Part shown: one piece after another, positions 1 through 64,000 of the stretch | Position numbering within the stretch: the first letter of the stretch is position 1 | Layout: the number at the start of each line of letters is the position of its first letter | Assembly: GCF_022045235.1 (NCBI RefSeq) | Contig: NW_027266308.1 | Coordinates: 41,912,001-41,976,000 of the forward strand | Length of the DNA stretch: 64,000 nucleotides | Direction of reading: 5' to 3' | Source: Haliotis cracherodii | Lineage: Eukaryota | Position numbers and translations under genes: made by a program | The notes under the pieces: generated by a model | Seen by the model: only the letters and a program-made list of their open reading frames with translations | What the model was told of the DNA's origin: nothing | Database searches by the model: none

Positions 1-213
1 GATGCTTGTCAAGAAAGGTATTCCTTCCACTGTCAAAGGATTTCCGGGATCTAATCCCATTTGTCAACATTTTTCAACCATTCAGATTACAGCACACACT
101 TCCATTCAGTTTACAATTTCTTTCAATGTGAATAGATGAGCAGATAACCCTACCAGCAAACTGTGGTTCCTGGCAAAGATAATGCCATGAATCTGAGTCT
201 GACCACATGTATG

Positions 214-670
214 CATCTTCCCGAGGCAAGGGCGTTAACGGACTATAAAAGTCCAGTTTCCACCCTTGCTGAACTAGGATGGAATTTCCAGGCTCGATCA
301 TAGTGCCACCAGTGGCTATTACAAGTTATGTCCCTTCTATGTCCCTCCTATTGACCAATCAGATATCATCCTACATATTGCTTGCATTTGTTTCAAACAA
401 AATGGCGGCGCCCAATCAAGACGATCTGATCGATAGTCAAGGTCTATATTGTAATATAAAGGGTCTTACCCCTCGAAGTGCATCAAATCACATCTGTATG
501 CTAAAATCCATGTTGTCTAGTTCGGATGTCTAGTTCGTTATGCAATTTTGATTGGACTATGCATAGACTCGTTAGTACAGCCAAAATGTAAATCCAGAAT
601 TCCAGCCCAGTTCGGCAAGGGTCAAAATTGGACTTTTAGAGATAGTTAACTCCCTTGCCTCAGGAAGATG
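214..670. mobile_element. non-autonomous DNA transposon (MITE) with long TIRs, family copy 1
   Basis: starts catcttcccgaggcaaggg, ends cccttgcctcaggaagatg; homologous to 19070-19587 and 28423-28951 with the internal part inverted; flanks catgtatg/catatatg. Confidence 0.85.
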
Positions 671-735
671 CATATATGTGTCTTGACATGTCCGGCCTCC
701 AATAACTTGTGGCTTGTGTGCTGACCCGTGGGCAG

Positions 736-913
736 ATCGTGGGAACTCTGGGAGCAGCTACAGAAGAAAGCTCACCTGTACAAGAGCAACGTGCTGCTGG
801 TGCCCCATGGCGATGACTTCCGTTACTCCTCACCATCAGAGTGGAACAAACAGCTGACGAACCTGGAGAAAATGTTCACATTCATGAACAGCAAGACTGA
901 TTTCCATATCAAG
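736..913 (+). CDS. MAN2A: Golgi alpha-mannosidase II (GH38), internal coding exon 1 of 15 in window; the 5' part of the gene lies upstream of the window
   Basis: ggcag| ... aag|gtaaga; encodes KKAHLYKSNVLLVPHGDDFRY, the GDDF acid/base motif of GH38 Golgi mannosidases. Confidence 0.92.
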
Positions 914-1439
914 GTAAGACATGGTTAGATGCTGTATTGGTTTTAGGTAACAATCACTGGAGTGAATTCATCAAAGAACATGAATAAGTGGTAAGCTATG
1001 GTTTCCGTCTGCAACATGGAAATTCTCAACATTGGTTAACAAAAGTAGATACAAATATTTAATAATCACTATTTATTTCACATGACTGCTATCCTCGTTT
1101 CTCAAGACCTTTTTCACAAACTTACTATGTAGGGAGGGAGGGCTTTATGTTTTATATTAGTTTTTAATTGGTTACAAATCTGTTATAACTTGATTGTAAT
1201 GCAATACTTGATTAATCATCCAAAACTGGCTCCCACAGGAGATATCGCTTGGATTGAAATTACATCACAATGCTTTGCAGACCATTGTGACATCACTGGT
1301 TCCCATGACATCACAATCAAATGACATCACTTATGGCTCTGCTACTGAAGCTGTTAGCAGTACTTTTTACACTGAAGACACTTCTAATTACTGTCTACAA
1401 ATTGAAAAAGTTGGAAGAATGATGTAAGATGATAAATAA

Positions 1440-1583
1440 AATCTCACCCTCGTGTCTTTTGATATCAAATATATCAAAACTCGTTGATAAAAGTGGCAAA
1501 AATCCTCGGCAAGCCTCAGAATTTTTCCACTTTTATCAACTCGTGTTGATATATTTGATATCAAAAGACACTCGGGTGAGATT
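1440..1583. mobile_element. palindromic fold-back element (MITE-like)
   Basis: ~65-bp arms aatctcaccc...gataaaagtgg / ccacttttatc...gggtgagatt. Confidence 0.65.
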
Positions 1584-1862
1584 CTCTATATCTTCTGGCC
1601 CCACCCTGCTGCTGGAAACAGATGCAGTCTATGATGACCTCGTCTAGGTTCCCCTGCCAATCTGTCACACTATGAAGTGCATAGTGTGTTAAATTAGGTT
1701 GGAATCTGGGGCAAAAACAAATTTTGACTTCAATTGGTTGTTACTTAGTAATGTTAAAAATATAAAATGCATTTGGGACGGGTGAAAGTTGAGATCATGG
1801 GAAAGAAGGAATATATATGACCTTGGGACAAGATGTTTGACTGTGTATGTCATTGACTGCAG

Positions 1863-2059
1863 ATAGAGTTTGGAACCTTGAGTGACTATTTCTCAGCCCT
1901 GGAGAAGGACAAGCCTCACTTCACCCACGAATCCCCCTTCCCATCCCTCAGTGGCGACTTCTTCCCCTACACTGACCGCAGTGACCAGTACTGGTCAGGG
2001 TACTTCACATCCAGACCCTTGTACAAGCACATCACCCGTGTCCTGCAGGCCAAGATCAG
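1863..2059 (+). CDS. MAN2A: alpha-mannosidase II exon 2
   Basis: tgcag|ata; IEFGTLSDYF...SLSGDFFPYTDRSDQYWSGYFTSRPLYK; ends ag|gtattc. Confidence 0.93.
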
Positions 2060-2248
2060 GTATTCATCATTCATACTTGGGTTGTCATGATAAGCTTACA
2101 TTATGTTTGAAATTACTGTTGTTTTAATGTACATGTTATATATTTTAGTAATACCTCAGGGAAGATATTAAACTGGATTATTTTATGACTTAGGCTAGGA
2201 GTTAGGTACTGCTAAAATTTGCAGTCCGTCACGATGACACCAATGCTC

Positions 2249-2851
2249 TTTTTTATGTCTCTCTTCCTTTTGGCGTTAGTGTCGGCGTTCCCGTCCTATT
2301 CGAGCCATAACTTGAAAACTGTTCAATGTTGGGTTTTTTAAACGTGCCATATGCATTGCTCATGAGCTTAACTGGTGCCTTTTTCTATTTTGAAATTTAA
2401 AATAAAATAAAAAAATTATGTTTTCATGGAAACAATTTCGACTTAGTCTCAAACGAAGATAGGTTCATTTCTGCACCATAAGCCATGCTCATCAGCGTAA
2501 CTGGAGCCTTTTTGAAATTTTTTGAAATTATATTTTGTTATTATATTTTCATGGCCTTAATTTCAACAACTCTTGGCTTTGTTTCAGTGACATTACTCAT
2601 ATGCTAATGCATTTCTTGCAAGACACTACACGTGCAATGACCACATGCTCCACTGTTGCCTTTTCATATTTTTCAATTCTAAAACTCTACAGCTAATGAA
2701 TATATCAGCTTGAAGCATGATCTTTACAGGCTAAGATTTGCTATTATTGTTTTTCATATTTGCAAGCACATTTACCGTTACAATTTCAACTAATGGATAG
2801 TAAAATAGACAGGGGAGATATATGTTTTTGAGTAAACACACAATTTAGTTT
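2249..2851 (+). mobile_element. degenerate Helentron-type non-autonomous element (HINE-like)
   Basis: T-run plus atgtctctc start, ggcgt-type short repeats, internal repeats, end ggggagatat...hairpin...tagtt. Confidence 0.45.
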
Positions 2852-3398
2852 CAGGCTAAAATCAGTATGAAAATGCTACGCCACTCATAAAAATATCAGT
2901 TGACTCAGTGAGATTGACATGTTATTGGACAAAATGAGCCGAATATTCTCTCTCTGTCTTTTTTAAAAAAAATTTATGCATGTAGTGGTTGTATCATTTG
3001 AATACTTATGTATGACAAGGGATGATAATCTTATAATATCAATAGTAGGTCACTGTAACCTGCCTTCAGTGAGGAGCAAATGCTATGTTTTCATAATGAC
3101 ATTGAATTCCACCTGAGGACATCATATTTAGTTTATATGCTTGGCAAGCCCTTTGCAATGTTCTAGAAATACTTTTCACTCAGATTGAAGGTCAGCTTCA
3201 CTTTCAGTGGCATACATTCAAATATGTGGTATGTCCATGATAAATCAAGAGGAACATAGCATCTTTAGTGCGGGGCATTGAATTGGTATGATTTTTAGCT
3301 ACGTGTATTAAAGGTCAAGGTCACCAGACTGGATTGTTGTCCTAAACCCGAAAGTGATGTCATTTAACCATATTTAACCATTAAACATATACCGAAAT

Positions 3399-4836
3399 AT
3401 ATGTTTCAGGTTACTTGACATATGGCACACCCTGTGTTACTGTAAGATCTCTCTATGTTTCAGGTTACTTGACATATGGCACACCCTGTGTTACTGTAAG
3501 ATCTCTCTATGTTTCAGGTTACTTGACATATGGTACACCCTGTGTTACTGTAAGATCTCTCTATGTTTCAGGTTACTTGACATATGGCACACCCTGTGTT
3601 ACTGTAAGATCTCTCTATGTTTCAGGTTACTTGACATATGGCACACCCTGTGTTACTGTAAGATCTCTCTATGTTTCAGGTTACTTGACATATGGCACAC
3701 CCTGTGTTACTGTAAGATCTCTCTATGTTTCAGGTTACTTGAAATGGTACACCCTGTGTTACTGTAAGATCTCTTCTATGTTTCGGGTTACTTGACATAT
3801 GGTACACCCTGTGTTACTGTAAGATCTCTCTATGTTTCAGGTTACTTGACATATGGTACACCCTGTGTTACTGTTAGATCTCTCTATGTTTCAGGTTACT
3901 TGACATATGGTACACCCTGTGTTACTGTAAGATCTCTTCTATGTTTCAGGTTACTTGACATATGGTACACCCTGTGTTACTGTAAGATCTCTCTATGTTT
4001 CAGGTTACTTGACATATGGTACACCCTGCGTTACTGTAAGATCTCTCTGTTTCAGGTTACTTGACATATGGTACACCCTGTGTTACTGCAAGATCTCTCT
4101 GTTTCAGGTTACTTGACATATGGTACACCCTGTTTTACTGTAAGATCTCTCTATGTTTCAGGTTACTTGACATATGGTAAACCCTGTGTTACTGTAAGAT
4201 CTCTCTATGTTTCAGGTTACTTGACATATGGTACACCCTGCGTTACTGTAAGATCTCTCTATGTTTCAGGTTATTTGACATATGGTACACCCTGTGTTAC
4301 TGCAAGATCTCTCTGTTTCAGGTTACTTGACATATGGTAAACCCTGTGTTACTGTAAGATCTCTCTATGTTTCAGGTTACTTGACATATGGTACACCCTG
4401 TTTTACTGTAAGATCTCTCTATGTTTCAGGTTACTTGACATATGGTACACCCTGTGTTACTGTAAGATCTCTCTATGTTTCAGGTTATTTGACATATGGT
4501 ACACCCTGTGTTACTGCAAGATCTCTCTGTTTCAGATTACTTGACATATGGTACACCCTGTTTTACTGTAAGATCTCTCTATGTTTCAGGTTACTTGACA
4601 TATGGTACACCCTGTGTTACTGTAAGATCTCTCCATGTTTCAAGTTACTTGACATATGGTACACCCTGTGTTACTGTAAGACCTCTCTATGTTTCAGGTT
4701 ACTTGACATATGGTACACCCTGTGTTACTGTAAGATCTCTCTATGTTTCAGGTTACTTGACATATGGTACACCCTGTGTTACTGTAAGATCTCTTCTATG
4801 TTTCAGGTTACTTGACATATGGTACACCCTGTGTTA
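3399..4836 (+). repeat. 54-bp minisatellite (~26 units, with 52- and 55-bp variants) made of the splice acceptor and first 30 nt of exon 3
   Basis: unit gttacttgacatatggtacaccctgtgttactgtaagatctctctatgtttcag; the last partial unit is the true exon start. Confidence 0.97.
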
Positions 4837-4995
4837 TGTCCGAGCCGTCAGGAGGCATAAGACAGCGGTGGTGACATTTCTACGTGAGCGGTTCTCCGTC
4901 CTCGTGTCCACAAGGAGAGCCAATGGTCACTTCCAGCACCATGATGCCATCACTGGGACATCCTCTTCAGCAGTCACTAAGGATTATGCACAAAT
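4807..4995 (+). CDS. MAN2A: alpha-mannosidase II exon 3
   Basis: tttcag|g; (R)LLDIWYTLCY...RRANGHFQHHDAITGTS, the Zn-ligand HHDAITGT motif; ends at|gtaatt; phases match neighbouring exons. Confidence 0.9.
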
Positions 4996-5087
4996 GTAAT
5001 TCCACAATAGGTTTATAGTCACTTTACCTTCATGGAAATTGGGTTACAGTTGGCCCAGCGCCTGAAGGTCCTGAAAGCGACTAACTT

Positions 5088-5675
5088 GGATTGGGTGGTC
5101 AGGCTCTGTGTGTTGATTGGGTGGTCAGGCTCTGTGTATTGACTGGGTGGTCAGGCTCTGTGTGTTGATTGGGTAGTCAGGCTCTGTGTGTTGATTGGGT
5201 GGTCAGGCTCTGTGTGTTGATTGGGTGGTCAGGCTCTGTGTGTTGATTGGGTGGTCAGGCTCTGTGACTTGACTGTTGTGTGTTCATTTGGTGGTCAGGC
5301 TCTGTGACTTGACTGATTGGGTGGTCAGGCTCTGTGTGTTCCCTAGCTTGTCAGGCTCTGTATGTTGATTGGGTGGTCAGGCTCTGTGTGTTGATTGGGT
5401 GGTCAGGCTCTGTGTGTTGATTGGGTGGTCAGGCTCTGTATGTTAATTGGGTGGTCAGGCTCTGTGTGTTGATTGGGTGGTCAGGCTCTGTGTGTTGATT
5501 GGGTGGTCAGGCTCTGTGTGTTGACTGGGTGGTCAGGCTCTGTGTAAATTTGATGGACAGGCTCTGTGTGTTGATTGGGTGGTCAGGCTCTGTGACTTGA
5601 CTGATTGTGTGTTGATTGGGTGGTCAGTTGATTGGGTGATCATGCTCTGTGACTTGACTGATTGTGTGTTGATTG
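5088..5675 (+). repeat. 26-bp minisatellite (~20 units)
   Basis: unit gattgggtggtcaggctctgtgtgtt. Confidence 0.95.
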
Positions 5676-6298
5676 TTTTTTGTTTTTTTTCACTTGTTCA
5701 AACTAGTATGTAACCAAATAAACAGTTGTGTACCATCAACCTGGGAAAGTGCCTCCCTACATAAACAAGCATGCAAACTCCTATTGCCGCCATGACCATA
5801 ACACAAGATGCGCAGTAAAGCAGCAGAGCAGTGTGCATTTAAAGGGAAGTAACTGCATGCCATATTGGATTGCATTGTTTTTAAGTTTTAGGAATTTTTT
5901 TTGGAAAATTGAAATAAAAACAAAACGTGTGGCGGACCTTATGATGATGAGGTTGGTGCCTGAGAACCAAGACTGTTGTTTGTTTTAGCCTCATGTTATT
6001 GTTAAAACACAACTTTTGGTTGAAAATGTAAAAAAGTGAGCGAGGGAAAGCCTGAGTTTCAAGACCTCAAGGTTTTATGTTTTCAAACAACACTGAGAAG
6101 TGTTTTAACTAGTGTATGAACCATCTAAATGCAAGAAGTACTAGCATTGTTACCAGCTGTTTCCACAATTTGAAGAAACCTGATGAACAATAGGATGACA
6201 TCACAATAGGTTTATAAGATAAGTTGCAAGAAAATTTATAGATTATAAGATATGTGAAAAGCTACTTGAATGCAATTGTATACGTCTTCAACTTGTAG

Positions 6299-6407
6299 CT
6301 TACTGAATGCCATGGAACAGGCTGATGCCATGATAGGAGCTGTCACCACCATCCTAATGACCGATGGACCATTGGAAGAGGGGGCCATCACTTCTCACAT
6401 CAAGCCA
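6299..6407 (+). CDS. MAN2A: alpha-mannosidase II exon 4
   Basis: ttgtag|c; (I)LLNAMEQADAMIGAVTTILMTDGPLEEGAITSHIKP; cca|gtgagt; phase-compatible. Confidence 0.8.
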
Positions 6408-6504
6408 GTGAGTAACAGGCAGTGTTGGAAATAATTTCAAAACCCAACAAGACCGTAGGGCAGATGACCCATAAGTGCTGCCTGCCCTTCTTCAAAGTTA
6501 CCTG

Positions 6505-6870
6505 ACAGCCTCCGTGGTCTAATGGTAGAGCGTCCGCCCGGAGAGGGGAAGGTCCGGGGTTTGATCCCCGGCCGCGTCATACCAAAAGACGTTAAAAGAT
6601 GGTACTTGTTGTTACCCTGTCTGGCGCTCGGAATTTAGGGGCTAAAACAAGGACTGGTCGGCTGGGAGTCAGTATACTGTGTCTGAGTGGGGTATTCATG
6701 TTAAACTGCGGCATGGTATCTCAGTGAGCTAGCACTATAAATCGGCATCATTCCGGACTAGTACAAGCAGCCACACAAACACACACACGTACATGCACGT
6801 CGCTATATAAGTGCAATAATCATGGACGCAACGTTAAACCCCATTTCACCTCACCTCACCTCACCTCACC
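6505..6870 (+). mobile_element. tRNA-derived SINE, Meta-SINE/RUDI-like
   Basis: A-box tggtctaatggt, B-box ggtttgatccc, body gtcataccaaaagac...tcagtgagctagcactataaa, (CACCT)n tail, 13-bp TSD tcaaagttacctg (6492-6504, 6871-6883). Confidence 0.88.
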
Positions 6871-7418
6871 TCAAAGTTACCTGTTAGACATAAATATTGA
6901 AATAATTGCCAAAAAAATAGAGACACATCGCATCTATTGTGTCTTGATTCATTTAAAATAATGCAAACAATCAATTGAGAATTTCCAAGGAGTTATGATA
7001 AAACTGAATACGTGAGTAGTTTTACAATTATCTGCCAGACAGTTGGGCAGGTGAAGGAAAATTTTCTGCAGTCCAACAGAAACAGGCGGTTATTTCAGAC
7101 ACTGGTAGCAGGCAGCAGTATTAGCATGCACCGTTTGTACAGAAAGTACAACAGTAAGAAAATATGGATGGCATGACAACACCGGAAGTAGCATGTCACA
7201 AACGTTTCATTGACATGTGAACTGAGTTTGTTCTCCGACATCAAGTTTAACTTATGTTTGGTTTAGACAAGTGTCTGTATTTTGTTGATTTTGGAAAAAC
7301 CCTGGGCATTTAATACAGCGAATACAGTATTGACTACAGCCTACAGCCGTTTTTATCCACTTACATATACATGATCCAGATTTTGGAAAATATAGGTACA
7401 GTCTCTCATGACCCTCAC

Positions 7419-7606
7419 TTCGAATCCTGGTTCGCCCCGATTATGTTTCAAGGTTTGCCAGCACCATACCTTGCTGGTGGGTTTCACCCAAGTGGTAAGC
7501 GTCTGAGACCTGCATCACTTTGGGCTTTCCTCCCACATTAAGCTGACACGCCGTGATATAACTGGAATACTGTTAAAAGCGGCGTTCAACCCAACTCACT
7601 CACTCA
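7419..7606 (+). mobile_element. 5'-truncated tRNA-derived SINE, same family as 26168-26455
   Basis: starts at B-box ttcgaatcc, (CACT)n tail, 14-bp TSD ctcatgaccctcac. Confidence 0.85.
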
Positions 7607-7631
7607 CTCATGACCCTCACATGTAAGCTGG

Positions 7632-7895
7632 ACCCGTGAAGATCTGGGGTAGAATAGGTCTTTAGCAACCCATGCTTGCCGTAAAAGGAGACTATGCTTG
7701 TCGTAAAAGGCGACTAACGGGATCGGGTGGTCAGGCTCACTGACTTGGTTGATACATGTCATTGTATCCCAATTGTATGGATCGATGCTCATAATGTCAA
7801 TCACTGGATTGTCTGGTCCAGACTCGATTATTCACAGACCGCCGTCATATAGCTGGAATATTGCTGAGTCCGGCGTTAAACAACAAACAAACAAA
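7632..7895 (+). mobile_element. ~265-bp SINE-like retroposon without a tRNA head ('gacccgtgaag' family)
   Basis: (CAAA)n tail, 14-bp TSD cacatgtaagctgg (7618-7631, 7896-7909); many copies in the window. Confidence 0.85.
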
Positions 7896-8016
7896 CACAT
7901 GTAAGCTGGGCTTCTGTCTACCAAAATGAACCACCATCTTGATTTTGAGTCTAGAATATTTCCCCAGCAACCAATGTCGGTTCTAAGAGTCAACCAACTG
8001 GATCAGGTGGTCAGGC

Positions 8017-8162
8017 CAGTGCCGTAGCCAGCCAGGGGGCAGGGGGTGCAGTTGCCCACCTGGATTTTTTACAGAAAACATTTTTCCTTGTGAAAGTAAC
8101 TTGAACAAAAAATGAATAATCTTATTTGCTCCCCCTGTCAAAAAAAGTTAACTACGGCCTTG
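8017..8162. mobile_element. small MITE inserted in a partial 'gacccgtgaag' family copy (~7990-8325)
   Basis: TIR cagtgccgtag / ctacggccttg, flanked by duplicated caggc; the host repeat resumes after it. Confidence 0.55.
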
Positions 8163-8380
8163 CAGGCCCTGTGACTTGGTTGATTGTGTGTAATCTTACC
8201 CCGGGGACGTGGATCTTTGCTCACAATATATCACTGGATTGTCTGGTCCTGACTCAATTATTTATAGGCCTCTGTAATATAGCTGGAATATTGCTGAGTG
8301 CAGCATTAAACAACAAACAAACAACCATTCAGTATGATGGTAGAGTAATAAGCTGTAACTTCCTCAGTGTATTGTTTCAG

Positions 8381-8445
8381 AATGAGGAGTGGAAACATTT
8401 TGATGAACCTCCCATGAGAAATGCCTTCGAAGTTAATGAAAAGAG
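8381..8445 (+). CDS. MAN2A: alpha-mannosidase II exon 5
   Basis: gtttcag|aat; NEEWKHFDEPPMRNAFEVNEK; ag|gttagt; supplies the required phase 0 to phase 2 change. Confidence 0.75.
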
Positions 8446-8658
8446 GTTAGTGACAGTTTAATTATTTTTTTTAAAACTTTTCTTGACATAATACAATGTC
8501 AGCACATTATATCTTACCCTGAGTCAAATAAACTGTCTCAGAATCTATGTTCTGCTGTATTATCCAGGATGTGATTCTTTACAACCAAATGCAACTAAAC
8601 TCTAAAACAAGAAGTCGGTTGATCATACAACAGTCCAATGACTGTTGGTATATCTTTA

Positions 8659-8905
8659 GACCCGTGAAAATCTGGGGTAGAATAGGTGTTCAGCAACCCA
8701 TGCTTTTAGTAAAAGGCGACTATGCTTGTTGTAAGAGGCGAATAACGGGATCGGATGGTATTGCTTGCTGACTTGGTTGATCATGTCATCGTATACCAAT
8801 TGCGTGGATCGATGCTCATGATGTCAATCACTCGATTATTTACAGACCGCCATCATATAGCTGGAATATTGCTGAGTGTGGAGTTCAACAACAAACAAAA
8901 ACAAC
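8659..8905 (+). mobile_element. 'gacccgtgaag' family retroposon copy
   Basis: end-to-end similarity to 7632-7895. Confidence 0.85.
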
Positions 8906-9078
8906 AACGGTATTTTACTGATATATGTTAAAGGTGCAAAGAGATTGCTTAGGTTCTTCTAACATGTTCCGGTCAGTAAACGTTTTAATTTACTTTGATA
9001 TGATCATTCGTTTCTTCTTGTCATTGCATGGAATGTATAGCATGTGGTGGTTGTCAGCAGTTGTTTGTTGTTATACAG

Positions 9079-9244
9079 GACTGTCATCATCAGTAATCCG
9101 CTTACCACACGTCGCAGAGAGGTTGTGCGGGTAACAACACTGTCACCCGATGTCACCGTCACTGATGCTGACCTTGGGATTGTTCTACATCAGATTAACC
9201 CAGTTCTGACCTCAGACTTCAACATTGATCTCAACAGATTCGAG
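9079..9244 (+). CDS. MAN2A: alpha-mannosidase II exon 6 (GC splice donor)
   Basis: atacag|g; RTVIISNPLTTRRREVVRV...HQINPV...FE; ends gag|gcaagg. Confidence 0.83.
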
Positions 9245-9596
9245 GCAAGGTTTTAGTGTGTCTTGAGTTTACAGTTTTAGATTACACAATCTACTGTGAA
9301 ATATGAAAAAATATGAACTTACAACAGTTTTGAAATTTAGAATTTTAGTTTTTCGAAATGCATTTAGAAGTGTGCTGAAGAGAATTTATGAATGTCAACT
9401 TTTGTATTTTCAGGAACACAAACTTTTGGAGTTTATACTTAATCCTTAGAATATGTTGATAAAAAAGTGTTTTCTCTCACAAAAAAAGGTATTTTTTAAA
9501 GTGTATTTCTCCTTTGTGCAATGCATGACACACTCAGTGATAAATAGCATGCATCTTTTTGTGAATTTTAAAGAGGATCAGATGTGTTTTGCTTAG

Positions 9597-9724
9597 GTTG
9601 CCTTCCTGGTAGACTTGCCTCCACTCTCAGTAAAGAAGTATTTTCTCCAACCATCAAAAGATGCTGAAAGATCGCAAGCTAGAGTTTCAGCATTCAACAC
9701 CAACCTTGCAGAGGACTTTAAGAA
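9597..9724 (+). CDS. MAN2A: alpha-mannosidase II exon 7
   Basis: gcttag|gtt; VAFLVDLPPLSVKKYFLQ (the LPPL strand of GH38); aa|gtgagt. Confidence 0.85.
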
Positions 9725-10236
9725 GTGAGTTCTGCATAGTTGAGTAGCCTAGATGTTTATGTCTTTTCTTGTCAAGATTCTGGTTCAACTCAGTACACAG
9801 CATTAGAATATTGTTTTCTTTAAGTCTGGTACAGAGGACTAATGGAAGCATATTTCACTTGTCGTAAGAGTTTGCAGCTAGTCATGTTGACCAAGACAAT
9901 AATGTTTACTATGTTTACATTTTCTGTCAGTTGTATGCAGTTCCAATGTGTAGCAAAATAGAAGCATGGAGAACTGTTTCAGAGTTTAAGCCCTCAATTG
10001 CTGCCAGTCAATGAAAACTTACATCATTGGATGTCCTCAGCAAAATGTAGTAGTCTCGGGCTAGCATGATTTTTAAGGCTGGTACATGGGTATAAGCTGA
10101 TCTTCCTGTTATTGACTGTTATTTCCTGGGAAAAATCTAAATGTTCAGGTCTGCCCGGTTATGCTGAAACATAAAACTCACTTACAAGAGTCTATTATGG
10201 AGTAGAGATTTTGGGTGAGAGTCAGTTGGTGCTTGT

Positions 10237-10360
10237 GACCCGTGAAGATTTGGGGTACAATAGGTCTTCAGCAACCCATGCTTGCTGTGGAAAGTGACTA
10301 TGCTTGTTGTAAGAGGCGACTAACAGGATCAGGTGGCGTTAAACAACAAACAAAACAAAA
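10237..10360 (+). mobile_element. 'gacccgtgaag' family copy with internal deletion
   Basis: head joined directly to the ggcgttaaacaacaaac tail. Confidence 0.75.
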
Positions 10361-10549
10361 AACCTATGCTTGTGGTAAGAAGTGCAGGAAGTCTGTTGTA
10401 CGTTCAGGCTCAGTTAACTGCATTTCATCGAGCACATAATATCAACCTCTGTTTTGAATGGCTGCTGTGAAATAGCTGGAATTTTGCTGACTGCATCATT
10501 CAGCTACATTCACTCACTCACCCTGAGATGAAATACAACCCCAGTACCT

Positions 10550-10750
10550 CATGCTTGTCGTAAGAGGCGACTAACGGGATCGGGTGGTCAGGCTCGCTGA
10601 CTTGGTTGATTCATGTCATTGTATCCCAATTGCGTGGATTGATGCTCATGATGTCAGTCACTGGATTGTCTGGTTCAGACTTGATGATTTACAGACTGCC
10701 GTCATATAGCTGAAATATTGGTGAGTGCGACCTTAAACAACAAACAAAAA
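10550..10750 (+). mobile_element. 'gacccgtgaag' family, 5'-truncated copy
   Basis: catgcttgtcgtaagaggcgactaacggg...ttaaacaacaaac. Confidence 0.8.
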
Positions 10751-10943
10751 CCAATATTATAATAAAGATTAAATTATTTGCAGGCCAGCAAGATAAAGAT
10801 TAAGTGTAGTTGAGTACATCACAAAACAAATCCCACTCACAGATTGTCAGAGACAGAAAACCTTCTCCTAAACATGGGAAGGATCACTTAGCTTCTTCAA
10901 AACTGAAGCAGTGTTATTATATGTTTGCTTTATATTTGCCCAG

Positions 10944-11043
10944 ATCTCGGTTCCGCGTCAGCACTGGTCAGCAGCCAAGAGTGCTTGAGCTGGACAACGG
11001 CTACTACCGAGTGTCTTTCTCTCCATGCACTGGCTTCCTTGAG
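10944..11043 (+). CDS. MAN2A: alpha-mannosidase II exon 8
   Basis: cccag|a; LELDNGYYRVSFSPCTGFLE; gag|gttagt. Confidence 0.85.
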
Positions 11044-11124
11044 GTTAGTCAGACACATTTGCTGAGTGCAGATTGTGAAAGATGCTTTAATGAGTCTTTG
11101 CCCATATTTCAGTGTTGATCGTGA

Positions 11125-12945
11125 AAGGTAGATGACTGAATGTATGTGTGACGTCTGCTCCACTGTTTTCAGCATGTGCACAGGAAGGTAGATGACTGAA
11201 TGTGTGTGTAACGTCTGCTCCACTGTTTTCAGCATGTACACAGGAAGGTAGATGACTGAATGTGTGTGTGACGTCTGCTCCACTGTTTTCAGCATGTACA
11301 CAGGAAGGTAGTTGACTGGATGTGTGTGTGACGTCTGCTCCACTGTTTTTAGCATATACACAGGAAGGTAGATGCCTGAATGTGTGTGTAACGTCTGGTC
11401 CACTGTTTTCAGCATGTACACAGGAAGGTAGATGACTGGATGTATGTGTGACGTCTGCTCCACTGTTTTCAGCATGTACACAGGAAGGTAGATGACTGGA
11501 TGTATGTGTGACGTCTGCTCCACTGTTTTCAGCATGTACACAGGAAGGTAGATGACTGGATGTATGTGTGACGTCTGCTCCACTGTTTTCAGCATGTACA
11601 CAGGAAGGTAGATGACTGGATGTGTGTGTGATGTCTGCTCCACTGTTTTCAGCATGTACACAGGAAGGTAGATGACTGGATGTGTGTGTAACGTCTGCTC
11701 CACTGTTTTCAGCATGTACACAGGAAGGTAGATGACTGGATGTATGTGTGACGTCTGCTCCACTGTTTTCAGCATGTACACAGGAAGGTAGATGACTGGA
11801 TGTGTGTGTAACGTCTGCTCCACTGTTTTCAGCATGTACACAGGAAGGTAGATGACTGGATGTGTGTGTAACGTCTGCTCCACTGTTTTCAGCATGTACA
11901 CAGGAAGGTAGATGACTGGATGTGTGTGTAACGTCTGCTCCACTGTTTTCAGCATGTACACAGGAAGGTAGATGACTGAATGTGTGTGTAACGTCTGCTC
12001 CACTGTTTTCAGCATGTACACAGGAAGGTAGATGACTGGATGTGTGTGTGACGTCTGCTCCACTGTTTTCAGCATGTACACAGGAAGGTAGATGACTGAA
12101 TGTGTGTGTAACGTCAGCTCCACTGTTTTCAGCATGTACACAGGAAGGTAGATGACTGAATGTGTGTGTGACGTCTGCTCCACTGTTTTCAGCATGTACA
12201 CAGGAAGGTAGATAACTGAATGTGTGTGTAACGTCTGGTCCACTGTTTTCAGCATGTACACAGGAAGGTAGATGACTGGATGTATGTGTGACATCTGGTC
12301 CACTGTTTTCAGCATGTACACAGGAAGGTAGATGACTGGATGTATGTGTGAAATCTGGTCCACTGTTTTCAGCATGTACACAGGAAGGTAGATGACTGGA
12401 TGTATGTGTGACATCTGGTCCACTGTTTTCAGCATGTACACAGGAAGGTAGATGACTGGATGTATGTGTGACGTCTGCTCCACTGTTTTCAGCATGTACA
12501 CAGGAAGGTAGATGACTGGATGTGTGTATGATGTCTGCTCCACTGTTTTCAGCATGTACACAGGAAGGTAGATGACTGGATGTGTGTGTGACGTCTGCTC
12601 CACTGTTTTCAGCATGTACACAGGAAGGTAGATGACTGAATGTGTGTGTGACGTCTGCTCCACTGTTTTCAGCATGTACACAGGAAGGTAGATGACTGGA
12701 TGTGTGTGTGACGTCTGCTCCACTGTTTTCAGCATGTACACAGGAAGGTAGATGACTGGATGTGTGTGTGACGTCTGCTCCACTGTTTTCAGCATGTACA
12801 CAGGAAGGTAGATGACTGGATGTGTGTGTGACGTCTGCTCCACTGTTTTCAGCATGTACACAGGAAGGTAGATGACTGGATGTGTGTATGATGTCTGCTC
12901 CACTGTTTTCAGCATGTACACAGGAAGGTAGATGACTGGATGTAT
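11125..12945 (+). repeat. 60-bp minisatellite (30 units, no indels) made of the splice acceptor and first ~33 nt of exon 9
   Basis: unit cactgttttcag|catgtacacaggaaggtagatgactggatgtgtgtgtgacgtctgctc. Confidence 0.97.
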
Positions 12946-13038
12946 GAGGTGCAGCTGAAGATGATGACATATGACACAGGCTCCTGGTTCAAGGACAAGA
13001 GTGGAGCCTACACATTCCAGCCCAATGGACCAGCAACA
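12913..13038 (+). CDS. MAN2A: alpha-mannosidase II exon 9
   Basis: ttttcag|cat; HVHRKVDDWMYEVQLKMMTYDTGSWFKDKSGAYTFQPNGPAT (SGAYxF motif); aca|gtaagt. Confidence 0.9.
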
Positions 13039-13214
13039 GTAAGTGTTGTTACTAAAATTTTCTCATGGGTAACACAATAAAAACAGCTAGTGTACCCCAT
13101 GAGTTGAAAATCTTAAAATCTGCACAAGGAAAACAGTATATCATCCCACAACACAAACATATCTTATGAAAAACCCTTGATTACATTTGAACCGGCCCTT
13201 GCAAAACAGTCCTG

Positions 13215-13321
13215 TGGCCCATTCCACAAAGCCATCTTAGTGCTACGACTGACGTAAGTCTATGTTAAGGTATGGGAGTTACGATCATCTTAGCACTACG
13301 ATGGCTTTGTGGAACGGGGCC
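13215..13321. mobile_element. PIF/Harbinger-like MITE
   Basis: inverted ends ggcccattccacaaagccatc / gatggctttgtggaacggggcc; ctg on both sides. Confidence 0.55.
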
Positions 13322-13508
13322 CTGGTGGTCATCAAAAGTTTCATTTGCAAGTTAGTGACAACTTGTAAGACATTATGTGACCAATGTGTTTGTTCTGAAA
13401 GAGAAACATAAGGCTGTTAACACCCTTATAAAACTAAGAGTTGAATATGAAAGCTTTTAGTGGAATTGAGATGAGATTATTTAAAAAAACTAAACTAATT
13501 AACTTTAG

Positions 13509-13620
13509 GAGTTGGACATCGAGTACCCTGAGATGATAATGGTGGATGGTCCGGTAATGTCTGCTGTGTACACCTCAGTGCCAGGAATACTTCACTCTGC
13601 TACATTGTATAAAGTAGAAG
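13509..13620 (+). CDS. MAN2A: alpha-mannosidase II exon 10
   Basis: ctttag|gag; ELDIEYPEMIMVDGPVMSAVYTSVPGILHSATLYKVE; g|gtaaga. Confidence 0.85.
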
Positions 13621-14273
13621 GTAAGACATAGTATCCTAGTTCCCCCAAGATGGTGGACGGTCCGGTGATGTCTGTGCCAGGAATACTTCACTCTGCTACA
13701 TTGTATAAAGTAGAAGGTAAGACATAGTATCCTAGTTCCCCCAAGATGGTGGACGGTCCGGTGATGTCTGTGCCAGGAATACTTCACTCTGCTACAGTGT
13801 ATAAAGTAGAAGGTAGGACATAGTATCCTAGTTCCCCCAAGATGGTGGATGGTCAGGTGATGTCTGTGCCAGGAATACTTCACTCTGCTACAGTGTATAA
13901 AGTAGAAGGTAGGACATAGTATCCTAGTTCCCCCAAGATGGTGGATGGTCAGGTGATGTCTGTGCCAGGAATACTTCACTCTGCTACAGTGTATAAAGTA
14001 GAAGGTAGGACATAGTATCCTAGTTCCCCCAAGATGGTGGACGGTCAGGTGATGTCTGTGCCAGGAATACTTCACTCTGCTACAGTGTATAAAGTAGAAG
14101 GTAGGACATAGTATCCTAGTTCCCCCAAGATGGTGGACGGTCAGGTGATGTCTGTGCCAGGAATACTTCACTCTGCTACAGTGTATAAAGTAGAAGGTAG
14201 GACATAGTATCCTAGTTCCCCCAAGATGGTGGACGGTCAGGTGATGTCTGTGCCAGGAATACTTCACTCTGCT
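13578..14273 (+). repeat. 96-bp minisatellite (~7 units) made of the exon 10 3' end, splice donor and intron start
   Basis: unit gtgccaggaatacttcactctgctacattgtataaagtagaag|gtaagacatagtatcctagttcccccaagatggtggacggtccggtgatgtct. Confidence 0.96.
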
Positions 14274-14490
14274 ATAAACTCGAAGGTTGGAGGAGCAACA
14301 TTGGTAACACAATCACTGCATGTAACAAATTTTGAGATAATACTTCATTCCAAAATGCGTGGCAAGGTTGCAATAATGGCGATATATCAATATGTCTGAA
14401 CCCTGTCATGATTCCAGAGCAGAATAGCTCCCAAAGAACCTATACTTGTTGGAAGTACAGGCCACAATAACAAGGTGATGGTTACAGTAT

Positions 14491-14640
14491 GAGTGAGTGA
14501 GCTTTTAGCAATATTCCAGCAATATCACGGCGGGGGGACACCAGAAATGGGCTTCACACATTGTACCCATGTCGGGAATCGAACCCGGGTCTTCGGCGTG
14601 ACGAGCGAACGCTTAAACCACTAGGCTACCCGACCGCCCC
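14491..14640 (-). mobile_element. short tRNA-derived SINE, same family as 38070-38233
   Basis: reverse complement of the 38070 element; TSD-like ggttaca(g/a)tat. Confidence 0.88.
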
Positions 14641-14758
14641 GGTTACAATATGAACCTGGCTGAGTAAGTGGGACTACCCTGACAGAATGGATTTCTGCTC
14701 ATGATATCAAGCACTGGTTTGCTTGCCCTAGACACCTATGTACAGTTTCAAACTAAGA

Positions 14759-15018
14759 GACCCGTGAAGATTCCGGGGTAGAATAGGTCTTCAGCAACCC
14801 ATACTTGCCGTAAAAGGCGACTATGCTTGTCGTAAAAGGCGACTAACGGGATCAGGCTCACTGACTTGGTTGATGCATGTCATCGATCCCAATTGCGTGG
14901 ATCGATGCTCATGATGTCAATCACTGGATACCTGGTCCAGACTTGATTATTTTACAGACCGCTGTCATATAGCTGGAATATTGCTGAGTGTGGCGTTAAA
15001 CAACAAACAAACAAACAA
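14759..15018 (+). mobile_element. 'gacccgtgaag' family retroposon copy
   Basis: full-length similarity, (CAAA)n tail. Confidence 0.85.
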
Positions 15019-15082
15019 ATCAAACTGAGATATTAGTGATTGTGGCACAAAACAACATTCACTCACTAACTGTGTGTCTCAG

Positions 15083-15225
15083 GTTCAGCTGTTGCTGGCC
15101 TTCACCTTGAGAACCTGGTGAACTTGAACAGTGATCGCTGGGACAACAAGGAGCTTGTGATGAGACTGGACTCCAGCATCTACAACAGAGAACACTCCAT
15201 CTGCACCGACCTCAATGGCTTCCAG
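15083..15225 (+). CDS. MAN2A: alpha-mannosidase II exon 11
   Basis: ctcag|gt; LENLVNL...NKELVMRLDSSI...TDLNGFQ; cag|gtcagt. Confidence 0.92.
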
Positions 15226-16121
15226 GTCAGTCATGTTCTCACACACCTCCCTACTTGGGATTTGCTGGAAGGCAAAAACATTCAGCACAGGTTACCTCCC
15301 CTGTTTATATGTTGCCCTTATTACTTCCCTTTCCCTTTGTGTTAAGATTGCTTTGAACAGTATTTCAGTTATGTAACAGCATGTTAAATTAATTTTTCAA
15401 AAATTAAACTATACATTTATATACCGCACTTATCCAGGTACTAGTATCTGCTCAAATTTGTTTTATTTTTCCCCGACCAGTGGATCCATTCGCATTCCAG
15501 TTATCATTCTCAACTCCCTGGAGAGTATACAACCCAAGCTGCCCAGGGGCGCTAGAAGGTTTTGACATCCACCTAAAAAAATCAGGCACCCATTCCCTGC
15601 TTGGTGAACAGAGGCACATTCGAACTAAATCACTTGCCCCGGGTGACGGTACAAGTTTTGACACTTGGGTTTCGGGTGTCTATATGTATTCATGTTCCCA
15701 CCATCTGGTCATCTACCATTGGACGGGTGGGTTCTTTTGAGTCCAAAGGGTGTATGTACTGTACACTAGTGGTAGCGACAACACTGTAAGGACCTGTAAA
15801 CATTGTCGGTCCCAAGGCTGAATAACAACCCGGTCACTAGCGGGATACAATCTCAGCACCAGGGGTCTGCTAGCAAGGCTGGCGCTTTCGAATGCTTGCC
15901 AACTCCGCCCACTCCGCCCCCAGGCATATCAGCTTGATGTGGGCGGACAGCCTGAAGTGATGCCAGGTCTTGGATGGTACACACAAGCACAAGTAATGTG
16001 CTGAATCTTAACCAGGGGTCTCTTTATGTGCCATGCTCTAAAGATTCAAAGGCTGGTTATGAATATTGGGGCGTCAGATAAATGAACATTAATGCTACAA
16101 CCTGCATCATTGGCTGCATTT

Positions 16122-16368
16122 ACCTGTGAAGATCCGGGTTAGAACTGATCTTCAGAAACGCATGCTTGTCACAAGAGGCGACTGACGGGACTGGGTGGCC
16201 AGGCTCGCTGACTTGGTTGATGCATGTCATCGTATCCCAATTGCGGAGATCGATGCTCATGATGTCAATCACTGGATTGTCTGGTCCTGACTTGATTATT
16301 TACAGACCCCCGTCATATAGCTGGATTATTGCTGAGTGCGGCGTTAAAGAACTTACAAACAAACAAAC
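16122..16368 (+). mobile_element. 'gacccgtgaag' family retroposon copy
   Basis: full-length similarity; flanked by duplicated cattggctgcattt. Confidence 0.85.
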
Positions 16369-16639
16369 ATTGGCTGCATTTGATCGATCGATATTTTGGT
16401 GAAGCATAGGTCCCATGTAACCTATGCTTGTTTTGGGAATCGTCTGAAATATGTCAGATGGTTAGACTGTGTATTAGTGCCTACATTGTTTGCTCATGCT
16501 TTTAATCACTGATTTACCTGGTTCAGACTCAATTATCTGCAGGCTGCATTAATGGCTGCATTATTGCTGTCTGAAGTGTTGAACATATTCCGTTACTCAG
16601 TATCATAGTTTGACACCGAAACGCTCCTTGTTGTTCCAG

Positions 16640-16784
16640 ATGCACAGGAAGCAGTATCAATCGAAGCTGACAATGCAGGGCAACTTCCACCCTCTGAGCA
16701 CAGCGGCCTACATTGAGGACAGCTTAGGTTCCCGCCTCACCCTCCTGACCGCGGAGACGCACGGGGTGGCCAACTTGGAGCCAG
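16640..16784 (+). CDS. MAN2A: alpha-mannosidase II exon 12
   Basis: ttccag|atg; KLTMQGNFHPLSTAAYIEDSLGSRLTLLT; g|gtaaga. Confidence 0.92.
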
Positions 16785-17592
16785 GTAAGAAACACATTCA
16801 CCGAGACACAGGCTTGATCAACCTTTAGCCACGTAACACATAGACCAACTTGTCTCTACAAATAGCTACTTACTGTCCCATAATATTATTCAAATAGATT
16901 CCCAATTTAAACATATCGCACTAGCAACACTGCCATCCTGTACATAAACGGTAATGCCACGAAAACTGCAACACATTTCACTTCCTAAAACACTTGCCTT
17001 CAAATATTTAAACATTTTTTCGATCATGCGGCTTTTTATGTACGTATCAGGTTGGAATCATAAAGAGGTGGATATTTTTGGAAAGCGCACAGGGCACAAA
17101 TCAGGTGGTGTTAAGTATCGCCGGTCATGGAGAATAGTTGGATGGGTGACCGCATTGGGCACCTAGACTCCTGAGAGTTTCTAGGGCTTTGGCCCTGCCC
17201 CACACTGAAGCAGATGTAACACGTGTGGCATCTCCTTAGGCACGTGACTTTGTTCAAAATGTGCCTCTGTTCACTTCACCGGGAATGAGTACCCAGTAGG
17301 ATGAGATGGTGATGTGGCTGTTAACTTTTTTGCGTCTACCCTTGTAAAAAATTTTTTATGAGAGTAACTACCCTTGCTGTTTTCAGGTTTTGAGACGTAC
17401 ACAGTTACTGCCCTTGATCCATGTTACTTTACAAAGTGCATAGTGTCTGCTATTGGGACACTTTTTCTCAGAAACAATTGAAGTTAGCTTATCCGTGTGT
17501 ATTTTTGTGTATTCATTTCACATTTAATCATTTTATTCAGATGACTGAAAGTGACCCTAGTGCCTGTCTCTTCTTAAGGTTTTATAGGACTC

Positions 17593-18380
17593 TTTTTTTA
17601 TCCCCCCGACATATAATGACGGGGGGATATAGCCATCAGTATGTCCGTCCGTCTGTCTATCCGTTTGTAATCATTGTTTGTCCGGAGCATATTTCCTAAA
17701 CCGTAGAACCTAGCTTCACAAAACTTGGTACACTTACCAATCAGGCTTAGTAGTAGTGCCTTTTGCTATGTAGAGATTTTTAGAATTTTTTATTTTTGTC
17801 GTTTCCATTGAAATATGATGAACTTAGGGAATTTGAGGGTAGTGCTCTTGTCCAGAGCATATTTCCTAAACCATACAACCTAGCTTCCCAAAATTTGGTA
17901 CACTTAACAATCAGGCTCAGTAGAAGTGCCTTTTGCTATTTAGAGATTTTTCGAATTTTATATTTTTGCCGTTTCCATGGAAATATTATGAACTTAGGAA
18001 ATATGAGGGTACTTCTCTTGTCCAGAGCATATTTTCTAAACCGTAGAACCTAGCTTCTCAAAGCTTTTTACACTTAACAATCAGGCTCAGTAGAAGTGCC
18101 TTTTGCTATTTAGAGATTTTTAGAATTTTATATTTTTCTCGTTTCCATGGAAATATGATGAACTTAGGAAATATGAGGGTACTGCTCTTGTCCAGAGCAT
18201 ATTTTCTAGTTATTTATTTAGTTTGTTATTTATAGATTTTAATCTGTTTAATTTGTAGCCCCTGACATATAATGAAACTAGTTGTCATACAACATGTACA
18301 TTAACTATATCTTTCACAGTACACACAGTTTACCGACATGCCACGTCTGGGAGATATGTCATCTTCCGATGACTCTTGTT
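17593..18380 (+). mobile_element. Helentron-associated non-autonomous element (HINE/DINE-1/pearl type) with internal 170-bp tandem repeats
   Basis: T-run start, tatccccccg/cggggggata short IR, gtcc/gtct microsatellite, ~3 x 170-bp repeats (17680, 17850, 18020, 18190), 3' gtcatc..gatgac hairpin then ttgtt. Confidence 0.75.
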
Positions 18381-18886
18381 TATTGTTTATATTCACTACT
18401 ATGAACAAACAAAATTCTAATGTGCCCCATGGCAGGGGATAGTGTTTGTTTGTTTGTGTAATATGACTACATTTAGGGAGAAAACAGATGGTTTATCCGC
18501 CCTTGGATATATTAAGATAATAAAATGTTTCATTTGACTTTTCACAAAACTGTAGTGACCAACAAACAGACAATGCCATTTAGAAAGTGGTCAAATGTAA
18601 TAGATGATATATTTGGGATAACACTTTCTGAGTAAAGTACAGATTCTCATACTTTTTGGGGGGTTGAGTCCCATCTGAGATTGGAACCCACACTGCCAGA
18701 GTGAGGCACCTAATCGTCAGCACACAAAGTCAGCGATCTAACTCACACAGCCAGCTAGGCTTCCACAAAGAATGTCCGACAGTGACCTACACATGAACTG
18801 CCTTGACTTACGCACAGAACTGTTGTAAGTCAATAACATAACAGAGAGCTGCCACATATTGACCCCCTGGTTTCTCTCCCTGTCAG

Positions 18887-19026
18887 GGTGGCTGGAGGTG
18901 GTGTTAGACCGACGCCTAATGCAGGGGGACTGGCGTGGACTGAATGAGGGGGTCAAGAACAACATGCCCACCCCCAGTCACTTTGTCCTGATGCTGGAGA
19001 AGTCACGCACTAAGCTGGACGCAGGG
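18887..19026 (+). CDS. MAN2A: alpha-mannosidase II exon 13
   Basis: tgtcag|gg; GWLEVVLDRRLMQGDWRGLNEGV; ggg|gtaagt. Confidence 0.92.
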
Positions 19027-19069
19027 GTAAGTAGGGGAGCAATAGTTACATTGTGGACAGGTAAAACCA

Positions 19070-19587
19070 CATCTTCCCGAGGCAAGGGAGTTAACTGACT
19101 ATAAAAGTCAGTTTCCACCCTTGCTGAACTAGGCTGGTATTATGGAGATATGTTTTGGCTGGACTAACGAGTCCAATCAAAATCGCAGAACAAAATCAAC
19201 ATTCGGTTCATAAACAACATGGAGGCTGCCCTGCAGATTTCGTTCTATTGGATTTGCAGAGCATGTGTACCGTTAAATGGGCGTCGACAGATGTTTTCAT
19301 GTTTTTAATCAAGGTGGTTAAGAGATTTGATGTACTTCACGAGGTAAGACCAACCTTATTACAAAAAAGAATCTTGATTATCGATCAGATTGTCTTGACT
19401 GGGCGTCGCTATTTTGTTTGAATCAAATGCAAGTGTTTTGAGAGGTGGAATCCGATTGGTCAATAGGAGGGACATAGAACTGACATAACTCGTAATAGCC
19501 ACTGATGAACCCAGAAATTGCAACCTAATTTGGCAAGGGTGGAAACTGGACTTTTACAGTCAGTTAACTCCTTTGCCTCGGGAGATG
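19070..19587. mobile_element. long-TIR MITE, family copy 2
   Basis: TIRs catcttcccgaggcaaggg / tttgcctcgggagatg; perfect 9-bp TSD gtaaaacca. Confidence 0.88.
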
Positions 19588-19785
19588 GTAAAACCACAGT
19601 ACACAGACATGCAGATGATTTTAATCATGCTTGTCCTCCCCCAAGTTATGATTTTTGTCATATTTTTTGACAAATTTACATGCCTAAAATATTACGGTTA
19701 TCATCACAATGTGAGAAAGTATAACATTCTCAATGCCAAGTGGTTTGAAATCATTTTTAATAGCCTGTATGATACCATAGTGTAG

Positions 19786-20213
19786 GTAGCCAAAAGCATT
19801 TGAAATTATCTTTTATCAAATAACTATTATATGTACATGTCATAGCACTAGTCTTGGAATTGTATATTAGTGGAAACTGTACTTGATTTTTGATGCAATG
19901 ATGCAATTTATGTTACTAGATTATATAGGTATATCCTTGTTTATCCGATGAGCATTGTCAACTAAAATAAAATGCTAATTAAATTGATATATATGTATTT
20001 CGGTTCATTGTCGACTTAAGGAGGAATTATTAGCAGATGAGTTTTCCAAGATCAACTGTTATTTATTTTTGTCTACATATGTGTAGCAACAGAATTTAGA
20101 TGCCACAAGATATTTTTCATGGTAGTCATTTGGCTACCTCTGAATTTTAGACATTGGACAAATTGAAATTTAGGCTGCATTGGCGACAGTTTTAGTCGCA
20201 ACTTTGAGGCCTG
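19786..20213. mobile_element. truncated copy of the MITE at 26571-27134, in inverted orientation
   Basis: reverse-complement similarity; ends aactttgaggcctg. Confidence 0.75.
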
Positions 20214-20349
20214 AGAAACAATTCCTTGTCTGTTTTGGGACTGTACTTGTGTCTCAACATTCTGGAAATTTTTTTTTTAGACCTACAGTATTTGACATAA
20301 TAAGCGCCCAGGGCGCTCTCAAAGTTAGAAATAGGGGGCTCTTATTAGA

Positions 20350-20850
20350 ATATTAGTTTGGTGAAAAACAACAGAGTTGAAAGATTGTAAATTTCGTGGT
20401 TTATGCTGACAGCCTGAAATGTTTATATACGACAGATATATTTTTTCCAGAATTTAATTTCCCATAAATAAGAATGCATATAACATATGTATTATACACG
20501 AATAAATAAGTCATGTGTACATTGATCAATCGGGATTGTTCACTAGCCAAGTACTGTATTACAAGAGAAGTGTACCATTTATGCAATTTTAACCCAGCCT
20601 TGAGCTCGTTATTTTTGGCCTCAAAGAGAATTTTGTTTCAGATGAAACCTTTGACCTGATATTGTTAATGGCAAAATTTTACATTTACAATTGCAATGTT
20701 TCTAACACCACTCTAAGCTTGATACATTTCAAAAGTGTTCTTCAGGATAGATACTGTGTTGAGAAGAACAGGTGTTATACGAAAAGTGATCAAGTGAAGT
20801 TTTATCAGAAATGGATGCTGTACCATTCTCTTTATAATTGTTTATAATGT
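20350..20850 (+). pseudogene. decayed LINE ORF2 C-terminal fragment (L1/Tx1-like)
   Basis: DLILLMAKFYIYNC...FKSVLQDRYCVEK...FYQKW resembles Tx1/L1 C-termini; frameshifted upstream; boundaries approximate. Confidence 0.4.
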
Positions 20851-21130
20851 TATCAACTGATTATCACACTGATGAGGATGTCTCTCCATATGTCAGGTTT
20901 ACCAAAGTACACAGATCAACTGTGAAAACACCATTGACACAGCTATACAACGGTACATATACATGTAGATTGTACAAGACACAATGCAAGTTGATCAGTA
21001 ATCAAATATTTATGTCTATAAGAATATTTACGGACAGCATTATCATGGCAGGAATATGTTTTGACAAACTGGTGACATTGACACTGTGATCAGTTGTAAC
21101 ACCGCTAGTACTGGCTGGGGACTTGGCTGC

Positions 21131-21211
21131 ATGAATGAATGAATGAATGAATGAATGAATGAATGAATGAATGAATGAATGAATGAATGAATGAATGAAT
21201 GAATGAATGAA
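21131..21211 (+). repeat. (GAAT)n microsatellite, ~20 units
   Basis: read directly from sequence. Confidence 0.97.
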
Positions 21212-21828
21212 TTTATTTCCTCTAGAAGTTACATCCGAAGATTTACAAAATCTCTGATATTCTCAGAGCTAATGCATTGTGCTAGTATTTGTATAGATGG
21301 CTGCATTATTGACATATAAAATACATACACATACACACACATACACACACATATATTTTTGTCATTTACTATGTACACAAGTGAGCACTATTACGATATG
21401 ACAGATTAATTTGGGGTAAATCTAATACGTTTCTGAAATTTAAGACATATTCACAGAATATCAATGATATGTTTTACCATGTAAACTGGTTCATTATTCA
21501 AGATTGTATGTTTATGAGCCCCAGAATAGTGTGAGCATATCATTTTCTTCCAGAAGTTCAATTTGAACATATTTTTCGATATCAAGTTTGTCATAGAGGC
21601 TCTGGGCTCCTTGATATTAATTTTTGTTAAGATAATTTAACAACCAATTTTTTATCTGTACGAAATGTTCATTTCAGAGACAAGATGTTAGTCTACCTGC
21701 AGTGATATTATTTGAATATTGCTAAAATGGCATAAAACAATAGTCATTCACACACGATAATACACTGCAGTTTTTGTACCTCATTGATTATTCTCCAAAT
21801 TTCTAAATATACATTTTCTTTGTTCCAG

Positions 21829-22116
21829 CCACCAGTGCCTGCCTGCTTCCCCTCCGCCACCAGCCACCTGTTGTCCCAGTCGCTCCTCCACCCCCTGTCA
21901 GTGGGCGTGGTCAACACAGGGGGAGATGCTCTGGGTACCAGGTACCTGTCCCAGCTGTCTCTGGTCCGGCAACCTCTACCTCCCGCCCTGGGGCTGGTCA
22001 ACCTGCGTACACTGAGGGTGAATGACACTGTGGCAGTGACAAGCTTGCTTATAGTCCACCAGGCTGGGCTGGACTGTGATGTCACTGAGACACTGGAAGA
22101 TGAGCAGACTATTCAG
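21829..22116 (+). CDS. MAN2A: alpha-mannosidase II exon 14
   Basis: ttccag|cca; FPSATSHLLSQSLLHP...LPPALGLVNLRTL...LLIVHQAGLDC; cag|gtgagt. Confidence 0.88.
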
Positions 22117-23975
22117 GTGAGTGTAGAATATGCAGGTGATGTAGAATGTGCAGGTGAGTGTAGAATATGCAGGTGAGTGTAGAATATGCAGGTGGGTGTA
22201 TGTGGAATATGCAGGTAATGTAGATTATGCAGGTGATGTAGAATATGCAGGTGATGTAGAATATGCTGGTGAATGTAGAATATGCAGGTGATGTAGAATA
22301 TGCAGGTGAGTGTAGAATATGCAGGTGATGTAGAATATGCAGGTGATTGTAGAATATGCAGGTGGGTGTAGAATATGCAGGTGGGTGTATGTAGAATATG
22401 CAGGTGATGTAGAATATGCAGGTGGGTGTATGTAGAATATGCAGGTGGATGTATATAGAATATGCAGGTGGGTGTGTAGAATGTGCCGGTGAATGTATGC
22501 AGAATATGCAGGTGGATGTATGTAACATATGCAGGTGATTGTGTCTAGAATATGCAGGTGGGTGTAAGCAGAATGTGCAGGTTGGTGTATGTAGAATATG
22601 CAGTTGGGTGTATGCAGAATATACAAGTGGATGTATTGTAGGTATGCAGCTGGGTGTATGTAGAATATGCAAGCGGGTGTATGTAGAATATGCAGGTAGG
22701 TGTACGTAGAATGTGCAGGTTGGTAAATGTAGAATATGCAGGTGACTGTGTCTAGAATATGCAGGTGGATGTATGTAGAATATGCCGGTGGATGTATGTA
22801 GACCATGCAGGTGGGTGTATGTAGAATATGCAGGTGGATGTATTGTAGGTTATGCATCTGGGTGTGTGTAGAATATGCAGTTGGGTGTATGTAGAATATG
22901 CAGGTGGATGTATTGGAGAATATGCAGCTGGGTGTGTGTAGAATTTGCATCTGGGTGTATGTAGAATCTGCAGGTGGGTGTACGTAGAATGTGCAGGTTT
23001 GTGTATGTAGAATGTGCAGGTTGGTGAATGTAGAATATGCAGGTGATTGTGTCTAGAATATGCAGGTGGATGTATGTAGAATATGCCGGTGGATGTATTG
23101 TAGGTTATGCAGCTGGGTGTGTGTAGAATATGCAGGTGGATGTACGTAGAATGTGCAGGTAGGTGAATGTAGAGTATGCAGGTTGGTGAATGTAGAATAT
23201 GCAGGAGAGTGTAAGTAGAATATGCAGGTGGGTGTATGTAGAATGTGCAGGTAGGTGTACGTAGAATGTGCAGGTAGGTGTACGTAGAATGTGCAGGTAG
23301 GTGTACGTAGAATGTGCAGGTAGGTGTACGTAGAATGTGCAGGTAGGTGTACGTAGAATGTGCAGGTTGGTGAATGTAGAATATGCAGGTAGGTGTATGT
23401 AGAATGTGCAGGTAGGTGTATGTAGAATGTGCAGGTAGGTGTATGTAGAATGTGCAGGTAGGTGTACGTAGAATGTGCAGGTTGGTGAATGTAGAATATG
23501 CAGGTAGGTGTATGTAGAATATGCAGGTAGGTGTATGTAGAATGTGCAGGTAGGTGTATGTAGAATATGCAGGTAGGTGTATGTAGAATGTGCAGGTAGG
23601 TGTATGTAGAATGTGCAGGTAGGTGTATGTAGAATATGCAGGTAGGTGTACGTAGAATGTGCAGGTTGGTGAATGTAGAATATGCAGGTAGGTGTATGTA
23701 GAATGTGCAGGTAGGTGTATGTAGAATGTGCAGGTAGGTGTACGTAGAATGTGCAGGTAGGTGTATGTAGAATGTGCAGGTAGGTGTACGTAGAATGTGC
23801 AGGTTGGTGAATGTAGAATATGCAGGTAGGTGTATGTAGAATGTGCAGGTAGGTGTATGTAGAATGTGCAGGTAGGTGTATGTAGAATATGCAGGTAGGT
23901 GTATGTAGAATATGCAGGTAGGTGTATGTAGAATATGCAGGAGAGTGTAAGTAGAATATGCAGGAGGGTGTATGC
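22113..23975 (+). repeat. degenerate 18-23-bp minisatellite starting at the exon 14 splice donor
   Basis: units gcag|gtgagtgtagaatat, changing to gcag|gtaggtgtatgtagaatgt; the first unit is the true donor. Confidence 0.95.
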
Positions 23976-24280
23976 AGAACTTATTCCGTGGATTAAAAAT
24001 GTCAGCCCTGTTCAGTGTTCTGCTGGATGTAAAATACTTGTAGAGCCTGTTGTCAGAATGTGATATATACCCTCCAGGGTGTTGAGAAGGATAACTGGAA
24101 TGCAGAGAACAAATATGAACCACATTTGAGATGTCTGGATAATTGTGTGATATAAATGTATAATGTAACAATAAAAGTCAGTGTGTTGCTGTGGAAACAG
24201 TAAAATATTCTCAGCCAACTCACAGCCAGATGTAAAACTCAGCACGTGTAACATGTAATAAGATCCACCTTATTTTCCAG

Positions 24281-24433
24281 GAGTCTCCAAGTGTAAAGCT
24301 GTTTGAAGATGTAAATGTCGTGAGTGCCTTTGAAACCAACTTGAACGGATTGAAGATCAAGAAGAAACTGACGTCATATGAGATGAATGTCCCACCCATG
24401 GAATTAAAAACATTTAAGTTGTCATTAGGATAA
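24281..24433 (+). CDS. MAN2A: alpha-mannosidase II terminal coding exon 15
   Basis: ttttccag|gag; ends VPPMELKTFKLSLG* (C-terminal PMEIxTF-type motif of GH38). The 15 exons total 2239 nt and join in one open frame. Confidence 0.9.
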   Translation, partial: ESPSVKLFEDVNVVSAFETNLNGLKIKKKLTSYEMNVPPMELKTFKLSLG

Positions 24434-24675
24434 GAGCATTATTCAAAATAATTTGTGATATGACTGTGATATCTTCTGATTACCGTATATCTACATACAC
24501 TAATGGTATTCTTAGGGACACAACATTTTATGTGTCTTATTTAAAAAAAAAAATGTTTACGATAATACAGGGGAGACAAAATTATTCTATATTGTATTGC
24601 AACACAAAAGAAAAATAATTATTCTGAGAAATATGTGTTAAAAAATGGTAAAACATATAAGGAAGAGAATTAATT

Positions 24676-24740
24676 GATGTCAACTTCTTTATTACGAGGA
24701 ATACAACGTTTCGGTGTGTATGCTTACTCCTTCATCAGGT
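24676..24740 (-). mobile_element. Penelope-like element terminal-repeat remnant with a minimal hammerhead ribozyme core
   Basis: minus strand cCTGATGAaggagtaagcatacacaccGAAAcgttgtattcctcgtAATAAAgaagtt. Confidence 0.55.
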
Positions 24741-25002
24741 GAAAATCATTTTTGTTTGTCCCCTTACCTTATTCACACAGTGAATGATTTACCTCATTCA
24801 TGCAATCTGTGATCTCCACCAATTCACCTACACACAGTGAATGATTTACCTTATTCACCCCCTCTGGGATCTCCACTGATCTTGCCTACACAGTGGCTTA
24901 CTTCTGTGATTTTCACTGTGAATATTTTAGGAGTCTTCAATTCGTTGTTATTGTCAGACCGTTTCATTTTCAAGATTTACAAAGAAACCATTTTGAAAAG
25001 TA

Positions 25003-25008
25003 AATAAA
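25003..25008 (+). terminator. candidate polyadenylation signal of the mannosidase gene
   Basis: AATAAA ~570 nt after the stop codon; not confirmed. Confidence 0.35.
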
Positions 25009-26167
25009 ACAAATCAAATTTCAAATGCTGTTTAAATGAAAACATGCTTATTAACATCTGTTTGTTTATATCCAGTGTACTGCCAAGGCAGTGGCCTAGC
25101 AGGATTCTCGCAATAATTCATTGATTGGCGCATAATATGTACGCTCAGTGGGAGTTGATATCAAGCCCATTCACGAGGATGGGTTTATTTTATTTAATTA
25201 TGGGAGTAACTGACTACCTCAAAAATATTTTACTTCACTCGGACAGCTGCTTCAATTATTGAATGTAAACGTTCTGATCTTCATTGCCTCAAGTGTCTTA
25301 ATTTACAAGCAGCACCTTTCATTGGCTGAAAGTCACAAATGGTCCGATCAGAATCAAGATTACACATTTTTGCAGATATAGTAGTCATGGTTCTGATAGG
25401 CCAACGATGTGTTTGGTTCAAATGAGCCCGGTATTGCTGAATCACTGACCACTTGTTATGTCATTGATCAAAGAATGTTTCCCATGGTGCACCTGACAGT
25501 CACCATGGTGACAGACCGAGGAAAGGGGGAGAAATTACATGACTATACGTGGTCGCACCATAACTAAGAAAAAATACTACAACATGCCAGTTTTGTATGA
25601 ATCATGTGAAATCTAATTCAATGACTAAGCTATATTCTAATTGTAGAACAAGTATTTTGAAAAGACTTGCCAACGGCAGTGATCACAAACAGGCTGTTGA
25701 GGCTACGTATGTGACATCGGATGTTGTTGCTACAATACGTCATATCTGAGATAAATGTCATGCAAACATTCTGAGTATCACTGATGTTACTTGTGGATGG
25801 AGTTTCTGCAGCAGTAACCTTCATATGATCTCACAGAGTGCTGCCTGATTAGTTTTGAAAATGACCCCATCTATTTATGCTGAAGAGGACCCTGTTCCCA
25901 CTTGTTCAGTTTCTTGGCAGGACATTGATTATCTTACTAATATTATTTCAAGAGGATTTTTTAAAGGAAAATAGCCTAAAATAAACCCGAACCTATAAAT
26001 ATTCAATTTTTTAGCCTCCTGGATCTTGACATACTGATTAAGAAAACCTGAAAATAAGAAATCAATTTTGTCTGGCTGATATATTTTCAATTTACATAAC
26101 TTGATTACAGTTTGTCGGAATGATTGTATATTTTGCAAGTCAGTTGGATTTCAGGTCATTACATGTC

Positions 26168-26455
26168 GGGGGCACGGGTGGCCCAGTCGTCTAAGGCGCC
26201 GCGATTCGCTGTGCAGAGTTGCGTCCCTTGTGCTCGCCAGAAACCTATGATTGTGGGTTCGAATCCCGGTTCTCCCCGATTATGTTTTTAGGTTTGTCAG
26301 CACCATACCCGTGCTCGTGGGTTTCACGGAAGTGGTAAACGTCTGAGACCTGCATCACTTTGGGCTTTCCTCCTTCATTAAGCTGACACGCCGTGATATG
26401 ACTGGAACACTGTTAAAAGCGTCGTTAAACCCAACTCACTCACTCACTCACTCAC
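26168..26455 (+). mobile_element. full-length tRNA-derived SINE
   Basis: head ggtggcccagtcgtctaaggcgc...gggttcgaatccc, (CACT)n tail, 12-bp TSD tcattacatgtc. Confidence 0.88.
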
Positions 26456-26570
26456 TCATTACATGTCAATATTATTACTCACCTGTTGGAGGTATCACTG
26501 TCTAGTTAACATACAGCTGTATTACACAATTGCTTGATATGTTTTGAAATGCACCAAATAGTATCTAATG

Positions 26571-27134
26571 AAGCCTCAAAGTTGCAACTAAAATGGTCGC
26601 CAATGCGACCTAAATTATATTTTGTCTACTGTCTAAAATTCAGAGGTAGCCAAATGACTACCTTGAAAAATATCTTGTGGCGACTAAATTCTATTGCTAC
26701 ACGTCTGTAGACACAAAAATAAATAACAGCTGATCCTGGAAAACAAGTCTGCCTTTAATTGTATTTGCAAATAATTCCTCCTAAAGTCAACAATGAACCA
26801 AAAGACATAAGTATTAATGTAATTAGTACTTTATGTTAATTGACAATGCTCTTTGGATAAGCAAGGCTATACCTTACCTATATAATCTAGTAACAAAAAT
26901 TGCATCATTGTTCGAGTCACAAGTAACAAAATCAAGTACAGTTTCCACTAATAGACAATTCCAAGACTAGTGCTATGACTTGTACATATTAATAGTTATT
27001 TGATAAAAGATAATTTCAAATTCTTTTGGCTACCTGCAATATTAGCTTGACTTCTTAATTTTACCACTGGCTACCTGGAAAAAAATACTTGTAGCCCTAT
27101 GGCTATTTGGTAAAAAATTAAACTTTGAGGCCTG
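26571..27134. mobile_element. MITE with short TIRs (hAT-like ends)
   Basis: gcctcaaagtt ... aactttgaggcctg; second copy at 19786-20213. Confidence 0.75.
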
Positions 27135-27558
27135 CTAATATAAATCTATATATAAATCCAAAATTTTCCATTCATAATTCTATGGAGATGAGTAAATAGT
27201 TTCAGGTCCCATGTTTGTTGTATGATGAAGTAAATCCTGTGATTGTTCGTGTATGAATTATGGTGTCTGGCAGTCTGGCATTTCAAGACAGTTTCATGTT
27301 TCAATGACCAATCATTATTGATGAGGATGGATGTTTTTCTCATCAGAACATACCAGTCATTTGATCAGGAAAACTCTTGGTATCACAATTACACAATATG
27401 TGAAGTGTCTGATGCCAAGCTGTATTATCTTTTCTTCAACTGTGCTTGTTTTTGATTGCCAGTAACAGTGTATCTTTCCCAGGTAAATGTTCCTAATGCG
27501 CTCAGTAAATTAGTTCCTCCTAATTATCGATTTTGATTAACGTTCATGTTACAATGTC

Positions 27559-27712
27559 GATAAATATTTCGTTTTGTAAGATATGCGTGATGTTATGCTG
27601 AATGGATGTACGAAAATTTTTCATTTGAAAACATGGCGTCGTGGTCAAATGAAATTTCCGTACATCCATTCAGCATAACATCAAGCAAATCTTACAAAAC
27701 GAAATATTTATC
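27559..27712. mobile_element. palindromic fold-back element (MITE-like)
   Basis: ~70-bp arms gataaatatttcgttttgtaagat... / ...atcttacaaaacgaaatatttatc. Confidence 0.65.
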
Positions 27713-27840
27713 TCCTAAATGATCTCACAAGTTGGATGGATGAAGAAGGCTAGTGTCATTAATGCAATTCAGACAGGTTATCTAGATTCTATGTCTGTGG
27801 GTTGCTGTGATGCCAACTCAAGCCAAGATACAAAATGCTT

Positions 27841-28002
27841 NNNNNNNNNNNNNNNNNNNNNNNNNNNNNNNNNNNNNNNNNNNNNNNNNNNNNNNNNNNN
27901 NNNNNNNNNNNNNNNNNNNNNNNNNNNNNNNNNNNNNNNNNNNNNNNNNNNNNNNNNNNNNNNNNNNNNNNNNNNNNNNNNNNNNNNNNNNNNNNNNNNN
28001 NN
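27841..28002. other. assembly gap (162 N)
   Basis: run of n. Confidence 0.99.
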
Positions 28003-28422
28003 AGTGATTTATAACCCTCTGCCAGTTGATATCATAGTGTAATAGGTATGCTTATGATACAATATTTGTGTACCATTGTGCTCTCGTACGGATGTTTGTT
28101 GTACACAATGCACTGTGATAGCAATATGAGGCTCCTTTACCAAAGTGAACTGAAGACCCTGAAAAGTGCCGGAGAATAGAAGAACTCGGTTCAAAGTTGT
28201 AATTATAGTGAAGCAATAGGTCAGAGCAATGTTAAGTGGCACTATTTGATATAGTTTCATAGAAGACTCCATGATTCAAAGGGCATTTCATTATGTGACT
28301 TTACTTAGACTGAGAATTTATGTATACATATATTTAGAGTGATTGTTGGTGGTCATGTGTGTGTTTGTTTGATCATCATGTGTGAGTCGTGTACCATGAG
28401 TTTGGTTGATCATGCCTCATGT

Positions 28423-28951
28423 CATCTTTCCGAGGCAAGGGTGTTAACTGACTATAAAAGTCCAGTTTTCACCCTTGCTGAACTAGGCTGGTATTCTGGA
28501 GGTACATTTTGGCTGGACTTTCGGGTCAATGCATAGTCCAATCAAATTCATGTAACAAACTACATGGATTTCAACGTGCAGATTTCGGTAGACTGCAGGA
28601 TTTGCAAAGCATGTGTACTGTCAATTGTCATATAATTTTCAAATGTTTTCATGTTTTTAATCAAGGTGCTCAAGTGATTTGCTGCACTTCGCAGCGTGAG
28701 ACACGTTTTATTACAAGAAAGATCTTGATTATCGATCAGATAATTTCGACTGGGCACCGCCATTTTGTTTGAAGCAAATGCAAGTGGTATGAGTGATGGA
28801 ATCTGATTGGTCAATAGAAGGGACATAGAAGGGGCCTGACTCGTAATAGCCACAGGTGGCGCTATGATCGATCCTGGAAATTCCAGCATAGTTCGGCAAG
28901 GGTGGGAACTGGACTCTTGTAGTCAGTTAACGCCCTTGCCTCGGGAAGATG
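28423..28951. mobile_element. long-TIR MITE, family copy 3
   Basis: catctttccgaggcaaggg ... cccttgcctcgggaagatg; flanks gcctcatgt/gtatcatgt. Confidence 0.88.
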
Positions 28952-30160
28952 GTATCATGTGTGACGTTACTGAATGTACACAATGTGTTACTTGTAATTA
29001 CCATTATATTTTTCCATGTTGAAATGTTTTAGTTTAATATAATATGCATTAACCAGAACAGGACAATCTAATTTCTTGTTTGATGGATCTTCATCCGAGA
29101 ATTACACAAAGGCAGGAGGGGAAACTATAAAAGAAATAACTATTTGAAGTAAAAATTAGTGTCTTTATTACTGCATTTTGCCTTGTGTATGTTTGAAGCA
29201 TGCCCACCATTTTAGGGGTTAATTTTTGTTGGGAAGAAATGCTATCTTCTTTGCTGGAGTGACAAGGAGATAACAAATATGTAAATAGCTGTACATTTGT
29301 GAGGAAAGCAGCAAAATAGCAACAGGCAGACCTGTACCTCAAGTACTCATTGTGGTCTTGCCTAACCAAGATATACTAATCAAAAGAAGTTAAGGACCAC
29401 CCCATACTTTCATTAATTATAATTTCATTATATATGACCAGCTCTAGTCAGCCAGTGAATCATTCTGAAATTTAAATCCCACCAACATTGTGTCTACTTT
29501 ACATAGGCCAAATATTAGAATGATTGCATGTATAGTTTTTGAGAAAATCAGAAAATAAAACCCTGTTGACCTTGACAGAACTGTTCAAAGTCAACAATAA
29601 TAATTTCTTTAAACATCAATACAAAAATCTTGTCAACAAGAATACAAAATCAGTGCCATCATTTAGTGCACTAATGCAACACAAGCCCCGCCCAGCCTAT
29701 CAGTCAATCAGGAAACAGTTACGTGTGTGACCCATACTCTTTTGGGGTTTATGGAAACCTAAACGCAGAAAGAAATTGCTTGGTAACTCAATTAAATGCC
29801 CTAGAACACTTGATCTATTTGGCAATAACATGGGTCATGATTTTGTTGGCATTTTTATGTACATGTTCTCTTTGTCTCTTCAGTTGTGTAATGTATTATG
29901 TTGCTCGGAGAGTAGTTACAATGTGAGCAGTGCTCTGCTGTCATGCAGGGAATACCATGAAATGATAGTGTGTTAGATTTCTGCTGGGTATGGAATTTTA
30001 GATAGTATGACCATATATTTTTATGATTTTTCATAAATAAATCATCATATCTCATATCTTGTGGGTTTTTAAGTGCACAAGGACCAAAGGTCTATGCGCA
30101 GTTTGGTATGATGTGTTGTCTTCAGTCTTCTATCTGTCAACTGTCAACTTATCTGAAATT

Positions 30161-31525
30161 GCTGAAGGGATGAAGCTGAAACTGGTTGGACCAGAGAGGA
30201 CTGGCTGAAGGGATGATGCTGAAACTGGTTAGACCAGTGAGGACTGGCTGAAAGGATGATGCTTAAGCTGGATGGACCAGGGAGGACTGGCTGAAGGGAT
30301 GAAGCTGAAACTGGTTGGACCAGAGAGGACTGCCTGAAGGGATGAAGCTGAAACTGGTTACACCAGTGAGGACTGGCTGAAGGGATGATGCTTAAGCTGG
30401 ATGGACCAGGGAGGACTGGCTGAAGGGATGATGCTGAAACTGGTTACACCAGTGAGGACTGGCTGAAGGGATGATGCTTAAGCTGGATGGACCAGGGAGG
30501 ACTGGCTGAAGGGATGAAGATGAAACTAGATGGACCAGGGAGGACTGGCTGAAGGGATGAAGATGAAACTGGTTGGACCTGGGAGGACTGCCTGAAGGGA
30601 TGAAGCTGAAACTGGTTACACCAGTGAGGACTGGCTGAAGGGATGATGCTTAAGCTGGATGGACCAGGGAGGACTGGCTTAAGGGATGATGCTGAAACTG
30701 GTTACACCAGTGAGGACTGGCTGAAGGGATGATGCTTAAGCTGGATGGACCAGGGAGGACTGGCTGAAGGGATGAAGATGAAACTAGATGGACCAGAGAG
30801 GACTGCCTGAAGGGATGAAGATGAAACTGGTTACACCAGTGAGGACTGGCTGAAGGGATGATGCTTAAGCTGGATGGACCTGGGAGGACTGGCTGAAGGG
30901 ATGATGCTTAAGCTGGATGGACCAGGGAGGACTGGCTGAAGGGATGAAGATGAAACTAGATGGACCAGGGAGGACTGGCTGAAGGGATGAAGATGAAACT
31001 GGTTGGACCTGGGAGGACTGGCTGAAGGGATGAAGATGAAACTGGTTAGACCAATGAGGACTGGCTGAAGGGATGAAGCTGAAACTGATTGGACCAGGGA
31101 GGACTGGCTGAAAGGATGATGCTTAAGCTGGATGGACCAGGGAGGACTGGCTGAAGTGATGAAGATGAAACTGGTTAGACCAATGAGGACTGGCTGAAGG
31201 GATGAAGCTGAAACTGGTTGGACCAGGGAGGACTGGCTGAAAGGATGATGCTTAAGCTGGATGGACCAGGGAGGACTGGCTGAAGGGATGAAGCTGAAAC
31301 TGGTTACACCAGTGAGGACTGGCTGAAGGGATGAAGCTGAAACTGGGTGGATAAGGGAGGACTGGCTGAAGGTTTGAAGCTGAAGCTGGTTAGACCAATG
31401 AGGACTGGCTGAAGGAATGATGCTGAAACTGGATGGACCTAGGAGGACTGGCTGAAGGGATGAAGCTGAAACTGGGTGGACCAGTGAGGACTGCCTGAAG
31501 GGATTAAGCTGAAACTGGTTGGGCC
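30161..31525 (+). repeat. 43-bp minisatellite (~32 units)
   Basis: unit gctgaagggatgaagctgaaactggttggaccagggaggactg. Confidence 0.95.
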
Positions 31526-31792
31526 ATGGAATAATAATTTACAAATTTAATGCTTCAAATATACACTCTAGAGAATGTTCGAAGCGTTACATTATTATAT
31601 CAGTCACTCCATTTTCTTGTTCAGCTTTCTGGGGAGTATACCACCCAAGGTGGTGGAGAAGGTAAACAGTCACATTACCATCTCATGCTGCAGGGTACCC
31701 ATTCACAACCGTGTGTACAAAGGCATGTTTCAAACTAAGTCACCTGAGAAGACACACGTGCTTTGGTCAGTCCCGAAGCCCTGGAAACTTTC

Positions 31793-32670
31793 AGACAGAC
31801 AGACAGACAGATAATTTATTAAAGTCTCACCTCGTTTGCTACAAATACTAAAATATTTACAAGGTATAAAAATATGAAGGTGTAGCACGAGCCACTCTAA
31901 GCAGAGTTATGAGAGACTAAAATTATTGGGTAAAAGCGTATGACATATAAATACATGAAAAAGGTCCTTAAAAACCGTAATAAAAATCATCGTAAAAATC
32001 ATTTGTATAGAGCCCGTGTTCGTTCTAATAAAATTCTGTTGCAGGGTTTGGCAGATGTAAAAATCATTACTGGGCTGGAAAGTATAAAACCTAGCTTCTG
32101 GTTATCACTAAAATCGTTAAAATCAGGACAGGTTGAATTGCACTTTGAAAGGAGGTGGCATCTGTAAGACTGGTACTGTGGGCAGTATAATAAAATATGT
32201 TTTTCATCCTCAATTGTATCTCTGCATACATAACAAGTTCTTTCTTCAATAGGGGTACTGTTGTAACGTCCAGTTTCTATGTGAAGCAGCGCAACTCCGC
32301 ACCGGAATCTTGAAAGGGCGCTTCTGTGTGACCGCTGAAGCTCACCCAACACATAGGATTCGACTCTATAATCGTCTTTAAAAGTGGCGTAGGTTCTCAG
32401 CCTATTTCCACCTGTTCCATGTACGCTATTCTTTTGATTGATCAGCTTCATCCAATTTTCTGTGAACTGTTCAAATATCTTTTCCTGACCGTCTTTGTGA
32501 CGTAACATTTGTCATACGTGAAATTAATGTTGTTAAAATGAGATAGTCCAAGTGCATCAAACTTCAGGTGTATTCTAAAAACTTGATTCCGTTTACGTCG
32601 CGCCGCCTGCCGATAGGTCCAATTGAGAACTTGATGTGCTAGACGTCCAGGATCCATGGTGCGTAATCTC
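31793..32670 (-). mobile_element. 5'-truncated non-LTR retrotransposon (3' end of ORF2, 3'UTR and tail); clade uncertain (RTEX/L2-like)
   Basis: RLRTY..FK...RSALSRFRCG...LHIETGRY...ERTCYVC...EDEKHILLYCPQY CCHC domain, frameshifted; minus-strand AATAAA then (TCTG)n tail. Confidence 0.85.
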
Positions 32671-33359
32671 ATGTAAAGGCGTTATACAGATCCCCACTGC
32701 CCCACGACGTCAAGCTGTCGAACGCCGTAAACCCATCCAAATACTCTCGGCGACCAACGTGGCTAAACTTTGCGGTATTTGTGACCAAGGCGCTGTACGC
32801 AGGACCACGAGCCACCACAAACGTATTCACGTCTACGATTAACGTTCGGCAAATTAGCCATTCCACATTAAGGGGTTGGGTCAGGGTGCAAAATATACTT
32901 ACTATCAGTAAATGTAAAATGTCAGTGCAAGAGAATAGTCTTAATTATCCACCGAATCAGATTCCATTTGGCGTAAAGGGTAAAATAGCTGAATGGACCA
33001 CTGAAAGTGAGTGATAACACCAGATGTTCAACATATTTCTAATGAACGTTAATTGGTGTTATTTACCGCAACGGAAAAACGTATAGTTCGTTGCAAGCTA
33101 AGATGATACAGCATGCGTATGTTGTGAATTGAATATTCCGGGCGAATTTCTTATTTTTTGTGACAGAAGTTTAGCCAGTCATGAAAGCTATCCATTCCCA
33201 TACGCACGTTTATAATCCAGGTTTCATGTGACTCAAGAGTCACCCATATACGCTGCAGACTCCTTGAGCATAATCTGGAGAAACATAGCTTCCTTTAACT
33301 AACATAGCAATGTTATTACTAAACAAGAAAACGAAAAGAATCGAGCTGTATTTTCAAGG

Positions 33360-33365
33360 TTTATT
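33360..33365 (-). terminator. polyadenylation signal of array gene copy 1 (repeated in every unit)
   Basis: minus-strand AATAAA ~170 nt after the stop, followed by U-rich ttcttttcgttttcttgt. Confidence 0.7.
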
Positions 33366-33537
33366 ATAGGATCGTACAACAGAAACTGTTTAAGAGGAAA
33401 ACAACAACACTGCCAGTGCGCTGACAGAAAGCAAAAGCACTTTGACATATAGCCACTTCAATATTTGGAATGTCTCTTCTGTAATGGAGCACTCATTAGA
33501 TGAACATATTCGTGTAACAGACAGACTTTTATCTGTT

Positions 33538-34104
33538 TCATTTTCTGAGAAAAGCAAGGATCTTCTGTGAAAAGGAGACTGGTTGTTTTGAAGAATCTCT
33601 TGTGATTGTCTTACGAGCTTTGTTCCGTCTTCGCAGAGAAAAACGCTTAGAGGTGAGATTTGTCAAAATGTTAACGTTGCTGTCTAACCGACGTCTCTTA
33701 GTTGGTGCTTCAGCTTCATATACATGGGCGACAGACGTCAAGAGAGTCCTTTCCACTTTAGAAATGACACGTTCTTTCCTTCGGAGCTCAGCCTCTTCTT
33801 CTTCTCTCAAGCTAAGCGATATTCGCGTCATGATGTTTCTTGAGAATGGTTGGTCTGAATGTCGCAGTCGTGGCGTTTTCTTGAACTGAAGAGAAGGAAG
33901 TGGACTGCCAAGTTGAGCCAAACTGGACTGAAGACTTCGAAGGGAGTTTTGGATTTCAACATCTGTATCACATTCCATGTCATCGTCGCTGAAGGAGTAT
34001 TCAACAAGTTTGATCCCCTGAGAGAAGTTGAAGCAAGGCTGGGCCTGGACGTCCAAGTTGAAGGGAGTGACACTGGTATACACAACTTCGGAAGCCCTCT
34101 TCAT
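33538..34104 (-). CDS. uncharacterised 188-aa protein, array copy 1 (R81)
   Basis: ATG in cacgATG context with an in-frame stop upstream; framed by TATA and AATAAA; intact in all copies. Confidence 0.75.
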   Translation of the reverse strand: MKRASEVVYTSVTPFNLDVQAQPCFNFSQGIKLVEYSFSDDDMECDTDVEIQNSLRSLQSSLAQLGSPLPSLQFKKTPRLRHSDQPFSRNIMTRISLSLREEEEAELRRKERVISKVERTLLTSVAHVYEAEAPTKRRRLDSNVNILTNLTSKRFSLRRRNKARKTITRDSSKQPVSFSQKILAFLRK

Positions 34105-34262
34105 CGTGAAAGGAGTTACCTGATGAGTCGATATGGAAATCTATTCACACGTTTGATTGTTAATCAAGTACAGCAGGATGGGTATGTAGTCTTAACCGTA
34201 TGTTCATTTAGTATCCAGACTATGGTGAGCAAGCAGCTGCTGTCAGCAAGTCCTTAGCATTC

Positions 34263-34299
34263 AAATGACGGCCTGACTACAGTCCTGGTCGCTTTTATA
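34263..34299 (-). promoter_or_regulatory. core promoter of array gene copy 1 (TATA box plus Inr; repeated in every unit)
   Basis: minus-strand TATAAAA (34299-34293) and TCATTT initiator-like motif with A+1 at 34266, ~160 nt upstream of the ATG. Confidence 0.65.
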
Positions 34300-35837
34300 C
34301 AGTAGCTTGCTTGTTGTGTATACAAGGTGATTAACAAAGACAACTGATTGACAGCATCCTAACATGTCTGTGTTCACAGCCATCCCAGACATTCGTCTCC
34401 GCTGAGCAAACATGCAATAGTGTCCAGTGATTGAAGGCTTTTGCTTGGAGATTAGTGAAGGGTTAATGATGTGGTCAGGGGTTAATTAGGTGAGCATTAC
34501 TTTTGGTCATGCCCGACCAAGTACAATATTTACTTGTGCCTTTTTGGTCAGTGCTGTTATCATGAATGGAGATTGAAAGATTAATTTCCAAACACATCCG
34601 AGGTAATTGTTTGTGTACTTGCCTTGACTGATTGACACCACCCTAACGTGCTAGCGTTTACAGCCATTCCAGACATTCGTCTGCATTGTCAAAACAATCA
34701 TCTATTGACCTTAACAGTGACTGTTTTAAAACTCGCAATCGCCAAGTTGAATCGAAATGCAAGAAGTCTGTTGCTATGATATCGTGTTCATCGTGAGAAA
34801 TGAACAAGTATTACCTTATGACACTGTCTGGTATCATACTGCGTATTTTACGGGAAATAACACATTTACTGTAGTACTTTTAACCTCGGAGTACACTTTT
34901 GACATAGCTTTGTTTGTGTACATCGGCTATTACACTTACGAAATTAATGTATGGAAAATGTGTCCGTTTCCTATTTCAAACATTACTCTTTTCCTTATCG
35001 TGGCTCTACTTTTAGCTAGGCACACCAAACCAGCCAAGATAACACTTAAGATGTGAGAAAGGGCACACATGTTATGGACCTTTACGTCTGTTATTGACGG
35101 TAGCGTTTGTGAACGTCTTGCCCTTACTACCTGAGGTTGTGTTGACTGGTGTATGTGACTTTTTAAGGTCAAGTTGTCTTTTAGTTAATCTTACATTCAT
35201 TGATGAGTTATCAGGTCAACGATAGTGAAATATTTGCTGCATATAGGTGAGTTTATATCCGGTCGTGGGGAAATATACCGTCTTCCTATGTAAGATCATT
35301 CAGTTACATATATTTGGAAAATAAGGGTTTTACTTCATATTGATCTTTGGATCGTATGCTTGTACTTGAATGACAGTTTCTTCAGAAGAACTGTATTACC
35401 TTCTTAATATGAATATATCTCCATGTTTTTGACGTAATTCCCATATTTCATGCTAAACGTCATGCGAGGAGAATTCTCAAGTCTGGAAGGTGTAAACTTG
35501 GTTCACTTTACTCTCAGCTTATTCAAAATAGAAAAGCGACAAATTCTTTGTTAGTAATGGGAGGTAAGTGATTACATCTGTACGCTTTACTGCTTTAACT
35601 GACATAGGAATGTTATTACTATACAAGAAAACGAAAAGAAGCGAGCTGTATTTTCAAGGTTTATTATAGGATCGTACAACAGAAACTGTTTAAGAGGAAA
35701 ACAACAACACTGCCAGTGCACTGACAGAAAGCAAAAGCACTTTGACATATAGCCACTTCAATATTTGGAATGTCTCTTCTGTAATGGAGCACTCATTAGA
35801 TGAACATATTCGTGTAACAGACAGACTTTTATCTGTT

Positions 35838-36404
35838 TCATTTTCTGAGAAAAGCAAGGATCTTCTGTGAAAAGGAGACTGGTTGTTTTGAAGAATCTCT
35901 TGTGATTGTCTTACGAGCTTTGTTCCGTCTTCGCAGAGAAAAACGCTTAGAGGTGAGATTTGTCAAAATGTTAACGTTGCTGTCTAACCGACGTCTCTTA
36001 GTTGGTGCTTCAGCTTCATATACATGGGCGACAGACGTCAAGAGAGTCCTTTCCACTTTAGAAATGACACGTTCTTTCCTTCGGAGCTCAGCCTCTTCTT
36101 CTTCTCTCAAGCTAAGCGATATTCGCGTCATGATGTTTCTTGAGAATGGTTGGTCTGAATGTCGCAGTCGTGGCGTTTTCTTGAACTGAAGAGAAGGAAG
36201 TGGACTGCCAAGTTGAGCCAAACTGGACTGAAGACTTCGAAGGGAGTTTTGGATTTCAACATCTGTATCACATTCCATGTCATCGTCGCTGAAGGAGTAT
36301 TCAACAAGTTTGATCCCCTGAGAGAAGTTGAAGCAAGGCTGGGCCTGGACGTCCAAGTTGAAGGGAGTGACACTGGTATACACAACTTCGGAAGCCCTCT
36401 TCAT
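35838..36404 (-). CDS. uncharacterised 188-aa protein, copy 2 (R81)
   Basis: protein identical to copy 1. Confidence 0.75.
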   Translation of the reverse strand: MKRASEVVYTSVTPFNLDVQAQPCFNFSQGIKLVEYSFSDDDMECDTDVEIQNSLRSLQSSLAQLGSPLPSLQFKKTPRLRHSDQPFSRNIMTRISLSLREEEEAELRRKERVISKVERTLLTSVAHVYEAEAPTKRRRLDSNVNILTNLTSKRFSLRRRNKARKTITRDSSKQPVSFSQKILAFLRK

Positions 36405-38069
36405 CGTGAAAGGAGTTACCTGATGAGTCGATATGGAAATCTATTCACACGTTTGATTGTTAATCAAGTACAGCAGGATGGGTATGTAGTCTTAACCGTA
36501 TGTTCATTTAGTATCCAGACTATGAAGAGCAAGCAGCTGCTGTCAGCAAGTCCTTAGCATTCAAATGACGGCCTGACTACAGTCCTGGTCGCTTTTATAC
36601 AGTAGCTTGCTTGTTGTGTATACAAGGTGATTAACAAAGACAACTGATTGACAGCATCCTAACATGTCTGTGTTCACAGCCATCCCAGACATTCGTCTCC
36701 GCTGAGCAAACATGCAATAGTGTCCAGTGATTGAAGGCTTTTGCTTGGAGATTAGTGAAGGGTTAATGATGTGGTCAGGGGTTAATTAGGTGAGCATTAC
36801 ATTTGGTCATGCCCGACCAAGTACAATATTTACTTGTGCCTTTTTGGTCAGTGCTGTTATCATGAATGGAGATTGAAAGATTAATTTCCAAACACATCCG
36901 AGGTAATTGTTTGTGTACTTGCCTTGACTGATTGACACCACCCTAACGTGCTAGCGTTTACAGCCATTCCAGACATTCGTCTGCATTGTCAAAACAATCA
37001 TCTATTGACCTTAACAGTGACTGTTTTAAAACTCGCAATCGCCAAGTTGAATCGAAATGCAAGAAGTCTGTTGCTATGATATCGTGTTCATCGTGAGAAA
37101 TGAACAAGTATTACCTTATGACACTGTCTGGTATCATACTGCGTATTTTACGGGAAATAACATATTTACTGTAGTACTTTTAACCTCGGAGTACACTTTT
37201 GACATAGCTTTGTTTGTGTACATCGGCTATTACACTTACGAAATTAATGTATGGAAAATGTGTCCGTTTCCTATTTCAAACATTACTCTTTTCCTTCTCG
37301 TGGCTCTACTTTTAGCTAGGCACACCAAACCAGCCAAGATAACACTTAAGATGTGAGAAAGGGCACACATGTTATGGACCTTTACGTCTGTTATTGACGG
37401 TAGCGTTTGTGAACGTCTTGCCCTTACTACCTGAGGTTGTGTTGACTGGTGTATGTCACTTTTTAAGGTCAAGTTGTCTTTTAGTTAATCTTACATTCAT
37501 TGATGAGTTATCAGGTCAACGATAGTGAAATAGTTGCTGCATATAGGTGAGTTTATATCCGGTCGTGGGGAAATATACCGTCTTCCTATGTAAGATCATT
37601 CAGTTACATATATTTGGAAAATAAGGGTTTTACTTCATATTGATCTTTGGATCGTATGCTTGTACTTGAATGACAGTTTCTTCAGAAGAACTGTATTACC
37701 TTCTTAATATGAATATATCTCCATGTTTTTGACGTAATTCCCATATTTCATGCTAAACGTCATGCGAGGAGAATTCTCAAGTCTGGAAGGTGTAAACTTG
37801 GTTCACTTTACTCTCAGCTTATTCAAAATAGAAAAGCGACAAATTCTTTGTTAGTAATGGGAGGTAAGTGATTACATCTGTACGCTTTACTGCTTTAACT
37901 GACATAGGAATGTTATTACTATACAAGAAAACGAAAAGAAGCGAGCTGTATTTTCAAGGTTTATTATAGGATCGTACAACAGAAACTGTTTAAGAGGAAA
38001 ACAACAACACTGCCAGTGCGCTGACAGAAAGCAAAAGCACTTTGACATATAGCCACTTCAATATTTGGA

Positions 38070-38233
38070 GAGCGGTCGGGTAGCCTAGTGGTTAAAGCGT
38101 TTGCTCGTCACGCCGAAGACCCGGGTTCGATTCCCGACATGGGTACAATGTGTGAAGCCCATTTCTGGTGTCCCCGCCGTGATATTGCTGGAATATTGCT
38201 AAAAGCGGCGTAAAACCATACTCACTCACTCAC
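38070..38233 (+). mobile_element. young tRNA-derived SINE in the 3'UTR of copy 3
   Basis: A-box tagcctagtggt, B-box ggttcgattccc, (CACT)n tail, perfect 12-bp TSD tcaatatttgga; all other units show the empty site. Confidence 0.95.
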
Positions 38234-38313
38234 TCAATATTTGGAATGTCTCTTCTGTAATGGAGCACTCATTAGATGAACATATTCGTGTAACAGACAG
38301 ACTTTTATCTGTT

Positions 38314-38880
38314 TCATTTTCTGAGAAAAGCAAGGATCTTCTGTGAAAAGGAGACTGGTTGTTTTGAAGAATCTCTTGTGATTGTCTTACGAGCTTTGTT
38401 CCGTCTTCGCAGAGAAAAACGCTTAGAGGTGAGATTTGTCAAAATGTTAACGTTGCTGTCTAACCGACGTCTCTTAGTTGGTGCTTCAGCTTCATATACA
38501 TGGGCGACAGACGTCAAGAGAGTCCTTTCCACTTTAGAAATGACACGTTCTTTCCTTCGGAGCTCAGCCTCTTCTTCTTCTCTCAAGCTAAGCGATATTC
38601 GCGTCATGATGTTTCTTGAGAATGGTTGGTCTGAATGTTGCAGTCGTGGCGTTTTCTTGAACTGAAGAGAAGGAAGTGGACTGCCAAGTTGAGCCAAACT
38701 GGACTGAAGACTTCGAAGGGAGTTTTGGATTTCAACATCTGTATCACATTCCATGTCATCGTCGCTGAAGGAGTATTCAACAAGTTTGATCCCCTGAGAG
38801 AAGTTGAAGCAAGGCTGGGCCTGGACGTCCAAGTTGAAGGGAGTGACACTGGTATACACAACTTCGGAAGCCCTCTTCAT
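38314..38880 (-). CDS. uncharacterised 188-aa protein, copy 3 (Q81)
   Basis: intact ORF. Confidence 0.72.
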   Translation of the reverse strand: MKRASEVVYTSVTPFNLDVQAQPCFNFSQGIKLVEYSFSDDDMECDTDVEIQNSLRSLQSSLAQLGSPLPSLQFKKTPRLQHSDQPFSRNIMTRISLSLREEEEAELRRKERVISKVERTLLTSVAHVYEAEAPTKRRRLDSNVNILTNLTSKRFSLRRRNKARKTITRDSSKQPVSFSQKILAFLRK

Positions 38881-40613
38881 CGTGAAAGGAGTTACCTGAT
38901 GAGTCGATATGGAAATCTATTCACACGTTTGATTGTTAATCAAGTACAGCAGGATGGGTATGTAGTCTTAACCGTATGTTCATTTAGTATCCAGACTATG
39001 GTGAGCAAGCAGCTGCTGTCAGCAAGTCCTTAGCATTCAAATGACGGCCTGACTACAGTCCTGGTCGCTTTTATACAGTAGCTTGCTTGTTGTGTATACA
39101 AGGTGATTAACAAAGACAACTGATTGACAGCATCCTAACATGTCTGTGTTCACAGCCATCCCAGACATTCGTCTCCGCTGAGCAAACATGCAATAGTGTC
39201 CAGTGATTGAAGGCTTTTGCTTGGAGATTAGTGAAGGGTTAATGATGTGGTCAGGGGTTAATTAGGTGAGCATTACTTTTGGTCATGCCCGACCAAGTAC
39301 AATATTTACTTGTGCCTTTTTGGTCAGTGCTGTTATCATGAATGGAGATTGAAAGATTAATTTCCAAACACATCCGAGGTAATTGTTTGTGTACTTGCCT
39401 TGACTGATTGACACCACCCTAACGTGCTAGCGTTTACAGCCATTCCAGACATTCGTCTGCATTGTCAAAACAATCATCTATTGACCTTAACAGTGACTGT
39501 TTTAAAACTCGCAATCGCCAAGTTGAATCGAAATGCAAGAAGTCTGTTGCTATGATATCGTGTTCATCGTGAGAAATGAACAAGTATTACCTTATGACAC
39601 TATCTGGTATCATACTCCGTATTTTACGGGAAATAACACATTTACTGTAGTACTTTTAACCTCGGAGTACACTTTTGACATAGCTTTGTTTGTGTACATC
39701 GGCTATTACACTTACGAAATTAATGTATGGAAAATGTGTCCGTTTCCTATTTCAAACATTACTCTTTTCCTTCTCGTGGCTCTACTTTTAGCTAGGCACA
39801 CCAAACCAGCCAAGATAACACTTAAGATGTGAGAAAGGGCACACATGTTATGGACCTTTACGTCTGTTATTGACGGTAGCGTTTGTGAACGTCTTGCCCT
39901 TACTACCTGAGGTTGTGTTGACTGGTGTATGTGACTTTTTAAGGTCAAGTTGTCTTTTAGTTAATCTTACATTCATTGATGAGTTATCAGGTCAACGATA
40001 GTGAAATATTTGCTGCATATAGGTGAGTTTATATCCGGTCGTGGGGAAATATACCGTCTTCCTATGTAAGATCATTCAGTTACATATATTTGGAAAATAA
40101 GGGTTTTACTTCATATTGATCTTTGGATCGTATGCTTGTACTTGAATGACAGTTTCTTCAGAAGAACTGTATTACCTTCTTAATATGAATATATCTCCAT
40201 GTTTTTGACGTAATTCCCATATTTCATGCTAAACGTCATGCGAGGAGAATTCTCAAGTCTGGAAGGTGTAAACTTGGTTCACTTTACTCTCAGCTTATTC
40301 AAAATAGAAAAGCGACAAATTCTTTGTTAGTAATGGGAGGTAAGTGATTACATCTGTACGCTTTACTGCTTTAACTGACATAGGAATGTTATTACTATAC
40401 AAGAAAACGAAAAGAAGCGAGCTGTATTTTCAAGGTTTATTATAGGATCGTACAACAGAAACTGTTTAAGAGGAAAACAACAACACTGCCAGTGCGCTGA
40501 CAGAAAGCAAAAGCACTTTGACATATAGCCACTTCAATATTTGGAATGTCTCTTCTGTAATGGAGCACTCATTAGATGAACATATTCGTGTAACAGACAG
40601 ACTTTTATCTGTT

Positions 40614-41180
40614 TCATTTTCTGAGAAAAGCAAGGATCTTCTGTGAAAAGGAGACTGGTTGTTTTGAAGAATCTCTTGTGATTGTCTTACGAGCTTTGTT
40701 CCGTCTTCGCAGAGAAAAACGCTTAGAGGTGAGATTTGTCAAAATGTTAACGTTGCTGTCTAACCGACGTCTCTTAGTTGGTGCTTCAGCTTCATATACA
40801 TGGGCGACAGACGTCAAGAGAGTCCTTTCCACTTTAGAAATGACACGTTCTTTCCTTCGGAGCTCAGCCTCTTCTTCTTCTCTCAAGCTAAGCGATATTC
40901 GCGTCATGATGTTTCTTGAGAATGGTTGGTCTGAATGTTGCAGTCGTGGCGTTTTCTTGAACTGAAGAGAAGGAAGTGGACTGCCAAGTTGAGCCAAACT
41001 GGACTGAAGACTTCGAAGGGAGTTTTGGATTTCAACATCTGTATCACATTCCATGTCATCGTCGCTGAAGGAGTATTCAACAAGTTTGATCCCCTGAGAG
41101 AAGTTGAAGCAAGGCTGGGCCTGGACGTCCAAGTTGAAGGGAGTGACACTGGTATACACAACTTCGGAAGCCCTCTTCAT
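40614..41180 (-). CDS. uncharacterised 188-aa protein, copy 4 (Q81)
   Basis: intact ORF. Confidence 0.75.
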   Translation of the reverse strand: MKRASEVVYTSVTPFNLDVQAQPCFNFSQGIKLVEYSFSDDDMECDTDVEIQNSLRSLQSSLAQLGSPLPSLQFKKTPRLQHSDQPFSRNIMTRISLSLREEEEAELRRKERVISKVERTLLTSVAHVYEAEAPTKRRRLDSNVNILTNLTSKRFSLRRRNKARKTITRDSSKQPVSFSQKILAFLRK

Positions 41181-42913
41181 CGTGAAAGGAGTTACCTGAT
41201 GAGTCGATATGGAAATCTATTCACACGTTTGATTGTTAATCAAGTACAGCAGGATGGGTATGTAGTCTTAACCGTATGTTCATTTAGTATCCAGACTATG
41301 GTGAGCAAGCAGCTGCTGTCAGCAAGTCCTTAGCATTCAAATGACGGCCTGACTACAGTCCTGGTCGCTTTTATACAGTAGCTTGCTTGTTGTGTATACA
41401 AGGTGATTAACAAAGACAACTGATTGACAGCATCCTAACATGTCTGTGTTCACAGCCATCCCAGACATTCGTCTCCGCTGAGCAAACATGCAATAGTGTC
41501 CAGTGATTGAAGGCTTTTGCTTGGAGATTAGTGAAGGGTTAATGATGTGGTCAGGGGTTAATTAGGTGAGCATTACTTTTGGTCATGCCCGACCAAGTAC
41601 AATATTTACTTGTGCCTTTTTGGTCAGTGCTGTTATCATGAATGGAGATTGAAAGATTAATTTCCAAACACATCCGAGGTAATTGTTTGTGTACTTGCCT
41701 TGACTGATTGACACCACCCTAACGTGCTAGCGTTTACAGCCATTCCAGACATTCGTCTGCATTGTCAAAACAATCATCTATTGACCTTAACAGTGACTGT
41801 TTTAAAACTCGCAATCGCCAAGTTGAATCGAAATGCAAGAAGTCTGTTGCTATGATATCGTGTTCATCGTGAGAAATGAACAAGTATTACCTTATGACAC
41901 TATCTGGTATCATACTCCGTATTTTACGGGAAATAACACATTTACTGTAGTACTTTTAACCTCGGAGTACACTTTTGACATAGCTTTGTTTGTGTACATC
42001 GGCTATTACACTTACGAAATTAATGTATGGAAAATGTGTCCGTTTCCTATTTCAAACATTACTCTTTTCCTTCTCGTGGCTCTACTTTTAGCTAGGCACA
42101 CCAAACCAGCCAAGATAACACTTAAGATGTGAGAAAGGGCACACATGTTATGGACCTTTACGTCTGTTATTGACGGTAGCGTTTGTGAACGTCTTGCCCT
42201 TACTACCTGAGGTTGTGTTGACTGGTGTATGTGACTTTTTAAGGTCAAGTTGTCTTTTAGTTAATCTTACATTCATTGATGAGTTATCAGGTCAACGATA
42301 GTGAAATATTTGCTGCATATAGGTGAGTTTATATCCGGTCGTGGGGAAATATACCGTCTTCCTATGTAAGATCATTCAGTTACATATATTTGGAAAATAA
42401 GGGTTTTACTTCATATTGATCTTTGGATCGTATGCTTGTACTTGAATGACAGTTTCTTCAGAAGAACTGTATTACCTTCTTAATATGAATATATCTCCAT
42501 GTTTTTGACGTAATTCCCATATTTCATGCTAAACGTCATGCGAGGAGAATTCTCAAGTCTGGAAGGTGTAAACTTGGTTCACTTTACTCTCAGCTTATTC
42601 AAAATAGAAAAGCGACAAATTCTTTGTTAGTAATGGGAGGTAAGTGATTACATCTGTACGCTTTACTGCTTTAACTGACATAGGAATGTTATTACTATAC
42701 AAGAAAACGAAAAGAAGCGAGCTGTATTTTCAAGGTTTATTATAGGATCGTACAACAGAAACTGTTTAAGAGGAAAACAACAACACTGCCAGTGCGCTGA
42801 CAGAAAGCAAAAGCACTTTGACATATAGCCACTTCAATATTTGGAATGTCTCTTCTGTAATGGAGCACTCATTAGATGAACATATTCGTGTAACAGACAG
42901 ACTTTTATCTGTT

Positions 42914-43480
42914 TCATTTTCTGAGAAAAGCAAGGATCTTCTGTGAAAAGGAGACTGGTTGTTTTGAAGAATCTCTTGTGATTGTCTTACGAGCTTTGTT
43001 CCGTCTTCGCAGAGAAAAACGCTTAGAGGTGAGATTTGTCAAAATGTTAACGTTGCTGTCTAACCGACGTCTCTTAGTTGGTGCTTCAGCTTCATATACA
43101 TGGGCGACAGACGTCAAGAGAGTCCTTTCCACTTTAGAAATGACACGTTCTTTCCTTCGGAGCTCAGCCTCTTCTTCTTCTCTCAAGCTAAGCGATATTC
43201 GCGTCATGATGTTTCTTGAGAATGGTTGGTCTGAATGTTGCAGTCGTGGCGTTTTCTTGAACTGAAGAGAAGGAAGTGGACTGCCAAGTTGAGCCAAACT
43301 GGACTGAAGACTTCGAAGGGAATTTTGGATTTCAACATCTGTATCACATTCCATGTCATCGTCGCTGAAGGAGTATTCAACAAGTTTGATCCCCTGAGAG
43401 AAGTTGAAGCAAGGCTGGGCCTGGACGTCCAAGTTGAAGGGAGTGACACTGGTATACACAACTTCGGAAGCCCTCTTCAT
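42914..43480 (-). CDS. uncharacterised 188-aa protein, copy 5 (Q81)
   Basis: intact ORF. Confidence 0.75.
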   Translation of the reverse strand: MKRASEVVYTSVTPFNLDVQAQPCFNFSQGIKLVEYSFSDDDMECDTDVEIQNSLRSLQSSLAQLGSPLPSLQFKKTPRLQHSDQPFSRNIMTRISLSLREEEEAELRRKERVISKVERTLLTSVAHVYEAEAPTKRRRLDSNVNILTNLTSKRFSLRRRNKARKTITRDSSKQPVSFSQKILAFLRK

Positions 43481-45213
43481 CGTGAAAGGAGTTACCTGAT
43501 GAGTCGATATGGAAATCTATTCACACGTTTGATTGTTAATCAAGTACAGCAGGATGGGTATGTAGTCTTAACCGTATGTTCATTTAGTATCCAGACTATG
43601 GTGAGCAAGCAGCTGCTGTCAGCAAGTCCTTAGCATTCAAATGACGGCCTGACTACAGTCCTGGTCGCTTTTATACAGTAGCTTGCTTGTTGTGTATACA
43701 AGGTGATTAACAAAGACAACTGATTGACAGCATCCTAACATGTCTGTGTTCACAGCCATCCCAGACATTCGTCTCCGCTGAGCAAACATGCAATAGTGTC
43801 CAGTGATTGAAGGCTTTTGCTTGGAGATTAGTGAAGGGTTAATGATGTGGTCAGGGGTTAATTAGGTGAGCATTACTTTTGGTCATGCCCGACCAAGTAC
43901 AATATTTACTTGTGCCTTTTTGGTCAGTGCTGTTATCATGAATGGAGATTGAAAGATTAATTTCCAAACACATCCGAGGTAATTGTTTGTGTACTTGCCT
44001 TGACTGATTGACACCACCCTAACGTGCTAGCGTTTACAGCCATTCCAGACATTCGTCTGCATTGTCAAAACAATCATCTATTGACCTTAACAGTGACTGT
44101 TTTAAAACTCGCAATCGCCAAGTTGAATCGAAATGCAAGAAGTCTGTTGCTATGATATCGTGTTCATCGTGAGAAATGAACAAGTATTACCTTATGACAC
44201 TATCTGGTATCATACTCCGTATTTTACGGGAAATAACACATTTACTGTAGTACTTTTAACCTCGGAGTACACTTTTGACATAGCTTTGTTTGTGTACATC
44301 GGCTATTACACTTACGAAATTAATGTATGGAAAATGTGTCCGTTTCCTATTTCAAACATTACTCTTTTCCTTATCGTGGCTCTACTTTTAGCTAGGCACA
44401 CCAAACCAGCCAAGATAACACTTAAGATGTGAGAAAGGGCACACATGTTATGGACCTTTACGTCTGTTATTGACGGTAGCGTTTGTGAACGTCTTGCCCT
44501 TACTACCTGAGGTTGTGTTGACTGGTGTATGTGACTTTTTAAGGTCAAGTTGTCTTTTAGTTAATCTTACATTCATTGATGAGTTATCAGGTCAACGATA
44601 GTGAAATATTTGCTGCATATAGGTGAGTTTATATCCGGTCGTGGGGAAATATACCGTCTTCCTATGTAAGATCATTCAGTTACATATATTTGGAAAATAA
44701 GGGTTTTACTTCATATTGATCTTTGGATCGTATGCTTGTACTTGAATGACAGTTTCTTCAGAAGAACTGTATTACCTTCTTAATATGAATATATCTCCAT
44801 GTTTTTGACGTAATTCCCATATTTCATGCTAAACGTCATGCGAGGAGAATTCTCAAGTCTGGAAGGTGTAAACTTGGTTCACTTTACTCTCAGCTTATTC
44901 AAAATAGAAAAGCGACAAATTCTTTGTTAGTAATGGGAGGTAAGTGATTACATCTGTACGCTTTACTGCTTTAACTGACATAGGAATGTTATTACTATAC
45001 AAGAAAACGAAAAGAAGCGAGCTGTATTTTCAAGGTTTATTATAGGATCGTACAACAGAAACTGTTTAAGAGGAAAACAACAACACTGCCAGTGCGCTGA
45101 CAGAAAGCAAAAGCACTTTGACATATAGCCACTTCAATATTTGGAATGTCTCTTCTGTAATGGAGCACTCATTAGATGAACATATTCGTGTAACAGACAG
45201 ACTTTTATCTGTT

Positions 45214-45780
45214 TCATTTTCTGAGAAAAGCAAGGATCTTCTGTGAAAAGGAGACTGGTTGTTTTGAAGAATCTCTTGTGATTGTCTTACGAGCTTTGTT
45301 CCGTCTTCGCAGAGAAAAACGCTTAGAGGTGAGATTTGTCAAAATGTTAACGTTGCTGTCTAACCGACGTCTCTTAGTTGGTGCTTCAGCTTCATATACA
45401 TGGGCGACAGACGTCAAGAGAGTCCTTTCCACTTTAGAAATGACACGTTCTTTCCTTCGGAGCTCAGCCTCTTCTTCTTCTCTCAAGCTAAGCGATATTC
45501 GCGTCATGATGTTTCTTGAGAATGGTTGGTCTGAATGTTGCAGTCGTGGCGTTTTCTTGAACTGAAGAGAAGGAAGTGGACTGCCAAGTTGAGCCAAACT
45601 GGACTGAAGACTTCGAAGGGAGTTTTGGATTTCAACATCTGTATCACATTCCATGTCATCGTCGCTGAAGGAGTATTCAACAAGTTTGATCCCCTGAGAG
45701 AAGTTGAAGCAAGGCTGGGCCTGGACGTCCAAGTTGAAGGGAGTGACACTGGTATACACAACTTCGGAAGCCCTCTTCAT
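45214..45780 (-). CDS. uncharacterised 188-aa protein, copy 6 (Q81)
   Basis: intact ORF. Confidence 0.75.
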   Translation of the reverse strand: MKRASEVVYTSVTPFNLDVQAQPCFNFSQGIKLVEYSFSDDDMECDTDVEIQNSLRSLQSSLAQLGSPLPSLQFKKTPRLQHSDQPFSRNIMTRISLSLREEEEAELRRKERVISKVERTLLTSVAHVYEAEAPTKRRRLDSNVNILTNLTSKRFSLRRRNKARKTITRDSSKQPVSFSQKILAFLRK

Positions 45781-47513
45781 CGTGAAAGGAGTTACCTGAT
45801 GAGTCGATATGGAAATCTATTCACACGTTTGATTGTTAATCAAGTACAGCAGGATGGGTATGTAGTCTTAACCGTATGTTCATTTAGTATCCAGACTATG
45901 GTGAGCAAGCAGCTGCTGTCAGCAAGTCCTTAGCATTCAAATGACGGCCTGACTACAGTCCTGGTCGCTTTTATACAGTAGCTTGCTTGTTGTGTATACA
46001 AGGTGATTAACAAAGACAACTGATTGACAGCATCCTAACATGTCTGTGTTCACAGCCATCCCAGACATTCGTCTCCGCTGAGCAAACATGCAATAGTGTC
46101 CAGTGATTGAAGGCTTTTGCTTGGAGATTAGTGAAGGGTTAATGATGTGGTCAGGGGTTAATTAGGTGAGCATTACTTTTGGTCATGCCCGACCAAGTAC
46201 AATATTTACTTGTGCCTTTTTGGTCAGTGCTGTTATCATGAATGGAGATTGAAAGATTAATTTCCAAACACATCCGAGGTAATTGTTTGTGTACTTGCCT
46301 TGACTGATTGACACCACCCTAACGTGCTAGCGTTTACAGCCATTCCAGACATTCGTCTGCATTGTCAAAACAATCATCTATTGACCTTAACAGTGACTGT
46401 TTTAAAACTCGCAATCGCCAAGTTGAATCGAAATGCAAGAAGTCTGTTGCTATGATATCGTGTTCATCGTGAGAAATGAACAAGTATTACCTTATGACAC
46501 TATCTGGTATCATACTCCGTATTTTACGGGAAATAACACATTTACTGTAGTACTTTTAAGCTCGGAGTACACTTTTGACATAGCTTTGTTTGTGTACATC
46601 GGCTATTACACTTACGAAATTAATGTATGGAAAATGTGTCCGTTTCCTATTTCAAACATTACTCTTTTCCTTCTCGTGGCTCTACTTTTAGCTAGGCACA
46701 CCAAACCAGCCAAGATAACACTTAAGATGTGAGAAAGGGCACACATGTTATGGACCTTTACGTCTGTTATTGACGGTAGCGTTTGTGAACGTCTTGCCCT
46801 TACTACCTGAGGTTGTGTTGACTGGTGTATGTGACTTTTTAAGGTCAAGTTGTCTTTTAGTTAATCTTACATTCATTGATGAGTTATCAGGTCAACGATA
46901 GTGAAATATTTGCTGCATATAGGTGAGTTTATATCCGGTCGTGGGGAAATATACCGTCTTCCTATGTAAGATCATTCAGTTACATATATTTGGAAAATAA
47001 GGGTTTTACTTCATATTGATCTTTGGATCGTATGCTTGTACTTGAATGACAGTTTCTTCAGAAGAACTGTATTACCTTCTTAATATGAATATATCTCCAT
47101 GTTTTTGACGTAATTCCCATATTTCATGCTAAACGTCATGCGAGGAGAATTCTCAAGTCTGGAAGGTGTAAACTTGGTTCACTTTACTCTCAGCTTATTC
47201 AAAATAGAAAAGCGACAAATTCTTTGTTAGTAATGGGAGGTAAGTGATTACATCTGTACGCTTTACTGCTTTAACTGACATAGGAATGTTATTACTATAC
47301 AAGAAAACGAAAAGAAGCGAGCTGTATTTTCAAGGTTTATTATAGGATCGTACAACAGAAACTGTTTAAGAGGAAAACAACAACACTGCCAGTGCGCTGA
47401 CAGAAAGCAAAAGCACTTTGACATATAGCCACTTCAATATTTGGAATGTCTCTTCTGTAATGGAGCACTCATTAGATGAACATATTCGTGTAACAGACAG
47501 ACTTTTATCTGTT

Positions 47514-48080
47514 TCATTTTCTGAGAAAAGCAAGGATCTTCTGTGAAAAGGAGACTGGTTGTTTTGAAGAATCTCTTGTGATTGTCTTACGAGCTTTGTT
47601 CCGTCTTCGCAGAGAAAAACGCTTAGAGGTGAGATTTGTCAAAATGTTAACGTTGCTGTCTAACCGACGTCTCTTAGTTGGTGCTTCAGCTTCATATACA
47701 TGGGCGACAGACGTCAAGAGAGTCCTTTCCACTTTAGAAATGACACGTTCTTTCCTTCGGAGCTCAGCCTCTTCTTCTTCTCTCAAGCTAAGCGATATTC
47801 GCGTCATGATGTTTCTTGAGAATGGTTGGTCTGAATGTTGCAGTCGTGGCGTTTTCTTGAACTGAAGAGAAGGAAGTGGACTGCCAAGTTGAGCCAAACT
47901 GGACTGAAGACTTCGAAGGGAGTTTTGGATTTCAACATCTGTATCACATTCCATGTCATCGTCGCTGAAGGAGTATTCAACAAGTTTGATCCCCTGAGAG
48001 AAGTTGAAGCAAGGCTGGGCCTGGACGTCCAAGTTGAAGGGAGTGACACTGGTATACACAACTTCGGAAGCCCTCTTCAT
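47514..48080 (-). CDS. uncharacterised 188-aa protein, copy 7 (Q81; promoter interrupted)
   Basis: intact ORF; insertion between TATA and Inr. Confidence 0.7.
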   Translation of the reverse strand: MKRASEVVYTSVTPFNLDVQAQPCFNFSQGIKLVEYSFSDDDMECDTDVEIQNSLRSLQSSLAQLGSPLPSLQFKKTPRLQHSDQPFSRNIMTRISLSLREEEEAELRRKERVISKVERTLLTSVAHVYEAEAPTKRRRLDSNVNILTNLTSKRFSLRRRNKARKTITRDSSKQPVSFSQKILAFLRK

Positions 48081-48254
48081 CGTGAAAGGAGTTACCTGAT
48101 GAGTCGATATGGAAATCTATTCACACGTTTGATTGTTAATCAAGTACAGCAGGATGGGTATGTAGTCTTAACCGTATGTTCATTTAGTATCCAGACTATG
48201 GTGAGCAAGCAGCTGCTGTCAGCAAGTCCTTAGCATTCAAATGACGGCCTGACT

Positions 48255-48319
48255 TCCTTACTTACTTATATTGGAGATTTAACGTGCGCTTTCCGACTGC
48301 AAGCGTATGTCGCACACGG
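48255..48319 (-). mobile_element. 65-bp 5'-truncated retroposon insertion
   Basis: 9-bp TSD ggcctgact (48246-48254, 48320-48328); minus strand ends gttaaatctccaata(taag)n. Confidence 0.85.
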
Positions 48320-49887
48320 GGCCTGACTACAGTCCTGGTCGCTTTTATACAGTAGCTTGCTTGTTGTGTATACAAGGTGATTAACAAAGACAACTGATTG
48401 ACAGCATCCTAACATGTCTGTGTTCACAGCCATCCCAGACATTCGTCTCCGCTGAGCAAACATGCAATAGTGTCCAGTGATTGAAGGCTTTTGCTTGGAG
48501 ATTAGTGAAGGGTTAATGATGTGGTCAGGGGTTAATTAGGTGAGCATTACATTTGGTCATGCCCGACCAAGTACAATATTTACTTGTGCCTTTTTGGTCA
48601 GTGCTGTTATCATGAATGGAGATTGAAAGATTAATTTCCAAACACATCCGAGGTAATTGTTTGTGTACTTGCCTTGACTGATTGACACCACCCTAACGTG
48701 CTAGCGTTTACAGCCATTCCAGACATTCGTCTGCATTGTCAAAACAATCATCTATTGACCTTAACAGTGACTGTTTTAAAACTCGCAATCGCCAAGTTGA
48801 ATCGAAATGCAAGAAGTCTGTTGCTATGATATCGTGTTCATCGTGAGAAATGAACAAGTATTACCTTATGACACTATCTGGTATCATACTCCGTATTTTA
48901 CGGGAAATAACACATTTACTGTAGTACTTTTAACCTCGGAGTACACTTTTGACATAGCTTTGTTTGTGTACATCGGCTATTACACTTACGAAATTAATGT
49001 ATGGAAAATGTGTCCGTTTCCTATTTCAAACATTACTCTTTTCCTTATCGTGGCTCTACTTTTAGCTAGGCACACCAAACCAGCCAAGATAACACTTAAG
49101 ATGTGAGAAAGGGCACACATGTTATGGACCTTTACGTCTGTTATTGACGGTAGCGTTTGTGAACGTCTTGCCCTTACTACCTGAGGTTGTGTTGACTGGT
49201 GTATGTGACTTTTTAAGGTCAAGTTGTCTTTTAGTTAATCTTACATTCATTGATGAGTTATCAGGTCAACGATAGTGAAATATTTGCTGCATATAGGTGA
49301 GTTTATATCCGGTCGTGGGGAAATATACCGTCTTCCTATGTAAGATCATTCAGTTACATATATTTGGAAAATAAGGGTTTTACTTCATATTGATCTTTGG
49401 ATCGTATGCTTGTACTTGAATGACAGTTTCTTCAGAAGAACTGTATTACCTTCTTAATATGAATATATCTCCATGTTTTTGACGTAATTCCCATATTTCA
49501 TGCTAAACGTCATGCGAGGAGAATTCTCAAGTCTGGAAGGTGTAAACTTGGTTCACTTTACTCTCAGCTTATTCAAAATAGAAAAGCGACAAATTCTTTG
49601 TTAGTAATGGGAGGCAAGTGATTACATCTGTACGCTTTACTGCTTTAACTGACATAGGAATGTTATTACTATACAAGAAAACGAAAAGAAGCGAGCTGTA
49701 TTTTCAAGGTTTATTATAGGATCGTACAACAGAAACTGTTTAAGAGGAAAACAACAACACTGCCAGTGCGCTGACAGAAAGCAAAAGCACTTTGACATAT
49801 AGCCACTTCAATATTTGGAATGTCTCTTCTGTAATGGAGCACTCATTAGATGAACATATTCGTGTAACAGACAGACTTTTATCTGTT

Positions 49888-50454
49888 TCATTTTCTGAGA
49901 AAAGCAAGGATCTTCTGTGAAAAGGAGACTGGTTGTTTTGAAGAATCTCTTGTGATTGTCTTACGAGCTTTGTTCCGTCTTCGCAGAGAAAAACGCTTAG
50001 AGGTGAGATTTGTCAAAATGTTAACGTTGCTGTCTAACCGACGTCTCTTAGTTGGTGCTTCAGCTTCATATACATGGGCGACAGACGTCAAGAGAGTCCT
50101 TTCCACTTTAGAAATGACACGTTCTTTCCTTCGGAGCTCAGCCTCTTCTTCTTCTCTCAAGCTAAGCGATATTCGCGTCATGATGTTTCTTGAGAATGGT
50201 TGGTCTGAATGTTGCAGTCGTGGCGTTTTCTTGAACTGAAGAGAAGGAAGTGGACTGCCAAGTTGAGCCAAACTGGACTGAAGACTTCGAAGGGAGTTTT
50301 GGATTTCAACATCTGTATCACATTCCATGTCATCGTCGCTGAAGGAGTATTCAACAAGTTTGATCCCCTGAGAGAAGTTGAAGCAAGGCTGGGCCTGGAC
50401 GTCCAAGTTGAAGGGAGTGACACTGGTATACACAACTTCGGAAGCCCTCTTCAT
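49888..50454 (-). CDS. uncharacterised 188-aa protein, copy 8 (Q81)
   Basis: intact ORF. Confidence 0.75.
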   Translation of the reverse strand: MKRASEVVYTSVTPFNLDVQAQPCFNFSQGIKLVEYSFSDDDMECDTDVEIQNSLRSLQSSLAQLGSPLPSLQFKKTPRLQHSDQPFSRNIMTRISLSLREEEEAELRRKERVISKVERTLLTSVAHVYEAEAPTKRRRLDSNVNILTNLTSKRFSLRRRNKARKTITRDSSKQPVSFSQKILAFLRK

Positions 50455-52188
50455 CGTGAAAGGAGTTACCTGATGAGTCGATATGGAAATCTATTCACAC
50501 GTTTGATTGTTAATCAAGTACAGCAGGATGGGTATGTAGTCTTAACCGTATGTTCATTTAGTATCCAGACTATGGTGAGCAAGCAGCTGCTGTCAGCAAG
50601 TCCTTAGCATTCAAATGACGGCCTGACTACAGTCCTGGTCGCTTTTATACAGTAGCTTGCTTGTTGTGTATACAAGGTGATTAACAAAGACAACTGATTG
50701 ACAGCATCCTAACATGTCTTTGTTCACAGCCATCCCAGACATTCGTCTCCGCTGAGCAAACATGCAATAGTGTCCAGTGATTGAAGGCTTTTGCTTGGAG
50801 ATTAGTGAAGGGTTAATGATGTGGTCAGGGGTTAATTAGGTGAGCATTACTTTTGGTCATGCCCGACCAAGTACAATATTTACTTGTGCCTTTTTGGTCA
50901 GTGCTGTTATCATGAATGGAGATTGAAAGATTAATTTCCAAACACATCCGAGGTAATTGTTTGTGTACTTGCCTTGACTGATTGACACCACCCTAACGTG
51001 CTAGCGTTTACAGCCATTCCAGACATTCGTCTGCATTGTCAAAACAATCATCTATTGACCTTAACAGTGACTGTTTTAAAACTCGCAATCGCCAAGTTGA
51101 ATCGAAATGCAAGAAGTCTGTTGCTATGATATCGTGTTCATCGTGAGAAATGAACAAGTATTACCTTATGACACTATCTGGTATCATACTCCGTATTTTA
51201 CGGGAAATAACACATTTACTGTAGTACTTTTAAGCTCGGAGTACACTTTTGACATAGCTTTGTTTGTGTACATCGGCTATTACACTTACGAAATTAATGT
51301 ATGGAAAATGTGTCCGTTTCCTATTTCAAACATTACTCTTTTCCTTCTCGTGGCTCTACTTTTAGCTAGGCACACCAAACCAGCCAAGATAACACTTAAG
51401 ATGTGAGAAAGGGCACACATGTTATGGACCTTTACGTCTGTTATTGACGGTAGCGTTTGTGAACGTCTTGCCCTTACTACCTGAGGTTGTGTTGACTGGT
51501 GTATGTGACTTTTTAAGGTCAAGTTGTCTTTTAGTTAATCTTACATTCATTGATGAGTTATCAGGTCAACGATAGTGAAATATTTGCTGCATATAGGTGA
51601 GTTTATATCCGGTCGTGGGGAAATATACCGTCTTCCTATGTAAGATCATTCAGTTACATATATTTGGAAAATAAGGGTTTTACTTCATATTGATCTTTGG
51701 ATCGTATGCTTGTACTTGAATGACAGTTTCTTCAGAAGAACTGTATTACCTTCTTAATATGAATATATCTCCATGTTTTTGACGTAATTCCCATATTTCA
51801 TGCTAAACGTCATGCGAGGAGAATTCTCAAGTCTGGAAGGTGTAAACTTGGTTCACTTTACTCTCAGCTTATTCAAAATAGAAAAGCGACAAATTCTTTG
51901 TTAGTAATGGGAGGTAAGTGATTACATCTGTACGCTTTACTGCTTTAACTGACATAGGAATGTTATTACTATACAAGAAAACGAAAAGAAGCGAGCTGTA
52001 TTTTCAAGGTTTATTATATGATCGTACAACAGAAACTGTTTAAGAGGAAAACAACAACACTGCCAGTGCGCTGACAGAAAGCAAAAGCACTTTGACATAT
52101 AGCCACTTCAATATTTGGAATGTTTTCTTCTGTAATGGAGCACTCATTAGATGAACATATTCGTGTAACAGACAGACTTTTATCTGTT

Positions 52189-52755
52189 TCATTTTCTGAG
52201 AAAAGCAAGGATCTTCTGTGAAAAGGAGACTGGTTGTTTTGAAGAATCTCTTGTGATTGTCTTACGAGCTTTGTTCCGTCTTCGCAGAGAAAAACGCTTA
52301 GAGGTGAGATTTGTCAAAATGTTAACGTTGCTGTCTAACCGACGTCTCTTAGTTGGTGCTTCAGCTTCATATACATGGGCGACAGACGTCAAGAGAGTCC
52401 TTTCCACTTTAGAAATGACACGTTCTTTCCTTCGGAGCTCAGCCTCTTCTTCCTCTCTCAAGCTAAGCGATATTCGCGCCATGATGTTTCTTGAGAATGG
52501 TTGGTCTGAATGTCGCAGTCGTGGCGTTTTCTTGAACTGAAGAGAGGGAAGTGGACTGCCAAGTTGAGCCAAACTGGACTGAAGACTTCGAAGGGAGTTT
52601 TGGATTTCAACATCTGTATCACATTCCATGTCATCGTCGCTGAAGGAGTATTCAACAAGTTTGATCCCCTGAGAGAAGTTGAAGCAAGGCTGGGCCTGGA
52701 CGTCCAAGTTGAAGGGAGTGACACTGGTATACACAACTTCGGAAGCCCTCTTCAT
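52189..52755 (-). CDS. uncharacterised 188-aa protein, copy 9 (R81, T93A)
   Basis: intact ORF; most divergent internal copy. Confidence 0.75.
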   Translation of the reverse strand: MKRASEVVYTSVTPFNLDVQAQPCFNFSQGIKLVEYSFSDDDMECDTDVEIQNSLRSLQSSLAQLGSPLPSLQFKKTPRLRHSDQPFSRNIMARISLSLREEEEAELRRKERVISKVERTLLTSVAHVYEAEAPTKRRRLDSNVNILTNLTSKRFSLRRRNKARKTITRDSSKQPVSFSQKILAFLRK

Positions 52756-54488
52756 CGTGAAAGGAGTTACCTGATGAGTCGATATGGAAATCTATTCACA
52801 CGTTTGATTGTTAATCAAGTACAGCAGGATGGGTATGTAGTCTTAACCGTATGTTCATTTAGTATCCAGACTATGGTGAGCAAGCAGCTGCTGTCAGCAA
52901 GTCCTTAGCATTCAATTGACGGCCTGACTACAGTCCTGGTCGCTTTTATACAGTAGCTTGCTTGTTGTGTATACAAGGTGATTAACAAAGACAACTGATT
53001 GACAGCATCCTAACATGTCTGTGTTCACAGCCATCCCAGACATTCGTCTCCGCTGAGCAAACATGCAATAGTGTCCAGTGATTGAAGGCTTTTGCTTGGA
53101 GATTAGTGAAGGGTTAATGATGTGGTCAGGGGTTAATTAGGTGAGCATTACTTTTGGTCATGCCCGACCAAGTACAATATTTACTTGTGCCTTTTTGGTC
53201 AGTGCTGTTATCATGAATGGAGATTGAAAGATTAATTTCCAAACACATCCGAGGTAATTGTTTGTGTACTTGCCTTGACTGATTGACACCACTCTAACGT
53301 GCTAGCGTTTACAGCCATTCCAGACATTCGTCTGCATTGTCAAAACAATCATCTATTGACCTTAACAGTGACTGTTTTAAAACTCGCAATCGCCAAGTTG
53401 AATCGAAATGCAAGAAGTCTGTTGCTATGATATCGTGTTCATCGTGAGAAATGAACAAGTATTACCTTATGACACTATCTGGTATCATACTCCGTATTTT
53501 ACGGGAAATAACACATTTACTGTAGTACTTTTAACCTCGGAGTACACTTTTGACATAGCTTTGTATGTGTACATCGGCTATTACACTTACGAAATTAATG
53601 TATGGAAAATGTGTCCGTTTCCTATTTCAAACATTACTCTTTTCCTTCTCGTGGCTCTACTTTTAGCTAGGCACACCAAACCAGCCAAGATAACACTTAA
53701 GATGTGAGAAAGGGCACACATGTTATGGACCTTTACGTCTGTTATTGACGGTAGCGTTTGTGAACGTCTTGCCCTTACTACCTGAGGTTGTGTTTACTGG
53801 TGTATGTGACTTTTTAAGGTCAAGTTGTCTTTTAGTTAATCTTACATTCATTGATGAGTTATCAGGTCAACGATAGTGAAATATTTGCTGCATATAGGTG
53901 AGTTTATATCCGGTCGTGGGGAAATATACCGTCTTCCTATGTAAGATCATTCAGTTACATATATTTGGAAAATAAGGGTTTTACTTCATATTGATCTTTG
54001 GATCGTATGCTTGTACTTGAATGACAGTTTCTTCAGAAGAACTGTATTACCTTCTTAATATGAATATATCTCCATGTTTTTGACGTAATTCCCATATTTC
54101 ATGCTAAACGTCATGCGAGGAGAATTCTCAAGTCTGGAAGGTGTAAACTTGGTTCACTTTACTCTCAGCTTATTCAAAATAGAAAAGCGACAAATTCTTT
54201 GTTAGTAATGGGAGGTAAGTGATTACATCTGTACGCTTTACTGCTTTAACTGACATAGGAATGTTATTACTATACAAGAAAACGAAAAGAAGCGAGCTGT
54301 ATTTTCAAGGTTTATTATAGGATCGTACAACAGAAACTGTTTAAGAGGAAAACAACAACACTGCCAGTGCGCTGACAGAAAGCAAAAGCACTTTGACATA
54401 TAGCCACTTCAATATTTGGAATGTCTCTTCTGTAATGGAGCACTCATTAGATGAACATATTCGTGTAACAGACAGACTTTTATCTGTT

Positions 54489-55055
54489 TCATTTTCTGAG
54501 AAAAGCAAGGATCTTCTGTGAAAAGGAGACTGGTTGTTTTGAAGAATCTCTTGTGATTGTCTTACGAGCTTTGTTCCGTCTTCGCAGAGAAAAACGCTTA
54601 GAGGTGAGATTTGTCAAAATGTTAACGTTGCTGTCTAACCGACGTCTCTTAGTTGGTGCTTCAGCTTCATATACATGGGCGACAGACGTCAAGAGAGTCC
54701 TTTCCACTTTAGAAATGACACGTTCTTTCCTTCGGAGCTCAGCCTCTTCTTCTTCTCTCAAGCTAAGCGATATTCGCGTCATGATGTTTCTTGAGAATGG
54801 TTGGTCTGAATGTCGCAGTCGTGGCGTTTTCTTGAACTGAAGAGAAGGAAGTGGACTGCCAAGTTGAGCCAAACTGGACTGAAGACTTCGAAGGGAGTTT
54901 TGGATTTCAACATCTGTATCACATTCCATGTCATCGTCGCTGAAGGAGTATTCAACAAGTTTGATCCCCTGAGAGAAGTTGAAGCAAGGCTGGGCCTGGA
55001 CGTCCAAGTTGAAGGGAGTGACACTGGTATACACAACTTCGGAAGCCCTCTTCAT
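54489..55055 (-). CDS. uncharacterised 188-aa protein, copy 10 (R81)
   Basis: intact ORF. Confidence 0.75.
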   Translation of the reverse strand: MKRASEVVYTSVTPFNLDVQAQPCFNFSQGIKLVEYSFSDDDMECDTDVEIQNSLRSLQSSLAQLGSPLPSLQFKKTPRLRHSDQPFSRNIMTRISLSLREEEEAELRRKERVISKVERTLLTSVAHVYEAEAPTKRRRLDSNVNILTNLTSKRFSLRRRNKARKTITRDSSKQPVSFSQKILAFLRK

Positions 55056-56788
55056 CGTGAAAGGAGTTACCTGATGAGTCGATATGGAAATCTATTCACA
55101 CGTTTGATTGTTAATCAAGTACAGCAGGATGGGTATGTAGTCTTAACCGTATGTTCATTTAGTATCCAGACTATGGTGAGCAAGCAGCTGCTGTCAGCAA
55201 GTCCTTAGCATTCAAATGACGGCCTGACTACAGTCCTGGTCGCTTTTATACAGTAGCTTGCTTGTTGTGTATACAAGGTGATTAACAAAGACAACTGATT
55301 GACAGCATCCTAACATGTCTGTGTTCACAGCCATCCCAGACATTCGTCTCCGCTGAGCAAACATGCAATAGTGTCCAGTGATTGAAGGCTTTTGCTTGGA
55401 GATTAGTGAAGGGTTAATGATGTGGTCAGGGGTTAATTAGGTGAGCATTACTTTTGGTCATGCCCGACCAAGTACAATATTTACTTGTGCCTTTTTGGTC
55501 AGTGCTGTTATCATGAATGGAGATTGAAAGATTAATTTCCAAACACATCCGAGGTAATTGTTTGTGTACTTGCCTTGACTGATTGACACCACCCTAACGT
55601 GCTAGCGTTTACAGACATTCCAGACATTCGTCTGCATTGTCAAAACAATCATCTATTGACCTTAACAGTGACTGTTTTAAAACTCGCAATCGCCAAGTTG
55701 AATCGAAATGCAAGAAGTCTGTTGCTATGATATCGTGTTCATCGTGAGAAATGAACAAGTATTACCTTATGACACTATCTGGTATCATACTCCGTATTTT
55801 ACGGGAAATAACACATTTACTGTAGTACTTTTAACCTCGGAGTACACTTTTGACATAGCTTTGTTTGTGTACATCGGCTATTACACTTACGAAATTAATG
55901 TATGGAAAATGTGTCCGTTTCCTATTTCAAACATTACTCTTTTCCTTCTCGTGGCTCTACTTTTAGCTAGGCACACCAAACCAGCCAAGATAACACTTAA
56001 GATGTGAGAAAGGGCACACATGTTATGGACCTTTACGTCTGTTATTGACGGTAGCGTTTGTGAACGTCTTGCCCTTACTACCTGAGGTTGTGTTGACTGG
56101 TGTATGTCACTTTTTAAGGTCAAGTTGTCTTTTAGTTAATCTTACATTCATTGATGAGTTATCAGGTCAACGATAGTGAAATATTTGCTGCATATAGGTG
56201 AGTTTATATCCGGTCGTGGGGAAATATACCGTCTTCCTATGTAAGATCATTCAGTTACATATATTTGGAAAATAAGGGTTTTACTTCATATTGATCTTTG
56301 GATCGTATGCTTGTACTTGAATGACAGTTTCTTCAGAAGAACTGTATTACCTTCTTAATATGAATATATCTCCATGTTTTTGACGTAATTCCCATATTTC
56401 ATGCTAAACGTCATGCGAGGAGAATTCTCAAGTCTGGAAGGTGTAAACTTGGTTCACTTTACTCTCAGCTTATTCAAAATAGAAAAGCGACAAATTCTTT
56501 GTTAGTAATGGGAGGTAAGTGATTACATCTGTACGCTTTACTGCTTTAACTGACATAGGAATGTTATTACTATACAAGAAAACGAAAAGAAGCGAGCTGT
56601 ATTTTCAAGGTTTATTATAGGATCGTACAACAGAAACTGTTTAAGAGGAAAACAACAACACTGCCAGTGCGCTGACAGAAAGCAAAAGCACTTTGACATA
56701 TAGCCACTTCAATATTTGGAATGTCTCTTCTGTAATGGAGCACTCATTAGATGAACATATTCGTGTAACAGACAGACTTTTATCTGTT

Positions 56789-57355
56789 TCATTTTCTGAG
56801 AAAAGCAAGGATCTTCTGTGAAAAGGAGACTGGTTGTTTTGAAGAATCTCTTGTGATTGTCTTACGAGCTTTGTTCCGTCTTCGCAGAGAAAAACGCTTA
56901 AAGGTGAGATTTGTCAAAATGTTAACGTTGCTGTCTAACCGACGTCTCTTAGTTGGTGCTTCAGCTTCATATACATGGGCGACAGACGTCAAGAGAGTCC
57001 TTTCCACTTTAGAAATGACACGTTCTTTCCTTCGGAGCTCAGCCTCTTCTTCTTCTCTCAAGCTAAGCGATATTCGCGTCATGATGTTTCTTGAGAATGG
57101 TTGGTCTGAATGTTGCAGTCGTGGCGTTTTCTTGAACTGAAGAGAAGGAAGTGGACTGCCAAGTTGAGCCAAACTGGACTGAAGACTTCGAAGGGAGTTT
57201 TGGATTTCAACATCTGTATCACATTCCATGTCATCGTCGCTGAAGGAGTATTCAACAAGTTTGATCCCCTGAGAGAAGTTGAAGCAAGGCTGGGCCTGGA
57301 CGTCCAAGTTGAAGGGAGTGACACTGGTATACACAACTTCGGAAGCCCTCTTCAT
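56789..57355 (-). CDS. uncharacterised 188-aa protein, copy 11 (Q81, S152F)
   Basis: intact ORF. Confidence 0.75.
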   Translation of the reverse strand: MKRASEVVYTSVTPFNLDVQAQPCFNFSQGIKLVEYSFSDDDMECDTDVEIQNSLRSLQSSLAQLGSPLPSLQFKKTPRLQHSDQPFSRNIMTRISLSLREEEEAELRRKERVISKVERTLLTSVAHVYEAEAPTKRRRLDSNVNILTNLTFKRFSLRRRNKARKTITRDSSKQPVSFSQKILAFLRK

Positions 57356-59088
57356 CGTGAAAGGAGTTACCTGATGAGTCGATATGGAAATCTATTCACA
57401 CGTTTGATTGTTAATCAAGTACAGCAGGATGGGTATGTAGTCTTAACCGTATGTTCATTTAGTATCCAGACTATGGTGAGCAAGCAGCTGCTGTCAGCAA
57501 GTCCTTAGCATTCAAATGACGGCCTGACTACAGTCCTGGTCGCTTTTATACAGTAGCTTGCTTGTTGTGTATACAAGGTGATTAACAAAGACAACTGATT
57601 GACAGCATCCTAACATGTCTGTGTTCACAGCCATCCCAGACATTCGTCTCCGCTGAGCAAACATGCAATAGTGTCCAGTGATTGAAGGCTTTTGCTTGGA
57701 GATTAGTGAAGGGTTAATGATGTGGTCAGGGGTTAATTAGGTGAGCATTACTTTTGGTCATGCCCGACCAAGTACAATATTTACTTGTGCCTTTTTGGTC
57801 AGTGCTGTTATCATGAATGGAGATTGAAAGATTAATTTCCAAACACATCCGAGGTAATTGTTTGTGTACTTGCCTTGACTGATTGACACCACCCTAACGT
57901 GCTAGCGTTTACAGCCATTCCAGACATTCGTCTGCATTGTCAAAACAATCATCTATTGACCTTAACAGTGACTGTTTTAAAACTCGCAATCGCCAAGTTG
58001 AATCGAAATGCAAGAAGTCTGTTGCTATGATATCGTGTTCATCGTGAGAAATGAACAAGTATTACCTTATGACACTATCTGGTATCATACTCCGTATTTT
58101 ACGGGAAATAACACATTTACTGTAGTACTTTTAACCTCGGAGTACACTTTTGACATAGCTTTGTTTGTGTACATCGGCTATTACACTTACGAAATTAATG
58201 TATGGAAAATGTGTCCGTTTCCTATTTCAAACATTACTCTTTTCCTTCTCGTGGCTCTACTTTTAGCTAGGCACACCAAACCAGCCAAGATAACACTTAA
58301 GATGTGAGAAAGGGCACACATGTTATGGACCTTTACGTCTGTTATTGACGGTAGCGTTTGTGAACGTCTTGCCCTTACTACCTGAGGTTGTGTTGACTGG
58401 TGTATGTGACTTTTTAAGGTCAAGTTGTCTTTTAGTTAATCTTACATTCATTGATGAGTTATCAGGTCAACGATAGTGAAATATTTGCTGCATATAGGTG
58501 AGTTTATATCCGGTCGTGGGGAAATATACCGTCTTCCTATGTAAGATCATTCAGTTACATGTATTTGGAAAATAAGGGTTTTACTTCATATTGATCTTTG
58601 GATCGTATGCTTGTACTTGAATGACAGTTTCTTCAGAAGAACTGTATTACCTTCTTAATATGAATATATCTCCATGTTTTTGACGTAATTCCCATATTTC
58701 ATGCTAAACGTCATGCGAGGAGAATTCTCAAGTCTGGAAGGTGTAAACTTGGTTCACTTTACTCTCAGCTTATTCAAAATAGAAAAGCGACAAATTCTTT
58801 GTTAGTAATGGGAGGTAAGTGATTACATCTGTACGCTTTACTGCTTTAACTGACATAGGAATGTTATTACTATACAAGAAAACGAAAAGAAGCGAGCTGT
58901 ATTTTCAAGGTTTATTATAGGATCGTACAACAGAAACTGTTTAAGAGGAAAACAACAACACTGCCAGTGCGCTGACAGAAAGCAAAAGCACTTTGACATA
59001 TAGCCACTTCAATATTTGGAATGTCTCTTCTGTAATGGAGCACTCATTAGATGAACATATTCGTGTAACAGACAGACTTTTATCTGTT

Positions 59089-59655
59089 TCATTTTCTGAG
59101 AAAAGCAAGGATCTTCTGTGAAAAGGAGACTGGTTGTTTTGAAGAATCTCTTGTGATTGTCTTACGAGCTTTGTTCCGTCTTCGCAGAGAAAAACGCTTA
59201 GAGGTGAGATTTGTCAAAATGTTAACGTTGCTGTCTAACCGACGTCTCTTAGTTGGTGCTTCAGCTTCATATACATGGGCGACAGACGTCAAGAGAGTCC
59301 TTTCCACTTTAGAAATGACACGTTCTTTCCTTCGGAGCTCAGCCTCTTCTTCTTCTCTCAAGCTAAGCGATATTCGCGTCATGATGTTTCTTGAGAATGG
59401 TTGGTCTGAATGTCGCAGTCGTGGCGTTTTCTTGAACTGAAGAGAAGGAAGTGGACTGCCAAGTTGAGCCAAACTGGACTGAAGACTTCGAAGGGAGTTT
59501 TGGATTTCAACATCTGTATCACATTCCATGTCATCGTCGCTGAAGGAGTATTCAACAAGTTTGATCCCCTGAGAGAAGTTGAAGCAAGGCTGGGCCTGGA
59601 CGTCCAAGTTGAAGGGAGTGACACTGGTATACACAACTTCGGAAGCCCTCTTCAT
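59089..59655 (-). CDS. uncharacterised 188-aa protein, copy 12 (R81)
   Basis: intact ORF. Confidence 0.75.
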   Translation of the reverse strand: MKRASEVVYTSVTPFNLDVQAQPCFNFSQGIKLVEYSFSDDDMECDTDVEIQNSLRSLQSSLAQLGSPLPSLQFKKTPRLRHSDQPFSRNIMTRISLSLREEEEAELRRKERVISKVERTLLTSVAHVYEAEAPTKRRRLDSNVNILTNLTSKRFSLRRRNKARKTITRDSSKQPVSFSQKILAFLRK

Positions 59656-61388
59656 CGTGAAAGGAGTTACCTGATGAGTCGATATGGAAATCTATTCACA
59701 CGTTTGATTGTTAATCAAGTACAGCAGGATGGGTATGTAGTCTTAACCGTATGTTCATTTAGTATCCAGACTATGGTGAGCAAGCAGCTGCTGTCAGCAA
59801 GTCCTTAGCATTCAAATGACGGCCTGACTACAGTCCTGGTCGCTTTTATACAGTAGCTTGCTTGTTGTGTATACAAGGTGATTAACAAAGACAACTGATT
59901 GACAGCATCCTAACATGTCTGTGTTCACAGCCATCCCAGACATTCATCTCCGCTGAGCAAACATGCAATAGTGTCCAGTGATTGAAGGCTTTTGCTTGGA
60001 GATTAGTGAAGGGTTAATGATGTGGTCAGGGGTTAATTAGGTGAGCATTACTTTTGGTCATGCCCGACCAAGTACAATATTTACTTGTGCCTTTTTGGTC
60101 AGTGCTGTTATCATGAATGGAGATTGAAAGATTAATTTCCAAACACATCCGAGGTAATTGTTTGTGTACTTGCCTTGACTGATTGACACCACCCTAACGT
60201 GCTAGCGTTTACAGCCATTCCAGACATTCGTCTGCATTGTCAAAACAATCATCTATTGACCTTAACAGTGACTGTTTTAAAACTAGCAATCGCCAAGTTG
60301 AATCGAAATGCAAGAAGTCTGTTGCTATGATATCGTGTTCATCGTGAGAAATGAACAAGTATTACCTTATGACACTATCTGGTATCATACTCCGTATTTT
60401 ACGGGAAATAACACATTTACTGTAGTACTTTTAAGCTCGGAGTACACTTTTGACATAGCTTTGTTTGTGTACATCGGCTATTACACTTACGAAATTAATG
60501 TATGGAAAATGTGTCCGTTTCCTATTTCAAACATTACTCTTTTCCTTCTCGTGGCTCTACTTTTAGCTAGGCACACCAAACCAGCCAAGATAACACTTAA
60601 GATGTGAGAAAGGGCACACATGTTATGGACCTTTACGTCTGTTATTGACGGTAGCGTTTGTGAACGTCTTGCCCTTACTACCTGAGGTTGTGTTGACTGG
60701 TGTATGTCACTTTTTAAGGTCAAGTTGTCTTTTAGTTAATCTTACATTCATTGATGAGTTATCAGGTCAACGATAGTGAAATATTTGCTGCATATAGGTG
60801 AGTTTATATCCGGTCGTGGGGAAATATACCGTCTTCCTATGTAAGATCATTCAGTTACATATATTTGGAAAATAAGGGTTTTACTTCATATTGATCTTTG
60901 GATCGTATGCTTGTACTTGAATGACAGTTTCTTCAGAAGAACTGTATTACCTTCTTAATATGAATATATCTCCATGTTTTTGACGTAATTCCCATATTTC
61001 ATGCTAAACGTCATGCGAGGAGAATTCTCAAGTCTGGAAGGTGTAAACTTGGTTCACTTTACTCTCAGCTTATTCAAAATAGAAAAGCGACAAATTCTTT
61101 GTTAGTAATGGGAGGTAAGTGATTACATCTGTACGCTTTACTGCTTTAACTGACATAGGAATGTTATTACTATACAAGAAAACGAAAAGAAGCGAGCTGT
61201 ATTTTCAAGGTTTATTATAGGATCGTACAACAGAAACTGTTTAAGAGGAAAACAACAACACTGCCAGTGCGCTGACAGAAAGCAAAAGCACTTTGACATA
61301 TAGCCACTTCAATATTTGGAATGTCTCTTCTGTAATGGAGCACTCATTAGATGAACATATTCGTGTAACAGACAGACTTTTATCTGTT

Positions 61389-61955
61389 TCATTTTCTGAG
61401 AAAAGCAAGGATCTTCTGTGAAAAGGAGACTGGTTGTTTTGAAGAATCTCTTGTGATTGTCTTACGAGCTTTGTTCCGTCTTCGCAGAGAAAAACGCTTA
61501 AAGGTGAGATTTGTCAAAATGTTAACGTTGCTGTCTAACCGACGTCTCTTAGTTGGTGCTTCAGCTTCATATACATGGGCGACAGACGTCAAGAGAGTCC
61601 TTTCCACTTTAGAAATGACACGTTCTTTCCTTCGGAGCTCAGCCTCTTCTTCTTCTCTCAAGCTAAGCGATATTCGCGTCATGATGTTTCTTGAGAATGG
61701 TTGGTCTGAATGTTGCAGTCGTGGCGTTTTCTTGAACTGAAGAGAAGGAAGTGGACTGCCAAGTTGAGCCAAACTGGACTGAAGACTTCGAAGGGAGTTT
61801 TGGATTTCAACATCTGTATCACATTCCATGTCATCGTCGCTGAAGGAGTATTCAACAAGTTTGATCCCCTGAGAGAAGTTGAAGCAAGGCTGGGCCTGGA
61901 CGTCCAAGTTGAAGGGAGTGACACTGGTATACACAACTTCGGAAGCCCTCTTCAT
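61389..61955 (-). CDS. uncharacterised 188-aa protein, copy 13 (Q81, S152F)
   Basis: intact ORF. Confidence 0.75.
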   Translation of the reverse strand: MKRASEVVYTSVTPFNLDVQAQPCFNFSQGIKLVEYSFSDDDMECDTDVEIQNSLRSLQSSLAQLGSPLPSLQFKKTPRLQHSDQPFSRNIMTRISLSLREEEEAELRRKERVISKVERTLLTSVAHVYEAEAPTKRRRLDSNVNILTNLTFKRFSLRRRNKARKTITRDSSKQPVSFSQKILAFLRK

Positions 61956-63688
61956 CGTGAAAGGAGTTACCTGATGAGTCGATATGGAAATCTATTCACA
62001 CGTTTGATTGTTAATCAAGTACAGCAGGATGGGTATGTAGTCTTAACCGTATGTTCATTTAGTATCCAGACTATGGTGAGCAAGCAGCTGCTGTCAGCAA
62101 GTCCTTAGCATTCAAATGACGGCCTGACTACAGTCCTGGTCGCTTTTATACAGTAGCTTGCTTGTTGTGTATACAAGGTGATTAACAAAGACAACTGATT
62201 GACAGCATCCTAACATGTCTGTGTTCACAGCCATCCCAGACATTCGTCTCCGCTGAGCAAACATGCAATAGTGTCCAGTGATTGAAGGCTTTTGCTTGGA
62301 GATTAGTGAAGGGTTAATGATGTGGTCAGGGGTTAATTAGGTGAGCATTACTTTTGGTCATGCCCGACCAAGTACAATATTTACTTGTGCCTTTTTGGTC
62401 AGTGCTGTTATCATGAATGGAGATTGAAAGATTAATTTCCAAACACATCCGAGGTAATTGTTTGTGTACTTGCCTTGACTGATTGACACCACCCTAACGT
62501 GCTAGCGTTTACAGCCATTCCAGACATTCGTCTGCATTGTCAAAACAATCATCTATTGACCTTAACAGTGACTGTTTTAAAACTCGCAATCGCCAAGTTG
62601 AATCGAAATGCAAGAAGTCTGTTGCTATGATATCGTGTTCATCGTGAGAAATGAACAAGTATTACCTTATGACACTATCTGGTATCATACTCCGTATTTT
62701 ACGGGAAATAACACATTTACTGTAGTACTTTTAACCTCGGAGTACACTTTTGACATAGCTTTGTTTGTGTACATCGGCTATTACACTTACGAAATTAATG
62801 TATGGAAAATGTGTCCGTTTCCTATTTCAAACATTACTCTTTTCCTTCTCGTGGCTCTACTTTTAGCTAGGCACACCAAACCAGCCAAGATAACACTTAA
62901 GATGTGAGAAAGGGCACACATGTTATGGACCTTTACGTCTGTTATTGACGGTAGCGTTTGTGAACGTCTTGCCCTTACTACCTGAGGTTGTGTTGACTGG
63001 TGTATGTGACTTTTTAAGGTCAAGTTGTCTTTTAGTTAATCTTACATTCATTGATGAGTTATCAGGTCAACGATAGTGAAATATTTGCTGCATATAGGTG
63101 AGTTTATATCCGGTCGTGGGGAAATATACCGTCTTCCTATGTAAGATCATTCAGTTACATGTATTTGGAAAATAAGGGTTTTACTTCATATTGATCTTTG
63201 GATCGTATGCTTGTACTTGAATGACAGTTTCTTCAGAAGAACTGTATTACCTTCTTAATATGAATATATCTCCATGTTTTTGACGTAATTCCCATATTTC
63301 ATGCTAAACGTCATGCGAGGAGAATTCTCAAGTCTGGAAGGTGTAAACTTGGTTCACTTTACTCTCAGCTTATTCAAAATAGAAAAGCGACAAATTCTTT
63401 GTTAGTAATGGGAGGTAAGTGATTACATCTGTACGCTTTACTGCTTTAACTGACATAGGAATGTTATTACTATACAAGAAAACGAAAAGAAGCGAGCTGT
63501 ATTTTCAAGGTTTATTATAGGATCGTACAACAGAAACTGTTTAAGAGGAAAACAACAACACTGCCAGTGCGCTGACAGAAAGCAAAAGCACTTTGACATA
63601 TAGCCACTTCAATATTTGGAATGTCTCTTCTGTAATGGAGCACTCATTAGATGAACATATTCGTGTAACAGACAGACTTTTATCTGTT

Positions 63689-64000
63689 TCATTTTCTGAG
63701 AAAAGCAAGGATCTTCTGTGAAAAGGAGACTGGTTGTTTTGAAGAATCTCTTGTGATTGTCTTACGAGCTTTGTTCCGTCTTCGCAGAGAAAAACGCTTA
63801 GAGGTGAGATTTGTCAAAATGTTAACGTTGCTGTCTAACCGACGTCTCTTAGTTGGTGCTTCAGCTTCATATACATGGGCGACAGACGTCAAGAGAGTCC
63901 TTTCCACTTTAGAAATGACACGTTCTTTCCTTCGGAGCTCAGCCTCTTCTTCTTCTCTCAAGCTAAGCGATATTCGCGTCATGATGTTTCTTGAGAATGG
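63689..64000 (-). CDS. uncharacterised 188-aa protein, copy 14 (C-terminal part; cut by window edge)
   Basis: identical C-terminal half. Confidence 0.7.
   Translation of the reverse strand, partial: PFSRNIMTRISLSLREEEEAELRRKERVISKVERTLLTSVAHVYEAEAPTKRRRLDSNVNILTNLTSKRFSLRRRNKARKTITRDSSKQPVSFSQKILAFLRK

Follow-up and report, generated by a model that had tools for sequence, protein, structure and literature searches.

Four minisatellites in one abalone gene each sit at the edge of an exon, on an exon-intron junction, and derive from the junction on which they sit; arrays of this kind recur across the abalone genome and are not peculiar to one gene. They are probably minisatellites of the 'mirage' type, tandem duplications in which the repeated segment straddles an exon-intron boundary, 5' or 3' (PMC3087553, PMC3902484), with the exon-nearest splice site used, and they are best regarded as tolerated by-products rather than as regulators.

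The window, the whole 64,000-nucleotide stretch of Haliotis cracherodii DNA that was analysed, carries on its + strand part of a Haliotis gene for a GH38 alpha-mannosidase 2-like protein, namely the last 15 of its 22 exons. Exons were mapped by tblastn with the alpha-mannosidase 2-like proteins of Haliotis rubra and H. asinina and refined on GT/AG signals and reading phase; exon searches were run singly, and phase and stops were read from a few joined codons or from two neighbouring exons. The Pfam domain Alpha-mann_mid matches window exons 2 and 3, and the H. rubra orthologue (P0002, alpha-mannosidase 2-like) matches structures of Drosophila Golgi alpha-mannosidase II (E ~1e-154). Judged by its GH38 domains and this similarity, the host gene is a Golgi-type alpha-mannosidase II. 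The record of the H. rubra orthologue carries a LOW QUALITY flag. The exons that matter here and the tandem arrays are as follows, with exons numbered within the window.

1863-2059, + strand: exon 2 (exon 9 of the whole gene), whose donor CAG|gtattc opens the array 1 intron (tblastn with P0002/P0151, GT/AG phase, Pfam Alpha-mann_mid)
3400-4836, + strand: array 1, 54-bp unit, ~27 copies (TRF x26.7; TRF and sequence inspection)
4807-4995, + strand: exon 3, with the last acceptor copy at its start (RLLDIWYTLCYVRAV...HHDAITGT; tblastn and phase, Pfam)
5089-5594, + strand: 26-bp array, off-junction, repeating an inner segment of a dispersed SINE-like element (TRF)
10944-11043, + strand: exon 8, with donor GAG|gttagt (tblastn and phase)
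11125-12943, + strand: array 2, 60-bp unit, 30 copies (TRF x30.3; TRF and sequence inspection)
12913-13038, + strand: exon 9, beginning at the last acceptor copy (tblastn and phase)
13509-13620, + strand: exon 10, finishing at the first donor copy AAG|gtaaga (tblastn and phase)
13578-14295, + strand: array 3, 96-bp unit, 7 copies and a diverged last copy (TRF x7.3 over 13578-14274, and sequence inspection)
17678-18208, + strand: 170-bp x3 array, deep intronic and off-junction (TRF; nearest exon ends 16784 and 18887)
21829-22116, + strand: exon 14, finishing at the first donor copy CAG|gtgagt (tblastn and phase)
22106-23979, + strand: array 4, units of 19 bp that pass gradually into units of 23 bp, x50-80 (TRF and sequence inspection)
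24281-24433, + strand: last exon, stop codon included (tblastn and phase)

TRF placed all four junction arrays where the earlier note had put them, on the acceptor side at exons 3 and 9 and on the donor side at exons 10 and 14, with periods of 19-96 bp, 81-99% matches between units and 7 to ~80 copies (numbers taken from the assembly, as short-read contigs are unable to span the arrays). They make up 45-96% of the four introns. Each unit holds the splice site and, in arrays 1-3, flanking exon sequence as well (30, 31 and 67 exon-derived bases), in agreement with that note. Its description of the units as unrelated stands with one exception: the four have no 8-mers in common apart from GAAGGTAG, which occurs in both the 60-bp and the 96-bp units. 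Unrelated units point to four independent births. The earlier count of four junction arrays among five was right in its first figure and short in its second, since this part of the gene has six arrays and the 170-bp array had been missed; the motif of the 26-bp array recurs at 7725, 10582 and 16193. Under uniform seeding, the probability that at least four of six seed duplications span a junction in the window part of the gene is ~7e-4.

In each unit of array 1, the acceptor tatgtttcag is followed by 30 nt from the start of exon 3 and then by 14 nt (ctgtaagatctctc) that match neither flank. The array fills about half of its 2747-nt intron, 26 acceptor-like copies were counted (spacings 52/54/55), and a stop results from use of any earlier copy. 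The unit of array 2 combines the 29 nt that close the intron (..ctccactgttttcag) with the first 31 nt of exon 9; 29 exact TTTTCAG|CATGT copies follow one another in 60-nt steps over ~96% of the 1869-nt intron. Adjacent units of this array are closer to each other than far-apart ones (2.3 versus 3.4 differences per 60 nt), the most diverged unit is that at the distal edge (13 differences), and the 5' edge begins inside the exon-derived portion of a unit. Given this edge and the 14-nt filler of array 1, one clean duplication fails to explain both edges.

On the donor side, the array 3 unit joins 67 nt of the end of exon 10 to 29 nt (gtaagacat..cccccaag), and its exon-derived part lacks 14-15 nt that the real exon 10 has. 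There are eight GAAG|GTWRG copies, with the donors AAG|GTAAGA (twice) and then AAG|GTAGGA (five times), and tblastn matched the peptide MVDGPVMS..VEG five times in the units. Later donor copies lead to a stop after three codons. Array 4 takes ~86% of the 2164-nt last intron, holds at least 51 CAG|GTR donor copies and is the most diverged of the four (units 81-84% alike); its units keep CAG|GTGAGT and ~3-7 exon-derived bases, so that its donor origin is less certain. The proposal that the arrays derive from junctions and grow into the intron is supported.

The productive site was expected to be the copy nearest the exon, that is, the last acceptor or the first donor, and this is supported by the orthologous proteins of H. 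rubra and H. asinina, which traverse all four junctions at the exon-nearest site. It is also supported, for array 2 only, by a same-species RNA-like contig that sits exactly on 12911-13038 (exon 9) with 39 and 21 additional letters at its ends; this contig, of depth 3 and from a run whose RNA nature is a guess, is the sole RNA support. An RNA-like contig of a sister species sits on exon 11. Two SINE-like stretches (13105-13398 and 14428-15015) dominated the read mapping, in which no read over the exon 10-11 or 14-15 joint was seen, and the resulting joint table holds no exon-exon joints.

We propose that each array would have been founded by the tandem duplication of a short stretch lying across a splice junction; more copies would then have accumulated on the intron side, through unequal exchange or local duplication. 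The spliceosome would pick the copy adjoining the real exon, which is why the gene would still work, and the other copies would be intronic and removed with the intron. A transcript that used a decoy would gain a premature stop and, for arrays 1-3, would most likely be subject to NMD.

The junction excess reported for this gene is matched in an unselected paralogue on another chromosome (C6), where five of nine arrays lie on junctions (P ~1e-5, uniform seeding). Because an unselected paralogue behaves likewise, a real junction bias is supported. The paralogue arrays, of up to 179 copies, occupy junctions at other exons than in the window gene. Further junction arrays lie at a myosin exon, in MNAT1 and at an SLC46-like exon (one array in the 50 kb examined at that locus), so the density is not, as the earlier note had supposed, peculiar to one gene. 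Genome-wide, tandem canonical splice motifs exceeded their mirror-image controls 1.6x for the donor and 2.8x for the acceptor, in counts of motif matches rather than of arrays, and over the initial 30 Mb of contig C1 the donor motif gave 17 arrays versus 8 for its mirror control, which is itself partly contaminated because GGTGAGTGGA holds a donor core. Two further ideas were abandoned. GC skew, taken as a mark of R-loops, was positive in all four arrays here and mixed in the paralogue. Reading the unit as 'mini-exon plus mini-intron' fits arrays 1-3 and fails for the paralogue, whose units are without a GT..AG frame. 'Mini-introns' of 22-29 nt are too short for ordinary animal splicing.

Every decoy tested leads to a premature stop, and the decoy sites are intact and equal in strength to the real sites, so some mis-splicing, or regulatory use, is possible. 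The arrays would be regulators if repeat number set the use of decoys and thereby tuned productive mRNA against NMD targets, and the unit lengths of 54, 60 and 96 bp, all multiples of 3, and the slight depth within array 2 in RNA-like runs can be read that way. We nevertheless consider regulation unlikely. No decoy-spliced contigs were seen in the RNA-like runs, and the corresponding copies are silent in amphioxus and in human F7 (PMC3087553, PMC1557585). Moreover, the arrays occupy different junctions in the two paralogues, involve unrelated genes and units and are of very different ages (81-99% unit identity); such differences fit random births better than a conserved device.

Alternatively, minisatellites may arise anywhere, those in exons being purged, so that the remainder, left by chance or by selection alone, merely look anchored. 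Such a filter accounts for arrays that extend only into introns and, as the introns are small without their arrays, arrays would often end close to exons in any case. Against it, the units contain exon sequence, which makes them products of the junction and not just its neighbours, both uniform-seeding probabilities, for this gene and for the unselected paralogue, are low, and selection would be expected to disfavour decoy splice sites, not to enrich them; we regard this explanation as very improbable. Least credible of all are assembly artefacts, a concern already voiced in the earlier note, or satellites brought by mobile elements landing beside exons: long arrays are difficult to assemble and the 26-bp array shows a SINE-like origin within the same gene, but an independent same-species DNA run and a DNA run of a ~2%-diverged species both contain units of arrays 2 and 3, with one contig spanning more than one 96-bp unit and another reaching from exon 8 into array 2, and the units of arrays 1-3 carry the host gene's own coding sequence.

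Tentatively, and with somewhat less than even confidence, exon-intron boundaries could be hot spots of minisatellite birth in abalone, as in amphioxus, through a mutational process that targets junctions. Such a process might involve breaks linked to splicing or to R-loops, or meiotic breaks where exon-positioned nucleosomes end. If real, it would be one of the main forces that lengthen introns, and it would also supply new splice sites, exons and introns. Mirages have so far been regarded as an oddity of a handful of amphioxus genes. Should the abalone genome hold hundreds or thousands, they would provide statistics on the sites and the genes in which junctions become duplicated, a view of the first two-copy stage, and a view of how the spliceosome chooses among dozens of identical sites. 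On the practical side, junction arrays inflate introns and may mislead gene predictors (compare the flag on the H. rubra record). The interest lies mainly in the genome-wide density, the mirage kind itself being already known.

Indeed, the phenomenon, which the earlier note had taken to be nearly undescribed, is that of the mirage minisatellites, first described in amphioxus (PMC3087553, PMC3902484), and of the donor VNTR in F7 IVS7 (PMC1557585). In human F7, the first repeat of the 37-bp VNTR of intron 7 spans the exon-intron boundary, the identical pseudo-donors are silent, and selection of the most upstream donor was shown by experiment (PMC1557585). Arrays 3 and 4 share this layout, with a first repeat over the boundary and downstream donors of the same sequence, whereas nothing in the F7 work corresponds to the acceptor-side arrays 1 and 2. 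F7 is a single mammalian case with few repeats, and site choice in abalone is deduced from orthologues and one contig. In Rogers' model, as cited in PMC3087553, a new intron arises when a tandem duplication runs across an AG|GT proto-splice site, and an extra copy that includes splice signals is removable by splicing. The non-exon part of the unit in arrays 1-3 likewise starts with GT and ends with AG; the abalone copies differ from it in lying within existing introns, with no new intron, and in the paralogue units that lack this frame.

The closest relatives are the mirages of amphioxus Adh3, troponin C (TnC), the globins BflGb6/9 and PGBD5, whose units range from tens of bp to ~160 bp and keep AG/GT signals in many copies (PMC3087553, PMC3902484). 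Normal splicing is kept there, the arrays evolve in concert, and edge units escape homogenisation (PMC3087553, PMC3902484). Allelic or somatic length instability has been reported for the Adh3 mirage, and the origin of mirages is stated as unknown (PMC3087553). No report of junction minisatellites of this kind in molluscs was found in the literature. Mirages and the abalone arrays are alike in being head-to-tail intragenic arrays whose unit joins part of an exon to the neighbouring end of the intron, splice signal included, and in that the real exon forms the edge copy and splicing stays normal (in abalone, from the orthologous proteins and the exon 9 contig). They differ in host, a cephalochordate versus a gastropod mollusc, and in copy number, 3-6 in the amphioxus globins versus 27-80 in the abalone gene and still more in its paralogue; a further difference is that in abalone four junction arrays occur in one gene.

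Four minisatellites in an alpha-mannosidase gene of Haliotis cracherodii derive from the splice junctions at which they lie. The gene (GH38 alpha-mannosidase II, + strand) has its start 10.7 kb before the window (G000:C45:41912001-41976000), which holds the last 15 of its 22 exons. Window exons 2 and 3 matched Pfam Alpha-mann_mid, and the nearest protein was P0002, annotated as alpha-mannosidase 2-like of Haliotis rubra, with which the H. asinina protein P0151 clusters; P0002 itself matched Drosophila Golgi alpha-mannosidase II structures (E ~1e-154). Exons were searched singly, not as a joined spliced model (exon-wise tblastn identity to P0002 and P0151 ~75-98%), and all 21 introns were placed by tblastn with subsequent refinement on GT/AG and reading phase. 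Tandem Repeats Finder (TRF) together with this exon map put each array at an exon end, where the earlier note had seen it.

Junction arrays in the window (window positions)
Array 1: 3400-4836, + strand, 54 bp, ~27 copies, at the acceptor of the exon starting 4807
Array 2: 11125-12943, + strand, 60 bp, 30 copies, at the acceptor of the exon starting 12913
Array 3: 13578-14295, + strand, 96 bp, 7-8 copies, at the donor of the exon ending 13620
Array 4: 22106-23979, + strand, units of 19 bp passing into 23 bp, with 51 or more CAG|GTR copies, at the donor of the exon ending 22116

The array 1 unit consists of tatgtttcag, the first 30 exon nt and 14 nt present in neither flank; that of array 2 joins the last 29 intron nt to the first 31 exon nt, and that of array 3 joins 67 exon nt (with one internal deletion) to gtaagacat..cccccaag. 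In array 4 the unit carries a perfect CAG|GTGAGT and its exon-derived part is only ~3-7 nt. Reading of the sequence found a splice site in every unit and exon sequence as well, and exon peptides were matched within units by tblastn (LQHVHRKVDDWMY eight times, MVDGPVMS..VEG five times). Comparison of the four units bore out that they are mutually unrelated. Arrays 1, 2, 3 and 4 take up ~51%, 96%, 45% and 86% of their introns, respectively. A degenerate array with a 20-bp unit, located upstream of the window, directly follows the exon 1 donor and is similar to the first bases of intron 1; it is possibly a fifth junction case.

The arrays were also seen in independent DNA reads. In a run from the same species, one contig connects exon 8 with array 2, and depth is raised on array units. 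In a run from a species ~2% diverged, array 2 units stand at ~6x single-copy depth and a contig covers more than one 96-bp unit of array 3; arrays 2 and 3 are therefore older than that species split. Adjacent units of array 2 differ at 2.3 sites, distant units at 3.4 and the distal edge unit at 13; variants in array 3 fall into two blocks, and TRF reported higher-order periods of 214 bp in array 1 and 37 bp in array 4. As far as unit sequences can tell, such a pattern is what local duplication or unequal exchange typically leaves behind, with edge units that escape homogenisation, as likewise described for amphioxus arrays (PMC3087553). By unit identity, the apparent age or turnover of the arrays follows the order array 3 (99%), arrays 1 and 2 (95-96%), array 4 (81-84%).

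The claim that the exon-nearest site is the productive one was supported: both orthologous protein models (H. rubra, H. asinina) cross the four junctions there. In a run presumed to be RNA, one contig covers exactly 12911-13038, which is exon 9, plus 39 and 21 extra letters at its ends, as should be expected of a transcript spliced via the last acceptor copy; a sister-species contig likewise lies on exon 11. Use of the extra splice-site copies (decoys) would lead to a stop in all cases tried, after at least 21 codons in array 1, 12 in array 2 and 3 in array 3, and soon after the junction in array 4. These observations support toleration of the arrays through position-dependent site choice. Regulation through NMD is a possible but unlikely reading; NMD may not act on stops in or near the last exon, so it may not act on array 4 decoys, whose stops lie there. 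Slight depth within array 2 (11488-11781) in both RNA-like runs may reflect a retained intron, splicing at decoys or carried-over DNA.

The main interest lies in how common junction arrays are in this genome. Within the window the gene has six arrays, not the five of the earlier note, which had missed one of 170 bp x3 far inside an intron; the 26-bp array stems from a SINE-like element dispersed in other introns too. When every array was taken to stem from a single seed duplication, one unit long and uniformly placed in the array-less gene, the probability of at least 4 among 6 non-TE arrays spanning any of the 42 junctions was ~7e-4. Because this gene had been chosen for its arrays, we added a sample chosen by homology alone, the GH38 paralogue that has introns (C6:14.79-14.81 Mb; 30 kb, seven exon matches). 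There, 5 of 9 arrays lie on junctions (P ~1e-5, same null model).

Junction arrays of the paralogue
Donor side: 23 bp; 39 bp x57, unit of 15 exon + 24 intron nt; 47 bp x63, unit of 17 exon + 30 intron nt
Acceptor side: 34 bp x33, which runs into the site; 47 bp x6, unit of 22 intron + 25 exon nt

The paralogue exon flanked on both sides by arrays has window exon 2 as its orthologue, and that exon lacks arrays. Since arrays sit at different exons in the two paralogues, each gene copy had its own, independent events. The unselected paralogue supports a genuine junction bias, as had been proposed; the bias is not peculiar to one gene. Pfam led to a myosin exon with a 79-bp x7 donor array and 19 exon nt in the unit; MNAT1 has a 40-bp x22 acceptor array repeating CRCESCVDLLF and a second array stopping ~25 nt short of the next acceptor, and the last exon of an SLC46-like gene a 28-bp x80 acceptor array. 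Arrays were absent from a compact tandem myosin cluster. Selection by itself would be expected to make decoy sites rarer, not more frequent. Across the assembly (1.18 Gb, 80 contigs), three canonical acceptors (TTTCAGG) at 17-47-nt spacings gave 4116 matches vs 1488 for the mirror pattern, and three canonical donors (AGGTRAGT) gave 6853 vs 4260 for a partly contaminated control; this excess lends support, from tests that are crude because matches, not arrays, were counted.

Several further features were noted. On the paralogue stretch (G000:C6:14785001-14815000, - strand; L007-L009), a 47-bp array reaches at least 179 copies (>8.4 kb) and continues past the sample, and further 19/38-bp and 32-bp arrays adjoin no known exon. 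The SINE-like element occurs in several introns (5089-5594, 7725, 10582, 16193, 13105-13398, 14428-15015); its copy at 5089-5594 has an internal 26-bp piece expanded to 20 copies, a 22-bp motif is also locally repeated, and its enormous read depth dominates mapping over the window. Outside the gene lie a 43-bp x32 array with no adjoining exon visible (30161-31530) and a 2300-bp macrosatellite (33300-64000, at least 13 copies, 99.6-99.9% identity) that runs past the window end; its unit has a 188-aa ORF on the - strand (e.g. 33538-34104) without a Pfam match, and an Rfam search of 24.5-41 kb gave no match. Part of exon 6 (9079-9253) is kept in the H. asinina protein and the window and skipped in the H. 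rubra model, which carries a LOW QUALITY flag. An intronless GH38 paralogue (G000:C45:12390324-12393227; L001, L003) looks like a retrogene; its reading frame is open over 1092 aa, and it shares 42% identity with the H. rubra protein. In the predicted GH38 proteins P0001 and P0003, a segment matching window exons 1-2 is present 5-7 times, which could be exon-level tandem duplication or faulty assembly or gene modelling.

The abalone arrays belong to an already known kind of repeat, the 'mirage' minisatellite, whose unit spans an exon-intron boundary. Mirages were first described in amphioxus; later reports added troponin C, globins and PGBD5, noted that splicing stays normal and called the mechanism of their origin unclear (PMC3087553, PMC3902484). 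No mollusc report of junction minisatellites was found in the literature searched; a paper on H. discus hannai records a polymorphic intronic minisatellite (27-bp x62) and does not link it to a junction (PMC6905558). In the human F7 intron-7 VNTR the donors are laid out as in arrays 3 and 4, and experiment showed that the most upstream of its identical donors is chosen (PMC1557585).

Follow-up and report, generated by a model that had tools for sequence, protein, structure and literature searches.

A tandem array of intact genes from a lineage-restricted family in the abalone Haliotis cracherodii

A 2.3-kb sequence repeated head-to-tail in the genome of Haliotis cracherodii raises two questions, namely whether the repeated unit is a real gene and, if it is, why it was amplified. 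We addressed them starting from a window of 64 kb (the whole stretch of DNA analysed; contig NW_027266308.1, 41,912,001 to 41,976,000, with position 1 as its first letter), and extended the analysis to the rest of the genome, to protein collections and to other sequencing runs.

Structure and integrity of the array

The minus strand of the window contains 13 complete ORFs of 567 nt, each encoding 188 aa without a stop or frameshift. A preliminary description of this DNA had noted these intact ORFs and at least 14 head-to-tail copies of a 2.3-kb gene, and both observations were confirmed. The complete array (array A) extends past the window to window-equivalent position 83300 (C45:41995300) and comprises 21 full units and one truncated edge unit over ~50 kb. 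Within the window, the array is laid out as follows, the higher coordinate of each ORF being its plus-strand end.

33293..64000, minus strand: array A inside the window (13 full units and the start of a 14th), by ORF and unit mapping
33293..35592, minus strand: unit 1, the reference unit, 2300 bp
33538..34104, minus strand: ORF copy 1, 188 aa
35838..36404, minus strand: ORF copy 2
38314..38880, minus strand: ORF copy 3, R81Q variant
40614..41180, minus strand: ORF copy 4
42914..43480, minus strand: ORF copy 5
45214..45780, minus strand: ORF copy 6
47514..48080, minus strand: ORF copy 7
49888..50454, minus strand: ORF copy 8
52189..52755, minus strand: ORF copy 9, in a unit of 2301 bp
54489..55055, minus strand: ORF copy 10
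56789..57355, minus strand: ORF copy 11
59089..59655, minus strand: ORF copy 12
61389..61955, minus strand: ORF copy 13
63444..64000, minus strand: start of unit 14; its ORF, from 63689, continues beyond the window end and is intact in the genome

Ten periods measure 2300 bp, the other three 2476, 2374 and 2301 bp. The full units (n=21) are 99.2-99.8% identical and contribute 21 intact ORFs of 187-188 aa, while the last unit stops at unit position 1451 and its ORF is frameshifted by an 8-nt insertion at ORF nt 188. Array A thus has the unit length (at least 1 kb), head-to-tail order, many copies and high identity of a macrosatellite, and every unit is complete in itself, with its own ORF, promoter-like signals and poly(A) signal. 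The elements of the unit, and the two large insertions found in single copies, are listed below.

33360..33365, minus strand: AATAAA polyadenylation signal, 172 nt past the stop codon, followed by a U-rich stretch
34263..34268, minus strand: initiator-like TCATTT, whose A at 34266 is the predicted transcription start
34293..34299, minus strand: TATAAAA box
34345..34354, minus strand: decamer TGATTGACAG of the Pbx-Meis/Prep (TALE) type, matched exactly, ~45 nt upstream of the TATA box
34629..34638, minus strand: second decamer copy with one mismatch, in the upstream copy of the 56-nt internal repeat
38070..38230, unstranded: tRNA-derived SINE with target-site duplication in the 3'UTR of copy 3 (+176)
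48255..48319, unstranded: 65-nt retroposon tail with a 9-nt target-site duplication in copy 7 (+74)

In unit 1, the initiator A lies 33 nt after the first T of the TATA box, the main ATG has an A at -3, the ORF is intronless and two upstream ATGs fall between initiator and main ATG, in the predicted 5'UTR. The only internal repeat of the unit is a 56-nt direct repeat (34343-34398 and 34627-34682, 84% alike). The per-unit set of TATAAAA, TCATTT, ATG with A at -3, AATAAA and U-rich element that had been described could be retraced in the sequence, and the reported length changes of +176, +74 and +1 do lie outside the ORF, the first being the SINE and the second the retroposon tail with its duplication. 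The insertion in copy 7 separates the TATA box from the initiator and probably disables the promoter of this copy. Rfam and tRNA scans of the unit gave no match, and an antisense ORF of 132 aa (33859-34257), which has no family match, was taken as spurious. The TALE decamer by the TATA box is, as a sequence match, only a lead to candidate regulation.

Long identical repeats are a known assembly hazard, and the array could in principle reflect over-expansion or a mis-join of a collapsed repeat. Nothing specific speaks for such an origin, to which we assign a practically negligible probability: 39 SNP columns and unique insertions give each unit an identity, and the circular junction that goes back 2300 bp (35592 to 33293) was assembled at high word depth in contigs of three other, independent runs (X1, X10 and X14, from three studies and two organism labels, ~2% diverged from array A). 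Run X10, which carries another organism label, also reproduces the right-hand junction between array and flank, a loose end at 34743 matching the right flank. Array A is not an assembly artefact.

On the left, the exons of a neighbouring alpha-mannosidase gene run on the plus strand from before the window to ~19000. A search for further exons of this gene beyond array A found none, which led us to reject a location within one of its introns; most likely, then, the array is intergenic and lies convergent to the alpha-mannosidase gene. A LINE ORF2 tail is found at 31999-32508, outside the unit and 0.8 kb from the left edge of the array. Tandem repeats of every size abound in the genome as a whole.

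The protein family and its evolution

Searches of 1.84 billion protein representatives recovered ~17 relatives, of which only some 'uncharacterized' proteins of Gigantopelta aegis carry a name. Two of these, XP_041353197.1 (LOC121371396) and XP_041362409.1 (LOC121378347), are true homologues that share with the abalone protein the LVDYSF/acidic run, the charged helix, FRRFSPRR-type motifs and a C-terminal hydrophobic motif, although their identity to it is only 23-31%. The nearest orthologue of the array A protein is 87% identical, and in a tree every paralogue lineage has orthologues in other species. No homologue in the protein collections stems from any annotated abalone gene set; repeat masking probably hides these genes from annotation. 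No account of the family or the arrays was found in the literature, and a search of metagenome contigs with one relative (P0007) gave no confirmed locus. From the sequences collected, the family appears so far confined to abalone-like and neomphaline gastropods.

The gene had initially been left without a family, and our searches lead to the same result: the best Pfam match of the window protein had an E-value of 0.067, below the cut-off, no Pfam family was matched by more than one of 19 family members, no PDB entry was matched in a profile search (E up to 10) and the Protein Atlas contained no usable match for the A or the B protein. A homeobox/DUX-type gene of zygotic genome activation was rejected for want of a homeobox match in the 19 members, as was a histone or sperm nuclear basic protein, given no histone or protamine Pfam match and a composition of 18% K+R and 12% D+E with a pI of ~10.

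An orphan ORF without a cellular family, together with the LINE piece in the left flank, might suggest a unit derived from a mobile element or virus and multiplied as a tandem concatemer. We regard this as very improbable. The absence of terminal repeats (TIR, LTR) and of transposase or reverse-transcriptase motifs noted at the outset was confirmed, Pfam revealed no transposase, reverse-transcriptase, integrase or capsid domain, and the spacer is confined to array A and found nowhere else in the genome. Moreover, the members of the family are fixed single genes of syntenic appearance that have ordinary pol II signals and orthologues in other gastropods, and the LINE piece lies outside the unit.

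The array A protein is small and basic, with a pI of 9-10, and rich in serine and threonine. Its conserved elements comprise MKRxSE..YT at the N-terminus, LVDYSF followed by an acidic/serine run, a charged helix, the NLS-like motif ERPxKKRRxD, a motif similar to CDK/PKA phosphorylation sites (FRRFSPRR) and, at the C-terminus, the hydrophobic LFGFLK. Structure prediction gave a long helix at 87-123 (pLDDT >90), another at 47-64 and disorder in the remainder, with overall pTM values of 0.20-0.23 (0.23 for the array A protein), so that the models point to a mostly disordered protein apart from two or three helices. Such a protein may work in the nucleus as an adaptor or regulator under the control of phosphorylation.

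Among paralogues, pN is 0.4-0.5 against a saturated pS of 0.7-0.9, omega is 0.17-0.49 for the pairs where it is computable, and shared motifs are retained despite synonymous saturation (alignments A1-A3). Because diverged paralogues and orthologues keep conserved motifs, with pN below pS, the ORF is, on sequence comparison, not a chance reading frame but a real lineage-restricted protein-coding gene, in line with what had first been proposed, and is under long-term protein-level constraint. The accompanying caution that intact ORFs in such young copies are weak evidence of selection was justified: changes within the ORFs of array A (four synonymous, three nonsynonymous and one in-frame deletion) are too few to demonstrate selection. 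Between close species there are ~3-4 nonsynonymous versus 1-3 synonymous changes in the ORF, and ORF divergence amounts to ~0.4-0.7 times the spacer rate. Recent constraint is weak by these counts. In array B, one of the paralogous arrays described below, pN is close to pS; among its diverged copies, conservation of the ORF is about twofold that of the flanks. Three ORF positions (nt 28, 61 and 129) are fixed in 21/21 copies here and differ in runs X1, X10 and X14; array A evolves concertedly, since all copies share fixed substitutions specific to the species and decay is seen in the edge copy.

As to expression, in every run containing array A sequence the coverage of the spacer is as even as that of the ORF, so that these runs are DNA-like. 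Word shares of 0.44-0.47 could have indicated transcript-only coverage, an interpretation that we rejected since the contigs cover the whole unit at ~2% divergence. In three additional runs, presumed to be RNA, array A words are almost absent, and run X7 yielded one ambiguous contig of 419 nt, at depth 4, wholly within the ORF. The CpG o/e is 0.73 here versus 0.40 for the neighbouring gene, which argues against broad, germ-line-methylated (housekeeping) expression.

Repeated amplification and its possible causes

Three further arrays of old paralogues are present in the same genome, and their units have no DNA similarity between arrays. One has units of ~2.87 kb and at least 46 intact copies, another units of ~2.89 kb and 15 intact copies, and array D, the only one with more than one gene per unit, has 19 copies of a ~3.35-kb unit, each a head-to-head gene pair. 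Together, the four arrays hold ~120 intact ORFs, and ~95% of ORFs are intact. Three arrays and most dispersed members lie on one 70.6-Mb scaffold and the fourth array on another. Most of 12 paralogues have a TATA-like box ~30 nt before a CATT-type initiator and an AATAAA 20-210 nt past the stop, yet despite this shared anatomy their promoter sequences are unrelated to one another. The heat-shock element nGAAnnTTCnnGAAn is absent from the 450 nt upstream of the 12 paralogues, and a heat-shock-type inducible intronless gene was rejected on these grounds; scans of the promoters for CRE, E2F and NF-kB motifs gave no consistent match.

That old relatives form three more arrays identifies a real, repeatedly amplified gene family, and the separate amplification of four old paralogue lineages makes the process look non-accidental. 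We rate at slightly better than even the chance that array A is a dosage-amplified, concertedly evolving array of putative autonomous genes. Each unit would be a compact gene, seemingly autonomous, for RNA polymerase II; the array would most likely have been created by unequal crossing-over and gene conversion, which would also keep its units uniform; and selection for high gene dosage, providing much product within a short time, with gametogenesis or cleavage-stage embryos as the foremost candidates, is the most likely driver, given the four separately amplified lineages and their ~120 intact ORFs. Of the original suggestion of a dosage-amplified lineage-specific gene, the real gene and its amplification, now seen in four lineages, stand, and the dosage rationale is what we infer from them.

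An unlikely, but not far-fetched, alternative is neutral, satellite-like amplification of compact genes in crossover-prone DNA, with arrays that are largely silent by-products, copy number without function and the work of the family done by dispersed single-copy paralogues alone. Such a history would fit the limited purifying selection among recent copies, the occurrence of the sequence only in DNA-like runs, the toleration by single copies of a SINE in the 3'UTR and of an insertion splitting TATA box and initiator, at least three broken copies in array B and the general abundance of tandem repeats. Four independent amplifications in one small family, however, are hard to obtain by chance, and the high share of intact ORFs, the conservation of the array B ORF relative to its flanks, the period and junction of array A kept in another species and the occurrence of several B-lineage genes per contig in yet another organism all argue against it.

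The arrays could also stem from intragenomic conflict, in which selfish or suppressor genes are antagonistically co-amplified, in the manner of Stellate/Su(Ste), Slx/Sly and the ampliconic families of the X and Y, and a fast-evolving nuclear protein acts in meiosis or gametogenesis. Several paralogous arrays, three of them concentrated with most dispersed members on one scaffold, would be expected in such a case, as would a lineage-restricted family evolving fast (87% identity to the nearest orthologue, nonsynonymous at least equal to synonymous changes between close species). We nevertheless consider conflict decidedly improbable: scaffold C45 offers no evidence for sex linkage or distorted transmission, array A has no antisense or inverted copies that could give small RNAs, the fourth array is on a different scaffold and the paralogue lineages, in contrast to typical young drive amplicons, have a long history and are conserved across species.

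More specifically, the arrays could form an oocyte-to-embryo burst system of gastropod-specific disordered nuclear proteins controlled by phosphorylation, amplified at least four times and possibly TALE-driven via the decamer, a proposal that we hold to be rather doubtful.

Relation to known coding arrays

Coding macrosatellites are few and have been studied mostly in mammals. One close comparison is human D4Z4 with the DUX4 retrogene (4q35/10q26), which like array A has a kb-scale head-to-tail unit (3.3 kb versus 2.3 kb here), tens of homogenised copies with an intronless ORF per unit and a proposed role in an early-embryo burst. DUX4, however, is a double-homeobox transcription factor of a clear family, whereas the abalone protein has no recognisable domain; and D4Z4 is GC-rich and heterochromatic, with a polyadenylation signal beyond the last unit, whereas the abalone units each have their own TATA box and AATAAA, and the GC content here is 40%. 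In the human megasatellite RS447 with USP17/DUB3, and likewise in the coding macrosatellites CT47, TSPY and GAGE, each unit is, as here, a complete, potentially expressed gene and copies are variable and homogenised. Those are known families with documented transcription, whereas the abalone family is uncharacterised and its transcription putative, and in the abalone four separate paralogue lineages were amplified. Expression has been described for four human macrosatellites (PMC3018141).

The early histone repeats of sea urchins are likewise homogenised tandem units (hundreds in sea urchin) of short, TATA-driven, intronless genes, although they have five genes per unit, no poly(A) signals and extremely conserved proteins, while the abalone protein is fast-evolving, lineage-restricted and without a histone Pfam match. 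They are generally explained by the need for much product within a short time during early cleavage. With Stellate/Su(Ste) of Drosophila and Slx/Sly of mouse, the abalone system appears to share paralogous arrays of a small, fast-evolving gene and concentration on one chromosome. Sex linkage, expression in the germ line, small RNAs and drive would be candidate properties of the abalone arrays, whose paralogue lineages are old, with saturated synonymous sites, and not recent.

DUX4, Zscan4 and early histones mark sudden bursts of product in the embryo or germ cell. Should the oocyte-to-embryo proposal prove true, such a burst system would be new for spiralians, with maternal Pbx/Meis-type factors as a possible switch; its function would parallel that of the DUX4, Zscan4 or early-histone arrays, and the protein behind it would be wholly new.

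Taken by themselves, four arrays that formed independently and contain ~120 intact, near-identical genes, from an uncharacterised family apparently missing from abalone gene sets, make this family a natural system for asking why certain genes amplify repeatedly and how concerted evolution shapes coding arrays, and also for studying drivers of early development or gametogenesis in spiralians. Differences in copy number between abalone species could furthermore bear on speciation and on conservation genomics in this endangered group.

The coding array and its surroundings

The preliminary description had proposed tandem 2.3-kb coding units on the minus strand, and this is confirmed and extended here. 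On its minus strand, the window (C45:41912001-41976000) carries 13 complete 567-nt ORFs, each encoding 188 aa, with ten spacings of 2300 bp and others of 2476, 2374 and 2301 bp. Reading the next 30 kb as well, we found that this array (array A) runs from 33293 to the window-equivalent position 83300 and comprises 21 full units, 99.2-99.8% identical, and a final unit cut off at unit position 1451. In the edge unit, an 8-nt insertion at ORF nt 188 shifts the frame.

Features of unit 1 (33293-35592, the 2300-bp reference unit), all on the minus strand and present in every unit
34299-34293: TATAAAA
34266: A of the TCATTT initiator, 33 nt past the first T of the TATA box
each unit: ATG with A at -3, followed by the ORF
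33365-33360: AATAAA, 172 nt past the stop, with a U-rich stretch after it

As had been claimed, none of the three length changes touches the ORF. In copy 3, the +176 comes from a tRNA-derived SINE (38070-38230) that has an (ACTC)n tail and a target-site duplication and sits in the 3'UTR; the +74 of copy 7 consists of a 65-nt retroposon tail plus a 9-nt duplication (48255-48319), placed exactly between TATA box and initiator. This tail ends in a (TAAG)n-type repeat and occurs with the same sequence upstream of a paralogue (L012:7299-7841). Both insertions are young, each found in a single unit. An antisense ORF of 132 aa (33859-34257, plus strand), which overlaps the 5' part of the gene and recurs at the equivalent place in every unit, had no family match and probably exists as a side effect of the sense frame.

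Independent data support the tandem arrangement. Contigs of three public sequencing runs (X1, X10 and X14; three studies, two organism labels), about 2% diverged from the window, assemble the entire unit including the spacer, with the joint at which 35592 goes back 2300 bp to 33293, and in one run a loose end at 34743 continues into the right-flank sequence known from this genome. As these junctions are shared by diverged contigs, array A predates a species split, and so do its period and right junction. Array A is real, and the probability that it is an assembly artefact is negligible. Since the whole unit was assembled, spacer too, the runs are DNA-like and give no evidence of transcription. 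Word shares of 0.44-0.47 were considered as partial coverage of the unit, a reading that was rejected as divergence accounts for them.

Features to the left of array A
about -8557 to 19002, plus strand: multi-exon GH38 alpha-mannosidase gene (e.g. exon 4850-4990) with an HHDAITGTS motif
3400-4836: intron minisatellite of this gene, 54 bp x 27
11125-12943: intron minisatellite, 60 bp x 30
13578-14274: intron minisatellite, 96 bp x 7
22106-23979: long minisatellite between mannosidase exons and array, 23 bp x 81, strongly G-skewed
30161-31530: long minisatellite between mannosidase exons and array, 43 bp x 32
31999-32508, minus strand: LINE ORF2 tail (169-aa ORF), resembling the C-terminal zinc-knuckle end of ORF2 in non-LTR retrotransposons

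Array A most probably lies in intergenic DNA, convergent with the alpha-mannosidase gene, which starts before the window, upstream of the array, and ends at about 19000; the LINE tail lies 0.8 kb from the array's left edge. A run of 162 N (27841-28002) represents a gap or a masked stretch. Elsewhere on the same scaffold, an uninterrupted 1092-aa frame encodes a complete GH38 alpha-mannosidase (L034, C45:12390333-12392720, plus strand); this frame is apparently an intronless paralogue, and possibly a retrogene, of the multi-exon gene. On another scaffold, two Egg_lysin-family exon sets (C7:25190671-25249832, minus strand) probably correspond to sperm lysin and to sp18, its paralogue; they place this genome with the abalone-type gastropods.

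An orphan protein family and its constraint

A first search returned only two close relatives (87% and 45% identity); a profile run against 1.84 billion representatives yielded 16 proteins and a later search one more. Only two of them carry a name, in both cases 'uncharacterized protein' (LOC121371396 and LOC121378347), and both belong to the gastropod Gigantopelta aegis. The earlier statement that the gene could be assigned to no known family holds: Pfam showed no family over threshold in any of 19 members, a PDB profile search found nothing and the Protein Atlas gave no usable match. So does the reported lack of mobile-element motifs, with no transposon or viral domains found, no hit in an Rfam and tRNA gene scan of the unit, and a 1.3-kb spacer confined to array A in this genome; that the unit is itself a mobile element or virus is very improbable.

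The alignments have a common architecture, in this order: MKRxSE..YT at the N-terminus; PxFNF; LVDYSF[ST]D with an acidic/serine run after it; the helix LQSxLxxL; the long, charged helix R.L..R.SL.LK.EE..E..RK; a variable linker; NLS-like ERPxKKRKLD; FRRFSPRR[VL]T; a basic stretch; and a hydrophobic LFGFLK/LCF at the C-terminus. AlphaFold models built from 9 and from 19 sequences (pTM 0.20-0.23) agree on a confident long helix at about 87-123 (pLDDT >90), a helix at 47-64 and a short C-terminal helix, with the remainder disordered apart, perhaps, from a small N-terminal hairpin. The protein has a pI of 9-10 and 19% Ser + Thr. Motifs of the KKRKLD type are similar to classical nuclear localisation signals, and in RRFSPRR a PKA-like (RRxS) and a CDK-like (SPxR) consensus site come together; because of these motifs, we infer a putative nuclear, phosphorylation-controlled adaptor.

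Between paralogues, synonymous sites are saturated (pS 0.7-0.9; pN 0.4-0.5) and omega is 0.17-0.49 where computable, and every paralogue lineage of this genome clusters in the tree with orthologues of other species. Judged from these sequence comparisons, the family is under long-term protein-level constraint and the array A ORF is a gene. Comparison of the 21 full units gives 39 SNP columns. The ORF contains seven of these, 4 synonymous and 3 nonsynonymous, and in one copy it has lost 3 nt in frame. At ORF nt 28, 61 and 129, every copy of this genome has the same base and the organisms of the public runs have another, indicating that copies are homogenised within species, with which the decaying edge copy is consistent. 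Recent constraint on the ORF is weak: close species differ by about 3-4 nonsynonymous vs 1-3 synonymous changes, and the ORF diverges at ~0.4-0.7x the spacer rate. A neutral, satellite-like amplification with silent copies seems unlikely.

Repeated amplification of paralogues

A profile search of this genome combined with ORF extraction revealed four arrays in total.

Further arrays and dispersed family members
C45:19608366-19776492 (19.608-19.776 Mb), plus strand: array B, ~58 units of 2.87 kb (L015, L018, L019, L023, L024)
C78:4403891-4444838 (4.404-4.445 Mb): array C, 15 units of ~2.89 kb, each with a 177-aa member (L027, L028)
C45:55243792-55304444 (55.244-55.304 Mb): array D, 19 units of 3.35 kb (L029-L031)
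40.39-40.42, 42.19, 55.31 and 55.39 Mb: dispersed members

Each unit of array B carries a paralogue of 221 aa that shares 35% identity with the window protein; at least 46 ORFs are intact and three copies are broken (19626386, 19629251, 19657945). The array is less uniform towards its left, where units measure 2.55-2.87 kb. Array C, on a scaffold other than that of A, B and D, encodes a protein whose orthologue (P0014) is 94% identical. In array D, two distant family genes stand head to head in each unit, ~1.1 kb apart, one of 171 aa (minus) and one of 154 aa (plus); a further such pair lies ~10 kb past the array, at 55314265. As units A-D share no DNA similarity, old paralogues were amplified independently. 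In other species, four variants of one B-lineage protein occur on 10.6-kb contigs, possibly on a single contig, and several relatives lie on contigs of about unit length; such clues to arrays are only indirect.

Most of 12 paralogues examined have a TATA-like box ~30 nt ahead of a CATT-type initiator, and all 12 have AATAAA 20-210 nt past the stop; their promoter sequences are unrelated to one another. The Pbx-Meis/Prep decamer TGATTGACAG has an exact match ~45 nt upstream of the array A TATA box and, 284 nt farther up, a copy with one mismatch within a duplicated element of 56 nt. The array C ORF, too, has an exact copy upstream, and two single-copy paralogues have copies with one mismatch. 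Shuffled array A units had a mean of 0.17 matches with at most one mismatch, for a motif chosen after being noticed, and this candidate TALE site is a lead, not a result. A promoter scan found no heat-shock elements. The CpG o/e is 0.73 in the unit vs 0.40 in the mannosidase region, and under the methylation pattern of molluscs values of this kind point to a gene without broad expression, as would then apply to array A.

Conflict-driven co-amplification appears rather doubtful. A lineage-specific, dosage-amplified gene, as originally proposed, is with moderate confidence the best-supported reading in the light of the array, the family and arrays B-D, while expression, stage and function are matters on which we can only infer. 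Coding macrosatellites are already known as a phenomenon; the novelty here lies in an orphan family that lacks annotation and forms four independent arrays, one of which amplifies a gene pair.
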